The notes under the pieces were generated by a model. It was not told the DNA's origin. It worked only from the letters and a program-made list of their open reading frames with translations, and searched no databases. A stretch of DNA of 64,000 nucleotides from Verrucomicrobiia bacterium (lineage in GTDB: Bacteria; Chloroflexota; Dormibacteria; Aeolococcales; Bog-877), in NCBI GenBank assembly GCA_035532155.1, contig DATKRN010000069.1:3233-67232 (forward strand), read 5' to 3'. Below, in pieces: positions 1 through 64,000 of this stretch. A program made the position numbers and the translations under genes. Numbering within the stretch: the stretch's first letter is position 1; each line of letters starts with the position of its first letter.

Positions 1-478
1 CGGTCCCGTCCGCCCGGACCGTGACCGCGTACGGGCCCACGCGGGCGTACGAGCCGGTGGCGGCGACGGTGAACCAGGCGCCCTCGGTGTCAATCCTCCG
101 GCGCGCGAAGCCGTAGTGGTAGACCGTGGCGCCGGTGGGCGAGGTGACCGTGACCGAGATGCTCTGGGCCACCGAGGCGGTCCCCGGGAAGACGAAGATC
201 ACCAGGTTCTGGGTCGTCGGCCGCCCGCTGCTGGTGGCCCAGTAGTCCGTGATCCCGGTGGCGTAGAGGCCGTACCCGAACCCCAACCCGTTCCCGGTTC
301 CGTTGGCGAACGAATTGCCGACGTTGATCGATCCCGCCGGGATGATCTCGGCCGCCTCCGTCGCTCCCGCCCGGGGCCGGACCGTCGTCGCGGCATGGTC
401 GGGGTGGCCTCCGGCAGCGGCCGCGCCGACCACCCCGGCCACCAGCAGCGCCAGCGCGGATCGGACCGGTGGGATCAT
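1..478 (-). CDS. Secreted hypothetical protein (N-terminal part; C-terminus runs off window edge)
   Basis: Reverse-strand ATG at 476-478 gives MIPPVRSALALLVAGVVGAAAAG.. (signal-peptide-like) followed by a G/T/S-rich beta-rich region with no stop to the window start. Not in the ORF track because it is truncated. Confidence 0.35.
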   Translation of the reverse strand, partial: MIPPVRSALALLVAGVVGAAAAGGHPDHAATTVRPRAGATEAAEIIPAGSINVGNSFANGTGNGLGFGYGLYATGITDYWATSSGRPTTQNLVIFVFPGTASVAQSISVTVTSPTGATVYHYGFARRRIDTEGAWFTVAATGSYARVGPYAVTVRADGT

Positions 479-626
479 TGCGGCAAGCTCCTGGGTGGGG
501 CGCGCCGCCCCTGCACGCGGGCGACCGCGGTGGAGCGGAGGGTGCCCGCTGTGCCAGGCCCGGCGTGACCGCGCGGGCCCCCCCGCCTGATCTCCGCGCA
601 GGATAGCAGCCGCTCGCGGGCGGAGG

Positions 627-854
627 CTATTGCTCCAGCCCAGCCGCCCCGGTGTCGCGGTCGGTGCTGTGGTCGCCGCCCTGCGCGGGCGCGGCGGAGC
701 CTTTTGCCGAAACCGGACGATGGGCGGCCACGACGTTGCCCCCATCGGCGAGGGCGGCGGTGGTCACCATGAAGCCGGCCCCGATCACCACCGTCGCCAG
801 CGGGAGGACGAACCTGCATCGTGGCGGAGCCGGGTCGTCGGGGGCGGGGACCAT
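627..854 (-). CDS. Small hypothetical protein with one hydrophobic segment
   Basis: Internal ATG of track ORF 627..974 gives MVPAPDDPAPPRCRFVLPLATVVIGAGFMVTTAALADGG... No recognisable family. Confidence 0.2.
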   Translation of the reverse strand: MVPAPDDPAPPRCRFVLPLATVVIGAGFMVTTAALADGGNVVAAHRPVSAKGSAAPAQGGDHSTDRDTGAAGLEQ

Positions 855-1225
855 CGCCTTCACCCTAGCTGGTGCGTGTGAGTCGCAGGTGTGAGCGGGA
901 TGTACCGCGACCGCCGCGCCCTGGGGCCGTTGCCGTCGCCACCCCGGCGGCACCGGCCGGGGTTGCGCTGCCACGCTGCCAGGGGCCGACCCGGGGTGGT
1001 GGCGGCTGCCCGACCATCGTGGAGGGGACCCGCCGCTCTCGGCCCGGCGCCCCGCCGCTGGCGTGTCCTCCCGGGGGCGCGGGGATGCCGGTTCGCCCCG
1101 GCCTGGCGGCCCGGCTCGGGGTGGCGGGCTTGGTCGCGGGGCGATGGTCGCCGCCGAGCCGGCTCCTGATCGGCGCCGGGGACCGCGGGCCGCGGGTGCT
1201 CGCCGTCCCCCGGCGGCGGGACCGG

Positions 1226-2521
1226 TCAGCTAGCCGGAGCGGAGCCCCGGGCTGCCGGCGTCGGGAACAGCTCCTGAACCCTGGCGACCGGCCCGGTCGC
1301 GCCCTCTCCGCCAACGATCCAGCCGCGGCCTGCCAGAGCGACAGCGCTGGCGTGCGCGACCGGAAGCTGCAGGCGACCGGCGAGCCGCACCGAGCCGGTG
1401 GCGGGGTCGAAGGCCCAGATCGACGGATTCGGCGGGGTCCCTCCGGCGACCGTGGTCGAGCCTCCCAGCACAAAGAGAACCCCGGCCACCACCAGGGCGG
1501 TGGCCCCGGTCACCGCCTCGGGGAGCCGACCGACGCGCTCTCCCACATGGGTGGCCGGGTTGATCATCTGGATCACCGCGGTGGGGGCGCCGGACGAGGT
1601 CTGGCCCCCGAAGACGTAGATCCGGCCGTCCTGGGCGGCGACCGCCGGGTAGCGGACGGGAACGGCGAGGGTGGCGACCCGAGCGAACCCGGTCCCATCG
1701 GTGGTGGCCAGGACAGCGGTGTCCAGGCTGGTCCCGTCATATCCGCCGATGACGTAGGCGGTGTGGTGGATGACGACCGCCGCGGCGTCCGAGCGGGGCT
1801 GGGGCAGGCTTCCAATCAGCGTCGCTCGGCCGAGGCTGGAGCGGACCGCCTGCACCCCCGCCACGCTGACGTACTCTCCCCCGCCGAGGACGAGGTCCCG
1901 TCCCCCGAGAGCGGCGCCGGCGGCGTCGTGGAGCGGACCGGTCAGCCAGCCGACCTGCTGGTGCTGGCCGGTGGCGACCGCCAGCGTGAGGATCTGGGCA
2001 GTGGATTGGTCGGAGGCGGTGAGCCCGCCGAGGATGAGGAGCTGATCGGCCCGCGCTCCCGGCAGGGTCACGGCGCGGCTCAGGGGTTCGGGCAGCGACC
2101 ACGGCACGAGCCGGGACGAGATGTCGGGGAGCGAGGCCGGGGATGTGGTGGGGGTCGGAGCCGGCCGAGTACGAGCGGCCTCCCGGGCCGGGCCGCAGCC
2201 GGCGAGCACGCCCACCAGGCCGATCAGGACGACCCCGGCGCGGCACCGGGCGGGCGGGCGGCGACCCGGGTAGGGGATGGGGTGGTCTCGGGACGTGAGT
2301 CGACCCGCTTCGGCGCCGGCTGCGCCGAGGGCCTGCTCGGTGGTGGATGGTCTGCGGCCGGTGGCGAGGATAGCAGGTGGCCTGGCCCGCGCCCCTCGCG
2401 GTGGACCCGGGGGTGCGGCCCCGAGGGCACCCGGAGATCGCAGGGGGCGGGAGCGGGGGAGGGGGCCGCCCTCCGTCACCACCTGTCGCCCAGGCCGGCC
2501 GAGCGGGTCGCGCTCACCCAC
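1226..2521 (-). CDS. Kelch-repeat beta-propeller lipoprotein
   Basis: Kelch-like repeats (YVIGGYDG, IYVFGGQ, LFVLGG). Hydrophobic segment plus lipobox VLAGCG near residues 95-110. The true start is probably downstream of the listed ATG; no canonical start sits immediately before the signal. Confidence 0.55.
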   Translation of the reverse strand: MGERDPLGRPGRQVVTEGGPLPRSRPLRSPGALGAAPPGPPRGARARPPAILATGRRPSTTEQALGAAGAEAGRLTSRDHPIPYPGRRPPARCRAGVVLIGLVGVLAGCGPAREAARTRPAPTPTTSPASLPDISSRLVPWSLPEPLSRAVTLPGARADQLLILGGLTASDQSTAQILTLAVATGQHQQVGWLTGPLHDAAGAALGGRDLVLGGGEYVSVAGVQAVRSSLGRATLIGSLPQPRSDAAAVVIHHTAYVIGGYDGTSLDTAVLATTDGTGFARVATLAVPVRYPAVAAQDGRIYVFGGQTSSGAPTAVIQMINPATHVGERVGRLPEAVTGATALVVAGVLFVLGGSTTVAGGTPPNPSIWAFDPATGSVRLAGRLQLPVAHASAVALAGRGWIVGGEGATGPVARVQELFPTPAARGSAPAS

Positions 2522-2602
2522 GACCGCCCCGGAGGTGGGCAGCCGGACCGGCGGCGGATCGGGAGGGTGAGCCGCGCGGGCCGACCCTCCCGACGCGAGC
2601 CG

Positions 2603-3664
2603 TCAGCGCGCCGGGCGCGGGCCGGAGGCGCCTCCCCGGGGACCCACCACCGCGGCCACCCCGTCGGCACCCTCGGACGGCACCGGGCCCGCGCTGGGCA
2701 CCTCGGACAGGACCGACCGCAGCGCCTGGCTGGCCCCGAGCAGTCCGGCGGTCTCGACCGGCACCACCACCTTGGCGTTGTCGCTTGCGACCAGCCGACC
2801 GAGGGTGTCGAGCTGGAGCACGGCCAAGAGCTCGGGCGTGGGCCGCTCGCGTTGGATCGCCTGATACACCGACCCGATCGCGGCCGCCCGGCCCTCGCCG
2901 TCGAGCGACTGTGCCTGGCGATGACCCTCGGCCTCCAGGATGGTCGCCTGCCGCTGCGCCTCCGCCCGCAGGATCATCGCCTGGCGGTCGCCCTCGGCCT
3001 TGAGCACGGTTGACTGCTTCTGTCCCTCCGCGACCTCGACCGCGGCGGTGCGCTGCCCCCGGGCGGTGTTGATCGCCGCCTGCTGTTCGCCCTCCGACTT
3101 CAAGATCGCCGCCCGCTTCTGCTGGTCCGCCTCCTTCTGCAGCGCCATGGCATTGAGAATCTGCTGGGGCGGCAAGATGTCCACGATCTCGATCCGGTTG
3201 AGGCGCACGCCCCACTTCTCCGCCGCCGGCGACATGTGCCGCTGCAGCTCGGCGTTGATCCGTTCCCGGTCGCTGAGGGCCTCGTCCAGGGTGAGCCCGC
3301 CGAAGACGGCGCGCAGCGAGGTGCGCGCGAGCTGGTCGACCGCCACCTGGTAGTTGCTCACGTCATAGAGCGCCAGCTTGACGTCGACCACCTGGCTGAA
3401 GATGGTGGCGTTGACCGCCACGCTGACGTTGTCCTTGGTGATGACATCCTGGCGATCCCCGGTGCGGGGCACCTCGCGCATGTCGACCCGCACCATCGCG
3501 TCGACGAACGGGATGACCACCGCCAGACCGGGGCTGCGCACGCTGTGGAACTGGCCCAGGCGCTTGATCACGCCGCTGGATCCCTGCTGGATCACGCGCA
3601 CGGTGCGGGAGAGCACGATGATCACGGCCGCCACGACGACGACGGCGACGATAGCTTCGGTCAT
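2603..3664 (-). CDS. SPFH/band-7 (stomatin/HflC-like) membrane protein
   Basis: N-terminal TM helix, SPFH core (RVDMREV...TKDNVSV...), then a coiled-coil Q/A/E-rich tail. ATG confirmed at 3662-3664. Confidence 0.85.
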   Translation of the reverse strand: MTEAIVAVVVVAAVIIVLSRTVRVIQQGSSGVIKRLGQFHSVRSPGLAVVIPFVDAMVRVDMREVPRTGDRQDVITKDNVSVAVNATIFSQVVDVKLALYDVSNYQVAVDQLARTSLRAVFGGLTLDEALSDRERINAELQRHMSPAAEKWGVRLNRIEIVDILPPQQILNAMALQKEADQQKRAAILKSEGEQQAAINTARGQRTAAVEVAEGQKQSTVLKAEGDRQAMILRAEAQRQATILEAEGHRQAQSLDGEGRAAAIGSVYQAIQRERPTPELLAVLQLDTLGRLVASDNAKVVVPVETAGLLGASQALRSVLSEVPSAGPVPSEGADGVAAVVGPRGGASGPRPAR

Positions 3665-3689
3665 GAGGACAACTCCTTGGGCAGGGGGA

Positions 3690-4136
3690 TCAGACGACGG
3701 TGACCACGAGGCGGGTCTGGCGCAGCTCCAAGATCAGCACCGTTTGCCCGGTCGCGATCGGCTGACCGTCCTCGGTGATCGCGGGCCAGTCCTCGCCCCG
3801 GGCGTGGACCTGGCCGGGTGCCAGCGGGTCACCCACGGTCGTGACCACCACTGCCTCCTCGCCGACCAGACCGGCGGCGCCCGAGATCAGCCCGCCACCC
3901 TGGCGCAGCCGCATGGTTCGCATCACCGGCCGGCGCACCAGCCCGACCCCCCCGATCGCCACCGCGGCGAAACCGAGCGCCTGGGCCAGAATCGGCAGCC
4001 CCAGCCCGGCAATCACGGCCGCGACCGCGGCTCCGGCCGCGATGAAGATGGCGTAGAAGGCCAACGTCATGGTCTCGCCGACGGCGAAACCGATCGCGAG
4101 AATGAGCCAGACGACGGCCATGACCATGGGCGCCAC
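3690..4136 (-). CDS. NfeD-family membrane protein (stomatin operon partner)
   Basis: Two N-terminal TM helices plus a C-terminal OB-fold-like soluble domain. Lies directly upstream of the stomatin gene on the same strand, the classic nfeD-stomatin order. Confidence 0.8.
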   Translation of the reverse strand: MAPMVMAVVWLILAIGFAVGETMTLAFYAIFIAAGAAVAAVIAGLGLPILAQALGFAAVAIGGVGLVRRPVMRTMRLRQGGGLISGAAGLVGEEAVVVTTVGDPLAPGQVHARGEDWPAITEDGQPIATGQTVLILELRQTRLVVTVV

Positions 4137-4253
4137 CTCCTGGAGCGCTGCCCCGCTTAGCGTACTCTCACCGTCCCCGCTCCGCCCTCGGATAATTGGC
4201 GAAGCGGCGGCCCCCAGCGGCAGCCCCCAGCGGCAGCCGGCGCCACAGGAGAG

Positions 4254-6104
4254 TTGATGCGCGTTGCGGTGTGCGCCAAGCAGGTCCCGCGCCTGGAGGG
4301 GTGGGGGCTGGGGGCGGATGGACGCCTGCTCCGGGCCGGGCTGGCGGTGGAGATGAACGCCTTCTGCCGACGGGCGGTGGCCCAGGGGATCGCGATCGCG
4401 CGGGCGTCAGCGGGGTCGTGCACGGTCGTGACCCTGGGTCCGCCGTCGGCCGAGCTGGTGGCGCGCGAGGCGGTCGCCTGCGGCGCCGACCGGGGGGTGG
4501 TGGTGAGCGACCCTCAGCTGGCGGGGTCGGACACGCTCGCCACCAGCCGGGCCTTGGCGGCCGCTCTCCGCCGCACCGGGCCCTACGACATCGTGCTGGT
4601 CGGGCGGAGTTCGATTGATGCCGATACCGCGCAGGTGGGCCCCTCGATCGCGGAGGCGCTCGGCTGGCCGTTCGCCGGCCCGGCGCGCCAGCTGGAGATC
4701 CGGGGGGACCGGCTGCGGCTGCATGCTGAGCTCGACGACGGGGACGCCGAGATGGAGATCGCCCTCCCCTGCGTCGTGAGCGCCGCCGAGCGTCTCATCG
4801 GCCCGGCCAAGGCGGATGCCGCGGCGATGGCGGCGGTCGACCCCCGCGCGATCCTGCAGCTCACCGCCGCCGACCTCGGTGCCGGGGCGTTCGGCGCTGC
4901 CGGGAGTCCGACAGCGGTGCTGCGGGTCGTCGACCATGCCATGGAGCGGACAGGCATGCGGCTGGCGGGGTCGCCCCCGGGTCAGGTGGCGGAGCTGGTG
5001 GCGCGGCTGGCGGCCCGGGGAGCCCTGCCCTGGTCGGCCGCTCCGCCTGACCCGCGGCCGGCCCGGCCGCCCCTGGGCGCGGTGCCGGCGAGCGGAGCGC
5101 CACCAGGCGGGGCGGGGGTGGTGGCACTGCTCGAGCCCGGACATGAGCGGGTCGCCCGCGAGCTGCTCGCGGGCGCCGCCCGGCTGGCGGCGGAGCTGGG
5201 GGGCCATGTGGTCGCGCTGGAGGTGGTCGCCCCGAACCAGGGCGTCCCCGGGTGGACTCCCGCCCAGCTGGGCAGCTGGGGTGCGGATCGCGTCGTGCGG
5301 CTCGCTGGCTCGCTGCTGGCCGACGACCTGGTCGAGTCGGTCGCGGCCCAGCTGGTGCCGCCGACCGGGGTTGCGCTCGCGCCCAGCACGGATTGGGGCC
5401 GCGAAGTGGCCGCGCGGGTGGCCGCGCGGCAGGGGTTCGGGCTGACCGGAGACGCCGTGGACGTGAGTGCGACACCGGAGGGCGTGATCGGCTGGAAGCC
5501 GGCGTTGGGCGGGCGCTTTCTCGCCGCCATCGGCTCCCGGTCGGAGGTGGTGATGGCCACCGTGCGACCGGGCGCGTGGCGGGTCGGGGGCCTGCGAACC
5601 GGGGCGCCACCCCCCACCACTCAGGTGGCCGTCATCCCCCGCGGTCGGGTCGTCCAGGCGAACCGACACTGGGACGATGTCCCCGCCCGGATCCAGGCGG
5701 CGTCCACCCTGGTCGGGGTCGGCGCGGGCGTGCCCACCGCCATCTACCCGGAGCTGGATACTCTGTGCGGCCTGCTCGGGGCCGAGCTGGTCGCCACCCG
5801 CCGCGTGACCGACCTCGGGTGGCTGCCGCGGTCGCGTCAGGTGGGGCTCACCGGGCACGGGGTCGCTCCCCGCCTCTACCTCGCGCTCGGCATCAGCGGC
5901 TCCTCCAACCACCTGGTGGGGGTGGCGGCCGCCGGCTGGGTGGTCGCGGTGAACTGCGATCCGGCGGCGCCGGTGTTCGCGATGGCCGACCTCGGCATCG
6001 TCGGCGATGCGGCCGAGGTCGCCCGTCATCTCACCCGGGCGCTGGCGGCCCACCGCGAGGAGTCGGGGAGCGACCCCGCCCCGGCCGCCGGAGTCGGGGG
6101 ATGA
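4254..6104 (+). CDS. Electron transfer flavoprotein, fused beta-alpha subunits (EtfB-EtfA / FixBA-like)
   Basis: N-terminus MMRVAVCAKQVP matches the EtfB start. The C-terminal half carries the EtfA FAD motif LYLALGISGSSNHLVGV...VVAVNCDPAAPVF..ADLGIVGD. Both halves sit in one 616-aa ORF. Confidence 0.85.
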   Translation: MMRVAVCAKQVPRLEGWGLGADGRLLRAGLAVEMNAFCRRAVAQGIAIARASAGSCTVVTLGPPSAELVAREAVACGADRGVVVSDPQLAGSDTLATSRALAAALRRTGPYDIVLVGRSSIDADTAQVGPSIAEALGWPFAGPARQLEIRGDRLRLHAELDDGDAEMEIALPCVVSAAERLIGPAKADAAAMAAVDPRAILQLTAADLGAGAFGAAGSPTAVLRVVDHAMERTGMRLAGSPPGQVAELVARLAARGALPWSAAPPDPRPARPPLGAVPASGAPPGGAGVVALLEPGHERVARELLAGAARLAAELGGHVVALEVVAPNQGVPGWTPAQLGSWGADRVVRLAGSLLADDLVESVAAQLVPPTGVALAPSTDWGREVAARVAARQGFGLTGDAVDVSATPEGVIGWKPALGGRFLAAIGSRSEVVMATVRPGAWRVGGLRTGAPPPTTQVAVIPRGRVVQANRHWDDVPARIQAASTLVGVGAGVPTAIYPELDTLCGLLGAELVATRRVTDLGWLPRSRQVGLTGHGVAPRLYLALGISGSSNHLVGVAAAGWVVAVNCDPAAPVFAMADLGIVGDAAEVARHLTRALAAHREESGSDPAPAAGVGG

Positions 6105-6693
6105 AGCGAGGCGTGGTCGCGAAGGCCGTCCGATAGGCGGGGATCATGAGCAGGCGGCGCTCCTCACCCCGCACCCTCGGCCACAGCACCAGCAGGTTGC
6201 CGGCCGAGAGCCAGGCCGCCTCCCGGGCCGCGCCCAGGAACGCCGGCAGGGCCAAGAATTCAGCGGTCACCGCGAGGTAGTTCGGGTGGCGGCAGAACCG
6301 GTACGGGCCGCGCTGCACCGGGACCAGCGCGGGGGGGACCCGCGCCTCGACATTCCATGCGCTGCCGAGGCTCGCGATCGACCACGCCCGCAGGGCGGTG
6401 GCCGCCCCCAACACCGCCAGGCTGCCGAGACGCAGGGGCACGGGGGGACTCGGGCGGTGCCAGCGCCGGACCAGCGGCACGGTGAAGAGGGCGAGGTGGA
6501 CGGTGACCATGAGCGGGTAGGAGCGGGGCGCGGCGGGGGGCGCGGCTCCGGCGGCTGACCGCGCCAGATTGCGCCGGGACCGACCCAGCTCCCAGCCGCG
6601 CAACGCGCCCAGCGCCAGCACCACGGCGGCGTCCCGGGCTCCCACCTGTGGCCGTGGGGCTCGGATCACGCTGACACCCGGGCTCCCGGCCAC
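6031..6693 (-). CDS. Isoprenylcysteine carboxyl methyltransferase (ICMT)-family membrane methyltransferase (SrsB-like)
   Basis: Multi-TM protein with the ICMT signature GPYRFCRHPNYL. It overlaps the type III PKS stop by about 28 nt (an alternative ATG at 6510 would avoid this). Its 3' end overlaps the convergent etf gene. Confidence 0.7.
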   Translation of the reverse strand: MAGSPGVSVIRAPRPQVGARDAAVVLALGALRGWELGRSRRNLARSAAGAAPPAAPRSYPLMVTVHLALFTVPLVRRWHRPSPPVPLRLGSLAVLGAATALRAWSIASLGSAWNVEARVPPALVPVQRGPYRFCRHPNYLAVTAEFLALPAFLGAAREAAWLSAGNLLVLWPRVRGEERRLLMIPAYRTAFATTPRFIPRLRRPGRGRSPTPRGGPPAPG

Positions 6694-7784
6694 CGCAGCT
6701 CCACCAGCTCCAAGGTCAGCCCGGGTCCGACCCCGAGCAGGAGGCCGTGGGCGCCGGGACCGGGATGGTGGCGACCGGCGGCCAGCTCATCCAGCACGAC
6801 GAAGATCGCCGCCGAGGAGGGGTTGCTCGCGCGCCGGAACGCGGCACGGCTGGCCGCCACCGCGCGCGGGGCCGCTCCCAGCGCAGCGGCGGCGGCGCTG
6901 ATCACCCGGGGACCACCGGGATGGACCGCCACCACCTCCAGCTCGGCGACCGCCCCGGGGGCCAGAAAGCGTGCCACCACCTCGGGCATCAGGGCCGCCA
7001 GCTGGCGGGGCAGGTCGCGGGCGAGGCGGACGCGGAAGCCGCGGTCGTCGAGCCCGAAGCCCAGCGCGTCCGCCGTCCCCGGCGCCAGCCACTCGCGGGT
7101 GCGGAGCACGACCGGAGCCTGGGCGCCGCCGGCCGGCGGGGGCCCGCCGGGGCCCACCAGCACCGCCGCTCCCGCCGCGTCCCCGAACACCAGGGCGCTG
7201 AGGAGGTTGTCGAGCGAGTCGTCCTCGGGCTGCAGGGTCAGCGAGGGCAGCTCCACCGCGGCCACCAGCGCCATCCGCCCCCGCCCGGCCCCGCGCAGCC
7301 ACTCCGCCGCCCGCGCGAGACCGGCGGCGCCACCGGCGCAGCCGAGCTGGGTGAGGGGCAGGCGGGTCACGTCGGGACGGAGCCCGAGCTGGTCCACCAG
7401 CTGCGCGTCCGGTCCCGGCAGGCAGAAGCCGGTGCAGGAGGCGACCACCAGCAGGTCCACCGCGGCGGCGCCCACCCCGGCGGCCGCGAGGGCGGTGCGG
7501 CAGGCCGCCGCCGCCAGCGGGGTGGCGAACCGACCGTACGCCGCCGTCTGGTCCGAGAGGGAGAGGCGCTGGTGGAGCTCTCCGGGGGGCCGCACCAGCC
7601 AGCGTCGCGATCCCGTCAGCTCGCGCAGGAGGGTGGGAAGGTGGCTCGCCCGCTGTGGCCACAGGCGGGCCAGGACCTCGCGGAGGCCGGACGTGTCCAG
7701 CGGGTAGGGGGGCAGGGCGACGCCGACGCCCGCCAGACTGACCGGGAGCGGTCCCGCCGGCACAGGCGCAGGCCGCTTCGCCAT
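6666..7784 (-). CDS. Type III polyketide synthase (chalcone/stilbene synthase family)
   Basis: Active-site Cys region SCTGFCLPG, then GCAGGAAGL and VHPGGPRVI motifs (the Cys-His-Asn triad context). Length 372 aa. Confidence 0.85.
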   Translation of the reverse strand: MAKRPAPVPAGPLPVSLAGVGVALPPYPLDTSGLREVLARLWPQRASHLPTLLRELTGSRRWLVRPPGELHQRLSLSDQTAAYGRFATPLAAAACRTALAAAGVGAAAVDLLVVASCTGFCLPGPDAQLVDQLGLRPDVTRLPLTQLGCAGGAAGLARAAEWLRGAGRGRMALVAAVELPSLTLQPEDDSLDNLLSALVFGDAAGAAVLVGPGGPPPAGGAQAPVVLRTREWLAPGTADALGFGLDDRGFRVRLARDLPRQLAALMPEVVARFLAPGAVAELEVVAVHPGGPRVISAAAAALGAAPRAVAASRAAFRRASNPSSAAIFVVLDELAAGRHHPGPGAHGLLLGVGPGLTLELVELRWPGARVSA

Positions 7785-7874
7785 GCAGGGAGCATAGACA
7801 CCGCGGCCACCGCGGCCACCGCGGCGGCCTCTGCTATCCTGCCCCGCGCTGGCGGAGCGGCCGCCCCCTCAAGG

Positions 7875-9911
7875 ATGTCCACCACGCCCCGCGCGCACGC
7901 ACCCGACGACCCGGTCCTCTGGGAGCCGCCCGCGTCCCTCCGCGGCCGCTGCCGACTGACCCGCTATCTCGAGTGGTTGGAGCGCGAGCGCGGGCTCCGC
8001 TTTGAGGATTACGCGGCCTGCTGGCGCTGGTCGGTGACCGACATCGACGGGTTCTGGCGCTCCATCTGGGATCACTTCGAGGTCGAGGCGGACCAGCCCC
8101 CGGTGGCGGTGCGCAGCGGCGGTCCGATGCCGGGCGTGCGCTGGTTTCCGGGGGCCACGCTCAACTACGCGCGCCATGCTCTGCGTCACGCCCGGCCCGA
8201 CCGGCCTGCGATCGTGCATGCGTCCGAGCTCCGCGGTCTGGCCGAGGTCAGCTGGGACCAGCTCGCCCGCGACGTCGCCGGCTTCGCATCGTGGCTGAGG
8301 GAAGTGGGTGTGGGCGCCGGCGACCGCGTCGCCGCCTACCTCCCCAACCTCCCCGAGGCGGTGGTCGCGTGCCTCGCCAGCGCCAGCGTGGGAGCGATCT
8401 GGTCGAGCTGCTCCCCCGACTTCGGCGTGCGCAGCGTGGTCGACCGCTTCCGCCAGATCGCGCCGACCGTCCTGATCGCCGTCGACGGCTACCGCTACGG
8501 GGGTCGCGACTTCGACCGAACCGAGGTGGTGGCGGCGATCGAGGCGGCGCTCCCGTCGCTGCGCCGAACCGTCCTGGTCGGCCACCTGCACCGAGGGGGG
8601 GGCGGACCGCAATCGAGCCGGGAGGGCCGTCCCGCGCGCGTCAGCTGGGAGGAGGCGGTGGGGCGGCGGGCGCCCTTGGAGTTCACCTCGGTGGCATTCG
8701 AGCACCCGCTCTGGGTGCTGTACTCGTCCGGCACCACCGGGCTGCCCAAGCCGATCGTCCAGAGCCAGGGCGGGATCCTGCTGGAGCATCTGAAAGCGCT
8801 CGCGCTGCACCATGACATCGGCGCCGACGACCGATTCTTCTGGTTCACGACCACCGGGTGGATGATGTGGAACTTCCTCCTCAGCGGCCTCGCGCTGGGA
8901 GCCACGATCGTCTGCTACGACGGCAGCCCGGCCCACCCTGCGGCCGACCGTCTCTGGGAGTTCGCCGCCGAGGCCGGGGTCACCGTGCTCGGGACCAGCG
9001 CGGCCCAGATCCTGGCCGGGATGAAGGCCGGGATCCACCCCGGGCGTGACCACGACCTCTCCGCCGTGCGCGCGATCGGCTCCACCGGCTCGCCGCTGCC
9101 TCCCGAGGGATTCCGCTGGGTCTACCAGCGGGTCCGGCCCGAGGTGTGGCTGGCGTCGGTCAGCGGGGGCACCGACGTCTGCACCGGGTTTGCGGTGGGC
9201 TGCCCGCTGCTGCCGGTGCGGGCCGGGGTGATCCAGTGCCGCGCGCTGGGGGCCGCGGTGGCGGCCTACGACGCGCACGGCCGCTCGGTCGTCGACCAGG
9301 TCGGCGAGCTGGTCGTCACCCAGCCGATGCCCTCGATGCCGACCGGCTTCTGGAACGATCCCGGCGACCGTCGCTACCGCGCCAGCTATTTCGAGATGTT
9401 CCCCGGGGTATGGCGCCACGGTGACTGGGTGCTGATTCGATCCGATGGGGGCGTCATCATCTCGGGTCGCTCCGATGCCACCATCAACCGCCTCGGGGTC
9501 CGGATGGGCACCAGCGAGCTCTACCGGGTGGTGGAGGACCTGCCCGAGGTGCAGGACAGCCTCGTGGTCGACCTCGACGACGGTCACGGGACCCCGTTCA
9601 TGCCCCTCTTCGTGGTGCTGGCGGCGGGCTGCGCCCTGGACGACCGGCTGCGGGCCCGGATCCGCGAGCGGCTCCGACGCGACCTGTCGCCCCGCCACGT
9701 GCCCGACGTCATCGTCGAGGTGGCTCGGATCCCGCGCACCCTGTCGGGCAAGAAGCTGGAGGTCCCTGTGAAGCGCATCCTGCAGGGGGAGCCGGTCGAG
9801 GCGGCAGCCAGTCGCGACGCCATCCAGGACCCGAGCTCGCTCGAGCCCTTTGTGACCTTCGCCGCCGAGCGGGCGCGCTCCGCCCGGCCGGCGCCCGTCG
9901 ACAGCGGCTAG
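7875..9911 (+). CDS. Acetoacetyl-CoA synthetase (acetoacetate-CoA ligase, AMP-forming)
   Basis: Real start is the in-frame ATG at 7875 inside the 1054-aa track ORF. N-terminal WRSIWDHFEV and SGTTGLPKPIV AMP-binding motifs, a C-terminal KLEVPVKRIL lysine motif, about 679 aa. Divergent from the PKS with a 90-bp intergenic region. Confidence 0.8.
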   Translation: MSTTPRAHAPDDPVLWEPPASLRGRCRLTRYLEWLERERGLRFEDYAACWRWSVTDIDGFWRSIWDHFEVEADQPPVAVRSGGPMPGVRWFPGATLNYARHALRHARPDRPAIVHASELRGLAEVSWDQLARDVAGFASWLREVGVGAGDRVAAYLPNLPEAVVACLASASVGAIWSSCSPDFGVRSVVDRFRQIAPTVLIAVDGYRYGGRDFDRTEVVAAIEAALPSLRRTVLVGHLHRGGGGPQSSREGRPARVSWEEAVGRRAPLEFTSVAFEHPLWVLYSSGTTGLPKPIVQSQGGILLEHLKALALHHDIGADDRFFWFTTTGWMMWNFLLSGLALGATIVCYDGSPAHPAADRLWEFAAEAGVTVLGTSAAQILAGMKAGIHPGRDHDLSAVRAIGSTGSPLPPEGFRWVYQRVRPEVWLASVSGGTDVCTGFAVGCPLLPVRAGVIQCRALGAAVAAYDAHGRSVVDQVGELVVTQPMPSMPTGFWNDPGDRRYRASYFEMFPGVWRHGDWVLIRSDGGVIISGRSDATINRLGVRMGTSELYRVVEDLPEVQDSLVVDLDDGHGTPFMPLFVVLAAGCALDDRLRARIRERLRRDLSPRHVPDVIVEVARIPRTLSGKKLEVPVKRILQGEPVEAAASRDAIQDPSSLEPFVTFAAERARSARPAPVDSG

Positions 9912-9916
9912 CGGCC

Positions 9917-11101
9917 GTGCCCGCCTGCGCCCGCCACCGCCCCCTCGCCCGCGGTGCTCGGGTCGGCGCCGCGGTGGTGGTGCTGGCCGCCATCGTCGGC
10001 GCCCCCGGGGCCTGCGGGGCGGTCGCGACCGCGGCGGCGGCCGGCTCCAGCGCCGCCTGCGCAACCGCCCAGGCTCGCGTGCCGCCCCCCGGGGTGAGTT
10101 CACCCGACCCGGTCCTGGAGCTGGCGACCGGGCTGGAGCAGCCCGACGATCTGGTCCGCTGGTCCGGGCGGCTGCTGGTGGGCGAGTACGGCAGCGGACG
10201 GATCGCCCAGGTGGACGGCCCGGGCGGCCCGCTGGTGCCGCTGCTGGTCCGGGTCCCCGAGGTCGAGGGTCTGGCGGGGCTGGGCGGGACCCTGGTGGTG
10301 GCAGACCAGGCCACCGACCAGGTGGTGACGGTCGCCGCGGCTCGCGTCCGCAGCCTGGTCTCGCTCCGCCCGGTGCCGGGCGTGGAGGGGGTGGACGGGG
10401 TGGGGGCGGCCGCGGGGCAGGTGATCATCCCCGACAGCGCTCGCGGTTCGATCCTGTGGGTCACGCCACGGGGGCGCACGGTGCGCCGGATGGTTGGCTT
10501 CGACCGCCCGACGGGGGTCTGGCCGCTGCCGGGGGGTGGAGTGCTGGTCGCCGTCGAGGACGGCGGCGAGGTGATGCGGGTCGCTGCCGACGGCGCCCGT
10601 TCCCTCCTGGCGTCCGGGCTTGACCTCCCCGACGACGTGGCCCGCAGCGCCTCGGGGACCACCTACGTCGTCGCGATCGGGTCGGGGGTCCTCGACCGGG
10701 TGGGCGGGAGGATCGCCCGCGTGCTCGTGTCCGGGCTGGGTCAACCCCAGGGGCTGGCCCTGGATGGCGCCGGCAACCCGATCGTGACGGAGTCCAGCCA
10801 GGGCCGGGTCGACCTGGTCGTCACAACCCTGGCGGTGGAGCCGCCGGGTCCGATCCCCGCGCTCCCCGCCGGCGGGCGCCTGTGCGTTCGGCTGGTGCGC
10901 GGGCCGGGCTTCTCCGCGGCCGCCATGATCGCGGCGAGCTCCTTCTATCGGGTCGGGGTCCAGCCCGGCCGAGGGACCCGCGGCGTGGTGCGCGTCGGCG
11001 CCTGCGCCCGCATCTGTCGCCTCGATGTGGTGGTGCGATCCGGACGGCTCACCGCCTCGACCTGGCTGGCGTACCGGCACGCGCCCACCCCGTCGGTGTG
11101 A
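9917..11101 (+). CDS. Secreted NHL/SMP-30-like beta-propeller protein
   Basis: Signal or Tat-like N-terminus (RHRPLARGARVGAAVVVLAAIVGA). Repeated G-x-D/A-x-D-G modules typical of 6-bladed propellers. Confidence 0.5.
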   Translation: MPACARHRPLARGARVGAAVVVLAAIVGAPGACGAVATAAAAGSSAACATAQARVPPPGVSSPDPVLELATGLEQPDDLVRWSGRLLVGEYGSGRIAQVDGPGGPLVPLLVRVPEVEGLAGLGGTLVVADQATDQVVTVAAARVRSLVSLRPVPGVEGVDGVGAAAGQVIIPDSARGSILWVTPRGRTVRRMVGFDRPTGVWPLPGGGVLVAVEDGGEVMRVAADGARSLLASGLDLPDDVARSASGTTYVVAIGSGVLDRVGGRIARVLVSGLGQPQGLALDGAGNPIVTESSQGRVDLVVTTLAVEPPGPIPALPAGGRLCVRLVRGPGFSAAAMIAASSFYRVGVQPGRGTRGVVRVGACARICRLDVVVRSGRLTASTWLAYRHAPTPSV

Positions 11102-11370
11102 CCGCCGGCCCGGCCACCGGGCGGGATCGCCTGGGGTCGGGCGCGAACCACCCGCCAGCGGGCGAGGTCGCCACCGGTGCACCCGCGGTCCGTCTCCGCG
11201 GCCGCCACCGGTCCGCCGTGGTGGTGGACCCGCTGCCGCTCGACTCCCGTCGTTGGCATCTCGCCCCCGCTCCCGCCCTGGAGGTGGCGTCCGATGCCCC
11301 GGCGTCTCAGCCCCACCGTGCTCCGGACCCCGTGCCCGGCGACCTCCTCCCGGGCGCGAGGGGGTTGGTA

Positions 11371-11400
11371 CAGTTGGTTCAGCCATGACTGAACCAACTG
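11371..11400. promoter_or_regulatory. Perfect 12-bp inverted repeat (CAGTTGGTTCAG-N6-CTGAACCAACTG) spanning the regulator start codon; candidate operator
   Basis: Read directly: cagttggttcag ccatga ctgaaccaactg. The ATG of the regulator sits in the 6-nt spacer. Confidence 0.5.
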
Positions 11401-11864
11401 GGTCAGACGAGCCCCGGGTGCTCGAGTACGTCGAGCGGGTCGCGCAGTCCTTCTCGACGCAGGGGCTGCCGCTGGTGGCGGGGAGGATCCTCGGGTGGCT
11501 TTTGGTCTGCGACCCTGAGGAACAGACGGCGGGCGAGATCGCGGCGGCGATCCGCGCCAGCAAGGGGTCGCTCTCGACCAACCTGCGCCTGCTCCACGCG
11601 ATGCGGCTGGTGGCCCGGGTCACCTGGCCCGGCCAGCGGGCCGTGCGCCACCGGGTCGACATCGGCCTGGGGGCCGAACGCGGACGGCGAGCCGTCTTGG
11701 AACTGAGCCTGATCACGCGCCTGCTGAGTGAGGGGGTCGCCCTGCTCGGTCTCGAGTCGCCGCGGGCGCGGCGGCTGGTGGATGCCCACGCGGTCTATGC
11801 CGCGATGGACCGAGACCTGCATGCGCTCTGGCAGCGATGGGAGGCGGAGTGGGGCCGCCCCTGA
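11385..11864 (+). CDS. Winged-helix transcriptional regulator (MarR/GbsR-like)
   Basis: In-frame ATG at 11385 within track ORF 11025..11864. HTH region EIAAAIRASKGSLSTNLRLLHAMRLV. Lies upstream of and overlapping the ABC transporter genes. Confidence 0.7.
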   Translation: MTEPTGSDEPRVLEYVERVAQSFSTQGLPLVAGRILGWLLVCDPEEQTAGEIAAAIRASKGSLSTNLRLLHAMRLVARVTWPGQRAVRHRVDIGLGAERGRRAVLELSLITRLLSEGVALLGLESPRARRLVDAHAVYAAMDRDLHALWQRWEAEWGRP

Positions 11865-12751
11865 CCCACGCGATCCGCTGCGAGCACCTCAGCAAGCGCT
11901 TCGGCGCGGTGACCGCGCTGGAGGCGCTCTCGCTGGAGGTCGGCGGCGGCACGATCTTCGGGTACTTGGGGGCCAACGGCGCCGGCAAGACCACGACCAT
12001 TCGCCTGCTGCTGGGGCTGCTGCGACCGGACGCGGGGCACGTCGCGGTGCTCGGGGGCGATCCCCGCGCGCCCGAATCCCGTCGCCAGGTCGGCTACCTT
12101 CCTGCCGAGCTCCGGCTCGACCACCGCTGCACCGCCTTTGAGCTGCTGAGCCACTGGGCCACCCTGCGGGGCGGGGTGGAGCGCGCCTACCGCGACCGCC
12201 TGATCGAGCGAGTCCAGCTCGACCCCGGTCGGCGGGTCCGCCAGCTCTCCAGCGGCAATCGGCGCAAGGTGGGACTGGTCGCCGCCTTCATGGCGCGACC
12301 CCGCCTGCTGGTGCTGGACGAGCCCACCCAGGGCCTCGACCCGCTGGTCCAGGCGGAATTCGTGGCCCTGCTGAGGGAGGTGCGGGGTGAGGGGGCCACG
12401 GTGTTCCTCTCCTCGCACGTCCTGACCGAGGTGCAGCGGTGCGCCGACCGGGTCGCGGTCCTGCGCCGCGGGAGCGTGGTGCGCGAGGGCACGGTCGAGA
12501 CGCTCCGGCACCTGGCGCGCCAGCCGTTTGACGTCGAGTTCGACGGCCCCGCGCCCACCGCCGAGCTCGCCGCCGTCCCCGGAGTCGCGGACCTATGGGT
12601 TGACGGCGGGCATGCGCGCTGGGTCGTGACCGGCCCGCTCCAGCCGCTCCTGGCGGTGCTGGCCGCCCACCCGGTGCGCTCGCTGTCGGCCCCCGAGCCC
12701 GACCTCGAGGCCGCGGTGCTCTCTCTCTACTCGGAGGTGCCGCGAGCGTGA
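11837..12751 (+). CDS. ABC transporter ATP-binding protein (ABC-2 exporter type)
   Basis: Walker A GANGAGKTT, signature LSSGNRRKV, Walker B LLVLDEPT. The true start is probably a non-ATG codon just after the regulator stop at 11864. Confidence 0.85.
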   Translation: MGGGVGPPLTHAIRCEHLSKRFGAVTALEALSLEVGGGTIFGYLGANGAGKTTTIRLLLGLLRPDAGHVAVLGGDPRAPESRRQVGYLPAELRLDHRCTAFELLSHWATLRGGVERAYRDRLIERVQLDPGRRVRQLSSGNRRKVGLVAAFMARPRLLVLDEPTQGLDPLVQAEFVALLREVRGEGATVFLSSHVLTEVQRCADRVAVLRRGSVVREGTVETLRHLARQPFDVEFDGPAPTAELAAVPGVADLWVDGGHARWVVTGPLQPLLAVLAAHPVRSLSAPEPDLEAAVLSLYSEVPRA

Positions 12752-13542
12752 CCGAGTTCGCCTTCGCGGTCCGCTGCCAGCTGCGCTCCGGCCTGGTGTG
12801 GGCCGGCAGCCTGGCCGCCTACGTGGCCCTGGTCGTGGCGGCGTGGCCCACGGTCCGGCACGCGGCTCCCGCGCTCGCGAGCTACGTCCGCCACCTTCCG
12901 CGCGGGCTGGCCGCCGCCTTCGGGGTGACCAGCCTGGCGACGCCGGCGGGCTATCTCGAGGGCGAGCTGTTCGCCGTCATCGTGCCCTTCCTGCTGATCA
13001 CCGCGGCGGTCCTCAGCACCGTGGGTCTCACCGCCGGGGATGAGGATCAGGGGTACTTCGAGATCTTGCTGACCCTGCCGGTGTCGCGGCGCCGCATCCT
13101 GCTCCAGCGCGGGCTGGCCGCCCTGGTCGTGCTGGTGGCCCTCGGGGCCGTGATCGAGCTGATGGTGGCGGGGGTGGGAGCGCTGGTCGGCCTGGGGATC
13201 GCCCTCGACCGGCTGACCGCGGCGACGCTCGCGCTGGTGGTGCTCGCGGCGCTCCATGCCGCGGTGGCCCATGCCGGCGCCGGCTTGGGCCTCGGACGCA
13301 CCCGTGCGCTGGCGGTGGCTCTGAGCATCGCGGGGATCGGATACGTGATGAACAGCCTGCTGCCGCTGGCGAGAGGCCTCGCCCCCGTCGCCGACCTGTC
13401 CCCGTGGCATTGGACGGTGGGCCAGAACCCGCTCCACACCGGCGTGCCCACTGTCGGGATCCTGGGCGAGCTCGCCCTGATCGCTGCCCTGGTCACGGTG
13501 GGAACCTTGGGGTTCGGCAGGCGTGACATCCGGGCGGCGTAG
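12748..13542 (+). CDS. ABC-2 family transporter permease
   Basis: Six hydrophobic segments. GTGA start/stop overlap with the ATPase gene indicates translational coupling. Confidence 0.8.
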   Translation: MTEFAFAVRCQLRSGLVWAGSLAAYVALVVAAWPTVRHAAPALASYVRHLPRGLAAAFGVTSLATPAGYLEGELFAVIVPFLLITAAVLSTVGLTAGDEDQGYFEILLTLPVSRRRILLQRGLAALVVLVALGAVIELMVAGVGALVGLGIALDRLTAATLALVVLAALHAAVAHAGAGLGLGRTRALAVALSIAGIGYVMNSLLPLARGLAPVADLSPWHWTVGQNPLHTGVPTVGILGELALIAALVTVGTLGFGRRDIRAA

Positions 13543-13566
13543 GCGGAGCCGGTCGCGCCCTCTGGC

Positions 13567-15975
13567 TCAGGCGATGGTGACGCTGCCCAGACCCTCGTCC
13601 AGGGCGGCCAGCAGGCGGTCCACCTCCGGCTCCTGGATGACCAGCGGGGGACGTATCTTCAGCACGTTGCCCTCGGGTCCGGTGTTGCCGATCAGCACGC
13701 CCTGGTCCCGCATCCGGTTGATGACGGCGCTGGCGGTCCCGGGGGCGGGGTCCCGGGTGCCGCGGTCGCGCACCAGCTCCACCCCCACCAGCAGGCCCAT
13801 CCGACGGACCTCGCCCACCACCGGGTGGCGCGCGGCCAGCACCGCCAACCCCTCGCCGAGGCGGTGGCCCATCGCGTCTGCGTGCTGGACCAGCTTCTCC
13901 TCATCGATGACAGCGAGCACCGCCAACCCGGCCGCACAGGCGACCGGGTTGCCCCCGAAGGTGCTGAACCACTCGGTCGCCTCCGCGAACCGCTGGGCGA
14001 TCTCGGCGCGCGTGACCACTGCCGCCACCGGATGGCCATTGCCCATGGGCTTGCCCAAGGTGACGATGTCGGGGACCACGCCGTGCACCTGGAATCCCCA
14101 CAGATGGGTGCCGGGGCGGCCGAATCCGGTCTGGACCTCGTCCCCCACGAACAGGCCGCCGGCGGCGCGCCAGCGCCGGACGGCCTCCTGCAGATAGGTG
14201 GGGGGCGGTCGCAGGATGCCCTCGCTGGTGAAGCCGGCATCGATGAACATCGCCGCCGGGCGGTGGCCGTCGCGGGCGAGCTGGGCGACCGCGGTGTCGA
14301 CCGCCTCGGCGTAGCGCTCCCCCCAGCCGGGCTGGTCGGCACGGTGGCGGCCGCGATAGCCGTCGGGGGGCGGCAGCAGGGCGACGTGGGGGGGTCGCTC
14401 GTCGGGCGTGCGCCACTCGGCCGGCGAGAGCTCCGCCACCGCTCGGGTGACGCCGTGATAGGCGGAGCGGGTCACCAGTCCCCCGCTGCCGCCGGTGGCG
14501 CAGGTGGCCAGCCGCCAGGCGAGATCGTTGGCCTCGCTGCCGGAGTTGACGAACATCACGGTGTCCAGCCCTTCGGGAAGCGCGGCGATCAGGCGCTCCG
14601 CCAGCGCCAGCGCTGATTCGTGGAGATAGCGCACGTTGGTGTTGAGCCGCGCGACCTGGGCGGTGACCGCCGCGACCACGCGGGGATGGCAGTGTCCGAC
14701 CACGGGGACGTTGTTGTAGGCGTCCAGGTAGGTGCGCCCCTCGGCGTCGGACAGCCAGACGCCGGAGCCGCCGACCAGGTGCAGCGGGCGGTCGTAGGAG
14801 AGCGGCGAGATGGCGGGGCCGAAGAGCCGGCGGCGGCGTGCCGCCATCGCAGCAACCGCCGCCGCCGAGCCGCGCGACCGCGGCGGCTCCCGGGAGGATC
14901 CCACCGGCGCGGCACCGGCGACCGCGGCCGCGATCACATCCCGTGCCTGCTGGCGCCACCGGTCGGGGCCGGCGGCCTCGATCCGTGCGAACATCGACCA
15001 CACTCCGCGCTCCCAGCCCCGCACGTAGTCGGCGCAGGCGGGGTACCGCTTCTGGCGCCAGGCGGCCAGGGTGGCGCTGGTGGCCCAGCGCACGCTCAGG
15101 AGGTCGGGCAGGAGCTCCACCTCCTCGGGCTCGAGCGGGGTCACCGACGAGAACCCCTGGCAGAGCGCGGCCAGCGCCTCCAGCGGGTCGTCGCGATCGG
15201 TGACCAGCTCCGCGCTGGCGAGCAGGTCGGCCACCGTGGCCGCATGCATCATGTCGCCGAAGTCCAGGATGCCGCTGACCCGCCGGTGCCGGTCGAAGAG
15301 GGTGTTGTCGAGGCTGACATCCCCGTGGATGACCTGCGCCCTAAGGCCCGGCAGCCGTGGCAGCGCCCGCGCCTCGAACCCATCCAGCACCGCCGTCAGG
15401 AGCCGCCGCCGCGACTGGTCGTCGACGTCCGGCAGCAGCCCTCGGAGCCGGGGGGCCTCCCGCAGGTTCCACAGCAGGGTGTGTCCGGCGGCGGGGTGGA
15501 AGAACCCTCGCAGCGACCGGCCCAGTCGGGCCGACGCGACTCCGAAGGCGACGATCGCCTCCCGGTCGAGGTCCGGCCCCTCGAGATGCTCGCCGGCGAG
15601 GAAGGTCAGCAGGCGGACGATGTGGGGAATGCCCTCGGAATCGGTCACGATCCGGTGGAGAGCGCCGTCCGGATCCGGCACCGGGGTCATGATGGGAAGG
15701 CTGGGGTCGGTCCGGCGCACATGCAGCATCGCCTGCGTCTGCATGTCCACCACGCCCGGGTCCTCGGCGGCGTTGTGGATCTTGAGCAGGAACGAGCACC
15801 CGTCCTCACCCGTGATGCGGAAGTTCTGGTCGCGCTCGCTCACCAGCTGGTCGGCCGAGCCCAGCACCTGGAAGTGGTCGCGGGCGACCTGCGCCGCGTC
15901 CTGCGCGCTGAAGTGCGGCAGCGGCGCGTCGAGTGGCCCGGCGCCGACACGCGGGGCGCCTGCGGTCTCGGGCAC
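13567..15975 (-). CDS. Bifunctional fusion: aminoglycoside-phosphotransferase-like kinase (N-term) and class-III aminotransferase-fold PLP enzyme (C-term; phospho-lyase-like)
   Basis: N-terminal APH fold: HGDVSLDNTLF, ILDFGD. C-terminal AT-III: GHCHPRVVAAV, FVNSGSEANDLA, DEVQTGFGR, and the TLGKPMGNG lysine. Start chosen as GTG at 15973-75, just before the kinase domain; the track ATG at 16371 would collide with the divergent cupredoxin gene. Confidence 0.8.
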   Translation of the reverse strand: MPETAGAPRVGAGPLDAPLPHFSAQDAAQVARDHFQVLGSADQLVSERDQNFRITGEDGCSFLLKIHNAAEDPGVVDMQTQAMLHVRRTDPSLPIMTPVPDPDGALHRIVTDSEGIPHIVRLLTFLAGEHLEGPDLDREAIVAFGVASARLGRSLRGFFHPAAGHTLLWNLREAPRLRGLLPDVDDQSRRRLLTAVLDGFEARALPRLPGLRAQVIHGDVSLDNTLFDRHRRVSGILDFGDMMHAATVADLLASAELVTDRDDPLEALAALCQGFSSVTPLEPEEVELLPDLLSVRWATSATLAAWRQKRYPACADYVRGWERGVWSMFARIEAAGPDRWRQQARDVIAAAVAGAAPVGSSREPPRSRGSAAAVAAMAARRRRLFGPAISPLSYDRPLHLVGGSGVWLSDAEGRTYLDAYNNVPVVGHCHPRVVAAVTAQVARLNTNVRYLHESALALAERLIAALPEGLDTVMFVNSGSEANDLAWRLATCATGGSGGLVTRSAYHGVTRAVAELSPAEWRTPDERPPHVALLPPPDGYRGRHRADQPGWGERYAEAVDTAVAQLARDGHRPAAMFIDAGFTSEGILRPPPTYLQEAVRRWRAAGGLFVGDEVQTGFGRPGTHLWGFQVHGVVPDIVTLGKPMGNGHPVAAVVTRAEIAQRFAEATEWFSTFGGNPVACAAGLAVLAVIDEEKLVQHADAMGHRLGEGLAVLAARHPVVGEVRRMGLLVGVELVRDRGTRDPAPGTASAVINRMRDQGVLIGNTGPEGNVLKIRPPLVIQEPEVDRLLAALDEGLGSVTIA

Positions 15976-16183
15976 AGCGCCATCATAGGCAGGCTCGGTC
16001 GCCCGGAGGCGGGCGCCCGATGGGCGAGGCCCCCGCGGGCCAGATGGTATGATCGGCGTACGACGACGGGTCGCGCCGGACGAAACGAGGGGAGCGTGGG
16101 TCCGGGGAGCGCGATCGCGCTGACGGCGAATTGTAGGGTGCGCGGCCGAGCCTCGCGCCACGTCACGTGACCGGAGGAACAAC

Positions 16184-16789
16184 ATGTCGATGATCACGTC
16201 ACGCGCAGCCGAGCGGACCGGTGCGGCGGGCTCCCTGGGGACCCGCGGAGCCGGCTGGCGGCGGCGGGTGGTCACAGCCGGCGTCCTGGTGGCGATGGCA
16301 GGCGGAGGGGCGGTGCTGGGGTCGGGCGCGATCGCGCAGGCCGCCTCGCGACAGGCTCCCCATGCGGGCAACCCGGTGGCTCGCTACCTCAGCGTCAACG
16401 TCGCGCACAAGACCGCCACCCTCACCCTGCTGGCGGGGCTCAAGACCGCCAACTACGGGTTCGACTTCAACGGCTACGCCAAGGGCGCGATGACGATCAG
16501 CGTCCCCACCCACTGGCGGGTCGTGGTGCACTGTGAGAACAAGGGCAACATCCCGCACTCGTGCGTGATCGTGGCCAACGCCAAGGCGAGCCTCCCGGTG
16601 TTCAAGGGAGCGGGGACGCCGGACGGCAAGAAGGGCATCGCGGCGGGGCACGCGGCGACCTTTGCCTTCACCGCGGGCAAGCCCGGCCACTACATCCTGG
16701 GCTGCGTCGTCCCCGGCCACATCCCGACCGGGATGTGGGACCACTTCGTGGTCACCGCCGGCGGCCGGCCCTCGATCTCGGCTCGCTGA
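16184..16789 (+). CDS. Type-1 copper (cupredoxin) protein, sulfocyanin/plastocyanin-like, Tat-type signal
   Basis: Copper-ligand pattern H(IPHSC)...C-x4-H-x4-M (GCVVPGHIPTGMWDH). N-terminal GWRRRVVTAGVLVAMAGGG resembles a twin-arginine signal. GGAGG ribosome-binding site 7 nt upstream. Confidence 0.8.
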   Translation: MSMITSRAAERTGAAGSLGTRGAGWRRRVVTAGVLVAMAGGGAVLGSGAIAQAASRQAPHAGNPVARYLSVNVAHKTATLTLLAGLKTANYGFDFNGYAKGAMTISVPTHWRVVVHCENKGNIPHSCVIVANAKASLPVFKGAGTPDGKKGIAAGHAATFAFTAGKPGHYILGCVVPGHIPTGMWDHFVVTAGGRPSISAR

Positions 16790-16860
16790 TCCGATCGGGT
16801 CCCCGAGCACCCGGGCGGCCGGCCTCCTCGAGGCCGGCTCCCGGGCAGCCCCGGGCCCGC

Positions 16861-18087
16861 CCGGTCGGCCTGGTCCTGGGAGTCGCGCTCGCGGCAGCCG
16901 GGCTGGGCGGGTGCGCCCCATTCCGCGGGGGTGGGGCCACCCTCGCACGGTCCCCGGCCAGCCCCGCTGCGTGCTGGGATCAGCCTTCGCGGACCCTGCT
17001 CGGGGCCGCGGCGCTCTCGGCGACGCAGGTCTGGGCGGTTGGGGCCCAGCGCGCGGGCGGCCCCCGAGCCCTGGTGCGGACCCTGGTGGAGCGGTGGGAC
17101 GGTCTCAGGTGGGCCGTCCTCCCCAGCCCGGGTCCACAGGACAGCGTCCTGTACAGCGTGGCGGTGGTGTCCGCCGCCGACGTCTGGGCGGTCGGGACCG
17201 CGGGGACGGGTCCCGGCGACAGGGGGTCGCTGCCTCTGGTGGAGCACTGGAATGGGCGATCCTGGCGCCTCGTCCGCCTCCCCGGCCTCGTTCCAGCGGG
17301 GTCCTCGGCCGCCCTCCTGGCGGTCACCGCCTGGGCCCGCGGCCCGGTGGTGGCGGTCGGCTCGGTCGCCATCGGCCGGGGCCCGTCGCGCCCGCTGGTC
17401 GTGCGCTGGACCGGCTCCCGGTGGCAGGGCATCCCGGTCGCGCGGGGTCCAGGGGTTTCCGCCTCCAACTCCCCCGCCTCTCTGGTCGGGGTGGTCGCGC
17501 TGGCGCCGTCGAGCGTGCTCGCGATCGGAGCCGCGGGGGCGGGATCGCGCGAGCACGCGCTCGTGCTGGAGGGGTCCCTGCGCCGCCTTCAGCCAGTCAG
17601 CTCCGCTGTCCTGGGTGCGCGGATGACCTCGCTCACCGCCGCCGCGGCCACGGCGGGGGGCGGTCTCTTCCTGGCCGGGACCACTCCGGCGGGTGGCGGC
17701 AGTGCCAGCCTGGTGATGGCGCGGCGGGTGAGGGCGAGCTGGGCACTCGACCCGGCGCCGGGACCCGGACGCGCCTATCGCGAGATCGCCGCGATCGCGG
17801 GGAGCTCGCCCCGCGACGCGTGGGCGGTGGGCGCCTTCGCCAATGGCCCGGGCGGGCCGAGCGCGCGGCCCCTTGTCGAGCATTGGGACGGCAGGGCCTG
17901 GCGGGCGGTCGTGGTTCCGGATCCGGACCCTGGCCCGGGTGCGGATGGCGGCCTCGACGCGGTCGCGGTCGCCGGCCCCGCGGATGTGTGGGCGGTGGGC
18001 GGGTCCACGGTGAGACGGTGCGGCCCGACGCTGCCGTTGGCGGAGCACTGGGACGGCCACCTTTGGTCGGTCGTGGCGGCGCCCTGA
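16861..18087 (+). CDS. Lipoprotein with five W-rich ~60-aa repeats (beta-propeller-like)
   Basis: Lipobox LGGC. Repeats LVERWDGLRW, LVEHWNGRSW, LVVRWTGSRW, LVEHWDGRAW, LAEHWDGHLW, each followed by a ...VWAVG.. motif. The start codon is unclear: no ATG, and a possible GTG near 16735 would overlap the cupredoxin 3' end. Coordinates begin at the signal peptide. Confidence 0.5.
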   Translation, partial: PVGLVLGVALAAAGLGGCAPFRGGGATLARSPASPAACWDQPSRTLLGAAALSATQVWAVGAQRAGGPRALVRTLVERWDGLRWAVLPSPGPQDSVLYSVAVVSAADVWAVGTAGTGPGDRGSLPLVEHWNGRSWRLVRLPGLVPAGSSAALLAVTAWARGPVVAVGSVAIGRGPSRPLVVRWTGSRWQGIPVARGPGVSASNSPASLVGVVALAPSSVLAIGAAGAGSREHALVLEGSLRRLQPVSSAVLGARMTSLTAAAATAGGGLFLAGTTPAGGGSASLVMARRVRASWALDPAPGPGRAYREIAAIAGSSPRDAWAVGAFANGPGGPSARPLVEHWDGRAWRAVVVPDPDPGPGADGGLDAVAVAGPADVWAVGGSTVRRCGPTLPLAEHWDGHLWSVVAAP

Positions 18088-20733
18088 CTAGGGGCTGTCG
18101 GGTCCCCCGGGCACGGCAGCCGCCGTCCCGACCGGCATCCACCCGTCCTCTCCGGCCTGGGCGAGTCCCCCCCGTCCGCTGGGGTGAGGCTGCGCCCGGG
18201 GGGGCGATGGGGGTGCCTCCCGGTGCAGGAGTCGCCCGAGCGCGCTGGCCAGGAAGAGGGCCGCGGCCGCCAGCGCCAGCCACCACCACACTCCCACCCA
18301 GCCGCCCCGCGTGAGCACTGCTGGGTCGGTGGCGGAGAGGAGCCGCCCGCCGGTCTGGACCGCGAGCTGGCCCAGGCCGGTGGCGTCCCCCGGCTGGGGC
18401 CGGTACTCGCTCGGATACGGCACGACGACCCTCCCGGAGAGGGCGGGGAGCCGACCCCCGAAGCTGAGGCGGACCGGGTGGACGCCGCTCGCGACGCCGG
18501 TCAGATCGGCCCGAAAGATCAAAGGTGCGACCTCCACCAGCCGAAGGGTGCGGCCCGTCCCGCCGGCGGTGGCGAGCGCCGCGCCGACGGTCGTGACGGC
18601 GAGGCCGGAGGTCCCCGCCCCCGCCAGGTCGACCTGGAGCTGGGGCGGAGATCCCAGGATGACCGAGGGGGAGACGGCCGGGGCGGCCGGGGCGCGCTCG
18701 ACCCAGCGCACCATCTGGTTCCAGAGCGGGGTTCGGGTGCTCCAGGCCAGCGCCCAGGGTGCTCCGACCCCGGGGGTCCAGGTCACGACCCGGCCCAGCC
18801 CGACCTGCCACTGGGCCAGCACCGGGTTCAGGCTTCGGCCCGGCCCGCGGCCCAGCAGATCGGCGAGCGCGCCGGGCGCCAGGGTGGTGATGACGTTGCC
18901 ACCGAGCGGGGGGAGGGCCTGTCCCGCCAGCGATCCGACCACCGGGCTGTCCGTGCCGGGGCGCACCGCCACCGGGCCGTGCACCCTTACCGGCTTGACC
19001 GCGAAGGCCGTTTCCTTGGCGAAGATGCCGGGGAGCTGGCGGGCGTTGTCGGTGACGTAGGCGTGGCCTCCGGTGGCCTGCGCGATCCGCCGTAGCAGGC
19101 TGCGGTCGGCGTCGCTCCCCAGCGCCACGGTGGCCACCTGGACGTGGTCCCGACGCAGCTGCTGCAGCAGGGGGGCGTAGTTCTCGGGCTGGCTGATGCC
19201 ATCGGTCATCAGGATCAGGTGCTTCTGCGGGGCCGGGCTCGCGAGCAGCTGGCGCGCTCCCGCCTGGAGCCCGGCGAAGATGTCGGTCCCGCCGCTGGCC
19301 TGGAGGCCGTTCACCGCCGTGATCACGTGGTGCTCGACCGCTCCCCGGGTGACCCGCTGGATCGGGACCAGGACGTGCGCCGCGACGTCAAAGTCGACCA
19401 CCCCCAGCTGATCCGAGTGCGCGGCGATGAACTGGGCCGTCTGGGTCCCCGCCACGTGGACCATGTCGATCTTGGGCACCCCGCCGGCCAGGTCGATCAT
19501 CGAGCCGGAGTGGTCCAGCACCAGCTCGATCGCCACGTTCTGGCGCTGGAGGTTTCCGGGCACCAGGCTGGTGACCGGCAGCAGCGACTGCAGCGGCGAG
19601 TGGGCGTAGTCGCCCAGCGAGAAGCTGTGAGGCCCGCCCAGCACCACCAGGCCGAGACCGTCCGACCGCACCGCCTGGGAGAGGGCGGCCACGTGGGCGG
19701 CTGTCAGCGCCGCCGCGGGCAGGTCGTTGAGCACCACCGTGTCGAGCCCGGCGTAGCCGGCGGGGCTCAGCGGCAGGTCGGCGGGAGTGCGGGGGCTGAC
19801 CCGCAGCCCGAGATGCCCGAGCATCGCGGTGAGGGCGCTGCGGTCCGGACCGGGGCTGCCCACGGCCAGGACCCGGGGGGCCGCCAGCACCTGGCTCACC
19901 GCCGCGAGCCGGTTGTTCTGCGGCCTCGTGTCGCCCGGCAGCGCGATCTGCACCACGAACGACGCCCAACCCGGCGCCGCCGCCGTGTACGTGAGCAGGA
20001 ACGGGGTATCTCCGGTCCGGAGCTGGACCGTCTGGGAGGCTGTCGGGGCCCCCGCGCGGGCCACCGAGAGGGTGGCCCGCGCGGTCACGGTGCTGCGCAC
20101 CGTGACCAGGAGCGGGATCGAGTCACCGCTGCGCACGACCGCGGGAGCCTGCACTGCCGTCACCGCCGCGTCCCGGCGCCTCGGGTCCGTGAGGGCCACG
20201 ACATCGACCCTCACGTGGCGCGCGCGCGCCAGCGGGACAGCGTTGAGGAGATCGCCGCGGGTGGGGGTGCCGCCGCTCAGCAGCACCACCCGTCCCCCCC
20301 GTGGGGTCAGCGCCACAGCGGCCCGCACCCCCGATCCGATGTCGCTCGCGCCCGCGGACGGCCCGCGCGGCGTGCTCGCCCGAATCGCAGCTGCCGAATC
20401 CGGGACGGTGCGGGCTGTAGTCGCGACCTCGACCACGCGGCACGGCCGCGGGCACGCGGCGCGCACCTCGCGGGCCCACGCCATCTCGGTCGCGGCCATG
20501 CGGGCGTCGACGGAGGCCGACCGATCGAGCACCAGCACGGTCGCCGGGCGGGCGGCGAGGCTGATCTCAGGCTGGGCCAGCGCGAGTCCCACCAGCATGG
20601 CCGCCAGCCCCTGAGCCAGCACCCTGCGCCGGGGCCGACCCCGGTACCGTCGCACGCTGGCCGCGGCGACAACCAGCAGCACCAGCACGGCGGGGGCGGC
20701 CTGGGGCGCGACCAGCCCAACTCTCACGGACAA
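18088..20733 (-). CDS. Large von Willebrand factor A (VWA) domain membrane protein (BatA/BatB-like)
   Basis: N-terminal TM helix and C-terminal TM helix. MIDAS motifs VLDRSASVD and VLDHSGSM plus GGTDIFAGL. 881 aa. Confidence 0.8.
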   Translation of the reverse strand: MSVRVGLVAPQAAPAVLVLLVVAAASVRRYRGRPRRRVLAQGLAAMLVGLALAQPEISLAARPATVLVLDRSASVDARMAATEMAWAREVRAACPRPCRVVEVATTARTVPDSAAAIRASTPRGPSAGASDIGSGVRAAVALTPRGGRVVLLSGGTPTRGDLLNAVPLARARHVRVDVVALTDPRRRDAAVTAVQAPAVVRSGDSIPLLVTVRSTVTARATLSVARAGAPTASQTVQLRTGDTPFLLTYTAAAPGWASFVVQIALPGDTRPQNNRLAAVSQVLAAPRVLAVGSPGPDRSALTAMLGHLGLRVSPRTPADLPLSPAGYAGLDTVVLNDLPAAALTAAHVAALSQAVRSDGLGLVVLGGPHSFSLGDYAHSPLQSLLPVTSLVPGNLQRQNVAIELVLDHSGSMIDLAGGVPKIDMVHVAGTQTAQFIAAHSDQLGVVDFDVAAHVLVPIQRVTRGAVEHHVITAVNGLQASGGTDIFAGLQAGARQLLASPAPQKHLILMTDGISQPENYAPLLQQLRRDHVQVATVALGSDADRSLLRRIAQATGGHAYVTDNARQLPGIFAKETAFAVKPVRVHGPVAVRPGTDSPVVGSLAGQALPPLGGNVITTLAPGALADLLGRGPGRSLNPVLAQWQVGLGRVVTWTPGVGAPWALAWSTRTPLWNQMVRWVERAPAAPAVSPSVILGSPPQLQVDLAGAGTSGLAVTTVGAALATAGGTGRTLRLVEVAPLIFRADLTGVASGVHPVRLSFGGRLPALSGRVVVPYPSEYRPQPGDATGLGQLAVQTGGRLLSATDPAVLTRGGWVGVWWWLALAAAALFLASALGRLLHREAPPSPPRAQPHPSGRGGLAQAGEDGWMPVGTAAAVPGGPDSP

Positions 20734-20766
20734 GGATCCCCGACGCTCAGCCCGGGCGTGGGCCGG

Positions 20767-22206
20767 TCACCAAGCCGGCGACAGACGGTCCCGCTCCGCG
20801 AAGTACCGCAGCACGATGCTGCGATCGGCCGCGATCACCCCGCCTCCGGTGGCGGGCACCAACGGGAGGCCGGCCGCCCGCTGGCCTGGGGACCCGCCGG
20901 CGCGCACCGAGCGAGGTGATCCCGCCCCGCCCGCGCGAGCAGGTGCGGTGGCCGGCGGGCGCGTGGTGGCGGCGCTGCGGGCGGGGGCGAAGCCGGATTG
21001 GATCGGAAGTCTCCCAGGCAGCCGGGTCGACGAGGAGGAGAGGGCGTGGCCGTCCCGGGTGGTGCCTCGTTGGCGACCGGCGGACCCCCCGCCGGGGGGT
21101 GACGGGTGGCGGGCTGACGTGACCCCCCGCGTTCCCGGTCGGGCCGGCGCCGGCGTGCCGCCTCGTCGGGGGGAGCGCGTCGCATCCACGAGGGCGAGCG
21201 GTGCCGGAGCGGTGGCGGGGCGAGCGATGTGGGCGCCGCCGGCCGCGCCGGTGGCCTGGCCCGGCGAGCCCTGAGGGCTGCTCGTCGCTGGTGGGTTGGC
21301 CGGCGAGGCCGCCGCGCCGTGGGACCCAGCCCTCCCGCCCGAGGGACCCGGGGCACCCCGGCGGCCCGGGGCGCCCGCCGGGGACGGCTGGCTGCTCGCC
21401 GTCCGTGGCGCCGCCATGCCGGGTGCTCCCGGGATCGACGTGGGGTGGGCGCCCGGCCGAGACGCGCTCCCACGGGGTCCGGTCGACGAGTGCCGCCCGG
21501 CCGGGTGGGCCGCTCCGGGCGCTCCCCCCGTGGGCCCACGCAGGGCAGCGCTCCCCCGCGTGCTCCCCGGCCGGGCCGCCGATGTGCGGGCCTGGACCCC
21601 GTGGGTGACCGCGAGCAGGAGCACCAGGGCGATCGCCGCGCCGGCTGCGGCGGTCCACTCAGCCGGGGCGCGGCGGAGGGCAGGACGTCCGGTTCGCACG
21701 GTTGTGCCGAGCAACTGGCCCGCCTCCGCCACCACCCGCCGAGACAGCCCACGGGGCGGTTCGCCACCGGCTGTGATCTCAACCGCGGTGGACACCCGGG
21801 CGGAGAGCTGGAACTCCCGGTCCAGCAGGCGTGCAGTCGCGGACAGCGTCGGGCGGGCCCGCCATCCCCGGATGCTTCCCAGCAGAAGCAGCACCGTCGC
21901 GCCCACCGGGTAGAGCTCGGGAGAGGGCGCTCCGAGCCCGAGGGCGACCACCTCAAGTGTGAGCGCGAGGAGCAGGGCGACGATCAGGTGCCGACGGATG
22001 AGCACGATCAGGCGAATGCGGTGGAGCCCGCGGCACCACTGCCCCAGCTCGTCCGCCACCCCGGCCGGGGTGGCGGCTCGATCATGGGCGCCCGAGCCGG
22101 TTGGCACCACCTGAACCACGTCACGCGGGTCGGCCCGCAGCCACCGCGCCACGACCGCGACGCTCAAAGCGACAGACCCTTGGTGTTGTCCAGCGGTGGC
22201 CGCCAT
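20767..22206 (-). CDS. Membrane protein with two TM helices and a long Pro/Ala/Gly/Ser-rich tail (MoxR/VWA-operon-type)
   Basis: ATG at 22204-06. TM segments LIVLIRRHLIVALLLALTLEVVALGL and AAAGAAIALVLLLAV, followed by about 300 aa of low complexity. The tail could be partly a GC-frame artefact. Confidence 0.45.
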   Translation of the reverse strand: MAATAGQHQGSVALSVAVVARWLRADPRDVVQVVPTGSGAHDRAATPAGVADELGQWCRGLHRIRLIVLIRRHLIVALLLALTLEVVALGLGAPSPELYPVGATVLLLLGSIRGWRARPTLSATARLLDREFQLSARVSTAVEITAGGEPPRGLSRRVVAEAGQLLGTTVRTGRPALRRAPAEWTAAAGAAIALVLLLAVTHGVQARTSAARPGSTRGSAALRGPTGGAPGAAHPAGRHSSTGPRGSASRPGAHPTSIPGAPGMAAPRTASSQPSPAGAPGRRGAPGPSGGRAGSHGAAASPANPPATSSPQGSPGQATGAAGGAHIARPATAPAPLALVDATRSPRRGGTPAPARPGTRGVTSARHPSPPGGGSAGRQRGTTRDGHALSSSSTRLPGRLPIQSGFAPARSAATTRPPATAPARAGGAGSPRSVRAGGSPGQRAAGLPLVPATGGGVIAADRSIVLRYFAERDRLSPAW

Positions 22207-22376
22207 GGTAGCATCAGCATCCTCGCGGGCCACTCGCGCCGTTGGGCGCCCACTTGGGAGGTCCGCGGGGGCGGAGCGGGCGGCCTGCCGGGTGCCGAGA
22301 GGGGGTTGATGGTGCGTACCGGTGGGGTTCTCGTGGGCTGTGATCGGGCGCCGGGCGGACAGGGGACGCACGGGGC

Positions 22377-24032
22377 GTGCGCCCTTGGGGAGGCCTCCGG
22401 GTGAGGCGGGCGCCGTTCGGAGCCGCGCTGGCGGCGGCGACCCTGCTGGCGGGGCTGGCCGTATCCGCGTGCAGCGGACCGGCGACCGCGACCAAGCTGA
22501 CCTATCGGGCACCCAGCTACCACGACTGGCCCTACTTCGGTCGCGATCGGAACGCCACCCGCTATGCGCCCCAGACGCAGATCACTACCAAGAACCTGGG
22601 CCGGCTCGGGGTGGCCTGGAGCACCGGCCTGGGCCCCGGGCAGTACCTCGTCGAGGGATTCCCGGTGGAGGTCGGGCGCACGCTCTACATCACGACCTCG
22701 ACCGACGAGGTCCAAGCGTACGATGCCGCCACCGGCCGGCTCCGGTGGCAGTTCACCCCCACCGTCGACTTCTCGGCGTCCCAGGGCGTGGGCGGCTACG
22801 GCGTCACCGTCAATCGAGGGGTCGCGATCTCGGGTGGCAAGGTGTACGAGGTCACCTTCGACGACCACCTGGTGGCGATCAGCCAGGCGACCGGGGAGCA
22901 GCTCTGGTCGTCGACGGTGACCAGCGATGCGACCGGCGCCTACGAGTCGATGGCACCCACGGTCTATGACGGTCTGGTCTACGTGGGGGTGTCGGGCAGC
23001 GACTACGGCGTGCGCGGGTTCATCGCCGCCTACAACGCGAACACCGGCCGCCAGGTGTGGCGCTTCTACACGGTGCCGGCGCCGGGCACCGGGTGGGTGC
23101 CCAAGAACGGGGGCGGGGGCGCGATCTACATGCCGCCGACGGTGGACACCAGCAACGGCTTGGTGTATGCCGGGACCGGCAATCCCGCGCCCACGCTGGT
23201 GGGCGTCCACCGGCCCGGGCTCGACCTCTACAGTGACTCGATCCTGGCCCTGCGCGCGCGCACCGGCAAGCTGGTCTGGTACCACCAGGAGGTGGCCCAC
23301 GACCTGTGGAACTACGATGCGGAGTCGCCGGTCATGATCGTGAACACACGCATCCACGGACGCACGGTCCATGCGGTGGCCGAAGCCGGCAAGAGCGGGT
23401 ACTTCTTCCTGATGAACGCCGCGACGGGCAAGGACCTCTTCCCCCGCCTGGCCTTCGTCCGAGAGGACCATCGGCCTCCGACCACCAAGGGAACGCTGGA
23501 GTGCCCCGGACCGGTGGGTGGCTCCCAGTACTCGCCGCTGGCATTCGATCCCCAAACCCAGGCGGCCTACGTCTCGGGGATCAATTTGTGCTTCATCCTC
23601 ACCGTCAACCCCAAGGTGAAGGGGGGCGAGAACTTCGGCGGCACTCGTGAGATTCCCGCCAAGGAGAAGCCGACCGGTGTCTTCGCGGCGGTGAACCTGA
23701 CCACCGGCCGCTTCCTCTGGCGTCGCACCATGCCCACGCCGATGATCGGCGGGGCCACCACCACCGCCAGCAACCTCGTGATGACAGGTGACCAGCACGG
23801 CACCTTCTACATCATGAACGCCAAGACCGGCCACACCCTGTGGACCGCCGACCTGGGCCTGGCTTTCGGCTCGGCCCCGATCGTCTACTCGATCGGGCGC
23901 ACCGAGTACATCGCCGTCGCCGTGGGTGGGTCGGCGACCACGCTGGGCAGCCATCTCGGGAAGGTGGGGGCCCGCCTGGTGGTGTTCCGGCTGGGAGGCG
24001 TTCCCGTCGCCAGGGCCGCGCTCGGGGCCTAG
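22377..24032 (+). CDS. PQQ-dependent alcohol dehydrogenase-family quinoprotein (8-bladed propeller), lipoprotein-anchored
   Basis: Lipobox LAVSAC. PQQ-ADH propeller repeats. Active-site region HDLWNYDAES (W-N-Y-D). No vicinal Cys-Cys pair. Close paralogue of the 30614..32263 gene. Confidence 0.85.
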   Translation: MRPWGGLRVRRAPFGAALAAATLLAGLAVSACSGPATATKLTYRAPSYHDWPYFGRDRNATRYAPQTQITTKNLGRLGVAWSTGLGPGQYLVEGFPVEVGRTLYITTSTDEVQAYDAATGRLRWQFTPTVDFSASQGVGGYGVTVNRGVAISGGKVYEVTFDDHLVAISQATGEQLWSSTVTSDATGAYESMAPTVYDGLVYVGVSGSDYGVRGFIAAYNANTGRQVWRFYTVPAPGTGWVPKNGGGGAIYMPPTVDTSNGLVYAGTGNPAPTLVGVHRPGLDLYSDSILALRARTGKLVWYHQEVAHDLWNYDAESPVMIVNTRIHGRTVHAVAEAGKSGYFFLMNAATGKDLFPRLAFVREDHRPPTTKGTLECPGPVGGSQYSPLAFDPQTQAAYVSGINLCFILTVNPKVKGGENFGGTREIPAKEKPTGVFAAVNLTTGRFLWRRTMPTPMIGGATTTASNLVMTGDQHGTFYIMNAKTGHTLWTADLGLAFGSAPIVYSIGRTEYIAVAVGGSATTLGSHLGKVGARLVVFRLGGVPVARAALGA

Positions 24033-24070
24033 CCAGGGGCGCCGCTGGTGCCCGAGCCAACCCTTCCGGG

Positions 24071-25099
24071 TCAGGCGCCTCGAGTCGGGACTCGGGCGAG
24101 CGCGTCCGAGATGATCTCCTCAGCGGTCACTGCGTGTCGCTCGGCGTCGAAGCTCAGCACCAGCCGGTGGCGGAGCCCGGGCAGGGCCACGGCGCGGATG
24201 TCCTCGGCCGCGAGGTGGTCCCGGCCGTCGAGCAGGGCGGTGATCCGCCCTGCCAGGCTGAGGGTGAGGGCGCCGCGGGGACTGGGTCCCAGGCGGACGA
24301 AGTCCCGCACCGGGGCGGCGGCGTCTGCCCCCGGCTGCAGCGCCAGCACCAACCGGCAGACGTAGTCGAGAATCTCGCCGCTGGCCCGGACCCGGGAGGC
24401 CAGGGCCCGCATCCGCCGGAGTTGTTCGGCATCAGCCTGGGGTCGGGCCCCGGGGACGGCCTCCCCGGTCGTCTCGGAGACGATGCGACTCAGCTCGACC
24501 TGGGAGGGGAACTCGAAGCGAAGCTTGAAGAAGAAGCGGTCCAGCTCTGCCTCGGGGAGGGGATAGGTGCCGTGCATTTCGACGGGGTTCTGGGTCGCCA
24601 TCACGCAGAAGGGCTGCGGGAGAGGATGGGTGACCCCGGCGATCGTCACCGTCCCCTCCTGCATCGCCTCGAGCAAAGCGCTCTGGGTGCGCGGCGATGC
24701 CCGGTTGATCTCGTCGGCCAGCACCAGGCCCGCGAAGACCGGACCCGGCTGGAAGCTGAGCCGCGGGGATCCCGCGGCGTCCTCCAGCAGGACGGTGGTG
24801 CCAGTGATGTCGGCCGGCATCAGGTCTGGGGTGAACTGGATTCGGCTGTACGGGAGGTCGAGGGCGGACGCGAATCCGCGGACCATGGTGGTCTTGCCGA
24901 GCCCGGGGGCACCTTCGAGCAGGGCGTGGCCCCCGGCGATCAGGCAGAGCAGCGCCCCGCGTACGGCCTCCGCCTGCCCCACTACCGAGGCGGCGACCGC
25001 GCCCTCGACGGCGAGGGCCGTGTCGCGGAAGGCGCGCGCAGCGGCGGGGGTGAGAGCGGCCCCGCCGCTCTCACCCCCAGTGTCCGAGGGGCTCCTCAT
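24071..25099 (-). CDS. MoxR-family AAA+ ATPase
   Basis: Walker A GAPGLGKT, Walker B LLADEINRASP, sensor region and the conserved MoxR C-terminal helical domain. 342 aa. Confidence 0.9.
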   Translation of the reverse strand: MRSPSDTGGESGGAALTPAAARAFRDTALAVEGAVAASVVGQAEAVRGALLCLIAGGHALLEGAPGLGKTTMVRGFASALDLPYSRIQFTPDLMPADITGTTVLLEDAAGSPRLSFQPGPVFAGLVLADEINRASPRTQSALLEAMQEGTVTIAGVTHPLPQPFCVMATQNPVEMHGTYPLPEAELDRFFFKLRFEFPSQVELSRIVSETTGEAVPGARPQADAEQLRRMRALASRVRASGEILDYVCRLVLALQPGADAAAPVRDFVRLGPSPRGALTLSLAGRITALLDGRDHLAAEDIRAVALPGLRHRLVLSFDAERHAVTAEEIISDALARVPTRGA

Positions 25100-25518
25100 T
25101 CGGCGCAGATGATAGTGGCGCTCTGGCTCATGCCGATGGTTGAGTGTGAAGCAGCTCCTCTCGTCCTCGCCGGATGTCTAGACGGGACCGGCCGAGCCCT
25201 CCTCGAAGGCGACGCGCCGAGGCGACTCGCTCCCCAGCGTGCAGCGCGCGCCCTCGTCACCCGGTTTGGTGTCTGATCGCACCTGTCGCGCCACTCACTC
25301 GGCCCCTGTCGCGTCTCGGTCGGTCCGGAGGACGGCACCACCTGGGCCCCGCGCCGGGTCGTGCCGATTCGGCTCGGTGTATCATGATCTGCAGCACTGA
25401 CGATAGAGAGGTTCAGGGTCGGGGCTCCGTCCGCCGACTCGGTTGGAGCGTCGTAGCCGTAGGATCGGGTATTCGTCCGGCGCGCCTCTGCGCGGTGCCG
25501 GACTCGCTGGAGGACAGC

Positions 25519-26421
25519 ATGGACAGGGATCGTGCGCTTGGCGGCGGAGGCTCAGGCCCGCTCGCTGGCGACAGCGGGCACGCCTGGCGGCGGCTGGCGT
25601 CAACCGGCGTGGCAGCGGTCGCTCTTCTGGGGGGCGCAGCGGCAACCGGCCTCCCAGTCGGGGCGACATCGGTGAGGTCTGCCCAAGTGGTCAACCCCGT
25701 CGCCCGGTTTCTCAGCGTGGATTCAGCCCAGCGGATGGTCACCCTGACGCTCCTCGCCGGATTTAAGAGCCCCAGCGTGAACGGATTCGACTTCAACGGA
25801 TACGCGGCCGGAGCTCTGACGGTCAGCACGCCGAAGGGCTGGAAGGTGATCGTCCACTGCGAGAGTCGGGGTAGTGGCGCCCATTCGTGCGCAATCGTGG
25901 CCAATGCCAAGGCGACGACTCCGGCGTTCATCCGCGCATCGACGACGAAGCCCAGCCAGGGGATTCCCGCCGGGCGGTCGGCCACCTTCTCATTCGTCCC
26001 GACCCGTGTGGGCCACTTTCTGCTGGCTAGCTTGGTCCGTGGGCAAGTTGCTCGTGGAATGTGGGACCACTTCAACGTGACGGCGGCGGGGATCCCTTCC
26101 ATCGCGGCTACAGCCGCCACCACCGGCGCGGCCGAGGTGCTCTCGATCGCGGCCAGTCCAGACGGCGCCCTCCGGTACACGAAGGCGGAGTTGATCGCCC
26201 CGCGCCCGGGCAAGATCACCATCAAGTTCACGAACAACTCACCCATCGTTCACGATTTCACGCTGGCGACGCCGGCTGGGGTTGTGATTGCGCACACGCC
26301 GGTCTTCATCGGGGGCACTCGGTCGCTCACGGTGACGCTCAAGGCTGGCGTGTACGGCTTCTACTGCTCGGTTGACCACCACGAGCTGGCCGGCATGCAG
26401 GGCACCTTGATCGTCAAGTAG
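25519..26421 (+). CDS. Two-domain cupredoxin: degenerate sulfocyanin-like N-domain plus intact plastocyanin/azurin-like C-domain; Tat-type signal
   Basis: ATG at 25519 in frame with track ORF 25174..26421. AWRRLASTGVAAVALLG signal. The N-domain is paralogous to the 16184 gene but has Cys-to-Ser and His-to-Gln changes at the Cu site (GHFLLASLVRGQVARGMWDH). The C-domain has the full ligand set: H (IVHDF), C-x4-H and M (FYCSVDHHELAGM). Confidence 0.75.
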   Translation: MDRDRALGGGGSGPLAGDSGHAWRRLASTGVAAVALLGGAAATGLPVGATSVRSAQVVNPVARFLSVDSAQRMVTLTLLAGFKSPSVNGFDFNGYAAGALTVSTPKGWKVIVHCESRGSGAHSCAIVANAKATTPAFIRASTTKPSQGIPAGRSATFSFVPTRVGHFLLASLVRGQVARGMWDHFNVTAAGIPSIAATAATTGAAEVLSIAASPDGALRYTKAELIAPRPGKITIKFTNNSPIVHDFTLATPAGVVIAHTPVFIGGTRSLTVTLKAGVYGFYCSVDHHELAGMQGTLIVK

Positions 26422-26466
26422 TCGCGTCCGCCCGGCGCGTCCAGCCACCGCGTTCGGGGGAGAAGT

Positions 26467-26496
26467 CCTGCCAGGCGGCGCAAGCCGCCTGGCAGG
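26467..26496 (+). terminator. 13-bp perfect stem hairpin with GCAA (GNRA) loop, 45 nt after the cupredoxin stop
   Basis: cctgccaggcggc gcaa gccgcctggcagg read directly. No U-tract, as is common in high-GC actinobacterial intrinsic terminators. Confidence 0.4.
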
Positions 26497-27346
26497 AGCC
26501 TGTGGGCGGCGCTGTACGCCTCGTCGTTGGGGGGGGCCTCTCTGGAAGCGACCCAGCCCGACAAGTGGTCAAGGGGGCGACGATCGCGTGGGCGCCGGTT
26601 CCGGACGCTCGGCTCCGAGACCGATGCCTTAGGCCGTACCGCGGGGGCAACGCTCGGGCTCCCGCACCGAGGTCGAGCGCGTCTGGCTTGGATGTGGAGC
26701 GGCCGGGTCGCGACCTTTCAGCGCGACAGCCCGGGTGGTGACGAGCAGATCGGGGCCTTTGCTCGGAGTGGCTTCTGCATGCCGGACCCCGGAGGAACAG
26801 CCTCCCGCCTCGCGGCGGTGGAGCCGTCGAGGTTCCGATAGGTGGCGCGGTCCGGGAGATGCGTGCATCGCCGCCAGGGGGGCCCAGGACTTCACGGGCG
26901 AAACCCGTCCAACCCACCTCACCTCCGGTGTGTCGAAAGCCAGGAGCTGGTCGCGGTTGCGCTGGCGGCCGGAAAGGTGTACCTTCACAACGATTCGGGT
27001 GGGGGACGCCTTCCTCACCCGGGGAAGGCGGGTTGAGGATTCGGGGGTGGCGTGGATCCGGTGCGAGCACGACGCGTTGGTCGGCGCCAAGAGCTGGGGT
27101 CAGGGGTGCCGCCGCTCCCAGCTCAGCGGGGCGTCGGGTCGACGCACCGGGGCCGAGGCCAGCTCCATGGCTCTAACGACGCCCTGCGGTCGTCGCAGGC
27201 CTGCCGAGGTTCTCCCGTGGGTCCGGCTCTGGGTCCATCGACCGACCTTGGATCCTGCAGATCGTGGGCCTTGACGCAGTTCCAGAGCCAGGCGGGGTGA
27301 GCGACGTAGAGTCCGTGCTGGCTGAGAACCCGGTAGATCGGCAAAC

Positions 27347-29278
27347 TTGGAGGTAGAAGCGTTGTCCAATGGATCGTTGTTACGTCGGGTGGCAGGGCGC
27401 CGGCTCTGGTCCCTGATTGGCTTGTTCACTGTTGCGATGGCGGGCCTCGGCTACGCCGCTCAGCAGGTGACCCCGGCGAAGGTTGTCCCGCGCCAGTCCG
27501 CTATCGTCCCGGCGCCGGCCTTCACCGGCGCACAGCTGGGCGTCCAGCCAACCGTCGACTGGCCGACCACGGGCGGCTCGACAACCAACGACCGATTCTC
27601 AGCTCTGAATCTGATCAACGCCACCAACGTCGGTCAGCTGAAAGGGGTATGGCTCACCAAGCTGAGGGGCTCGGGGGCGCCGCTCAAGTACTCGCAGGAG
27701 AGCCAGCCCGTCGAGTACCAGGGCACTATCTACATCTCCACCGGGAATGATGACGTCTTCGCGATCTCGGTCGCGACCGGCAAGATTCTCTGGGAGTACC
27801 AGTCGCACATCAACCAGAAGATCAGCACGGTGTGCTGTGGCTGGGACAACCGCGGGGTCGCGATCGGGGACGGGCGCGTCTACATCGGTGAGCTCGACGA
27901 CCATGTGGTGGCCCTGAACCAGCTGACCGGCGCCGTGGAGTGGAATGTCCACCTGGCCGGTGTCACCTGGCAGAGCGGCGCCACGGTCACCTCGTCACCG
28001 CTCTACATCGACAACACCATCTACATCGGGGATGTTGGCGCCGAGTACGGCGAGCGCCCGTTCATGGAAGCGCTGAACGCGACCACCGGCAAGGAGATGT
28101 GGCGGTTCTACGTTGACCCCGCCCCGCATTCCCCAGGCGGCAACACATGGCCAAACAACGGCACCTACCTCCACGGAGGCGGCTCGATCTGGTCAAACCC
28201 GGCCTACGATCCGGCCACCGGGCTGCTCTACTTCTCGACGGGCAACGCCGGACCGTGGTGGGGTGGCAACCGCAAGGGAAAGAACCTCTTCACGGTCTCG
28301 ATCGTGGCGGTCAAGGCAACCACTGGCCAACTGGCTGGGTGGTACCAGGAGGTCCACCACGACATCTGGGACTACGACACTCCGAGTCCAGTGGTGCTCT
28401 TCAATGCGACCGTGAACGGGAAGATCATTCGAGGGATCGCTCATCCGTCGAAGGTTGGATGGCTCTACCTCATCAATCGGGTGGGTGTGAACGCCCCGGT
28501 GCGCTCCATGTCACCGCTGTACAACAGCATCAAGGAGACGCCGGTTCCCCAGAGCTCCTGGGAGGCAACCTACCCGACGCAGCCGATTCCGCAGGTGGGA
28601 CGGTTCATCCCGGCGCAAGATCCTCCACCTGCCGGCGTGATCCAGTCGATTCTTAAGCTGCGGCAGCCGGTGGAGAAGGTGCTCCCCTACAAGGTCGCCA
28701 CAAGCATGTACACGCCGTTCGAGCCGGGACAGTTCTTGATCTATGGGCCGACCGCACTCGGTGCCGACAGCTGGATGCCCTCGAGCTACAACCCGAACAC
28801 TCAGATGTCCTACGTCTGTGGCAGCGTCGCCTACTGGGGCGCCGATGAAGTGATCCCGAAGCCCTACGTTCCCGGGCAGACGTATGTGGGACTGACGGAC
28901 GTGGTCAGCTCGCCTAGGACAACCGGCACCGTGACGGCGATCAACGACACCAACGGCAAGGTGATGTGGCAGCAGACCTGGGGATCCGAGTGCCGAAGCG
29001 GCACCGTGACCACTGCGGGCAACATCGTCTTCGTCGGAGACAATGCTGGGCAGTTCGAAGCCCTCAACGCCTTGACTGGGAAGACTCTGTGGTCATTCCA
29101 GACGGGTGCCGGTGCCAACGACACCCCCGCCGTCTTCCAGTACAACGGGCAGGAGTACGTGGCATTCCTGGCGGGCGGGCAGCTCTTCGGGACCACGGCT
29201 CATGGAGACAACATGTGGCTCTTCGGCCTGAACGGCACGATGGGCCCGGTCGCTGCGGGAAAGATTCCCAAGGCATGA
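27347..29278 (+). CDS. PQQ-dependent alcohol dehydrogenase (type I-like, vicinal disulfide), lanthanide-type DYD signature, membrane/Tat-anchored
   Basis: Vicinal Cys pair TVCCGW. Active-site HHDIWDYDTPSP (W-D-Y-D). 8 propeller W-motifs. N-terminal RRVAGRRLWSLIGLFTVAMAGLG anchor. 643 aa. Confidence 0.85.
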   Translation: MEVEALSNGSLLRRVAGRRLWSLIGLFTVAMAGLGYAAQQVTPAKVVPRQSAIVPAPAFTGAQLGVQPTVDWPTTGGSTTNDRFSALNLINATNVGQLKGVWLTKLRGSGAPLKYSQESQPVEYQGTIYISTGNDDVFAISVATGKILWEYQSHINQKISTVCCGWDNRGVAIGDGRVYIGELDDHVVALNQLTGAVEWNVHLAGVTWQSGATVTSSPLYIDNTIYIGDVGAEYGERPFMEALNATTGKEMWRFYVDPAPHSPGGNTWPNNGTYLHGGGSIWSNPAYDPATGLLYFSTGNAGPWWGGNRKGKNLFTVSIVAVKATTGQLAGWYQEVHHDIWDYDTPSPVVLFNATVNGKIIRGIAHPSKVGWLYLINRVGVNAPVRSMSPLYNSIKETPVPQSSWEATYPTQPIPQVGRFIPAQDPPPAGVIQSILKLRQPVEKVLPYKVATSMYTPFEPGQFLIYGPTALGADSWMPSSYNPNTQMSYVCGSVAYWGADEVIPKPYVPGQTYVGLTDVVSSPRTTGTVTAINDTNGKVMWQQTWGSECRSGTVTTAGNIVFVGDNAGQFEALNALTGKTLWSFQTGAGANDTPAVFQYNGQEYVAFLAGGQLFGTTAHGDNMWLFGLNGTMGPVAAGKIPKA

Positions 29279-29517
29279 TCTAGGCGATCGACTCGGAGCC
29301 CTTCCCTGGCTGGCCCACGGGCCATGTCCAGGGAGGGGCCACCGGGTCCCCGATTGCCCCCGGCGCGCGGGCTGGGGGCAATCGGTCGGCGGATCCTCGG
29401 TCTCTCTCCTCGAGCGGAGTCATGTCCGAGCCAGGATGAGTCAGGTGGTCGTGGGTATGATCAGCACGATCGGGGTGATGTCGCGGAGCGAGAGCGACAT
29501 GGCTCCTGAAGCGCTTC

Positions 29518-30492
29518 TTGAATTCTGAGGATCTCATGCATCGCAATCAGTCCAGGAGCCACTGGCGGATGCGTACGACAGCGGCTGCGCTCGCGACAGT
29601 GGTCGCGTCCCTGTGGATTGGGGCAGGGTCAGCCCTCGCCACTACCGGGGCCACCAACATTCGGCGAGCTCCCCGCTACGCCATCGCCCACAGCGTCATC
29701 GATGGATACCTGGGACGCTATCGGACGGGGCCGCAGGCGCCGAAGTCGCGAGTCATCACCAGTGACATTCTCATCACCATTGACTCGCGTGGATTTGCCG
29801 AGGGTGGCATTGCGATCATTGGCTACGATTCGCGCGGCAATGAGCAGCAGGTGCTGCTCACGCTTTACGACTTCCACGAGGTTTCCGGGAACATCATCGC
29901 GAATATGGTCGCTCCCACCGGCAACCCCGTGTACGGTCATATCACCTTCCACCACATCGGGCGCTCCCGGGGTCTGTCGGTGCTGATCCGGCCGATCCTG
30001 TATGCCGGGGTCGGCCCTGTCGCGTACAGATATCTCGGGGGTCCGAGCGGAGCGGCGGCTGCCAAGGGACAGGTGGCGCCCCGGGCCGAAGCGGAGACGT
30101 GGCACCCCGGGTGGGGAGCCATACCCGCGATCGTGGGACGATACCACCTGCTGCCCCGTCGATCGGGGAGCACGTCTCGCCGTGATCAGGTCACGGGGGG
30201 CGAGCTGACCGTCTTCATGCGGCAGGTGAAGCCGGGCAAACCGCGGGTTCCGAGCGGGATCTTGCACCTGGAGACGCGGACGTCGAGCATTGTGCTCTAT
30301 CTCACGCACTTCAAGTCGTCGGGCGCGCAGCGCACGGCGATTATCAATGGCGGGGCATTCATCGGTCCCGTGATCGGGGCGGTGCGTGGCACCAGTGTGC
30401 GCTTAGGCCAACTTGCCGTCACCCTGATGGCGGCGGGAATCCCGACCTCCACCGCGCAGCTGATTCGGTTCTCGGTCAGCGCCCAGCCGTGA
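29518..30492 (+). CDS. Secreted hypothetical protein (no family recognised)
   Basis: Signal peptide MRTTAAALATVVASLWIGAGSALA; alternative start at 29566. Sits between two PQQ-ADH genes in the lower-GC segment. Confidence 0.5.
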   Translation: MNSEDLMHRNQSRSHWRMRTTAAALATVVASLWIGAGSALATTGATNIRRAPRYAIAHSVIDGYLGRYRTGPQAPKSRVITSDILITIDSRGFAEGGIAIIGYDSRGNEQQVLLTLYDFHEVSGNIIANMVAPTGNPVYGHITFHHIGRSRGLSVLIRPILYAGVGPVAYRYLGGPSGAAAAKGQVAPRAEAETWHPGWGAIPAIVGRYHLLPRRSGSTSRRDQVTGGELTVFMRQVKPGKPRVPSGILHLETRTSSIVLYLTHFKSSGAQRTAIINGGAFIGPVIGAVRGTSVRLGQLAVTLMAAGIPTSTAQLIRFSVSAQP

Positions 30493-30613
30493 GCGGAGCG
30501 GATCCCATCGGAGTCCTCACGGTCGGTTGACCCTCGGCTGGTCCTCGATGGTGGCCCACCACGGGGCGCAGAGGCCAGATCCCGGTCCGAGCGGTGGCAG
30601 GTGGGGGCCGAGG

Positions 30614-32263
30614 ATGGCATCGGCTGGCACCTCGATGCTCCGATGCGTGCCGGGAGTGGCAGCCTGCGCCCTCATGTTGGTTGGCTGCGCCATCCCGGCT
30701 GGCTCCCGGGCCGGGACGTTGGGGAAGAGCCAGGGTTGGGCCCACTTTGGAAACTCGCTGGCCAACACCCGCTACTCGGGCCTGCGGCAACTGACAGCGG
30801 ACAACGTGACACACCTGAGGATCGTGTGGACTCGATCCGAGGGGCTAGCGCCGCAGCTGTGGGAGGACTACCCGGTCGTGGTGGGCCGGACCATGTACAT
30901 CACGACCAGCACCGACGAGGTGGAGGCGGTCGATGCGATCACAGGGAGAGTGCGGTGGAGCTACATCCCGCGCGTGGACTTCTTCGTGGCCGGCGCGGGA
31001 GCTCTGCCCTTGGCCACAAACCGGGGTGTCGCCGTCTCGGAGGGGCGAGTTTATCTCACCACTTTTGACGATCGCCTGGTGGCCCTCAGTGCCGCGTCCG
31101 GACGGCAACTTTGGCAGACGACCATTGCGAGCCCGACCCTTGGATACACCGAAACCGCGGGTCCGACGGTATACGACGGGTTGGTCTATGTGGGCAACTC
31201 CTCCACCGGTACGGGTGTGCGGGGATTCCTGGCGGCCTTCGACGCCGCCACCGGGACGCGCCGATGGCTCTTCTACACGGTGCCCCCTCCGGGCCAGGGC
31301 TGGGTGCCGCGGCGCGGGCACCACGGAGGCGGTGACGCCTGGATGCCGCCCACGATCGATCCAAGTACCGGGATGGTCTACGCTGCCACGGGCAATCCCA
31401 CGCCGGATCTGGTCAGATCGATCCGCCCGGGCTGCGACCCGCACGCAGACTCAATCGTCGCGCTCACGGCGCGAACCGGTCGACTAGTCTGGTCACGGAG
31501 TCTAGTCTGTGCCGATGCCTGGGACTACGATACGAGCCAAGCTCCCTTCTACTTCACGCTGCGGCTCGGGGGTCGAGCGGTTAGGGTGGTGGCCGACGGC
31601 AGCAAATCGGGTCGATTGATCGTGCTGGATGCACTGACCGGGCACGTGGTGTCGGAGTCGCCCTACCTCACGCCCTACACGGCACCCCATCTGACCCCGA
31701 CGACCCGGGGTGTGCGCGTGTGTCCGGGTGCCTTCGGTGGGTTGGAGTACTCCCCACCCTCCTATGACCCGGTCACCGGAAGCGTGTATCTCGACGGAGT
31801 GCGCGCATGCATGCGCTACACGTCGGAGTCGGCGGCGGCGGCGGCGCGCCATCGGCGAGGGCACCCGGATGTTGGGGGCAGCTACACGCTGCTGCGGACG
31901 CCCCGTCCGATCGGATACCTGGCAGCGGTGGATCCCGCCACGGGTCGGACCCGATGGGAGGATCGACTTCCCCTGCCGTCGGTGGGCGGCACCCTGGCGA
32001 CCGCGGGCGGCCTGGTCTTCACGGGCGACGACAACGGCAAACTGTATGCGGCAGCAGCCCGCAGCGGACGGATTCTCTGGTCGATCGACTTGCGGCTTCC
32101 GATGGGATCCGCGCCGTTCACCTATGCGGTCGCAGGGCGGCAGTACCTGGCGGTGGTGGCCGGAGGGTCGCAGCTCGCGGTGGTGAGCGGCCTGCAGACC
32201 GGTGGCCGGCTGGTCGTATTCGACTTGGCGGGAGATCACGCGCCGCGCCGCCGGGTGGGGTGA
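30614..32263 (+). CDS. PQQ-dependent alcohol dehydrogenase-family quinoprotein, lanthanide-type DYD signature, lipoprotein-anchored
   Basis: Internal ATG chosen before lipobox LMLVGCA (track ORF starts at 30527). Active-site ADAWDYDTS (W-D-Y-D). About 60% similar by eye to the 22377 paralogue (e.g. TMYITTSTDEVEAVDAITGRVRW vs TLYITTSTDEVQAYDAATGRLRW). Confidence 0.8.
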   Translation: MASAGTSMLRCVPGVAACALMLVGCAIPAGSRAGTLGKSQGWAHFGNSLANTRYSGLRQLTADNVTHLRIVWTRSEGLAPQLWEDYPVVVGRTMYITTSTDEVEAVDAITGRVRWSYIPRVDFFVAGAGALPLATNRGVAVSEGRVYLTTFDDRLVALSAASGRQLWQTTIASPTLGYTETAGPTVYDGLVYVGNSSTGTGVRGFLAAFDAATGTRRWLFYTVPPPGQGWVPRRGHHGGGDAWMPPTIDPSTGMVYAATGNPTPDLVRSIRPGCDPHADSIVALTARTGRLVWSRSLVCADAWDYDTSQAPFYFTLRLGGRAVRVVADGSKSGRLIVLDALTGHVVSESPYLTPYTAPHLTPTTRGVRVCPGAFGGLEYSPPSYDPVTGSVYLDGVRACMRYTSESAAAAARHRRGHPDVGGSYTLLRTPRPIGYLAAVDPATGRTRWEDRLPLPSVGGTLATAGGLVFTGDDNGKLYAAAARSGRILWSIDLRLPMGSAPFTYAVAGRQYLAVVAGGSQLAVVSGLQTGGRLVVFDLAGDHAPRRRVG

Positions 32264-32357
32264 GGGCGCGTCGGTGTCCCCTGCTGACCGGTCGAGCGTG
32301 ACAGGTGGTGCCGCGCCAGGTTCGGGCGCGGGTCACAGCTGTCGCGCGAATGGATGA

Positions 32358-34097
32358 GTGACGATGCCGGGGATGGGTCTCGGGCCTCAGACCATCGGCG
32401 GCTTCTACCCCTACCTGTTGGGCGAGCTGGCGGTGGTGGTTGCTGTCGTGATAGCCATCATGGTGGGCCGGAGCGTGTGGCGCGCTGCGCCAGGAATGAC
32501 CCGTGAGCGGACCCCGGAGGAGCCTGCAGGGATCCCGGCGGCCGGATCTTCGCGTGCGCGGCTGGTCCTCAGGCGTGCGATCGGGAGTCTGTGGATTGTG
32601 GACGGACTCCTCCAAGCCCAGCCGTCGATGCCGAATGGGTTCGCCGCGAATGTCCTGACGGCTAGTCTTCACGGCCAGCCGTGGTGGATGGCAAACGTCC
32701 TGACCTGGGAAATCTATCTTTGGCAGGCACATCCCATCCCGCTGGCGGCGGCCACGGTGCTCGTCCAGATTGGCATCGGCGCGATGATCCTCGCAGGGGG
32801 CGACGGCCGCGTGGGTCGGCTCGGAATTTGGGTATCCCTCGGATGGGGGATGGTCGTATGGGCTGGGGGCGAGGCCATGGGAGGCCTGCTCGCTCCCGGG
32901 GCGACGGAGATGATGGGAGCACCCGGCGCCGTTCTCGCCTACCTCGCATCGGCGCTGCTCCTGCTCGCCCCCAAGGAGTGGTGGGGATCCCGCCGCTCGC
33001 AGAGGGTGATTCGCACCGGCGTGGGCCTGCTGCTGCTCCTAGGCGCTCTGATCCAGGCCGTGCCCGGCGAGGGCTTCTGGCGTGGCCCCGGTCTGGCGGC
33101 GATGTTCCGAGCAATGGCCGCCGTGCCCCAGCCGGCGGCCCTGGCTTCCCCGATCCGGCACGCGGCTGGGCTCGCCGCGGCGTGGCCGATACCCCTCAAT
33201 CTCGGCTTGGTCGTGGCGATGGCCGGCCTCGGAGTGGGATTGCTCCTGGGACGAGCATCGCGCGCCTGGTCGGTGGCCGCCATGGTCTGGCTGGCGGTGA
33301 CCTGGTGGGTCGGCCAGGATTTCGGAGCCCTCGGATCGCGCACTGCCACCGACCCGAACCTCGCGCCCATCGTCGCACTCCTCCTGGTCGTGGCGTGGAT
33401 CAACCCGGCTGCGAACTCGATCCCGCACCGGTGGCGTCCTGCCCGACGGATCCGTGGGACCGAGGGGGCAGCAGTGGCGGGGCTGGTTGCGTGCGTGGTA
33501 GCGGGTGCCACCGGGCTGACTGCGCTGGCGACGCGCGCCGCCACGACCGCCGCGCTCACGATTGGGGGACCGCTCGTGGCGACCGGACCCGTTCCGCTCC
33601 CTTCCATCAGATTGATCGATCAAGCGGGACGCCCGGTCGAGCTGAGTCACTGGTCCGACCGGGAAGTCGTTCTCACCTTCCTTGACCCGGTCAGCTCGGG
33701 AGCCGCGCCGATAATCGCACAGCAGCTCGTCGCCGTCGACCGTGGTCTCGGCCGCCTTCGCCATCGCGTCGAGTTCGTCGCGGTGGCGTCCAACCCCGTC
33801 TATCGCAGCCTTGCGGTGGTGCGCTCCTTCGATGCCGAGCAGCACTTGGCCCGTGTGGCCAACTGGACATTCTTGACGGGGTCGCTCGCCCAGCTAGAGA
33901 GATTCTGGTCGGCCTTCCACTTGGTGATGATCGTGCCGTCCCTCGGGGGAGTGGAGCAGCCCCAGGTGATCTACTTCGCTCGTCCCGGTGGAGTCGAGGA
34001 GTGGTGGGCCGAGGATGTCGCTCCCAGCGACAATGCCGCTGTCAACCGCTCCTACATCACCCTGATCGAGCGGCAGGTTCGGACCATCCTGCGATGA
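32358..34097 (+). CDS. Polytopic membrane protein (DoxX-like, ~9 TM) fused to a C-terminal thioredoxin-fold Sco1/SenC-like domain that lacks the CxxxC pair
   Basis: N-terminal 380 aa hydrophobic. C-terminal LIDQAGRPVELSHWSDREVVLTFLDPVSSGAAP...HRVEFVAVASNP resembles Sco1/SenC/redoxin, but Ser and Ala replace the Cu-binding cysteines. Confidence 0.6.
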   Translation: MTMPGMGLGPQTIGGFYPYLLGELAVVVAVVIAIMVGRSVWRAAPGMTRERTPEEPAGIPAAGSSRARLVLRRAIGSLWIVDGLLQAQPSMPNGFAANVLTASLHGQPWWMANVLTWEIYLWQAHPIPLAAATVLVQIGIGAMILAGGDGRVGRLGIWVSLGWGMVVWAGGEAMGGLLAPGATEMMGAPGAVLAYLASALLLLAPKEWWGSRRSQRVIRTGVGLLLLLGALIQAVPGEGFWRGPGLAAMFRAMAAVPQPAALASPIRHAAGLAAAWPIPLNLGLVVAMAGLGVGLLLGRASRAWSVAAMVWLAVTWWVGQDFGALGSRTATDPNLAPIVALLLVVAWINPAANSIPHRWRPARRIRGTEGAAVAGLVACVVAGATGLTALATRAATTAALTIGGPLVATGPVPLPSIRLIDQAGRPVELSHWSDREVVLTFLDPVSSGAAPIIAQQLVAVDRGLGRLRHRVEFVAVASNPVYRSLAVVRSFDAEQHLARVANWTFLTGSLAQLERFWSAFHLVMIVPSLGGVEQPQVIYFARPGGVEEWWAEDVAPSDNAAVNRSYITLIERQVRTILR

Positions 34098-35266
34098 GCG
34101 GGGCCACGCGGCGGGCGCCAGGGTCTCCGGTACTCGCGGCGGTGGCTGGCCTGGTCGGCTTAGGCGTCATCGCCGGCTTCTGCGTGGCGAGGCTCCCGCA
34201 CGCTCCCCTCGCCTCCCCGGGAGGAGTCGCCACCGTGCCGACGCCCCGACAGCTCCTGGCGTGGGAGGCGGAGTCGGTAGCGTTCACTGGGCGCACGGTA
34301 GCCTGGGCCACCGTGCCCGACGGCACGTTCTGGCGCGTGGTGCGCTCGACCGACGCCGGGGTCCGCTGGCGCGACGTCACCCCGGCCGGCAACGACACCA
34401 GCGGGGGGCTCGACCTGTCAGCCATCACCCCGGATGAGGCGGCGGTCGCCTTCCGCCCCTATGGGTATCAGCATCGGTCGGCGTTCGCCCTCACCGTCGA
34501 CGGCGGCGCGCGCTGGCAGGTTGGCATGCTTCCCGGGGCGGCGGCCGGGCCGTCATCGATGGCTGTGGACGGCGCCGGTCGTTTGGTGGCGGTGCTGGCT
34601 GGCGGTCGGGCGGTGCGGAGCGCTGACGGTGGCCAGAGCTGGTCAGGTGTCGGGCTTCCCACTCTGATCGGGTGCGGGGCGCGGACGGTGCGGTTCGTGA
34701 GCCGATCGGTGGGCTGGATCGGCTCCTCCTGCCGCGGCCGCGCCGGGCTCTGGGCGACCGCGGACGGAGGGGCAACCTGGCGAGGGGAAACGCTGCCCGT
34801 CCGTGTTCCCAGGTCTGCGCTATGCGCGGTGGCGCCCCCCGGTCCTGTCAGTGATGGCGGCTCCGTCACCGTCGCGCTGACGGCAGGTGCCGACGCCACC
34901 CAGATCGCGGTCGTGCGGTGGCGCGGTCGCCGCTGGCAGCGGTTGGGTGCCCTCACGCTGGGACCGGGTCGGGTGATCGGCGCTGTTGCGGGGTCCCGCC
35001 TGTTCGTGGCGAAGCCGGCCGCCGCTGGGACCGACAGCGTGGAGCTGGCGCTGAGCCAGGACGCGGGGGCGAGCTGGCGAACACGCTGGATCCCGATCCC
35101 GTCGACTCAGGTCACAGGGATCAGCATCACCACCGCAGGCGTGGGTCTCATCGTTGGCCAAAGGCGTGGGGATCCGCGCCTTTGGGCCTCGCGCACAGGC
35201 ACGACGTGGTCGTTGGAGCCTCTGCTCGTGACCGCTCGGCGCACCCCACCCTACGGCTTGGCCTGA
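34094..35266 (+). CDS. BNR/Asp-box repeat (Ycf48/sortilin-like) beta-propeller protein, membrane-anchored
   Basis: ATGA overlap with the upstream gene. Five Asp-box repeats: STDAGVRW, TVDGGARW, SADGGQSW, TADGGATW, SQDAGASW. Confidence 0.7.
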   Translation: MSGATRRAPGSPVLAAVAGLVGLGVIAGFCVARLPHAPLASPGGVATVPTPRQLLAWEAESVAFTGRTVAWATVPDGTFWRVVRSTDAGVRWRDVTPAGNDTSGGLDLSAITPDEAAVAFRPYGYQHRSAFALTVDGGARWQVGMLPGAAAGPSSMAVDGAGRLVAVLAGGRAVRSADGGQSWSGVGLPTLIGCGARTVRFVSRSVGWIGSSCRGRAGLWATADGGATWRGETLPVRVPRSALCAVAPPGPVSDGGSVTVALTAGADATQIAVVRWRGRRWQRLGALTLGPGRVIGAVAGSRLFVAKPAAAGTDSVELALSQDAGASWRTRWIPIPSTQVTGISITTAGVGLIVGQRRGDPRLWASRTGTTWSLEPLLVTARRTPPYGLA

Positions 35267-35459
35267 GGCCGAAGAGCTCACGCCCCGGGTCACGACCTAG
35301 TCCGGACGCTACCACGCTCCGTCTCGAGCCGCCCGGCGCGCTCAAGTCGCGGCGCCCCCTCGCGCTCGTCGGAACTCCTGGGCACGGCTCCGACTGGGGG
35401 AATGCTGGCGCGCCGCCATCCCACGCGTCGCCGGGACGGGCAGCAGATCACCCGGGCAG

Positions 35460-35531
35460 CTGGGGCGGAAGGATTCGAACCTTCGAATGGGGGATCCAAA
35501 GTCCCCTGCCTTACCGCTTGGCGACGCCCCA
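35460..35531 (-). tRNA. tRNA-Gln (anticodon UUG)
   Basis: Folded by hand. Acceptor stem TGGGGCG/CGCCCCA with the U1:A72 pair characteristic of bacterial tRNA-Gln. U8. D-arm GCC-AGCGGTAA-GGC. Anticodon stem GGGGA/TCCCC with loop CTTTGGA (UUG). T-arm GAAGG-TTCGAAT-CCTTC. CCA not encoded. Confidence 0.8.
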
Positions 35532-35597
35532 TCGGCGGCGTCACGGGCCGCTCCCGCCCGTGACGCCGTGCGGCCGCGGTCAGGGTACGCGCGCGCC

Positions 35598-36026
35598 CTA
35601 GCGCAGGGTGGCTCGGATCGTGATCTCGAGGTTTCCCGCCAGCGCCTTGGAGACAGGGCAGCCGTCCTTGGCGGCGGTGGCCGCGGCCTCGAATCCTGCC
35701 GCGTCCAAATTGGGGACCGCCCCGTCCACCACCAGCGCCATGGTCGTGATCCGAACCGCGACCGGATCGAAGGTACAGGTGGCGCGCACCCGGAGCTCCT
35801 CAGGGGGCGTGCCGGCGCGGGCCAGGCCGGCCGACAGGGCCATCGCGTAGCAGGTGGCGTGGGCGGCCGCCAGCAGCTCCTCCGGAGTGGTGCCGTCGTC
35901 GGGGGTGCCGGCCCGCGCTGCCCAGGTCGCCCCGACCTCGGGCAGCGCTCCGGCCCCGAAGGCGGTGCGCCCGCGCCCCTCGCGCAGGGTGCCGTGCCAG
36001 ACGCTGGTCGCGGTGCTCTCAGTCAT
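35598..36026 (-). CDS. OsmC/Ohr-family peroxiredoxin
   Basis: Internal ATG gives MTESTATSVWHGTL.. with the conserved HATCYAMAL cysteine motif. About 142 aa. Confidence 0.8.
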   Translation of the reverse strand: MTESTATSVWHGTLREGRGRTAFGAGALPEVGATWAARAGTPDDGTTPEELLAAAHATCYAMALSAGLARAGTPPEELRVRATCTFDPVAVRITTMALVVDGAVPNLDAAGFEAAATAAKDGCPVSKALAGNLEITIRATLR

Positions 36027-36152
36027 GGGTCGCCTCCCTTCTCGGTCGCAGCGGCCGGCGCAGCCCGCGCGGCCTCTCCATTGTCGCGATCCGAGCCCGC
36101 CGCGTCCGGGCTCGGCGGGGCCCGGTCGCCGCCGGTGGGGTAGGATCGATCC

Positions 36153-38540
36153 GTGGGGGGCACGCGCTGGATCATCGGCCGTGGGTGCTCGGGGGCACTG
36201 GCCGTGCTTGCGGTCGTCCTGGTCGCCTCCCCCGCCGCGGCTGCCGGACCGGTCAGCGGGACCGTCCACTGGCGCGCGGGCGCGATCGCCACCGGCAACG
36301 ACATCTCCTACCCCCAGTGCGGGACCGCCTTCCCCACCGGCGCGCAGTTCGGGATCGTGGGGGTCAACGACGGCCTCGCCAACACCCTCAACCCCTGCCT
36401 GGGGCTCCCGGCCGCCAACCCGACGCCGGCCGCCAGCGAGCTGGCCTGGGCCGTCTCCACCAGCGCGTCCGGGGCCGGCCAGCCGGCCGCCAGCCTGTAC
36501 GTCAACACGGCGGACCCCGGCAATGTCGTCCAGGGAACCCCGATCGCGGACTGGCCGCGATCGGGCACGACGCCGGACGGGCTCTGCGCGCCACTGACGG
36601 GGACGGCCATGGGGCAGGATTCAATGGCCTGCGCCTGGGAGTACGGCTATCGCAAGGCGGCCCAGGACGCGCTGTGGTTGACCGCCGCGGCGATCGCGGT
36701 CGATCGGGCGGGACCGCCGATCCCGGTCCCCAGCGCGCCATCCGCCTACCCCTGGTGGCTGGATGTCGAGACCGCCAACAGCTGGTTGACCCAACCCTCC
36801 GGCCTGGCCATGAATGTGGCCGATCTTCTGGGGATGGTGGCGGCTCTGCGGCAGGCGGGTGCCACCCAGGTCGGGCTGTATTCGACCGCAGGTCAGTGGG
36901 CCGAGATCACCGGCGGCGACAGCCCCGCTCTCGGGTCGCTCAACGGCCTGCCGGAGTGGGTGCCGGGGGCGAGCACGGTGGCCGGCGCGGTGTCTGCCTG
37001 CGCCGCCCCACCCTTCGCGGCGGGGCCAGTGGATCTCGCCGAGTGGCAGGGCCAGCCGGTCGACGGAGATGTGCTCTGCCCCCTGGGTGCCCCCACCCAG
37101 CTCGCGGCGGTTCCCCAGAGCGGGCAGGCTCAGCTCAGCTGGACCGCTCCGGCAGCCGGCGGCAGCCCGCTCACCGCCTACACCGTGGCCGTCACCGACA
37201 CCACCACGGGGACGGCGCTGCCGCCGGTCACGCTCTCGGGAAGTCCTCCGCCCACGACGGCGACCATCACCCATTTGGTGTCCGGGGACACCTACAGCCT
37301 GGAGGCGACCGCGAGCACCGCCCAGGGGACCGGGCCCGCCTCCGCCCCGCTGGCCGTGACGGAGCCTGCCCCGTTCCACCCGCTGGCGCCGATGCGCCTG
37401 TGTGACACCCGACCGGCGGCGACCCCCGTCACGGCCTGCACCGGGCATGACCTGGGGCCGGGCGCTGTGCTCACCGTGCCCGTCGCGGGGGTGGTGCCTG
37501 CCGGGTCGACCGCCGCCCCCGTCCCGCTGGGGGCGACCGCGGCCGTCCTCAACCTGACCGCGACCGACACCACCCGCGCCTCGGCCCTGACCGTCTGGCC
37601 CGCCGGGGCTCCCCGCCCGCGTGCCCCCGCCCTCAGCTGGACGGCGGGGGCGACGGTCGCCGAGCTCGTCACCGTGCCGCTGGGGCTGACCGGGGCGGTC
37701 GACCTCTTCAACCGGCGAGGTGCGGCGGCGGTGGTGGTGGACGTGGAGGGGTACTACGGCCCCGCCAGCCCAGCCTCTCTGGGACTCGGCCTCACCCCCG
37801 TGGAGCCCACGCGTCTGTGCGACACGCGCATCGGGGCACCCGAGGCCGGCCCGTGCGCGGGGCATTGGCTGGGTCCCGCCTCCACCCTCGCCGTGGCGGT
37901 GACGGGCGGCGTGGTCCCGGCCGGGGCGGCCGCCGCGGTCCTCACCGTGACCGTGACCGACACCACCGCCTCCTCCGTCCTCACGGTGTGGCCGGCGGGG
38001 TCGGCGCGCCCGCTCGCCTCGACGCTCAACTGGGCTGCAGGCGCCACCCGGTCGAATCGCGTGATCGTGCCGCTCTCGACGGCGGGAGCGATCGACCTCT
38101 ACAACGCCCACGGCTCGGCCGCCGTGGTGATCGACGTGGCGGGGTATTTCGGGAGCGCTGGGACCGGTCTCTTCGAGCCGGTCGCGCCGCTCGCCGGCTG
38201 CGCCACCGCGGCGGCCGGGAGTCCCGTGACGGTGTGCAGCAGCCGGTCGCTGGTGGCGGGGAGGGCGCTCACCTTCCCGCTGGCCGGGAGCGGCGGGGTC
38301 CCCGCCTCGGCCGCCGCGGCCCTCGTCACCGTGATCGTGACCGCCCCCACCGCCGCGTCGTACCTCACCGCGTATCCGGCGGGGACCCCGCGGCCGCTTG
38401 CGTCGGACGCCAACGTCACGGCCGGGGAGGTGCAGATCTCCCAGATCGTGGTGGGCCTGGGGACCGGCGGCGCGATCAGCCTGACCTTGGCCGCGGGCGC
38501 GGCCGAGGTGGAGGTCGTCGTGACGGGGTGGTTCACCTGA
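36153..38540 (+). CDS. Secreted multidomain protein: N-terminal glycoside-hydrolase-like (Rv2525c/DUF1906-like) domain, a fibronectin-III domain, then three tandem ~115-aa beta-sandwich repeats
   Basis: Signal peptide. FN3-like region (PTQLAAVPQSGQAQLSWTAP..YSLEATAS). Three repeats, each with P-x-R-LCDTR ... LTVWPAGxxRPxAS-LN ... VDV-GY. Confidence 0.7.
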   Translation: MGGTRWIIGRGCSGALAVLAVVLVASPAAAAGPVSGTVHWRAGAIATGNDISYPQCGTAFPTGAQFGIVGVNDGLANTLNPCLGLPAANPTPAASELAWAVSTSASGAGQPAASLYVNTADPGNVVQGTPIADWPRSGTTPDGLCAPLTGTAMGQDSMACAWEYGYRKAAQDALWLTAAAIAVDRAGPPIPVPSAPSAYPWWLDVETANSWLTQPSGLAMNVADLLGMVAALRQAGATQVGLYSTAGQWAEITGGDSPALGSLNGLPEWVPGASTVAGAVSACAAPPFAAGPVDLAEWQGQPVDGDVLCPLGAPTQLAAVPQSGQAQLSWTAPAAGGSPLTAYTVAVTDTTTGTALPPVTLSGSPPPTTATITHLVSGDTYSLEATASTAQGTGPASAPLAVTEPAPFHPLAPMRLCDTRPAATPVTACTGHDLGPGAVLTVPVAGVVPAGSTAAPVPLGATAAVLNLTATDTTRASALTVWPAGAPRPRAPALSWTAGATVAELVTVPLGLTGAVDLFNRRGAAAVVVDVEGYYGPASPASLGLGLTPVEPTRLCDTRIGAPEAGPCAGHWLGPASTLAVAVTGGVVPAGAAAAVLTVTVTDTTASSVLTVWPAGSARPLASTLNWAAGATRSNRVIVPLSTAGAIDLYNAHGSAAVVIDVAGYFGSAGTGLFEPVAPLAGCATAAAGSPVTVCSSRSLVAGRALTFPLAGSGGVPASAAAALVTVIVTAPTAASYLTAYPAGTPRPLASDANVTAGEVQISQIVVGLGTGGAISLTLAAGAAEVEVVVTGWFT

Positions 38541-38748
38541 CCCTGCCCGGGGCGCCGGGGGATGGGGGTCAGCAGACCCTCGGCGAGGCGGCCATCGGGG
38601 ATGCGGGGGGGCGCTCGCGCGGGGCATCGGCGACGGCTTCGGTCGGTCGCGTGGGGTGGGGGCCGACGGAGAGTTGATCGAGCCGGGCGTGCTCCGCATC
38701 TCGCATCGTGATGCATGGCACGGGTCACCAGAGCGGTACCATGACGTC

Positions 38749-38979
38749 ATGCGCACGACGGTCGTGCTCGACGAGGATGTTGCCGCCGCGGTGGAGAGCC
38801 TCCGCCGCGAGCAGTCGCTGGGCCTCAGCACAGCCATCAATCAGCTGGTCCGGGCCGGCCTCGTCCGGCGGCCGCCCCATCCGCGCCGGACGCTCCCGCA
38901 TCGACCTCTGGGGGCACGCCTCGACCTCGCCAACGTCGCCGAGGCGCTCGAACTCGTCGAGGGGACGGGCGCGCGCTGA
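38749..38979 (+). CDS. vapB: VapB-type antitoxin (RHH/CopG-like)
   Basis: MRTTVVLDEDVAAAVESLRREQSL. The stop overlaps the vapC start (ATGA). Confidence 0.65.
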   Translation: MRTTVVLDEDVAAAVESLRREQSLGLSTAINQLVRAGLVRRPPHPRRTLPHRPLGARLDLANVAEALELVEGTGAR

Positions 38980-39410
38980 TGCTGGTCGACGCCAACCTGC
39001 TCCTGTATGCCGTCGACGAGGCCAGTCCCTTCCACCGCCGCTCGGCTGGGTGGCTCCAGTCCGTCCTCGACGGCCCGCGCCGGGTCGGCTTCCCCTGGGC
39101 GGTGCTCTCCGCCGTGGTGCGTCTCAGCACGCATCCGCGTGCCTTCGAAACCCCGCTCAGCCCCGATGCCGCGGTGGATTACGTGGACCACCTGCTGGGA
39201 TATGAGGCGGCCTGGGTGCCGCAGCCGACGGAGCGCCACGCCGCCGTGCTCGGCGCTCTGGTCCGCCGTCACCAGCTGCGCGGCAACCTTGTCAGCGATG
39301 CGGACCTGGCAGCCCTCGCCGTCGAGCACGGCTGCACCGTCTGCTCCGCCGACACGGACTTCGCCCGCTTCGACGAGGTGCGCTGGCTCAACCCGCTTGC
39401 CGGGCGGTGA
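38979..39410 (+). CDS. vapC: VapC PIN-domain toxin
   Basis: MLVDANLLLYAVDE... PIN acidic residues (D4, E, D at DADLAALA..). 143 aa. Confidence 0.8.
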   Translation: MLVDANLLLYAVDEASPFHRRSAGWLQSVLDGPRRVGFPWAVLSAVVRLSTHPRAFETPLSPDAAVDYVDHLLGYEAAWVPQPTERHAAVLGALVRRHQLRGNLVSDADLAALAVEHGCTVCSADTDFARFDEVRWLNPLAGR

Positions 39411-39418
39411 GCGCAGGC

Positions 39419-40627
39419 TCAGCCCGGCCTGGCCTCCCCGGGCGGGTCCACCGGCTCGGGCGGGTGCACCCGCCCCAGAAGGTAGCCGCGAGCGATCATG
39501 GTGTCGAACTGGTAGACGGTGCTCTCCCGCCCCGCCAGCGGGCCGGGCCGGAACCCCCGTGAGCTGACCCCGCGCTGGACCGCCTCGCAGGCGTCCCAAT
39601 CCTCACGGTTGGTGATGTCCCAGAACTCGGCGGCGTAGGTGGGGCTGAAGCCCTGAGTCGCGATCGCCTCGGGCGCGAACAGCCACTCGCACTCGATCCG
39701 GCTGCGGCCGGGCCCCAGCGGCTCCAGCCGGTGGGTCATGACGTAGTCGGGATGGAGCGAGATCAGCAAGTTGGGGAAGACCCCGAAGTAGTGCACCTCC
39801 CGCAGCCGCTGGGGGTCGAGCCGAGGCAGCGGCCGTCCCAGGCTGCGCCCATCCAGCGACATGGTCTCGGCGTGGTCCATCAGCAGCATCGGGCCGCCCG
39901 CGAACATCCCCTGGGCCACCAGGTCGCGACTGCTGTCCGGCGGCGAGACCCGGCAGAGCTCGGGATGGATGCTGGGGCAGTGGTAGCACTCGTGATAGTT
40001 CTCGACGATCAGCTTCCAGTTCGCCGCCACCTCGTAGTCGTGGCGCTCGGCCACCACCAGCCGCTCCGGTTCCCAGTCCTGGACCAGCTCTCCGAGGTTG
40101 CCCAGGTACTGGTCGAGCGGCTCCGCGTGGCCGTCGGGGTTGACGAAGATCCAGCCGTGCCACTCCTGCATGCGGATCGGAACCAGGCCAAATTGGCCGG
40201 GGTCAAAGTCGCGCCCGCCGTCGAAGCGCGGAGCGGCCCGGAGCGAGCCGTCGAGGCCGTAGGCCCAGGCGTGATACGGGCACTTGATGGCGCGCTTGCG
40301 GACCTCGGCGCCCACCGGCAGCAGCTCGTGCCCGCGATGCCGGCAGACGTCGAAGAAGGCATGCAGCTGACCGTCGGCGTCGCGCGTCAGCAGCACCTGC
40401 TCGGTGCCGGCCCGGACCGCCCGCTGGCTGCCGGACGCAATCGCCTGCGAGCGGCCGACCACCACCCAGGTGGCGTCGAAGAAGTGCTCCAGCTCCCACG
40501 CCGCCACCCCGGGGTCGATGTAGGCGGCGCGCGGGAGGATGTGCGCCTGACCCAGCGGCGCCAGCGTCCGCGCCAGCTCCGCGGGGTCGACGGGGGCGCG
40601 GGAGGGTGAGCTCACGGTGCCAGCCAT
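39419..40627 (-). CDS. Rieske [2Fe-2S] non-heme iron oxygenase, alpha subunit (GbcA/carnitine-monooxygenase-like)
   Basis: Rieske CRHRGHEL...CPYHAW. Mononuclear Fe motif NYHECYHCPSIHPEL. Confidence 0.85.
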   Translation of the reverse strand: MAGTVSSPSRAPVDPAELARTLAPLGQAHILPRAAYIDPGVAAWELEHFFDATWVVVGRSQAIASGSQRAVRAGTEQVLLTRDADGQLHAFFDVCRHRGHELLPVGAEVRKRAIKCPYHAWAYGLDGSLRAAPRFDGGRDFDPGQFGLVPIRMQEWHGWIFVNPDGHAEPLDQYLGNLGELVQDWEPERLVVAERHDYEVAANWKLIVENYHECYHCPSIHPELCRVSPPDSSRDLVAQGMFAGGPMLLMDHAETMSLDGRSLGRPLPRLDPQRLREVHYFGVFPNLLISLHPDYVMTHRLEPLGPGRSRIECEWLFAPEAIATQGFSPTYAAEFWDITNREDWDACEAVQRGVSSRGFRPGPLAGRESTVYQFDTMIARGYLLGRVHPPEPVDPPGEARPG

Positions 40628-40670
40628 GCCAAGCCTCCTATCTGGAACGGCGGTTCAGTATAGGCCAGGG

Positions 40671-41720
40671 TCACCCGTGGGGGACCCGCGCCACCGCCCG
40701 CGGGTCGCGGTCGACCACGCAGCAGCCGTCGGGACACCAGCCGTCGGGCCAGGGGCCCTCGCCTGACTCCGCCAGCCGGGGGGCGTTGTCGCAGCGCTCG
40801 GCCAGCAGCGCCCGCACCACCCCGGCCAGTTCGACCCCGGGGGTGGCCGCCCGCGCCAGCGGGAGGCCGAGCTCGTCCGCCAGCTGGCGCGCCTCGACAT
40901 CCAGGTCGTAGCGCACCTCCACGTGGTCGCTGACGAACCCCAGCGGCACCAGCACCACCGCGGGCACGCCCTGCTGCTGCAGCTGGCGGAGGTGGTCGAG
41001 CACGTCCGGCTCCAGCCAGCGCTGCTGGGGCGGCCCGCTGCGGCTCTGCCAGACCAGGTCGACCGGACCCTCCGCTCCCAGCCGGTCGGCGACCAGCCGG
41101 GCGGCGATGCGCAGCTGGTCCTGGTAGGCGCCCCCGGCGGGACCCGCTGCCCGGGCCATCGCCAGTGGGACCGAGTGCGCCGTGAAGACCAGCCGCGCGC
41201 CCGATCGCACCGGCTCCGGCAGCGTCGCCCGGGCGGCCCGCGCGGCCCGGGCGAACGCCTCCAGGAACAGGGGGTGGTCGTACGGGTGGCGCAATCGGCT
41301 GATGACCGGAGCCCGTGGGCCCACCGCCGCCCGGGCTCGGGTGATGTCCTCCAGGTACTGCCGGCACGACGAGTAGCCGGCGAAGGCGGCGGTGATGAAC
41401 GCCGCCGCGTGGCGGATCCCGGCGTTTGCCATCTCGGCGACGGCGTCGGCCAGCAGGGGTGCCCAGTTCCGGTTGCCCCAATAGACCGGAAGGCGGGGCC
41501 CGTCGCGGTCGAGCTGGTCCCTGATGGCGGCCAGCAGCTGGCGATTCTGGTCGTTGATCGGACTGCGGCCCCCCAGCTGCTGATAGTGTTCTGCGACCGC
41601 CTGCAGCCGCTCCCGGGGGACTGGGCGACCCCGGGTCACGTTCTCCAGGAAGGGGAGGACGTCGTCTGGCCCCTCGGGCCCTCCGAATGAGACCAGCAGC
41701 AGCGCCTCGGGCCGGCTCAT
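40671..41720 (-). CDS. hemH: Ferrochelatase (actinobacterial CpfC-type with C-terminal Cys cluster)
   Basis: Start MSRPEALLLVSFGGPEG (internal ATG of the track ORF). The C-terminal extension ERC...WCPDGCC matches the [2Fe-2S] extension seen in actinobacterial coproporphyrin ferrochelatases. Confidence 0.85.
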   Translation of the reverse strand: MSRPEALLLVSFGGPEGPDDVLPFLENVTRGRPVPRERLQAVAEHYQQLGGRSPINDQNRQLLAAIRDQLDRDGPRLPVYWGNRNWAPLLADAVAEMANAGIRHAAAFITAAFAGYSSCRQYLEDITRARAAVGPRAPVISRLRHPYDHPLFLEAFARAARAARATLPEPVRSGARLVFTAHSVPLAMARAAGPAGGAYQDQLRIAARLVADRLGAEGPVDLVWQSRSGPPQQRWLEPDVLDHLRQLQQQGVPAVVLVPLGFVSDHVEVRYDLDVEARQLADELGLPLARAATPGVELAGVVRALLAERCDNAPRLAESGEGPWPDGWCPDGCCVVDRDPRAVARVPHG

Positions 41721-41883
41721 GCCGGCCGGCGGGCGATCACCCGCCCGGTGCCGCCCGGTGGTCGCCGAGCAGGCCCCGGGTCGGCGCCGCGCGCCGTCGC
41801 CGCCGGCCCCGCTCGCTGCGGGCGGGCTCGCGGGCACGGGACGGCGCGCGCTGCCCTCCCGCCTGTCCGGCGCCCGGGCCGCG

Positions 41884-42801
41884 TCAGGGCGGAGGGGGAG
41901 GCAGCGATGACGCGGCCCGCCCGGCCCGCCGCGCGGGAGCCGGACTCGGTCGCGGCGCCCGGGCCCGAGCCGGGACGCGGCGCGACCCGGAGGCGAGCGC
42001 GGCCCGGACGTGGAGCGCCGCTCCCACGATCCCGGCCTCGTTCTGGAGCTGGGCCGGCACCACCTCCCCCTGCGCGTGCAGCCGGGGCAGGAACCGGTCG
42101 GAGCGGGCGCTGATGCCGCCGCCCACGATGACCAGCTCGGGATTCAGCAGCGCCTCCACCCGCTCCAGGTACTCGTCCAGACGTTTGGCCCACGCCCTCC
42201 AGCTGAGGTGGCGCTCGTCTCTCACCCGGGCCGATGCACGCCGCTCAGCATCCCGCCCGCGGATCTCGATGTGGCCGAACTCGGTGTTGGGGACCAGCTG
42301 TCCGTCCATGAACAAGGCGGTCCCGATGCCGGTGCCGAGCGTGATCATGAGCACCACCCCGCTGCGTCCGCGGCCGGCTCCGAATGCCATCTCCGCCAGG
42401 CCGGCGGCGTCGGCGTCGTTGATGACGGTGACGGAGCGGCCGGTGGCGTGCCCCAACAGCCGGTGGGCGTCGATCCCGACCCAGGCAGGATCGAGATTGG
42501 CCGCACTCCGGATCACACCCCGCATCACCACCCCCGGGAAGGTGCAGCCGATGTGGTGGCTGCCGCCGAAGTGCCGGCTGATGCTGGCCACCACCTCAGC
42601 GAGCGCCTCCGGCCGCGAGGGCATCGGGGTCGCGATATGCACCCGCTCGGCCAAGAGGCGGCCGTTGGCGGTGTCCACTGGCGCGCCCTTGATCCCGGAC
42701 CCGCCGATATCGATGCCGAGGAACTGATCCACCTGCGCCCTCCGCCCCGGTCGGTCGCGGCCGCTCGCGGCCCGAGCCCGGATGTCGTCAGCGCCCATCA
42801 T
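41884..42801 (-). CDS. ROK-family sugar kinase (polyphosphate/ATP glucokinase-like)
   Basis: [16 protein letters not shown]-terminal ATP motif, ROK signature region. Start ambiguous: ATG at 42801 or GTG at about 42732. Confidence 0.75.
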
Positions 42802-43747
42802 GACGCCGAGGGGCGAGGCCGCGGGGGACCGCGGCCGGCCCGGGCGCCCGGCGCGGGACCACCACCACGGCGAGGGTGATCTGTCCCTGGCGCCGCGCCT
42901 CCCGCGCCGTCGTGCGCAGCACCTGGGCGGCGAGCGGCGAGATCGACTCGGCCCAGACCTCGAAGCCGCGGTTGAGGACGGCGACTGACGGGGTGCGGGC
43001 CAGCGCCTCACGGAAGAGCCGCGCCACCGCTTCCGGCAGCGGGTCCCGGACCTGCGAGCGCACCCAGGCGACCGCGAGGTCGTCGGCGGCAGCCGAGTGA
43101 GGCTCCTCGGCGACCAGCGCCAGGATCCGAGTCGCCAGCTGATGCATCCGCTCGAACAGGACCACGTGGTCGGGGACCTGAACCAGTCGCTCCAGGAGGT
43201 CGGTGACCGCCGCGGGCAGCACCATCTGGCCGAACAGCTCGGGCACCGGCAGGCCCCAGTCGCCCCCCAACAACAGCCGGTACGCGTCGGCCGCCCCGTC
43301 CGAGAGGGGAGCGGCGAGCCGCCCGAAGATCCCGAGGCTCTCGCGGTGAGCGGAGGCGACCCGGGCCACCATCCGGTCCGGGGGGAGGTCGGGGTCGCGC
43401 AGGGCGGTGTCGACCGCGGCCAGCAGGCGGTCGAGGCGCTGGCGCTCCCGCGCCAGGGTGTCGCGGTGGCGGCCGAGCGCGTCGCGCAGCCCGTCCGGAC
43501 CGGGACGGAGCGAGGCAGCGATCTCATCCAGGCCCATCCCGAGGCTGCGCAGCAGGTCGATGTGGAGGAGCCGGAGCACGTCCTGGGCGGCGAAGTGACG
43601 GTAGCCGCTCTCGGCGTGAGCCAGCCGCACCAGCCCGCGCTGCTCGTAGTGGCGGATCCGGCCCGGGGTGATCCCGGTGAGGGCGGCCACCTGGCCGATC
43701 GTGAGGGGGGAGGGGGCGGTCGCGCGCCCCCCGGGAGGGTCGACCAC
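42788..43747 (-). CDS. MerR-family transcriptional regulator with long C-terminal effector domain
   Basis: [32 protein letters not shown] start about 16 aa before the HTH. Divergent from hpnH. Confidence 0.7.
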
Positions 43748-43772
43748 GAGCTTGACTCTCCGATGATGAGAA
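43742..43772 (+). promoter_or_regulatory. Candidate MerR-type promoter: TTGACT -19 bp- GATTAT in the merR/hpnH intergenic region
   Basis: Read directly. The 19-bp spacer is the hallmark of MerR-activated promoters. Sits in a locally AT-richer patch about 60 nt upstream of the hpnH ATG. Confidence 0.35.
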
Positions 43773-43831
43773 GGTTGATTATGGTGCCACAACGATCCGC
43801 TGCCGTCCGCCCCGGTCCCGCGAGGTGCCCG

Positions 43832-44836
43832 ATGTCCATCCCCCTGCGCCAGAAGCTCAAGGTCGGAGCCTACGTCGCCCGCCAGCGGCTGCGACGCAAC
43901 GACAAGTTCGCCCTGGTGCTCCAGCTGGAGCCCCTCTACCAGTGCAACCTTGAGTGCGCCGGATGCGGCAAGATCCAGCATCCCGACGACATCCTGCGGC
44001 GACGGCTCTCGGTGCAGCAGTGCATCGACGCGGTCGAGGAGTGCCACGCCCCGGTGGTGTCGATCGCGGGCGGTGAGCCCCTGGTGCACAAGGAGATCGA
44101 TCAGATCACCCAGGCGCTGGTGGAGCGCAAGCGCTTCGTGTACCTGTGCTCCAACGCCGTCCTGCTCGAGAAGAAGCTCGACCTCTTCACCCCCAACCCC
44201 TACTTCGCCTGGTCGATCCACCTCGACGGCCTGCGCGAGCGTCACGACCAGTCGGTGTGCCGGTCAGGGGTCTTCGACAAGGCGGTCGCGGCGGTGCGGG
44301 AGGCCAAGCGGCGCGGGTTTCGGGTGACCACCAACACCACCTTCTTCACCCAGGACAACGCCACCACCGTGCGCGAGGTGCTGGACTTCCTCAACGACGA
44401 TCTCCAGGTCGACAACATGCAGATCTCGCCCGGCTACGCCTACGAGAAGGCTCCCGACCAGGATCACTTCCTGCAGGTCGAACGCACCCGCGAGGTCTTC
44501 CGCGAGGCCTTCGCCGAGGGCCGCCGCAAGCGCTGGCGCCTCAACCACTCGCCGCTCTTCTTGGACTTCCTGGAGGGCAAGGTTGACTTCAGCTGCACCG
44601 CCTGGGCGATCCCGTCGTACTCGGTGCTGGGCTGGCAGCGACCCTGCTACCTGCTCGGCGAGGGTTACGCCACCAGCTACCGCGACCTCCTCGAGACCAC
44701 CGAGTGGAGCCAGTACGGCCGCGGCCGCAACCCCAAGTGCGCCAACTGCATGGCCCACTGCGGCTACGAGCCGACCGCGGTGGTGGCCACCACCCACTCC
44801 CTCAAGGAGTCACTGCGGGCCGCGCTCGCCAGTTGA
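43832..44836 (+). CDS. hpnH: Radical SAM adenosyl-hopene transferase HpnH
   Basis: [80 protein letters not shown]... Near-collinear with HpnH as I recall it. Confidence 0.85.
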
Positions 44837-45274
44837 CCCGGGTGGGCCCGGAGGGCGCTCTCGTCGGGGGGGTGCCCCCGGCCAGGGGCGAGGTCGTCCG
44901 GGTGACGGTCCCGGCCGGGAGGGCGGCGGCGGTGGCTCGGCCGGATCTGGGCCGCGCTCGCGCCCGGCGCCCGTGTCGCCGCCCCCGCCGAGACCCGTGA
45001 GCACGTGGGGCGGCTCGATGGTGCCGCCCGCCCCGCCGGCGGCGGCCTCTGGGGCACCCTCGAGCCGCGGGGCGAGTCCAGGCCCGGGACCCGCCCGGGC
45101 GGGTCCCGGGGGATGGCGCCGGTGGGATCTCAGCCTGGCCGAGGGAGTGGAGCGGATCGCCACCGGGGAGCGGGGGGAGGGGCGGGCGCAGCTGGCCTGC
45201 GAGCCGGCGTCCTGGAGATGATCGCGACCCGCCCCGCGGCCGCCTGTGGCCAGGGGCGGGGGTAGACTCGCAGG

Positions 45275-46303
45275 ATGCCGTCGACGGAGTTGCGGGCCGT
45301 TCCCACCGACCGGCTCGGGCGGCGCCTGCGCGACCTGCGGGTCTCGGTCACCGATCGCTGCAACTTTCGCTGCGGCTACTGCATGCCGCGCTCCACCTAC
45401 GGTCCCGGCTTCCGCTTCGCGGCTCGCGCGCAGATCCTCAGCTTCGAGGAGATCACCCGGGTGGTCGCGCTCGCCACCCGCTGCGGGGTGCGCAAGGTGC
45501 GACTCACGGGCGGGGAGCCGCTGCTGCGGCGCGATCTGGCGGGATTGGTGGCGCGGCTCGCCGCCCTGCCCCAGGTGGAGGACCTGGCGCTCACCACCAA
45601 CGGCAGTCTGCTGACGGCTCATGCCCGCGCCTTGCGCCAGGCGGGCCTGTCGCGGGTGACGGTCAGCCTGGACAGTCTGGACGAGCAGGTGTTCCGGCGC
45701 ATGCACGATGTCGAGGTGCCCCTGGCGGCGGTGCTGGCCGGGATCGCGGCGGCCCGGGCGGCGGGACTCGGCCCGGTGAAGCTGAACACGGTCGTGCGCC
45801 GCGGCCTCAATCAGGACGGAATCCTCGATCTCGCCGACTTCGCCCGGAACGAGGGGCACGTCCTGCGCTTCATCGAGTACATGGATGTGGGCCACAGCAA
45901 CGGCTGGCGCCTCGATGAGGTGGTGCCGGCGCAGGAGATCATCGAGCGGATCGCCCAGGTCCACCCGCTCGACCCGCTGCCGCCTCGCACCCCGGGCGAG
46001 GTCGCCCGCCGCTACCGCTACCGGGACGGCGGCGGTGAGGTGGGGGTGATCGCGTCGGTGACGCAGCCCTTCTGCGGAGCCTGCACCCGGGCCCGGCTGA
46101 CCGCGCAGGGGCGCCTGTACACCTGCCTCTTCGCCACCGAGGGCACCGACCTGCGCGCCCCGCTGCGCGCGGGGGCGTCCGACGACGAGATCGTGGCGCG
46201 GCTGGCCGGGGTCTGGCGGGAGCGCACCGACCGGTACTCGGAGCGGCGCACCGCGGCGGGCCCGGACCCCAGTCGGGTGGAGATGTCCACCGTCGGGGGC
46301 TGA
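45275..46303 (+). CDS. moaA: GTP 3',8-cyclase MoaA (molybdenum cofactor biosynthesis)
   Basis: CNFRCGYCMP radical-SAM cluster, C-terminal FCGACTRARLTAQGRLYTC second cluster. 342 aa. Confidence 0.9.
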   Translation: MPSTELRAVPTDRLGRRLRDLRVSVTDRCNFRCGYCMPRSTYGPGFRFAARAQILSFEEITRVVALATRCGVRKVRLTGGEPLLRRDLAGLVARLAALPQVEDLALTTNGSLLTAHARALRQAGLSRVTVSLDSLDEQVFRRMHDVEVPLAAVLAGIAAARAAGLGPVKLNTVVRRGLNQDGILDLADFARNEGHVLRFIEYMDVGHSNGWRLDEVVPAQEIIERIAQVHPLDPLPPRTPGEVARRYRYRDGGGEVGVIASVTQPFCGACTRARLTAQGRLYTCLFATEGTDLRAPLRAGASDDEIVARLAGVWRERTDRYSERRTAAGPDPSRVEMSTVGG

Positions 46304-46328
46304 CCCCGCGGCTGGCGGCCGGGGCCGA

Positions 46329-46922
46329 TCAGCTCGCCCCGGGCTCCCGGCGCATCGCCCACAGGGTCGGCCCCCCGGGCGGGCGCGTCTGCCCGATCAC
46401 CGCGAAGCCCCGGCGCGCGTAGAAGGCGACATCCCGCGCGGTCGCGGTGTGGAGCAGGGTGGGCACCTGCTCGAGGTCGCTGCGCTGGGTCCCCTGCTGG
46501 AGCAGCGCCGAGCCCAGCCCCTGGCCCTGGAGCGCGGGATCGGTGCCCAGGATGGAGAGGTAGCGGTAGGGCTGGGGCGGGAGCTCGCGCATCAGGGAGG
46601 CGAAGGTGGTCGCCACCACCGGCAGCCGGCGCCCGAAGACCCGCAGCGCCTGGGCGGTGAGCCGCGCCTGCGCCCACCAGCTGAGTCCGGGAGGCCCCGC
46701 CGCCGGCTGGGGCGCTTGCCAGAGCGCCGCCGCCCCGAGCCCCTCGACGGTGACCAGCTCGCCCTGGGTCAGCCGGCTGGCCGCCAGCTCCCAGGCGATC
46801 ATCTGTGCCAGCCGGCGGGGGCGCGGGCCGGGGTCGGGGAAGATCCACACCGTGGTGGGGTCATCGGCGAAGGCCCGGGCCAGCATCCTGGTCAGGGCCG
46901 GCCGCTCCGGCGCCGCCGCCAT
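46329..46922 (-). CDS. GNAT-family N-acetyltransferase
   Basis: GNAT motif A region QGQGLGSALL. Start taken at the internal ATG (MAAAPERPALTRMLARAF). Confidence 0.65.
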   Translation of the reverse strand: MAAAPERPALTRMLARAFADDPTTVWIFPDPGPRPRRLAQMIAWELAASRLTQGELVTVEGLGAAALWQAPQPAAGPPGLSWWAQARLTAQALRVFGRRLPVVATTFASLMRELPPQPYRYLSILGTDPALQGQGLGSALLQQGTQRSDLEQVPTLLHTATARDVAFYARRGFAVIGQTRPPGGPTLWAMRREPGAS

Positions 46923-46996
46923 CCGGCACGCCGGGCTGGGTCCGCCGACCATCCCCGGCCGGTCGGTCGCGGCCGGACCGTGCGGGTCGGAGCCGA

Positions 46997-47341
46997 TCAG
47001 ATGCCCGCCGGCTCCAGCAGGACGGTGTCGGGGGTCAGCGGAAGGTCGAACGCGAGCACGACCCCGCCGCGCTCCGCGACCCAGGTGGCGAACTGCTGGT
47101 GGAGGGGGTGCGGGAGGTATGCCGCCAGCTGCTCGGCGCCGTCGAACTCGATCATCAGGCCGAGCTCGTGGCCAAGCGAGCGCCCGCTGACGTCGGCCCC
47201 GAAGCGGACCCGGCGCAGGCCGTCGATGGTGCCGATCCAGGCGGCGATCTGCTGGCGCATCTGGGCGACCTCAACGGCACCCAGCCGGACGGGGAAGCGG
47301 AACAGGACCAGGTGCTGGACCGGGGTGGCGGCCTTAGCCAT
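46997..47341 (-). CDS. Dabb / stress-responsive A-B barrel domain protein
   Basis: 114 aa, VLFRF...LRRVRFGADV pattern. Start overlaps the stop of the upstream GS-like gene (ATGA). Confidence 0.7.
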   Translation of the reverse strand: MAKAATPVQHLVLFRFPVRLGAVEVAQMRQQIAAWIGTIDGLRRVRFGADVSGRSLGHELGLMIEFDGAEQLAAYLPHPLHQQFATWVAERGGVVLAFDLPLTPDTVLLEPAGI

Positions 47342-48813
47342 CAGAAGAACTCGAAGTATTCGCGCTGCTCCCAGTCGGTCACCTCACCCAGGAACCGGCT
47401 GACCTCCGCTCGCTTCAGCAGCACGATGTAGTCGACGATCTCCCGTCCCAGCGCCTGGCGGAAGAAGCTGTCGTGGTCGAGGGCGTCGACCGCCTCCCAC
47501 AGCGCCGCCGGCAGGCGGGGCGCCTCCTCCACGTAGGGGTCGGTTTCGACCAGGGGCGGCGGGGTGAGCTGACGCCGGATCCCGTCCAGGCCGGCGGCCA
47601 GGTTGGCGGCCAGGTAGAGGTACGGGTTGGCCGCCGGCTCGCCCAGGCGGTTCTCCAAGTGGCTGGTGGGGTCGCCGGGCTGGCCCTGCACCCGCAGCAT
47701 CGCACCCCGGCTCTCCACCGCCCAGTTGACCCGGTCGGGCGCGAACGAGTACGGCTTGAAGCGCTTGTAGCCATTGATCGTGGGGGTGGTGAACGCCGTC
47801 ATCGCCAGCGCGTGCTCCAGGATCCCGGCGGCGAAGTGGTCACCGAGAGCGGACAGGGGCCGGGTCCGGTCGGTGGCGAAGACGTTGGCGCCCGCGTGGT
47901 CCTGCAGGGACAGGTGCAGGTGCCAGCCGCTGGAGGTGATGTTGGGCAGGTGAGGGCGGCACATGAAGGTCGCGTGGTAGCCCTCGGCGTGGCAGATCTG
48001 CTTCACCGCGCTGCGGAACAGCACCATCGCGTCGGCGCTGCCGAGCCCGAGCTGGGGGTCGAAGGTGAACTCGCACTGACCCGGTCCCCACTCGTCCTCC
48101 ATCGTCCGCAGCGGCAGCCCCATCTGCTCCAGGTGGTCGCGCAGCACCGTCAGGATCGGGGTGAGCTGGTCCAGCCGGGTCTCCGAGAGCGCCTGATAGC
48201 CCTGGGCGAGGATGCTGACCTCGGGCGGCGCCGCCGGCCAGCCGGTCTCATCGGACCCGATTCGGCGGGACTCTCGCCGGGTGATGTAGAACTCCACCTC
48301 CAGCCCGGTGACGAACTCGTAGCCCATCTGCCGGGCCGCCTCCAGCTGGGCCCGCAGGACGTTGCGGGTGGACAGCGGCACCGGCCGGCCGTCGCTGTAG
48401 AACATGTCGCACAGCACCCAGGCGGTGGCCGGCGCCCAGGGCAGCACGACGAAGGTGGTGGGGTCGGGCACCAGCACCACGTCGGGCGAGCCGGTCAGCT
48501 CGGGGATGCCGAGTCCGATCCCGGCCGCGAACAGGTGCGTGAAGACGTGGTTGGTGGTGTCCATGCTCAGCAAGGCGCTGGTCATGTCGAGGCCGTTGCG
48601 AAGCGCCGCCGGGAAGTCGGGCGCGGAGCAGAACTTGCTGCGGGTGGCGCCGTGCTGGTCGGCCCAGCTGAGCCGGACGGTGCGGATCCCCCGCCGGGCA
48701 ACCTCGGCGACGGCGCGCCCGCCGGCCTCGAGCTGCGCATCGGTGAGGAGTCCGTGCTGCTCGACGAAGCCGAGCTTGCCGACCCCGAGGTCGCGCAGCG
48801 GAGTCGTGGGCAT
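47341..48813 (-). CDS. Glutamine synthetase-family gamma-glutamyl ligase (GlnA-like type III / GmaS-PuuA-like)
   Basis: GS catalytic-domain motifs (EVEFY, NGYKRF, MCRPHLP..SGWHLHLS). ATG at MPTTPLRDLG. Confidence 0.85.
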   Translation of the reverse strand: MPTTPLRDLGVGKLGFVEQHGLLTDAQLEAGGRAVAEVARRGIRTVRLSWADQHGATRSKFCSAPDFPAALRNGLDMTSALLSMDTTNHVFTHLFAAGIGLGIPELTGSPDVVLVPDPTTFVVLPWAPATAWVLCDMFYSDGRPVPLSTRNVLRAQLEAARQMGYEFVTGLEVEFYITRRESRRIGSDETGWPAAPPEVSILAQGYQALSETRLDQLTPILTVLRDHLEQMGLPLRTMEDEWGPGQCEFTFDPQLGLGSADAMVLFRSAVKQICHAEGYHATFMCRPHLPNITSSGWHLHLSLQDHAGANVFATDRTRPLSALGDHFAAGILEHALAMTAFTTPTINGYKRFKPYSFAPDRVNWAVESRGAMLRVQGQPGDPTSHLENRLGEPAANPYLYLAANLAAGLDGIRRQLTPPPLVETDPYVEEAPRLPAALWEAVDALDHDSFFRQALGREIVDYIVLLKRAEVSRFLGEVTDWEQREYFEFF

Positions 48814-48815
48814 GC

Positions 48816-49538
48816 CTACCTCCTCGCGTCCGTGGACCCGACCGGTGGGCAGATCCCCGGCGGGACCACCCGGGCGGTCCCCTGGCCGACCCGGCTCGCC
48901 GCGCGGGCGGCCGGCAGACACCGGCTGATCAGCGCGGCGTCGGCCGAGTGCAGAGCGGTGCTCGCCACCGTGGCATCCTCCAGCCGGAACTGCCAGAGAG
49001 CGTTTCCGGGATTGCCAGCATAGACGAGGAGGTCCCCGTCCCCGGCCAGGCAGGCGAGGTTGGCCGAGCCGCCCAGGCGGCGGTGGGTCTCGGCCAGCGC
49101 CGTGGCGGCGGCCACCGGCTCTCCCCGCAGACGCTCGAAGAGGCGAAAGCCGACCTCCGAGTCAGCCTTCCCCGCCAGCTGCCCGGCGACGAGCGGGCGC
49201 ATCTGATCGGCCAGGTCGAAGCGGCCGTTGTGGGCGAAGGCCAGGCTCCCGGGCGCATCCACGAACGGCTGGGAGTCGGCCAGCCCCACCGTGGTCAGCT
49301 GCGAGGGCCGCCGCCGATGGACCAGAAAGCGGTTCGAGTGGACCTGGTCGAGCCCGCCTCGGGGCCGGTCATCCTCGAGCCGGCCGGGGTCGCGATGGCC
49401 GGCGATCTCGCCGTGTCTGACCCACGCCACCCCCCAGCCGAACCCGGCGATCCCGAGTCGCTCCAGGGCCAGGGCCCCGCGGCGCACGCGCGCGAACGGC
49501 TGCGGTGTGGGGAAGGCGACGGCGAGGATCTCGCACAT
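48816..49538 (-). CDS. Class-II (Ntn) glutamine amidotransferase domain protein (YafJ/MgsA/EgtC-like)
   Basis: N-terminal MCEILAV (Cys2 nucleophile). Central H-NG-F and LAF-HNGRF motifs. The start is fixed by the obligatory N-terminal Cys. Confidence 0.75.
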   Translation of the reverse strand: MCEILAVAFPTPQPFARVRRGALALERLGIAGFGWGVAWVRHGEIAGHRDPGRLEDDRPRGGLDQVHSNRFLVHRRRPSQLTTVGLADSQPFVDAPGSLAFAHNGRFDLADQMRPLVAGQLAGKADSEVGFRLFERLRGEPVAAATALAETHRRLGGSANLACLAGDGDLLVYAGNPGNALWQFRLEDATVASTALHSADAALISRCLPAARAASRVGQGTARVVPPGICPPVGSTDARR

Positions 49539-49629
49539 CGGACGCTCACGCCGCCGACACGGGACGGCCAGGGCCGGGCGGGCGCTCCGGCCGGCAGCGA
49601 CACCGCCAGCTCGAGGGCGAAGGCCTTGG

Positions 49630-50071
49630 GCGGGAGCCGGCCGAGACCGATGACTGTCTCGGTCCGGTGCAGCCCCGGGATCGTCCAGATCCGGTCGACA
49701 AGGCATTCGCGAAGGGGTTCATGGCCGCGCCCGCGCAGCCGAACCAGCAGGTCGAGCGGGCCTGTCACCACCTCGACGTCCTCGACCTCGGGGATGGCGC
49801 TCGGCTGTCGCACCGCGTCCGGCCGCTCGCCGGCCTGCGCCGCCACCACCCCCAAGTAGGCCACCAGCATCAGCTCGAGGCGGGCCCAGTCGACCTCGGC
49901 GCGGTAGCCGCAGACCACTCCGGTGGGCTCCCATCGGCCGATCCGCTCCGCCATCGCGGGCGCGGACAGGCTCACCTGGGCGCCGATCCCGCGCCGCGAG
50001 GCCCGCGCGTCGCTAAGGAGCTGGACCAGGATCGCGCGATCGGTGGCGTCGGCCGCACCCGGGTCCGGCAG
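49630..50071 (-). CDS. Lrp/AsnC-family regulator, probably defective (no canonical start codon; open frame runs into the neighbouring gene)
   Basis: My translation of the reverse strand gives ...ADATDRAILVQLLSDARASRRGIGAQVSLSAPAMAERIGRWEPTGVVCGYRAEVDWARLELMLVAY... (HTH plus RAM domain). There is no ATG/GTG/TTG upstream of the HTH. The frame stays open for about 110 codons past the RAM domain and overlaps the GATase gene by about 240 nt. Confidence 0.4.
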
Positions 50072-50291
50072 GGGCGTCCCAGCCAGGAGGCGGTGGGCGA
50101 TGACCGCCGGATGGGCGCCCTTCGTCAGGGGGACTTGCCCATCCGCACCCTCGCGGCATACAGTGCATCCGCGCGCGACCCTGACAGGTTGCGGCCGTGT
50201 GCGAAGGGGGTGCTGTGGGAGGACGGTCGCCCGGTGCTGTGAGCTTGTGGGTGGGCCGGTGCGGCCGGGCCCCGGGGGGGGTGGGACACCT

Positions 50292-50720
50292 GTGAGCCAG
50301 GAGCAGCTCTACTTCACGGACCCGAGCACGCTGCCGCCCCCGTCCGAGCCGGGGCGGTTCGTCGACCTCCACGCCGACGTCGAGGCGGTGAGCTTTCGTC
50401 AAGGGCTGGTGTTCCGGCCGGTGCTGGGCCAGGGGGTCCTGGTGATGGAGGTCGCCTTCCAACCGCACGCCGAGGCGCCGCGGCACGCCCACGAGGAGGA
50501 GCAGATCACGGTGGTGGTCGAGGGCGAGCTGGAGTTCGAGATCGGCGACGAGACCCGGATCCTGCGCCCGGGGATGGTGGCGGTGATCCCGCCCCGGGTG
50601 CCCCACGCGGCCCGCACCCACGCCGCCGCGTGCCTGGAGTACGACACCTTCCATCCGCCCCGGCAGGCCCTGCTCGACCTCGCGGCGGCCCAGGCGGGGG
50701 ACGGCTCCGCCGAGCGCTAG
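50292..50720 (+). CDS. Cupin-domain protein
   Basis: GTG start. Cupin motifs HAHEEEQITVVVEGEL and GMVAVIPPRVPHAA. Confidence 0.65.
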   Translation: MSQEQLYFTDPSTLPPPSEPGRFVDLHADVEAVSFRQGLVFRPVLGQGVLVMEVAFQPHAEAPRHAHEEEQITVVVEGELEFEIGDETRILRPGMVAVIPPRVPHAARTHAAACLEYDTFHPPRQALLDLAAAQAGDGSAER

Positions 50721-50722
50721 CC

Positions 50723-51505
50723 GTGGAGCTCGGGCTCGGCGGTCGGCGCGCGATCGTCACCGGCGCCTCCAAGGGGCTGGGGGCGGCGATCGCCGAGGAG
50801 CTGGTCGCCGAGGGGGTGGCGGTGGCGATCTGCGCCCGCCACGGCGACGAGCTGGAGCGGGCGGCGGAGGGCCTGCGCCAGCGCGGGGGCCAGGTCTTCG
50901 CCCGGGTTGCGGACGTGACCCGGGCCAAGGACGTGGTGGGGTTCGTCGCGGAGGCGGCGGAGCAGCTGGGGGGGGTGGACATCTTGGTCAACAACGCCGG
51001 GCGGGCGCACCCGGGGTCGTTCGCCAGCCTGCGCGACGAGGATTGGCAGGCTGATCTCGACGTCAAGCTCTTCTCCCAGATCCGCTGTGCCCGGGCCGCC
51101 CTGCCGCACCTGCGGCGCAGCCCGGGTGCGGTGATCCTCAACATCAACGCGGTCTACGGCCGCCAGCCTGATCCCACCTTCTTCGCCACGACCGTCGACC
51201 GCGCCGCCTGCCTCGCCTTCAGCAAGGCCCTGGCGATGGAGGTGGCCCGCGAGGGGGTCCGGGTCAACAGCGTCAACATCGGGTTCGTTCTCACTCCCCA
51301 GTGGCGCACCGTGCACCGGCTGCGGGCGCCCGACCTCACCGAGGCCGCCTTCCTGGAGCAGATGGCGGCCGCCGAGGTGCCGATGGGACGCTTCGGGGAG
51401 CCCGCCGAGGTGGCCGGGGTGGTCGCCTTCCTCGCCAGCCCCCGCGCCAGCTACATCACCGGCGCGTCGGTCGACGTTGCCGGGGGCATGGGACGGTACG
51501 TGTGA
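50723..51505 (+). CDS. SDR-family oxidoreductase
   Basis: GTG start 3 nt after the cupin stop. TGASKGLG, NNAG, and Y-x3-K region (YGRQ..K). Confidence 0.85.
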   Translation: MELGLGGRRAIVTGASKGLGAAIAEELVAEGVAVAICARHGDELERAAEGLRQRGGQVFARVADVTRAKDVVGFVAEAAEQLGGVDILVNNAGRAHPGSFASLRDEDWQADLDVKLFSQIRCARAALPHLRRSPGAVILNINAVYGRQPDPTFFATTVDRAACLAFSKALAMEVAREGVRVNSVNIGFVLTPQWRTVHRLRAPDLTEAAFLEQMAAAEVPMGRFGEPAEVAGVVAFLASPRASYITGASVDVAGGMGRYV

Positions 51506-51658
51506 GCCAGCGCGTCCCCCCGCGGCCCGCGCCAGCCCCGCCCCCCGACCGCCAGGCTCAGCTCGCGACGGTCCCCGGGGCCGCGGGCGGTGCCGGCGGG
51601 TGATCGACCCCGGCCTCCTGACCCACCGTGTCACCCCGCCCGGGGCAAGGAGCAGCTG

Positions 51659-52078
51659 ATGGCGCTGGTGCATCTGGTCGACGAGTCGGAGGCGACCGGG
51701 CTGGTCAAGCAGGTCTACGACGACATCCTGGAGAGCCGTCAGCTGGAGCGGGTGCCCAACTACTGGAAGGCGCTCGCCCACCGACCCGCCTATCTCGCCG
51801 CCACCTGGGCCAAACTGAAGGAGGTGATGGGGGAGGGGGCGCTCGACCGCCGCACCAAGGAGATCATCGCGGTGGCGGTGTCGGCGACCAACAACTGCAG
51901 CTACTGCCTATCCAGTCACACCGATGCCCTGCGCAGCCTGGGGCTGGGGGATGCGGAGCTGCTGGAGCTGATGGCGGTGGTCGACTTCTTCAACGGGTCC
52001 AACGCGGTCGCGTCGGGACTGAAGGTCGAGTACGAGCCACCGGTCCCGCGCCGGGCCGCCTCGGCTCCGGGCGCGTGA
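51659..52078 (+). CDS. Carboxymuconolactone decarboxylase / AhpD-like family protein
   Basis: CxxCxxxH motif NCSYCLSSH. About 140 aa. Confidence 0.75.
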   Translation: MALVHLVDESEATGLVKQVYDDILESRQLERVPNYWKALAHRPAYLAATWAKLKEVMGEGALDRRTKEIIAVAVSATNNCSYCLSSHTDALRSLGLGDAELLELMAVVDFFNGSNAVASGLKVEYEPPVPRRAASAPGA

Positions 52079-52097
52079 GCCGGCGGGAGCCTTTGGT

Positions 52098-53192
52098 GTG
52101 ATCGACAGCCATTGCCACCCACTGGTGGGGGCGGGCGGTCGCCTCGACCTGTCCCAGATCAGCCTCGGCGTCGAGCCCGGGGCGGCGGGGGCGGACCGGA
52201 GCCGCCGGCTCGGCGGCGGGCGGCTCTGGCAGGATCTCCTCCAGGTCCGCCTCGCCCGGCATCTCGGCTGCGCCCCCCAGGAGCTGGCCGAGGCGCGGCT
52301 GGCGGCCAGCCGCAACCGGCCCAGCTACGTGGCCGGCCTGTTCCGGGCCGCCGAGCTGGAGGGACTGGTGGTGGACACCGGCTGGGGCGGCCGCGCCCCG
52401 GAGCGTCTGGCCGCGACCGCGGCGGTGGCGGGGTGCCCGCTGCGGCCGATGCTGCGGCTGGAGGCGGTGATCGAGGGGGCCATCACCGAGGGCGCCACCG
52501 CGGCCGAGTGCCGCGCCCAGCTGGAGGCGGCGGTGCGCGAGGCTGCCGACGGCGGGTACCAGGGACTCAAGACCGTGCTCGCCTACCGCACCGGTCTCGC
52601 CGTCGACCCGAACGCCGACCTGGACGCCGCCGACCGCAGCCTGCGCCAGGGGGGTGAGCTACCGGTCCGCCGACGCGGCAAGGCGCTGCGCGACTGGCTC
52701 CTGCGGACGGCGATGGGGTGGGCGGCGGAGCTGGACTGGCCACTCCAGGTGCACACCGGTCTGGGCGACTCAGAGATCCGCCTCGCCGAGGCGGATCCGC
52801 TCCTGCTCAGCGACTGTTTGGGCAGTCCGGAGGGCAGCGCCGCGACCGTGGTCCTGATCCACGGCGGGTATCCCTGGCACGAGGCGGTGGCCCACCTAGT
52901 GCTCTGCCAGCCCAACGTGTACGCGGAGCTGTCGCTGGTCAACCTGTTCGCCCCCGCGCTGGTGGCCGACCGGCTGCTGCGGATCGTGGAGCTGGCCCCC
53001 GCCGCCAAGATCCTGCTCGGCACCGACGGCCACGGCGAGCCCGAGACCCACTGGTTCGCGGCCGGGGTGCTCCGCGACGCGTTCGCGGTCGGGCGCGAGC
53101 GCTGCCGCGCCCTGGGCGCCCGCGCCGCCTGGCAGGAGGAGGTCGAGACCGCTCCCTTCTCCGCCAACACCGCCCGGCTCTATGGATTCTGA
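52098..53192 (+). CDS. Amidohydrolase-2 family metal-dependent hydrolase (TIM barrel)
   Basis: GTG start giving VIDSHCHP metal-binding N-terminus, then HTG...D and HGGYPW motifs. Confidence 0.75.
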   Translation: MIDSHCHPLVGAGGRLDLSQISLGVEPGAAGADRSRRLGGGRLWQDLLQVRLARHLGCAPQELAEARLAASRNRPSYVAGLFRAAELEGLVVDTGWGGRAPERLAATAAVAGCPLRPMLRLEAVIEGAITEGATAAECRAQLEAAVREAADGGYQGLKTVLAYRTGLAVDPNADLDAADRSLRQGGELPVRRRGKALRDWLLRTAMGWAAELDWPLQVHTGLGDSEIRLAEADPLLLSDCLGSPEGSAATVVLIHGGYPWHEAVAHLVLCQPNVYAELSLVNLFAPALVADRLLRIVELAPAAKILLGTDGHGEPETHWFAAGVLRDAFAVGRERCRALGARAAWQEEVETAPFSANTARLYGF

Positions 53193-54159
53193 GCGGCTGC
53201 GCCCGCCCACGATCACCGACGTCCTCGTGGCGCGGGCGCGGATCCGCCCCCACCTGCTGCCCACGCCGCTCCACCGCTGGCCCGGCCTGGATCAGCTGGT
53301 TCAGGCCGAGGTGTGGGTGAAGCACGAGAACCATCTGCCCACCGGGGCCTTCAAGGTCCGCGGCGGGGTGAACCTGGTCGCCTGCCTGGACCCGGATGCC
53401 CGCGCCCTGGGGGTGGTGGCCGCCTCCACCGGCAACCACGGCCAGTCGGTCGCCTTCGCGGCCCAGCTCTTCGGGGTCGCGGCCACCGTCTACGTGCCCC
53501 AGGACGTCAACCCGGTCAAGGCCGACGCGATCCGGAGCCTCGGCGCCACCGTGATCGCGACGGGACGCGACTTCGACGACGCCCGGCTCGCCTGCGAGGC
53601 TCGCAGCCGGTCCGACGGCTCCCGCTACATCCACTCCGGGAACGAGCCGCTGCTGATCGCCGGGGTCGCCACCGCCACGGTGGAGATGATCGAGGCGCAG
53701 CCCGACCTGGAGGTTCTGATCGTGCCCGTGGGAGGGGGCAGCGCCGCCGCCGGAGCCTGCATCGCCGCCAAGGCGCTCTGTCCCGGGCTGGAGGTGATCG
53801 GGGTCCAGGCGGAGGCGGCCCCCGCGGCCCATCGGTCCTGGCGCGAGGGCCGGCTCCGCGAGGCGGAGATGGCGACGTTCGCGGAGGGGCTGGCGACCCG
53901 CACCGCGTTCGCGTTGCCGCAGGCGATTCTGCGCCAGCACCTGGATGACTTCGTGCTGGTCTCCGAGGCCCAGCTGCGCTGTGCGATGCGGGCGATGCTG
54001 CGGCACACCCGCAACCTGGTCGAGGCGGCGGGGGCGGCGCCGCTGGCGGCGGCGGCCGTGCTCACCGACCGGCTTCGGGGTCGGCGGGTGGCGCTCATCT
54101 GCAGCGGCGGCAATGTCAGCTATGCGCAGCTCCGCCAGCTAGTCGCCGACGAGGCGTGA
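53182..54159 (+). CDS. PLP-dependent threonine/serine dehydratase-like enzyme (fold-type II)
   Basis: PLP lysine motif TGAFKVRGG. G-rich loop VPVGGGSAAAG. Confidence 0.85.
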   Translation: MDSERLRPPTITDVLVARARIRPHLLPTPLHRWPGLDQLVQAEVWVKHENHLPTGAFKVRGGVNLVACLDPDARALGVVAASTGNHGQSVAFAAQLFGVAATVYVPQDVNPVKADAIRSLGATVIATGRDFDDARLACEARSRSDGSRYIHSGNEPLLIAGVATATVEMIEAQPDLEVLIVPVGGGSAAAGACIAAKALCPGLEVIGVQAEAAPAAHRSWREGRLREAEMATFAEGLATRTAFALPQAILRQHLDDFVLVSEAQLRCAMRAMLRHTRNLVEAAGAAPLAAAAVLTDRLRGRRVALICSGGNVSYAQLRQLVADEA

Positions 54160-54181
54160 GCCCAGGGGGTCCTGGCGGCGG

Positions 54182-55216
54182 TCAGGGGCGGAGCACAACC
54201 TTGCTGGTCGCGCGCGCCAGCAGCCGGCGGTAGGCGTCGGGCGCCTCCTCCAGCCCACAGGTCTGGCTCACCACCTCGGCGGGGCGGAGCCGCCCGTGCT
54301 GGATCAGGCGGAGCAGGGTGTCGCGATGGGTGTAGGGGCGGCCCAGCACCGAGTGGACCGATAGGCAGCGCAGCCAGGTCTGACCGGCGGACTGGGGGAA
54401 GGGCTCGTCGACCAGCAGACCCACCAGCACCACCCGGCCGCCGGTGTCGACCAGGCGCCAGGCGGTCTCGAGCCCGGCCGGGCTGCCGACCGCCTCCAGC
54501 ACGACGTCCGCCCGGCGGCCACCGCTGTGCGCCCGCAGCTGGGCCAACGGATCATCGCCGTCGAGCGGGACCGCGCCCCGGGCGGCCGCCTGCGCGCGAC
54601 GCTGGGAGACCGGGTCGACCGCGTACACGGTGGCGGGCGCGAACAGCTGCAGGCACGCCAGGATCAGCTGGCCCACCGGCCCGCAGCCGACCACCGCGAC
54701 GGTCTCGTCGGGCGCGACCGCGGCGTCGACGCAGGCGGTGTAGGCGGTCGCCAGGATGTCGCCGACGAAGAGGGCGTCGAGGTCGACCATGCCGGCCGGG
54801 ATCGGAGCCAGGGTCATGTCCGCCAGCGGCACCCGGACCCGCTCCGCCTGGCCGCCCGCGAGGTCGCCGAAGAGGGCGCCGCAGCCGAACATCTGGGAGG
54901 CGGGACAGCGCGCGTGCTGCCCCGCGAGGCACCGGGGGCAGCGCCCGCAGGCGGTGTACATGGCGGCGACGCCGCGGTCCCCGGGGCGATGGCGGCGCAC
55001 CCCCTCGGCGACCGCCAGCACCTCGCCGCAGAACTCGTGGCCGATCACGATCCCAGGGACGGCCCTGGGCAGCTTGCCCCGCACCAGGTGCAGGTCGGAG
55101 CCGCAGATGGCGGTGGTGGTCACGCGCAGGATCGCGTCATCAGGGTCCTGCAGCCGGGGCTCGGGCACATCGTCGACGCCGACCTCCCCGGGAGCGTGCC
55201 ACACCACCGCGCGCAT
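54182..55216 (-). CDS. Zn-dependent medium-chain alcohol dehydrogenase
   Basis: Start MRAVVWHAPGEV. Catalytic Zn GHEFCGEV. Structural Zn CGRCPRCLAGQHARC. NAD motif VVGCGPVG. Confidence 0.85.
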   Translation of the reverse strand: MRAVVWHAPGEVGVDDVPEPRLQDPDDAILRVTTTAICGSDLHLVRGKLPRAVPGIVIGHEFCGEVLAVAEGVRRHRPGDRGVAAMYTACGRCPRCLAGQHARCPASQMFGCGALFGDLAGGQAERVRVPLADMTLAPIPAGMVDLDALFVGDILATAYTACVDAAVAPDETVAVVGCGPVGQLILACLQLFAPATVYAVDPVSQRRAQAAARGAVPLDGDDPLAQLRAHSGGRRADVVLEAVGSPAGLETAWRLVDTGGRVVLVGLLVDEPFPQSAGQTWLRCLSVHSVLGRPYTHRDTLLRLIQHGRLRPAEVVSQTCGLEEAPDAYRRLLARATSKVVLRP

Positions 55217-55376
55217 CCTGACCTCCCGCGGAGCCGGCCCGCTGCCGCCGGTGGGCGGCGCGACCCCGCCCGCCATCATCCCAGCTCGCGTGGCTCCCGC
55301 CCTCCGCCGCCGCTCGCAGCTGCTTCCCACCGGACGCCTGCGTCCGGGCGCCCAGGTCTTTTTGTCCTGGGACCAG

Positions 55377-56354
55377 ATGCGCCAGAGGCTCGAGCTCATG
55401 CTGCTGTCGCGCCGGTTCGACCAGCGCGCCATCTTGATGCAGCGGCTGGGCCGCTGGGGGGTGCACTCGCCGGTGGAGGGACAGGAGGCGGCGGTGGTGG
55501 GCTCATGCCTGGCACTCGACCCTGCCCGCGACTGGATCGTGCCCCAGTACCGCGAGCTGCCCGCCTACATCCGCCAGGGCCACACCCGAGAGCGGATCGT
55601 CGCCGCCCAGATGCGCCGCCCGGTCGAAGGCAGGATCCCTGACGGGGTCAAGCTGCTGCCGGTGCAGGTGGCGCTGGCAGCACAGCTGCCCCAGGCGGTT
55701 GGCCTCGGGTGGGGGCTGCGGCGCCAGGGCCAGGACGCTGTGGTGCTGGTCTACTTCGGGGATGGGGCGTCCTCAGAGGGGGACTTCCACGAGGCGTGCA
55801 ACCTCGCCGGCGTGGTCCGCGCCCCGGTGGTGTTCCGGTTCCAGAACAACGGATGGGCGATCTCCACGCCGCGCCGGCTGCAGTCCGCCGCCGCCAGCCT
55901 GGCGTCGCGGGCCACCGGGTACGGATTCACCGGGATGGTGGTGGATGGCCATGACCTGCTGGCCGTGCACTAGGCCACTCGGGAGGCGGGGGACCGGGCG
56001 CGCCTCGGCCGGGGCCCCACGTTGATCGAGGCGCAGACCTATCGGCTCGGCTTTCACAACACGAGCGACGATCCCCGCGCCTACGCCGACCCCAACGAGC
56101 TGGAGCAGGCCCGCCGGCTGGATCCGATCGAGCGGCTGGGGCGGTCTCTCACCGCCCACGGGGTCGGGGACGACGCGCGCGAGGAGACCGTTTGCGCCGG
56201 CATCGACGCCCGCCTCGACGCCGCCATCCAGGCGGCCGAGCGGCTGCCGCCGCCGGGCCCGGCGGCCCTGTTCGACGATGTCTACCAGCGGCCCCCGGCG
56301 CGCCTGCTGGCGAGCGCGCCCGGGCGGGAGCGGCTAAGGGTGGCTCGGCTGACC
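55377..56354 (+). pseudogene. TPP-dependent 2-oxo-acid dehydrogenase E1 alpha subunit (pdhA/acoA-like), disrupted by an in-frame TAG and loss of its own stop
   Basis: MRQRLELMLLSRRFDQR... then TAG at 55971-55973 falling between DGHDLLAVH and ATREAGDRARLGRGPTLIEAQTYRLGFHNTSDDP in the same frame. The E1 alpha C-terminus runs in frame into E1 beta (TAA present only out of frame at about 56330). Confidence 0.7.
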
Positions 56355-57303
56355 ATGGTGGAGGCGACCCGCGACGGCCTGCGGGTCGCGATGGCCGCCG
56401 ATCCCCAGGTGCTGTGCCTCGGGCTCGACATCGGCCGCCTGGGCGGGGTCTTCCGGGTCACAAAGGGGCTGCAGCCGGACTTCGGAGCTGACCGGGTGGT
56501 GGACACCTCGCTGGCCGAGGGGGCGATCATCGGGGCGGCGATCGGGCTGGCGGTGTCGGGGCTGCGGCCGGTCGCCGAGCTGCAGTTCTTGGGATTCAGC
56601 CACCAGGGCTTCCACCAGCTGGGGGCCCAGCTCGGTCGCTTTCGGGTCCGCTCGCGGGGCCGGTGGTGGTGCGCGCGCCCTGCGGGGGCGGCATTCGCAG
56701 CCCGGAGTTCCACGCCGACGCGCTCGAGGCGCGGGTCGTGCAGATGCCTGGGATCAAGGTCGTGATACCCGCCACCCCGGGGGACGCCAAGGGGTTGCTG
56801 CTCAGCTCCATCCGAGACCCGGACCCGGTCGGGTTCGCGAGCCCGCGCGCCTCTACCGGCAGGGCCGAGAGGAGGTTCCGGAGGGCGACCACACGGTGCC
56901 GCTCGGGGTCGCGCGGGTGGCCCGCTGCGGGGACGACGTCAGCCTGATCGCGTGGAGCGCTGCGGTCGAGCTCTGCGGCCGGGCCGCCGACGTGCTCGCG
57001 GCGCAGGGGATCTCCGCCGAGGTGCTGGACCTGGGCACCCTGGTCCCGCTGGACGTGGAGGCGATCCTGGCCGCCGCCCGCCGCACCGGCCAGGTGGTGG
57101 TGGTGCCCGAGGCCCCGCTCTGGGGCGGCTTCGGCGCCGAGATCGGGGCCACCATCCAGGAGGAGGCGTTCCCCTTCCTGGACGGCCCGGTGCGGCGGGT
57201 GGCCGGCTGGGACACGCCCTATCCTCCCGGCCGCCTCGAGGACCTCTGCCTGCCCACGGTCGAGCGCGTGGTCGGGGCGGCGCGGGCGGCTGTGCTCGAG
57301 TGA
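56355..57303 (+). pseudogene. 2-oxo-acid dehydrogenase E1 beta subunit (pdhB/acoB-like), with at least two frameshifts
   Basis: Conserved E1 beta segments lie in three different frames: MVEATRDGLRVAMAADPQVLCLGLD..(frame 1) | [52 protein letters not shown] (frame 2, shift near 56655) | [39 protein letters not shown].. (frame 3, single-G loss near 56830 in ttcgcgGagccc). Confidence 0.7.
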
Positions 57304-57367
57304 GGCGGAGCCCGCCTGCCCTCGCCCACCCGATCGCGCCTGGGGGCTCGCGCCCCGGCGGGGCGGC

Positions 57368-58129
57368 TCACTCGTAGAAGGCGGGCGAGGTGCGAACCGT
57401 GCGCCACTGCTCGGCGTCGTGGCCGTAGAAGACGGTCGCCTCCCAGCCGCGGGCGCGCTCCAGCAGGGCGAGGGCGCTCTGGCGCGCCATCGCCGGATCG
57501 GCGTGGCCGCCCCAGCTGTCGTGGCGCAGGTTGTCCTCCTCGTAGATCGCGTCGCCGCAGATGACGAACGTCCCGTCCCGGGGCAGCCGCAGCCGCACCG
57601 ACTGGTGGCCGGGGGCGTGGCCGGGAGTGGGCCAGACCAGGATCTCGTCGCCGAGGTCGGTCTCGCCCTCCAGCAGGTGGTACTGAAGACCGTCCAGGCG
57701 CCAGTACTGGTTGGGGAAGGCCGGGTTGTCGGTGGCGGCCTCGAGATGCTCGCGCTGGACGTGGAAGGTGGCGTGGGGGAAGGCGTCGTTGTTGCCCGCG
57801 TGGTCGAAGTGCAGGTGGGTGTTGATCACGTCGGTGACGTCGGCCCCGCGCAGCCCGAGCTGGGCGAGTCGGAAGTCGATGGTGTCCTCCACCCGCATCA
57901 CCGGCCGCAGCAGGGTGGCGGTCTCGGTGCCGCGCCAGGTGCGGTCGGGGTCGTCGACATGGCTGCGGTGGATGCCGGTGTCGATCACCACCGTCCGGCC
58001 CGCCTCGGTGCGATACAGGTACCCCGCGATCGGGATGTGGATGCGCAGGCCATCGCCCACCCCCGGCGAGAGCACCCGCCCCTTGTCGCAGCAGGCCTGT
58101 CCCAGGGGCAGGACGTAGAGACGGGGCAC
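57368..58129 (-). CDS. Metallo-beta-lactamase-fold hydrolase (AiiA-like N-acyl-homoserine-lactonase family)
   Basis: HLHFDHAGN (HxHxDH) motif. Start not pinned: no GTG/ATG sits directly before VPRLYVLPLG, so the listed ATG at 58342 may be correct. Confidence 0.7.
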   Translation of the reverse strand: MPRLYVLPLGQACCDKGRVLSPGVGDGLRIHIPIAGYLYRTEAGRTVVIDTGIHRSHVDDPDRTWRGTETATLLRPVMRVEDTIDFRLAQLGLRGADVTDVINTHLHFDHAGNNDAFPHATFHVQREHLEAATDNPAFPNQYWRLDGLQYHLLEGETDLGDEILVWPTPGHAPGHQSVRLRLPRDGTFVICGDAIYEEDNLRHDSWGGHADPAMARQSALALLERARGWEATVFYGHDAEQWRTVRTSPAFYE

Positions 58130-58291
58130 GGCGGGGATGGTAGCGGGCGGGGGCGAGCGCGCGCGCCGTCCCGGACGGCAGGCACCGGGGACGGGGCGGC
58201 CCTGGGAGCCGGCGTCCCCCGGGCCCCAGGCCCGGTGCACGCGCCGGCGGGCTGGGTATGGTGCGGGGGTGGGCACGGGTCTCGGGTGGGT

Positions 58292-59087
58292 GGCGGGGGG
58301 TCCCGGCCCGACCGTCGCGGGGCTCGCGGTCGTCCCGGTCAAGTCCCTTCGCCTGCGTCATCCGGCCGAGGTGCGCCTGGAGCTCCACGGCGCCGTCGGC
58401 GACCGCCACCTCTTTCTTGTCGACCGGCAGCACCACCTCTACAACGGCGTCCGCCGCGGCCGCTTGGTCCAGATCGGCGCCGAGCTGGTCGAGCCCGACG
58501 GGTGGCTGGTGCTGGAGTTCCCCGACGGCTGTCGGGTCGAGGGGACCACCGCCGAGCTGGGCGCCCGCCGGCTGGCGAGCGTGTACGGCCGGCGGGTTCC
58601 GACCCGCCTCGTGGTGGGGCCGTTCGCCGCCGCGCTCTCCGACTTCTGCGGGCACGAGCTGGAGCTGGTCCGTCCCGACCAGCTCGGGGCCGGCCACGAT
58701 GTCCACCCGGTGACGCTCGCCTCGACCACCTCTCAGCTGGCACTGGCCGGCCGGGTCGACGACCCACGCCTTGGAGACGACCGGCGCTTTCGCATGCTGA
58801 TGACCCTGGCGGGCTGCGGCGCCGACGAGGAGGACGGCTGGACCGGGCGACTACTGGGCGTGGGCGAGGCGGTGCTGCGGGTGGGCGGGCCGGTCCCGCG
58901 CTGCGGGGTGACGCAGCAGGATCCTGACACCGGTCAATTCCAGCTCCCCACCCTGCGCCATCTCGCCGCGCACCGTCCCAGGGGCGAGGACGGTCGGTCG
59001 GTGCTCTTCGGGATGTACGCCGAGGTGGTGATCCCGGGACGGGTCCGGCTCGGCGACGAGGTCGTGCCCGTCGATCCCGCGGGCTGA
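58292..59087 (+). CDS. MOSC-domain protein (YcbX-like, N-terminal beta-barrel plus MOSC)
   Basis: AVVPVKS N-terminal motif, GDRHLFLVD, RFRMLMTL, conserved Cys in PRCGVTQQDPDTG. Start is an approximate GTG. Confidence 0.7.
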
Positions 59088-59684
59088 CGTGCTGCCCCGG
59101 GCGGCGGGGCGGGCACCGGTCCTCGTGCGGGCGGACCTTGCGCCCAAGACGCGGGAGCCCGCCTGCGCCAGGGCTCTCGCCCGCGGGTCGGCGCGGGCCG
59201 GTCGGGTCGGCCGACCATGAGCGACTCCAGCGGGACCCGCGCCGGTGGGCGGCCGTGTGGGCGGGATCGGTGGTGACCGCGCCCACCGCCGGGCGGGGTG
59301 GACACGGTCGGCGGCGACCCGTCCCGGACCCAGCCCAGACCGGCCGCCGCACCCTGCGCGGCGTCCTCGTGCTGGTCCGAGGCCATCGGCGGCATCGCCG
59401 TGAGGCGGTTGCGGGCAGGCAGCAAGGAGATCGAAGCCCGCGCCGGATCACTCCCTCCCAGGCGCTGACGGATCGGGCTGGGCGCTGGTCCCCTGGCACC
59501 ACCCACCTCCCGTGGTGAGGGCGGAGTAACAACTCGCGGCTGCGCTCCCCGGTCGTGCACGGGGGTCGTGCACGGGGGGGGGGTCGGCCGCGGCCCTTAG
59601 CGCAGCTGGGCGGCCCAGCGGCGAGCCGCCGGGCGGGGCGCACGCGGCAGCGTCCTCGGGGCTCTGCTGGCGGGCGCCCCGGGA

Positions 59685-61130
59685 TTAGGGGGTGGAGGGC
59701 GGCATCACGCCTTCACCCCGGGGCCGCGGCCGGGCGTCTGCGACCGCCTCCTCGAAGGCGCGCGCGAGCTGAAGCACCCCCAGATCGTCGCGGGGGCGGC
59801 CCACGATCTGGATCCCGATCGGGAGACCGTTGGAACTGACGGTTGCCGGGACGGAGATCGCCGGCGCCGCCAGGGTGCTGATCCGGGAGCACGACCGCAT
59901 CCAGGTGAGGTAGTTGGACATCGGCTCCCCGGCGATCGACCGCACCCAGGGCACGGTCAGGTCGAAGGGAAGCACCTGGCTGACCGGCACCACCCAGAAT
60001 TCGTGCGCGGCGAAGAAGGCGCCCGCCCGCTCGACCAGCACCGAGCGACGCTGCTGGGCCCAGGCTAGGTCCTGGGCGGTGACGGTGCGGCCGTAGGCGA
60101 GGTTCTCGCGCACCATCGGCGCCACCCGCTGGTCGTCCTCCGCCACGATCCCGCCCAGGTCGGCCGCGACCTGCCAGCCGCGCAGGATCTCGAAGATCCG
60201 ATCGGCGTCCTGGAGATCGGGCTCGGCCTCCTCCACCTGGCAGCCCAGCCGTTCGAACACCGGCAGCTGCGCGCGCACGCCCGCCAGCACCTCGGGCTCG
60301 AAGGGCAGGCCCCCGAGGTCGCGGCCAAAGGCCACCCGGACCCCCCGGAAATCGCGCCCGAGATCCCGGTCGAAGTGGCGTCCCTCCTCGGGCAGGCATC
60401 CCGGGGCCCGCAGGTCGGGCCCGGCCAGCGTCGACAGCAGCAGGGCGCTGTCGTCCACCGTTCGGGCCATCGGCCCGAGCACGGCGAGGTCGAACCAGGC
60501 GCTGCTCGAGGGAACGTCGGGGACGCGCCCCGGGCTGGGGCGCAGCCCCACCACGTTGCAGAAGCTGGCGGGGTTGCGCAGCGAGCCGCCCAGATCGCTG
60601 CCATCGGCGATCGCGATCATGCCGCTGGCGAGGGCGCTGGCTCCGCCCCCGGTGCTGCCCCCGCTGGTGCGGCTGGGGTCGTGGGGATTGCGGGTGGCGC
60701 CGAAGATGCGGTTGTGCGTCTGCGATCCCATCCCAAATTCGGGGGTGTTGGTCTTGCCCATCATCACCGCGCCGGCAGCGCGGGTGCGCTCGACCAGGAG
60801 GTGGTCGCGGGTCGGCACGTGGTTGGCGAAGAGGAGCGAGCCGTAGGTGGTGCGGACCCCGGCGGTGTCGACCAGGTCCTTGTGCGCGATCGGCAGCCCG
60901 TGGAGCGCCCCCACCGGCCCGGCACGCACGATCTGCTGGTCGAGATCGGCGGCGCGGGCGAGCGCGGTGTCGGCACAGAGCGTGACGATCGCATTGAGGG
61001 AGGGATTGACGGCCGCGATCCGCGCGAGGTGGGCCCCCACCACCTCGCGCGCCGATACCCTGCGCGCGCGCAGGAGCCGGGCCAGCTCGCGGGCGCTGGT
61101 GGAGCAGAGGTCGGCGGGGTCGCGGTCCAT
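59685..61130 (-). CDS. Amidase (amidase-signature family, GatA-like)
   Basis: Ser-cisSer-Lys signature GGSTGGGASALASG with upstream K(HKD). 481 aa. Confidence 0.85.
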   Translation of the reverse strand: MDRDPADLCSTSARELARLLRARRVSAREVVGAHLARIAAVNPSLNAIVTLCADTALARAADLDQQIVRAGPVGALHGLPIAHKDLVDTAGVRTTYGSLLFANHVPTRDHLLVERTRAAGAVMMGKTNTPEFGMGSQTHNRIFGATRNPHDPSRTSGGSTGGGASALASGMIAIADGSDLGGSLRNPASFCNVVGLRPSPGRVPDVPSSSAWFDLAVLGPMARTVDDSALLLSTLAGPDLRAPGCLPEEGRHFDRDLGRDFRGVRVAFGRDLGGLPFEPEVLAGVRAQLPVFERLGCQVEEAEPDLQDADRIFEILRGWQVAADLGGIVAEDDQRVAPMVRENLAYGRTVTAQDLAWAQQRRSVLVERAGAFFAAHEFWVVPVSQVLPFDLTVPWVRSIAGEPMSNYLTWMRSCSRISTLAAPAISVPATVSSNGLPIGIQIVGRPRDDLGVLQLARAFEEAVADARPRPRGEGVMPPSTP

Positions 61131-61271
61131 CGCCGCGTCACGTTACCGCGGCGGCGGACCCCGGTGCGCCCGAGCGCACTGGGGCGCCGACCCGCCTCCT
61201 ATCGATGGGGCCGGCGGGCTACGCCGTGATCCGGAGCCGGGACGAGCCGCCGACAGCCGGATCCGGCGCGG

Positions 61272-62051
61272 TCAGAATCCGGGGAAGACCCGGCGCAGAT
61301 CGTCGAGAGACCCGTCCCAGCCGTCGAGCGCGAGCGCGGGGGTGTGCTGCGGATCCATCCGTCCGTAGACGAGGCGCAGGAACGCCTCTGCCGGAAGCCG
61401 CAGCTCGCCGTCGGCGGGCCCCGGGGAATCCGACTCCAGGCGCACGCCGTCCTCCACCGCCAAAAGCCAGCGCCGCTCGGGGTCGCTCGCGTGGACCCGC
61501 AGGCGCAACCGGGCTGAGCCTGGCTTGCCGATCCGCGACGCCATCAGCGCCAGCCGGTCAACCAGCAGCTCCACCGCGTCGGGGGAGACCACCGCGGCCG
61601 CGTCGAGCGCCACCGCCACGTCCCAGACATGGATCGCGTGCTCGCTGAGGCGCATCCCGATCGCGCCGGCGGCGTCGAGCTCCATTCCGGCCAGGCTCAC
61701 GTGGATCGCGGCCAGCTGCGCGTCGTCGAGGGCCTGGAGCCCGCGCACCGCCTGCTCGTCGACCCGGCGGCAGTCGCGCGCCTGCTCCTGCGGCGACTTG
61801 GCGTTCCAGCGGTCCCAGATCGCCTGATTCGACTCCCCGGGCGTGGCCACCTCGCCCGCGGCGGCCGCGACGAGACGCGCGACGCTGATCTCGGCTCCGC
61901 TGCCGAGGTGCGACAGCACCTGGGCGATGCTCCACTGGCTGGCGTAAGAGGGGCCGGTCAGCTGCTCGTCGGTGAGCTGGTCGATCAGGCTGACGAGGCG
62001 GGCGTGGGAGCGGCTGAGGGCGGCGATCCAGATCCGGGGATCGGTCTGCAT
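61272..62051 (-). CDS. Mycothiol-dependent maleylpyruvate-isomerase N-terminal domain (DinB_2/TIGR03083) family protein
   Basis: Start MQTDPRIWIAALSRSH... with W..AQVLSHL and H..W.D motifs of the actinobacterial TIGR03083 family. Confidence 0.65.
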   Translation of the reverse strand: MQTDPRIWIAALSRSHARLVSLIDQLTDEQLTGPSYASQWSIAQVLSHLGSGAEISVARLVAAAAGEVATPGESNQAIWDRWNAKSPQEQARDCRRVDEQAVRGLQALDDAQLAAIHVSLAGMELDAAGAIGMRLSEHAIHVWDVAVALDAAAVVSPDAVELLVDRLALMASRIGKPGSARLRLRVHASDPERRWLLAVEDGVRLESDSPGPADGELRLPAEAFLRLVYGRMDPQHTPALALDGWDGSLDDLRRVFPGF

Positions 62052-62083
62052 GAGAGCTCCCGGGTGCGGGGCGGGGGAGGCGC

Positions 62084-62653
62084 TCACCCCGCGTCGGGCT
62101 GATGGTCGAAGCGGGCGGACATGGCGAGGGCCGCGCGGGATGACGCCATCCCGAGAGGACTCCAGGTCATCCCTAGCTGGGTTCGGTCGATGTCAGCGGT
62201 CGCGGTGACCGTGACCGAGTCGGGCGAGCGCTTGTCGATCGTGGCGGTGAGGGTGAGCGGCTGAGTTTTTCCCGCCGCCTCAAGGGTTCCCTCCAGCGCG
62301 TAGGCGCCGCCGGGCTGGGGGGTTCCCCGGGTGATCGTCACCACCACCTCGGGGTGGCGCTCGGCGTCGAAGAAGTCGGGGGAGCGCAGGTGGCCGTCGC
62401 GCTTCGGGTTCCCGGTGGTGAGCGACACGGCCCGGATTGCGACCCGTCCCGTGAGGCTGCCATCCGCCGCCACCCGGCCGCCGCCCGCGAAGGTCTGGAA
62501 ACGTCCGCGCACCGTCATGAGGCCCCAGAAGTTCCCCACGCGGAAGGTGGCCTCGGTGCCCTCACCGGCCAGGGTCCAGGTGCCCGGCGCCAGTGACGCG
62601 GGGTCAGCCACCGCCGCGGCCGGGGGCGGGCTATGGAGGGGTAATTCGGTCAT
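62084..62653 (-). CDS. YceI-family polyisoprenoid-binding protein
   Basis: TWTLAGEGTEATFRV...HLRSPDFFD YceI beta-barrel pattern. 189 aa. Confidence 0.8.
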   Translation of the reverse strand: MTELPLHSPPPAAAVADPASLAPGTWTLAGEGTEATFRVGNFWGLMTVRGRFQTFAGGGRVAADGSLTGRVAIRAVSLTTGNPKRDGHLRSPDFFDAERHPEVVVTITRGTPQPGGAYALEGTLEAAGKTQPLTLTATIDKRSPDSVTVTATADIDRTQLGMTWSPLGMASSRAALAMSARFDHQPDAG

Positions 62654-63144
62654 GGGCGAACTCCTTGATCATGGGTCGATGGCTCGCCGCTGCGGCGGGC
62701 GAGGCCCTCGGCGAGAGTGGTGACGCTGTCGGCGAACGCCGAGCGCTGTCGCGGAGTGAGGTCGTCGAAGAGGGAGGCGATCGCGGCCATCCGCGGTCCC
62801 AGGGCGGAGCCGGCAGCCTGCCGCCCGGCCTCGGTCAGCTCGACTACGGTGGCGCGGCGGTCGGCGGGGTGGTCCCGGCGCACCACCAGCCCCTCGGCCT
62901 CGAGGGTGTCGACCGCGTGGGTCATGCTGCGGGCGCTCAGCCCGACCCGGGCGCCCAGCTGTCGCATCATGGCGGGACCGTGGCCCTGGAGGGCGTCGAG
63001 CAGACAGAGATGGTGGAAGGGGATCCCGTCGCCGGTGGCCGTCTCCACCCACCGCAGGAATGCGGCCGCGAACCGGGCCGTCCGCTCCGCCAGTCGATGC
63101 TGCCGGGAGGCGTCTTCGGTTTCGATTGACCGGCCAACTGAATC
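62650..63144 (-). CDS. MarR-family transcriptional regulator
   Basis: wHTH MRQLGARVGLSARSMTHAVDTLEAEGLVVRRDHPADRRATVVELTEAGR. GTG start. Track ORF 62650..63987 is mostly antisense artefact. Confidence 0.75.
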   Translation of the reverse strand, partial: DSVGRSIETEDASRQHRLAERTARFAAAFLRWVETATGDGIPFHHLCLLDALQGHGPAMMRQLGARVGLSARSMTHAVDTLEAEGLVVRRDHPADRRATVVELTEAGRQAAGSALGPRMAAIASLFDDLTPRQRSAFADSVTTLAEGLARRSGEPSTHDQGVRP

Positions 63145-63229
63145 CACTGTGATGATCACCGTGGTGATTGTATCATCCTGCAGTGATGGGCGGCGGGCTG
63201 TGAGCCGGGGGGGCGTACCCTGGCGGCTG

Positions 63230-63760
63230 ATGCTGCGCTCGTCGACCCCCCCGCTCGTCGTCTGCATGGGGGTGAGTGGATCGGGGAAGTCCACCGTGGG
63301 GGCGCGACTGGCCGCCCGCCTGGGCTGGAGCTTCGTCGACGCCGATGATCTGCATCCGCTCGCCAACCGCGCCAAGATGCGCGCGGGGCTCCCGCTCGAC
63401 GAGGCGGACCGCTCCCCCTGGCTGGCGCGGCTCCGCGCCGTCATCGACGAGCACCGGACCGTGGGCCACGCCCTGGTGTTGGCGTGCTCGGCGCTCACCG
63501 GCAGCAGCCGGGACGCGCTCACGCCCGCCGGGGTGATCCCCGTGTACGTCCACCTGCAGGGGTCATCGAGCCTGCTCCAGGCCCGTGTCGCCGCCCGGCG
63601 CGGCCATTTTATGCAGCAGAGCCTGCTGGCGAGCCAGCAGGCTCTGCTGGACCCGCCCGCCGGGGCGATTGCGGTCGACATCTCCGAGCCGGTCGCCCGT
63701 GAGGTGGAGGACATCGTCGTCCGGCTGGGGGCGCGGGCCGTCTGGCGCTCGGGCGGGTGA
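63230..63760 (+). CDS. Gluconokinase (GntK/IdnK, shikimate-kinase-like P-loop)
   Basis: VVCMGVSGSGKSTVGARLAARLGWSFVDADDLHP..NRAKMRAGLPLDEADRSPWL. ATG at 63230. Divergent from MarR. Confidence 0.8.
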   Translation: MLRSSTPPLVVCMGVSGSGKSTVGARLAARLGWSFVDADDLHPLANRAKMRAGLPLDEADRSPWLARLRAVIDEHRTVGHALVLACSALTGSSRDALTPAGVIPVYVHLQGSSSLLQARVAARRGHFMQQSLLASQQALLDPPAGAIAVDISEPVAREVEDIVVRLGARAVWRSGG

Positions 63761-64000
63761 GTCGCCCACGCTGTGGTCGTCTCGGGTCGGGGGCCGGGAT
63801 CCCTTGCTTGAGGGTTGCCGGTCGCGTCCGCCTCCGACCGCCCGTGGCGGCGTGCCGTCGTGGGTGGCCGGCGGCGAGCTCTGCGGCAGACCGGGCACGG
63901 GTCCCAGTGGACCGACGGCCCCGGGAGCTCCCGCCCGCGCGGATCGGCCAGGGCCCTACACCAGCAGCTCCTCGGAACGGCCGGCACTCGGCAGTCGGGT

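Follow-up and report, generated by a model that had tools for sequence, protein, structure and literature searches.

The 64,000-nucleotide stretch analysed here (the window) contains a gene block (Table 1) that would encode an extracytoplasmic alcohol-oxidising module, in which one PQQ-dependent dehydrogenase, PQQ-ADH B, passes the electrons of its cofactor to a type-1 copper centre. Judging from the sequences, we give this reading a probability of about two in three. The underlying idea, that copper stands here in the place usually taken by cytochrome c, is strongly supported by gene fusions among the relatives of the dehydrogenases. The search for haem-c motifs covered the window and a further 7 kb upstream, about 71 kb of the contig; families were assigned with Pfam and NCBIfam profiles, and tRNA genes with ARAGORN and Rfam. 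A preliminary description of this DNA spoke of an actinobacterial-type genome, but that assignment is not secure, and the lineage is more likely Dormibacterota than clearly actinobacterial.

Table 1. Genes of the block, with their positions in the window and the matches on which the family calls rest.
Gene and product	Position	Strand	Evidence
Cup1, SoxE-type type-1 copper protein	16184..16789	+	Pfam SoxE 63 bits, E = 2.7e-17
rep, 'VEHWDGxxW' repeat protein	17074..18087	+	No significant family match (Pfam, NCBIfam)
VWA, large membrane-associated protein	18088..20727	-	Pfam VWA E = 2.8e-19
unkM, membrane protein, Pro/Gly-rich tail	20767..22206	-	Co-oriented with VWA gene
PQQ-DH A, lipoprotein-type 8-bladed propeller	22401..24032	+	Pfam PF01011 E = 8e-77
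MoxR-type AAA+ ATPase	24071..25099	-	Pfam AAA_3 E = 1.4e-58, and AAA_lid_2
Cup2, two-domain cupredoxin	25519..26421	+	Pfam SoxE 1e-13, Cupredoxin_1 5e-5, Copper-bind 2e-4
PQQ-ADH B	27362..29278	+	Pfam PF01011 E = 1e-76
unk307, secreted protein, 307 aa, between B and C	29569..30492	+	No family match
PQQ-DH C, lipoprotein-type propeller	30614..32263	+	Pfam PF01011 E = 7e-74
mem577, polytopic membrane protein, C-terminal thioredoxin-fold (TlpA/Sco-like) domain	32364..34097	+	Sub-threshold matches
BNR/Ycf48-like beta-propeller protein	34094..35266	+	Weak BNR and Ycf48-like matches only
tRNA-Gln (UUG), end of block	35459..35531	-	ARAGORN; Rfam tRNA 62 bits

Gene neighbourhood

L004 keeps the order Cup1-rep-VWA-unkM-A-Cup2-B, with orthologues of Cup1 (77% identity), the VWA protein (62%) and rep (51%) in the same positions. 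Cup2-B-unk307-C is conserved in L090/L091, with an unk307 orthologue (65% identical) likewise in place, and in L001 the order is C-B::cupredoxin-mem577, the mem577 orthologue (61% identical) adjoining a fused dehydrogenase. Comparison with L004 also favours the minus-strand frame of unkM, which is 47-60% identical at both ends, more than the opposite-strand call. The ATG of Cup1 has GGAGG 6 nt upstream, and the start of rep is uncertain between 16801 and 17074. The beta-propeller gene is the last of a low-GC3 block and has a GC3 of 0.82, as in the rest of that block.

Pfam recovers both members of the MoxR/VWA set first described, a gene set also present in mxa clusters. By analogy with MxaC/MxaL, the VWA protein is a candidate metal-insertion or maturation factor; the MoxR ATPase was not found at the syntenic locus of L004 and would therefore be no obligate part. 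The call of a Sco1-like fusion for mem577 is marginal: its matches are sub-threshold, in the range 0.05-0.2 (SCO1-SenC E = 0.053, TlpA E = 0.18), and it has no CxxxC.

The dehydrogenases and the metal site of B

All three paralogues are PQQ propellers, as had been proposed (PF01011, E = 7e-74 or better). Among solved structures, quinohaemoprotein and ethanol dehydrogenases match them best, with E = 1e-61 to 1e-66 (B against 1kv9, 1.7e-66; A and C against 1kb0, 4e-63 and 2.6e-62, respectively). XoxF structures are weaker matches than these alcohol dehydrogenases (ADHs), and the suggested methanol oxidation has no specific support; A, B and C appear ethanol/type II ADH-like rather than XoxF-like. 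Read by eye, the N-termini are lipobox-like in A (VSAC) and C (LVGC) and twin-arginine in B, Cup1 (a signal or anchor) and Cup2, in agreement with the lipobox or RR signals first assigned to the dehydrogenases. A and C fall within a clade of lipoprotein PQQ dehydrogenases, relatives of which are sometimes fused to sulfocyanin-type cupredoxins.

B, which is identical to P0001, is the only intact enzyme of the three in this genome. In the multiple alignment its active site is complete, with the Cys-Cys pair, the Arg of NRG, the Glu of GAEYG, the Asn of TGNAG, WDYD and the Lys, and its motif HHDIWDYDTPSP is confirmed in the translation. The GRRLWSL N-terminus and the start (SD and TTG) are conserved, and a haem domain is absent. 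Every residue checked in B is also kept by all B orthologues, which points to purifying selection on the catalytic site.

The Asp two positions after the catalytic Asp (+2 Asp) lies inside the metal site, in the same alignment column as the Asp of PedH (6zcv, WDFD) and the Thr of 1kb0 (WDYT). It had been attributed to two of the three paralogues; B and C do carry it, but so does A. Given the complete metal and PQQ site of B together with this extra Asp, a lanthanide would be its likeliest metal.

That the module works as proposed but with calcium in B is possible, if considerably less probable. Lanthanide binding in the enzymes tested requires the +2 Asp, which is a predictor only, the contig showed neither lanthanide-uptake nor lanmodulin genes, and the nearest structurally characterised relatives, 1kv9 and 1kb0, are presumably not lanthanide enzymes, the latter being a quinohaemoprotein ADH that we take to be Ca-dependent. 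Yet D-[YF]-D is kept throughout the B clade and its cytochrome-c-fused sister groups, and the Asp that matches the lanthanide ligand of PedH is replaced not only by the Thr of 1kb0 but also by Ser in the Ca-dependent PedE (PMC5487730). Such a motif would not set this lineage apart: a 2026 preprint reports lanthanide motifs in the majority of 8-bladed PQQ enzymes across many soil phyla and lists Actinomycetes among the host groups (10.64898/2026.07.10.737718), so that DYD in Terrabacteria is not new by itself.

Proposed copper partners in place of haem c

The reported absence of cytochrome c and of XoxJ is borne out. A six-frame scan of the 64 kb window returned a single CxxCH, in a 49-codon out-of-frame ORF, the further 7 kb upstream returned none, and no XoxG-type cytochrome or XoxJ-type binding protein was found by Pfam, NCBIfam and CxxCH scans of this DNA.

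Two cupredoxins with twin-arginine signals are present, as described, and Cup2 does have two domains, but one functional copper site rather than two. In its C-terminal plastocyanin-like domain the His-Cys-His-Met site is intact; the N-terminal SoxE-like domain is without the Cys and the second His that would bind copper. An AF2 model gives both Cup2 domains a pLDDT of about 90, and its best Foldseek matches are two-cupredoxin-domain laccases. The copper ligands of Cup1 are intact (PHS...GCVVPGH...M). Both proteins score far under the cut-off of the NCBIfam sulfocyanin equivalog (Cup2 37.7 versus 168).

The B orthologues P0003 (77% identical to B) and P0005 (75%) carry a type-1 copper domain fused C-terminally through a Pro-rich linker; this domain keeps the His, Cys, His and Met and is 69% identical (P0003) to the C-terminal domain of Cup2. 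The next relatives of B (50-57% identical; Gaiellales and others) bear a cytochrome c domain, and the junction ...LFGLNGTxGP is shared by both kinds of fusion. The B clade nests among cytochrome-c-fused ADHs, and the cytochrome c domain was lost specifically in this clade and kept by the sister groups. The clade of C offers a parallel: P0154, which shares 46% identity with C, carries a fused SoxE-type domain like Cup1, as do P0160, P0161, P0169, P0177, P0180 and P0273, and other fusions bear CxPHPxM-type domains. About 30 further PQQ-dehydrogenase::cupredoxin fusions come from Alphaproteobacteria, Chloroflexota and others, the genomes being labelled Alphaproteobacteria/Acetobacteraceae, Chloroflexota and Rokubacteria. 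Among unfused relatives, the gene directly downstream encodes a cytochrome c in L086, L039 and L082, and an anchored plastocyanin-like protein in L020 and L072. In the literature we found no description of a PQQ-ADH::cupredoxin fusion. As a type-1 copper domain replaces the haem c domain in the orthologues, the electrons of PQQ would reach copper without a haem step.

The cupredoxins could instead be bystanders that serve general respiration or copper handling, the electrons going to a cytochrome c or a membrane quinone encoded elsewhere. The genome is known from 77 kb, so that a cytochrome c partner could lie elsewhere, and cytochrome c domains are usual in the family (107 of the 260 relatives sampled). 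Cup1 is at least 6 kb from any dehydrogenase, beyond the VWA operon, and the gap of about 940 nt between Cup2 and B is non-coding and non-conserved, so that co-transcription may fail. We nevertheless consider this improbable: both cupredoxin types are covalently fused in the matching dehydrogenase clades, the neighbourhood is conserved in three species, the B clade specifically dropped the cytochrome c domain of its sister groups, and about 71 kb contain no genuine CxxCH. Fusions, synteny and clade nesting thus all favour the blue-copper partners of the preliminary description.

Lesions in A and C

In A the catalytic Asp, found in B and C, is an Asn (WNYD), and the metal Glu is an Asp (alignment and codon check); orthologues of A retain GSEDG and WDYD. 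C has the motif ADAWDYDTS, but at a metal-ligand position that is Asp/Glu in all relatives it has Gly (alignment and codons), and it reads SSTGTG where its orthologues read SSEDTG. The Cys-Cys pair is missing from both. A is probably impaired or re-purposed, and A and C may both be inactive or re-purposed in this genome.

For A and C taken alone, it is quite plausible that the propellers are decaying paralogues and no working PQQ enzymes, since orthologues 70-77% identical to them keep the residues lost here. Extended to the whole set, as cofactor-less or non-catalytic surface proteins of an 'empty quinoprotein' kind, this explanation is the least probable of all: no pqq biosynthesis genes were found on the contig, and A, B and C match TIGR04528 ('acido-empty-quinoprotein') with 290-298 bits and remain under the cut-off of the methanol/ethanol PQQ family TIGR03075 (321-359 versus 480), but the TIGR04528 cut-off is 650, B and its orthologues have all checked catalytic residues, and PQQ is taken up from outside, not made, by many of the bacteria with genes for PQQ enzymes (PMC12124388).

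Comparison with known systems

The type II quinohaemoprotein ADHs (1KV9, 1YIQ, 1KB0) match A, B and C best in sequence and also belong to the leading structural matches of the fused-orthologue model. ADH IIB (1KV9) and ADH IIG (1YIQ) come from Pseudomonas putida HK5 and qhEDH (1KB0) from Comamonas testosteroni. They share the 8-bladed PQQ propeller with all three proteins and the Cys-Cys pair, Glu, Asn, Asp and Lys with B, and their redox domain sits at the same C-terminal junction as the copper domain of the B orthologues. However, that domain is a haem c domain (CxxCH), absent here, and their +2 residue is Thr instead of Asp. PedH (6ZCV/6ZCW), the top Foldseek match of the P0003 model at about 26% identity, aligns with B column by column in the D-x-D metal motif and is likewise a single-propeller quinoprotein without haem, but has an Arg (DRNG) in place of the Lys of B. 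It belongs to a diderm, is exported through Sec to the periplasm and works with a soluble cytochrome c550. The XoxF/XoxG/XoxJ system has a DYD-bearing PQQ propeller in common with the present one.

Azurin and aromatic amine dehydrogenase are a couple in which a quinone-cofactor dehydrogenase passes electrons straight to a type-1 copper protein whose gene adjoins its own. Methylamine dehydrogenase (MADH) and amicyanin form another (PMC12723479). These amine dehydrogenases differ from the PQQ propellers in their protein-derived TTQ and unrelated fold. We know of no covalent fusion of a TTQ dehydrogenase with a copper protein. Sulfolobus sulfocyanin (SoxE) shares Pfam SoxE with Cup1 and the N-terminal domain of Cup2; Cup1 and Cup2 differ from this sulfocyanin of the SoxM oxidase supercomplex in being bacterial and linked to PQQ dehydrogenases, not to an oxidase operon. 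According to Komorowski and Schafer (2001), cited in PMC6315138, sulfocyanin takes the place of cytochrome c in bringing electrons to a haem-copper oxidase. Heterotrophic marine Thaumarchaeota have PQQ dehydrogenases, some with DYD and without Cys-Cys, and blue-copper acceptors were proposed for them solely from the missing cytochrome c, with no fusion or conserved adjacency reported (PMC7300363); both the lineage and the enzyme clades differ from those of A, B and C.

Proposed electron route

B, loaded with PQQ, would oxidise an alcohol outside the cytoplasm, and the reduced cofactor would then reduce a type-1 ('blue') copper centre with no carrier in between. The reported potentials are consistent with this direction (PQQ sites about +90 mV, cupredoxins +150 to +680 mV; PMC6315138), and azurin has been named as natural acceptor of a type II ADH (PMC8348568). 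The immediate acceptor would be the plastocyanin-like domain at the C-terminus of Cup2, whose gene lies a short distance upstream of B. No terminal oxidase was found on the contig. From Cup2 the electrons would most likely pass to Cup1, the sulfocyanin-type protein, or else straight to a haem-copper terminal oxidase encoded elsewhere. The MoxR and VWA proteins may assist in maturation, and an alcohol-oxidising enzyme of this kind, probably holding a lanthanide, would deliver its electrons to copper where ordinary enzymes of the family use a haem c domain or a cytochrome c.

Composition of the gene block

The block combines three propeller dehydrogenases of the PQQ family (A, B and C) with two cupredoxins (Cup1 and Cup2), and the inventory claimed in the preliminary description is real: Pfam recovered the PQQ propellers (E = 1e-74 to 1e-77), SoxE domains in both cupredoxins, AAA_3 and VWA. 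Because the window has a G+C content of about 74%, genes were called by third-position G+C, and the calls were compared with those of the source. The window belongs to a metagenomic contig of 77 kb (ENA ERZ27256799 k141_724787). For Cup1, Cup2 and B the long starts, which include the signal, are favoured by good Shine-Dalgarno sequences. By inspection, the N-termini carry twin-arginine motifs in B (GRRLWSL, kept across its clade), Cup1 (WRRRVV) and Cup2 (WRRLAS), and lipobox-like motifs in A (VSAC) and C (LVGC).

Features of the gene block and other genes of the window (window positions)
Feature	Position	Strand	Family support
Type III polyketide synthase, chalcone-synthase-like	6666-7784	-	
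Acyl-CoA synthetase	7875-9911	+	
APH (aminoglycoside/choline-kinase-like phosphotransferase) and class-III aminotransferase fusion, 802 residues	13567-15975	-	
Cup1, SoxE cupredoxin	16184-16789	+	Pfam
Repeat protein	about 17074-18087	+	
Large VWA protein	18088-20727	-	Pfam VWA
Membrane protein	20767-22206	-	
PQQ-DH A	22401-24032	+	Pfam PQQ propeller
MoxR AAA+ ATPase	24071-25099	-	Pfam AAA_3
Cup2, SoxE cupredoxin	25519-26421	+	Pfam
Non-coding spacer, Cup2 to B (~940 nt)	26422-27361		
PQQ-ADH B	27362-29278	+	Pfam PQQ propeller
unk307, secreted protein	29569-30492	+	
PQQ-DH C	30614-32263	+	Pfam PQQ propeller
mem577, polytopic membrane protein with thioredoxin-like tail	32364-34097	+	
BNR-like propeller	34094-35266	+	
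tRNA-Gln	35459-35531	-	
Secreted protein, 795 residues	36153-38540	+	
Radical-SAM protein with DUF3463	42989-44836	+	

The MoxR-type ATPase (AAA_3, E = 1.4e-58) and the VWA protein (Pfam VWA, E = 2.8e-19) lie in the neighbourhood of the dehydrogenases, and one may speculate that they aid metal insertion in the manner of the mxaRSACKL genes, which assist metal insertion into methanol dehydrogenase; the MoxR gene is missing at the syntenic locus L004 of a related species. In the spacer between Cup2 and B we found no convincing ORF and no Rfam match for a regulatory RNA. The spacer has a similar length in the related species (L004 10919-11878), where its sequence is unconserved except for the ribosome-binding site and the TTG start.

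Third-position G+C is 0.78-0.83 in the genes from Cup2 to the BNR-like protein (25519-35531, ending at the tRNA-Gln gene) and 0.88-0.95 in the flanking genes, which include those of Cup1, the VWA protein, A and the MoxR ATPase; the sub-block may be a horizontally acquired island. Among the remaining genes, that of the APH and aminotransferase fusion is divergent from Cup1, the polyketide synthase gene adjoins those of an ICMT-family methyltransferase and the acyl-CoA synthetase in what is a small lipid or polyketide cluster (6666-9911), and the 795-residue secreted protein contains a single fibronectin type III domain and, after it, three segments that are internal repeats.

The organism had been described as having an actinobacterial-type genome, an assignment that is not secure. 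For a glutamine-synthetase-family protein encoded in the window, identities are 67-73% with proteins labelled Candidatus Dormibacteraeota or Dormibacteria and 62-69% with those of Acidimicrobiales and Actinomycetota; on the thin evidence of this one protein, we place the organism in a high-G+C Terrabacteria lineage, most likely Dormibacterota. The NCBI labels 'Verrucomicrobiae bacterium' for this MAG and 'Candidatus Micrarchaeia archaeon' for an 85% relative conflict with the protein similarity of P0001 (identical to B), P0303 and P0305, which points to Dormibacterota or Actinomycetota; both labels are implausible, and the former is not credible.

Active sites of the three dehydrogenases

All three propellers score 250-260 bits against Pfam PF01011 and are closest, among solved structures, to quinohaemoprotein and ethanol dehydrogenases (1kv9, 1kb0, 1yiq and PedH; E = 1e-61 to 1e-66). 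Identities among them are 32% for B and A, 36% for B and C and 45% for A and C, and all stay under the 480-bit cut-off of the methanol/ethanol PQQ family NCBIfam TIGR03075 (A 326, B 359 and C 321 bits); the NCBI name of B is merely 'PQQ-binding-like beta-propeller repeat protein'. The structures of XoxF and MxaF rank below the ADHs as matches, and with nothing specific to methanol in the data the proposed methanol oxidation is not upheld. Nor did we find a XoxF-type system, given this weaker match and the lack, among the window genes, of an in-frame CxxCH and of a solute-binding-protein-like XoxJ; unk307, the secreted protein between B and C, was considered for the latter role and matches no family.

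An alignment of A, B, C and their orthologues with 1kb0 and the lanthanide-dependent PedH (6zcv) places the residue two positions after the catalytic Asp (WDYD in B and C, WNYD in A) in the same metal-site column as the Asp of PedH (WDFD) and the Thr of 1kb0 (WDYT), and the earlier reading of this motif as lanthanide-type is therefore correct. The position is occupied by Ser in the Ca-dependent PedE and by Asp in PedH (PMC5487730). All three proteins, not two as in the preliminary description, carry this Asp, and the active site is complete in B alone.

Throughout the clade of B, and in B itself, the Cys-Cys pair (VCCGWDNRG), the Arg of NRG, the Glu (GAEYG), the Asn, the Asp-x-Asp and the Lys are retained; the Cys-Cys pair before NRG is missing from A, C and their clade. 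In A of the window Glu is replaced by Asp and the catalytic Asp by Asn (WNYD), while its orthologues at L004 (77% identical) and in P0155 have GSEDG and WDYD. C has SSTGTG, with Gly at an acidic metal-ligand position at which its orthologues (L001 and L090, ~70% identical; P0153, P0154 and P0156) carry an acidic residue, in SSEDTG or a similar motif. These lesions are not sequencing or frameshift artefacts: a codon-level comparison revealed clean in-frame multi-nucleotide substitutions. Judged by its residues, B is the only canonical enzyme of the three in this genome, and its lanthanide dependence is a reasonable prediction and not the novel part of the system.

The cupredoxins and the search for a haem partner

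Cup1 possesses all four type-1 copper ligands. Cup2 had been taken for a two-domain cupredoxin, and the ligand alignment leaves it just one copper site: its C-terminal, plastocyanin-like domain has an intact ligand set (H...C-x3-H-x4-M), and in the N-terminal, SoxE-like domain Cys is replaced by Ser and the second His by Gln or Asn in all three orthologues, so that this domain is unable to hold blue copper. It may, as a speculation, serve docking. The AlphaFold2 model of Cup2 consists of two all-beta domains (pLDDT ~90), and its best PDB matches are laccases with two cupredoxin domains (Foldseek probability 1.00). Although the folds match, Cup2 lacks one type-1 site and the HxH motifs of the trinuclear site, and because of the absent HxH motifs it is no multicopper oxidase. 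Cup1 and Cup2 score 63 and 51.5 bits against Pfam PF06525 (SoxE; cut-off 21), and Cup2 reaches 37.7 bits against the NCBIfam equivalog TIGR03094, far under its cut-off of 168.4. A homology search with Cup2 matched only 32 out of 5.8 billion proteins, and its cupredoxin family is therefore rare.

The block was claimed to encode no CxxCH cytochrome c, which our six-frame scan bears out: the one CxxCH of the window lies inside B, in an ORF of 49 codons that is out of frame, and the additional 7 kb of upstream contig contain none, which eliminates a nearby cytochrome c partner. No pqqA-E genes were detected on the 77 kb contig when about 45 genes of the window and the upstream gene calls were scanned against Pfam, and no lanthanide-uptake gene or terminal oxidase among the approximately 45 genes examined. 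The radical-SAM genes are not candidates for PqqE, their domains being MoaA-type (Mob_synth_C) and DUF3463; the DUF3463 protein resembles the hopanoid side-chain enzyme HpnH. The Sco1-like fusion reported previously, which corresponds to mem577, could not be confirmed. The tail of this membrane protein has marginal similarity to PF02630 (E = 0.053, 13.9 bits against a cut-off of 22.8) and TlpA (E = 0.18), and its aligned copper-site motif, DPVSSGAAP, contains no Cys, the CxxxC...H site of SCO1 being absent.

Cupredoxins as probable substitutes for cytochrome c

When B was used as the query of a homology search, the matches were B itself and four relatives that are 75-85% identical, followed by hundreds of proteins at 50-57%. 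Almost all of the latter are quinohaemoproteins with C-terminal cytochrome c domains (PF13442/PF00034), several labelled Gaiellaceae or Gaiellales. B itself ends 10 residues past the propeller and has no CxxCH, and thus does not possess the architecture of a type II quinohaemoprotein ADH. Two of the four close relatives, the orthologues P0003 and P0005 (742-743 aa), exceed B by 100 residues and continue into a Pro-rich linker and a cupredoxin domain, which is 69% identical to the C-terminal domain of Cup2 and keeps all copper ligands. The fusion junction (...WLFGLNGTxGP...) coincides with the position where the Gaiellales enzymes run on into their haem domain. In the AlphaFold2 model of P0003 (pTM 0.76) the propeller and the cupredoxin domain are both predicted with confidence, and the linker between them (residues 635-659) is disordered; the best structural match is PedH, and the model superposes on PedH and ADH II with a TM of ~0.77 on the target.

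Close relatives of C proved few in an exhaustive HMMER search. P0154 (718 aa, 46% identical to C), which is among them, has a C-terminal SoxE-type domain resembling Cup1, and among more distant representatives six have a SoxE-type end and five plastocyanin- or amicyanin-like domains.

We also scanned species-representative genomes with motifs of P0003, mainly HHDIWDYD; because the scan was seeded by this pattern and the figures come from among the at least 600 stretches listed, fusion frequencies are not unbiased. Among these matches, fusions of PQQ-ADH and cupredoxin, often in tandem, occur in MAGs labelled Alphaproteobacteria/Acetobacteraceae, Chloroflexota/Thermomicrobiales and Rokubacteria. 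In at least two further MAGs (Actinomycetes L020 and Gaiellaceae L072) an unfused DYD enzyme is directly followed by a gene for an anchored plastocyanin-like protein, and in others among the matches listed (L086, L039, L082) the gene after the unfused relative encodes a small cytochrome c. HHDIWDYD quinohaemoprotein ADHs with a cytochrome c domain are also present in cultured Bacillota, namely Bacillus sp. JJ1562 (L030) and Lentibacillus salicampi ATCC BAA-719 (L035), and in a Virgibacillus MAG (L063).

Of 260 propeller domains placed in a neighbour-joining tree, which is rough given the method and the biased sample, 107 have cytochrome c and 30 a cupredoxin, the latter in at least six separate places, and the clade of B is placed inside the cytochrome-c-fused group. 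As far as sequence comparison goes the pattern is clear: either haem c or blue copper appears to occupy the acceptor position, which follows the propeller or lies beside it. That cupredoxins stand in for cytochromes c, as the preliminary description proposed, is well supported by this comparative evidence, of which the fusions are the decisive part.

Conservation in related species

A second contig from the same sample (L004) carries Cup1, the repeat protein, the VWA protein, the membrane protein, A, Cup2, the spacer and B in the same order, with proteins 50-86% identical to their counterparts in the window. Two JGI contigs (L090 and L091) carry Cup2, B (85% identical), unk307 (65%) and C (69%), and this shared gene order indicates that the module is conserved in three related species. 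L090 overlaps with L001 at 99.6% nucleotide identity, although the contigs come from different samples. The order in the sister species, with the join inferred across samples, is probably Cup2, B, unk307, C, DUF6788, a fused B' (P0003) and mem577, and owing to the overlap this species would possess both the split and the fused form.

Proposed electron transfer

Alcohol would be oxidised at the PQQ-metal site of B, which is predicted to lie outside the cytoplasmic membrane because of the N-terminal signal or anchor of B. PQQH2 would then give up its electrons one at a time, in two steps, to the type-1 copper of the C-terminal domain of Cup2, or in P0003 to that of the fused domain instead, and the electrons would pass on to Cup1 or straight to a haem-copper oxidase. 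With PQQ sites at about +90 mV and cupredoxins at +150 to +680 mV (PMC6315138), the step from PQQ to copper would be downhill.

Azurin is described as the natural acceptor of type II quinohaemoprotein ADH, i.e. downstream of haem (PMC8348568), and methylamine dehydrogenase, a TTQ enzyme, passes electrons to amicyanin (PMC12723479). Aylward and Santoro suggested that PQQ dehydrogenases of Thaumarchaeota that lack cytochrome c might feed blue-copper proteins, with no evidence of linkage (PMC7300363). Lanthanide motifs have been reported from most 8-bladed PQQ enzymes of many soil phyla, with Actinomycetes among the hosts, in a preprint of 2026 that discusses cytochrome partners alone (10.64898/2026.07.10.737718); an earlier paper of the same group states that XoxF was absent from Gram-positive MAGs (PMC10875860). 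Our searches of the full-text literature, most subscription journals aside, turned up no PQQ dehydrogenase described as carrying a cupredoxin domain or as having a cupredoxin as its dedicated partner, apart from the azurin that acts after the haem (PMC8348568) and the hypothesis for Thaumarchaeota (PMC7300363).

We consider it about an even chance (a probability of roughly 0.5) that these enzymes represent an undescribed class of PQQ-ADH, a 'quinocuproprotein', in which a type-1 copper domain, fused or adjacent, takes the electrons of lanthanide-PQQ directly and with no haem, and which evolved on several occasions, drawing on three different cupredoxin subtypes, in Dormibacterota-like bacteria, Actinomycetota, Chloroflexota and Alphaproteobacteria. 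What is new here is the architecture, and it reaches well beyond the window.

Significance

Single-polypeptide targets for the study of PQQ-to-copper transfer and lanthanide dependence are available in P0003, P0154 and the fused versions from Alphaproteobacteria and Chloroflexota, and a self-contained PQQ-copper enzyme could serve direct-electron-transfer biosensors. The Bacillota with haem-fused relatives (L030, L035, L063) would make tractable Gram-positive test organisms. PQQ-ADHs are classed by the route that electrons take from the enzyme. There are soluble enzymes that work with a separate cytochrome c, quinohaemoproteins in which a haem c domain is fused to the enzyme, and membrane complexes. 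A form linked to copper, whether fused or split, would be an additional type and show that the acceptor module is interchangeable. It would widen the range in which lanthanide-type quinoproteins are predicted, taking in soil lineages about which little is known, and would explain extracytoplasmic alcohol oxidation in bacteria that rely little on soluble cytochrome c.
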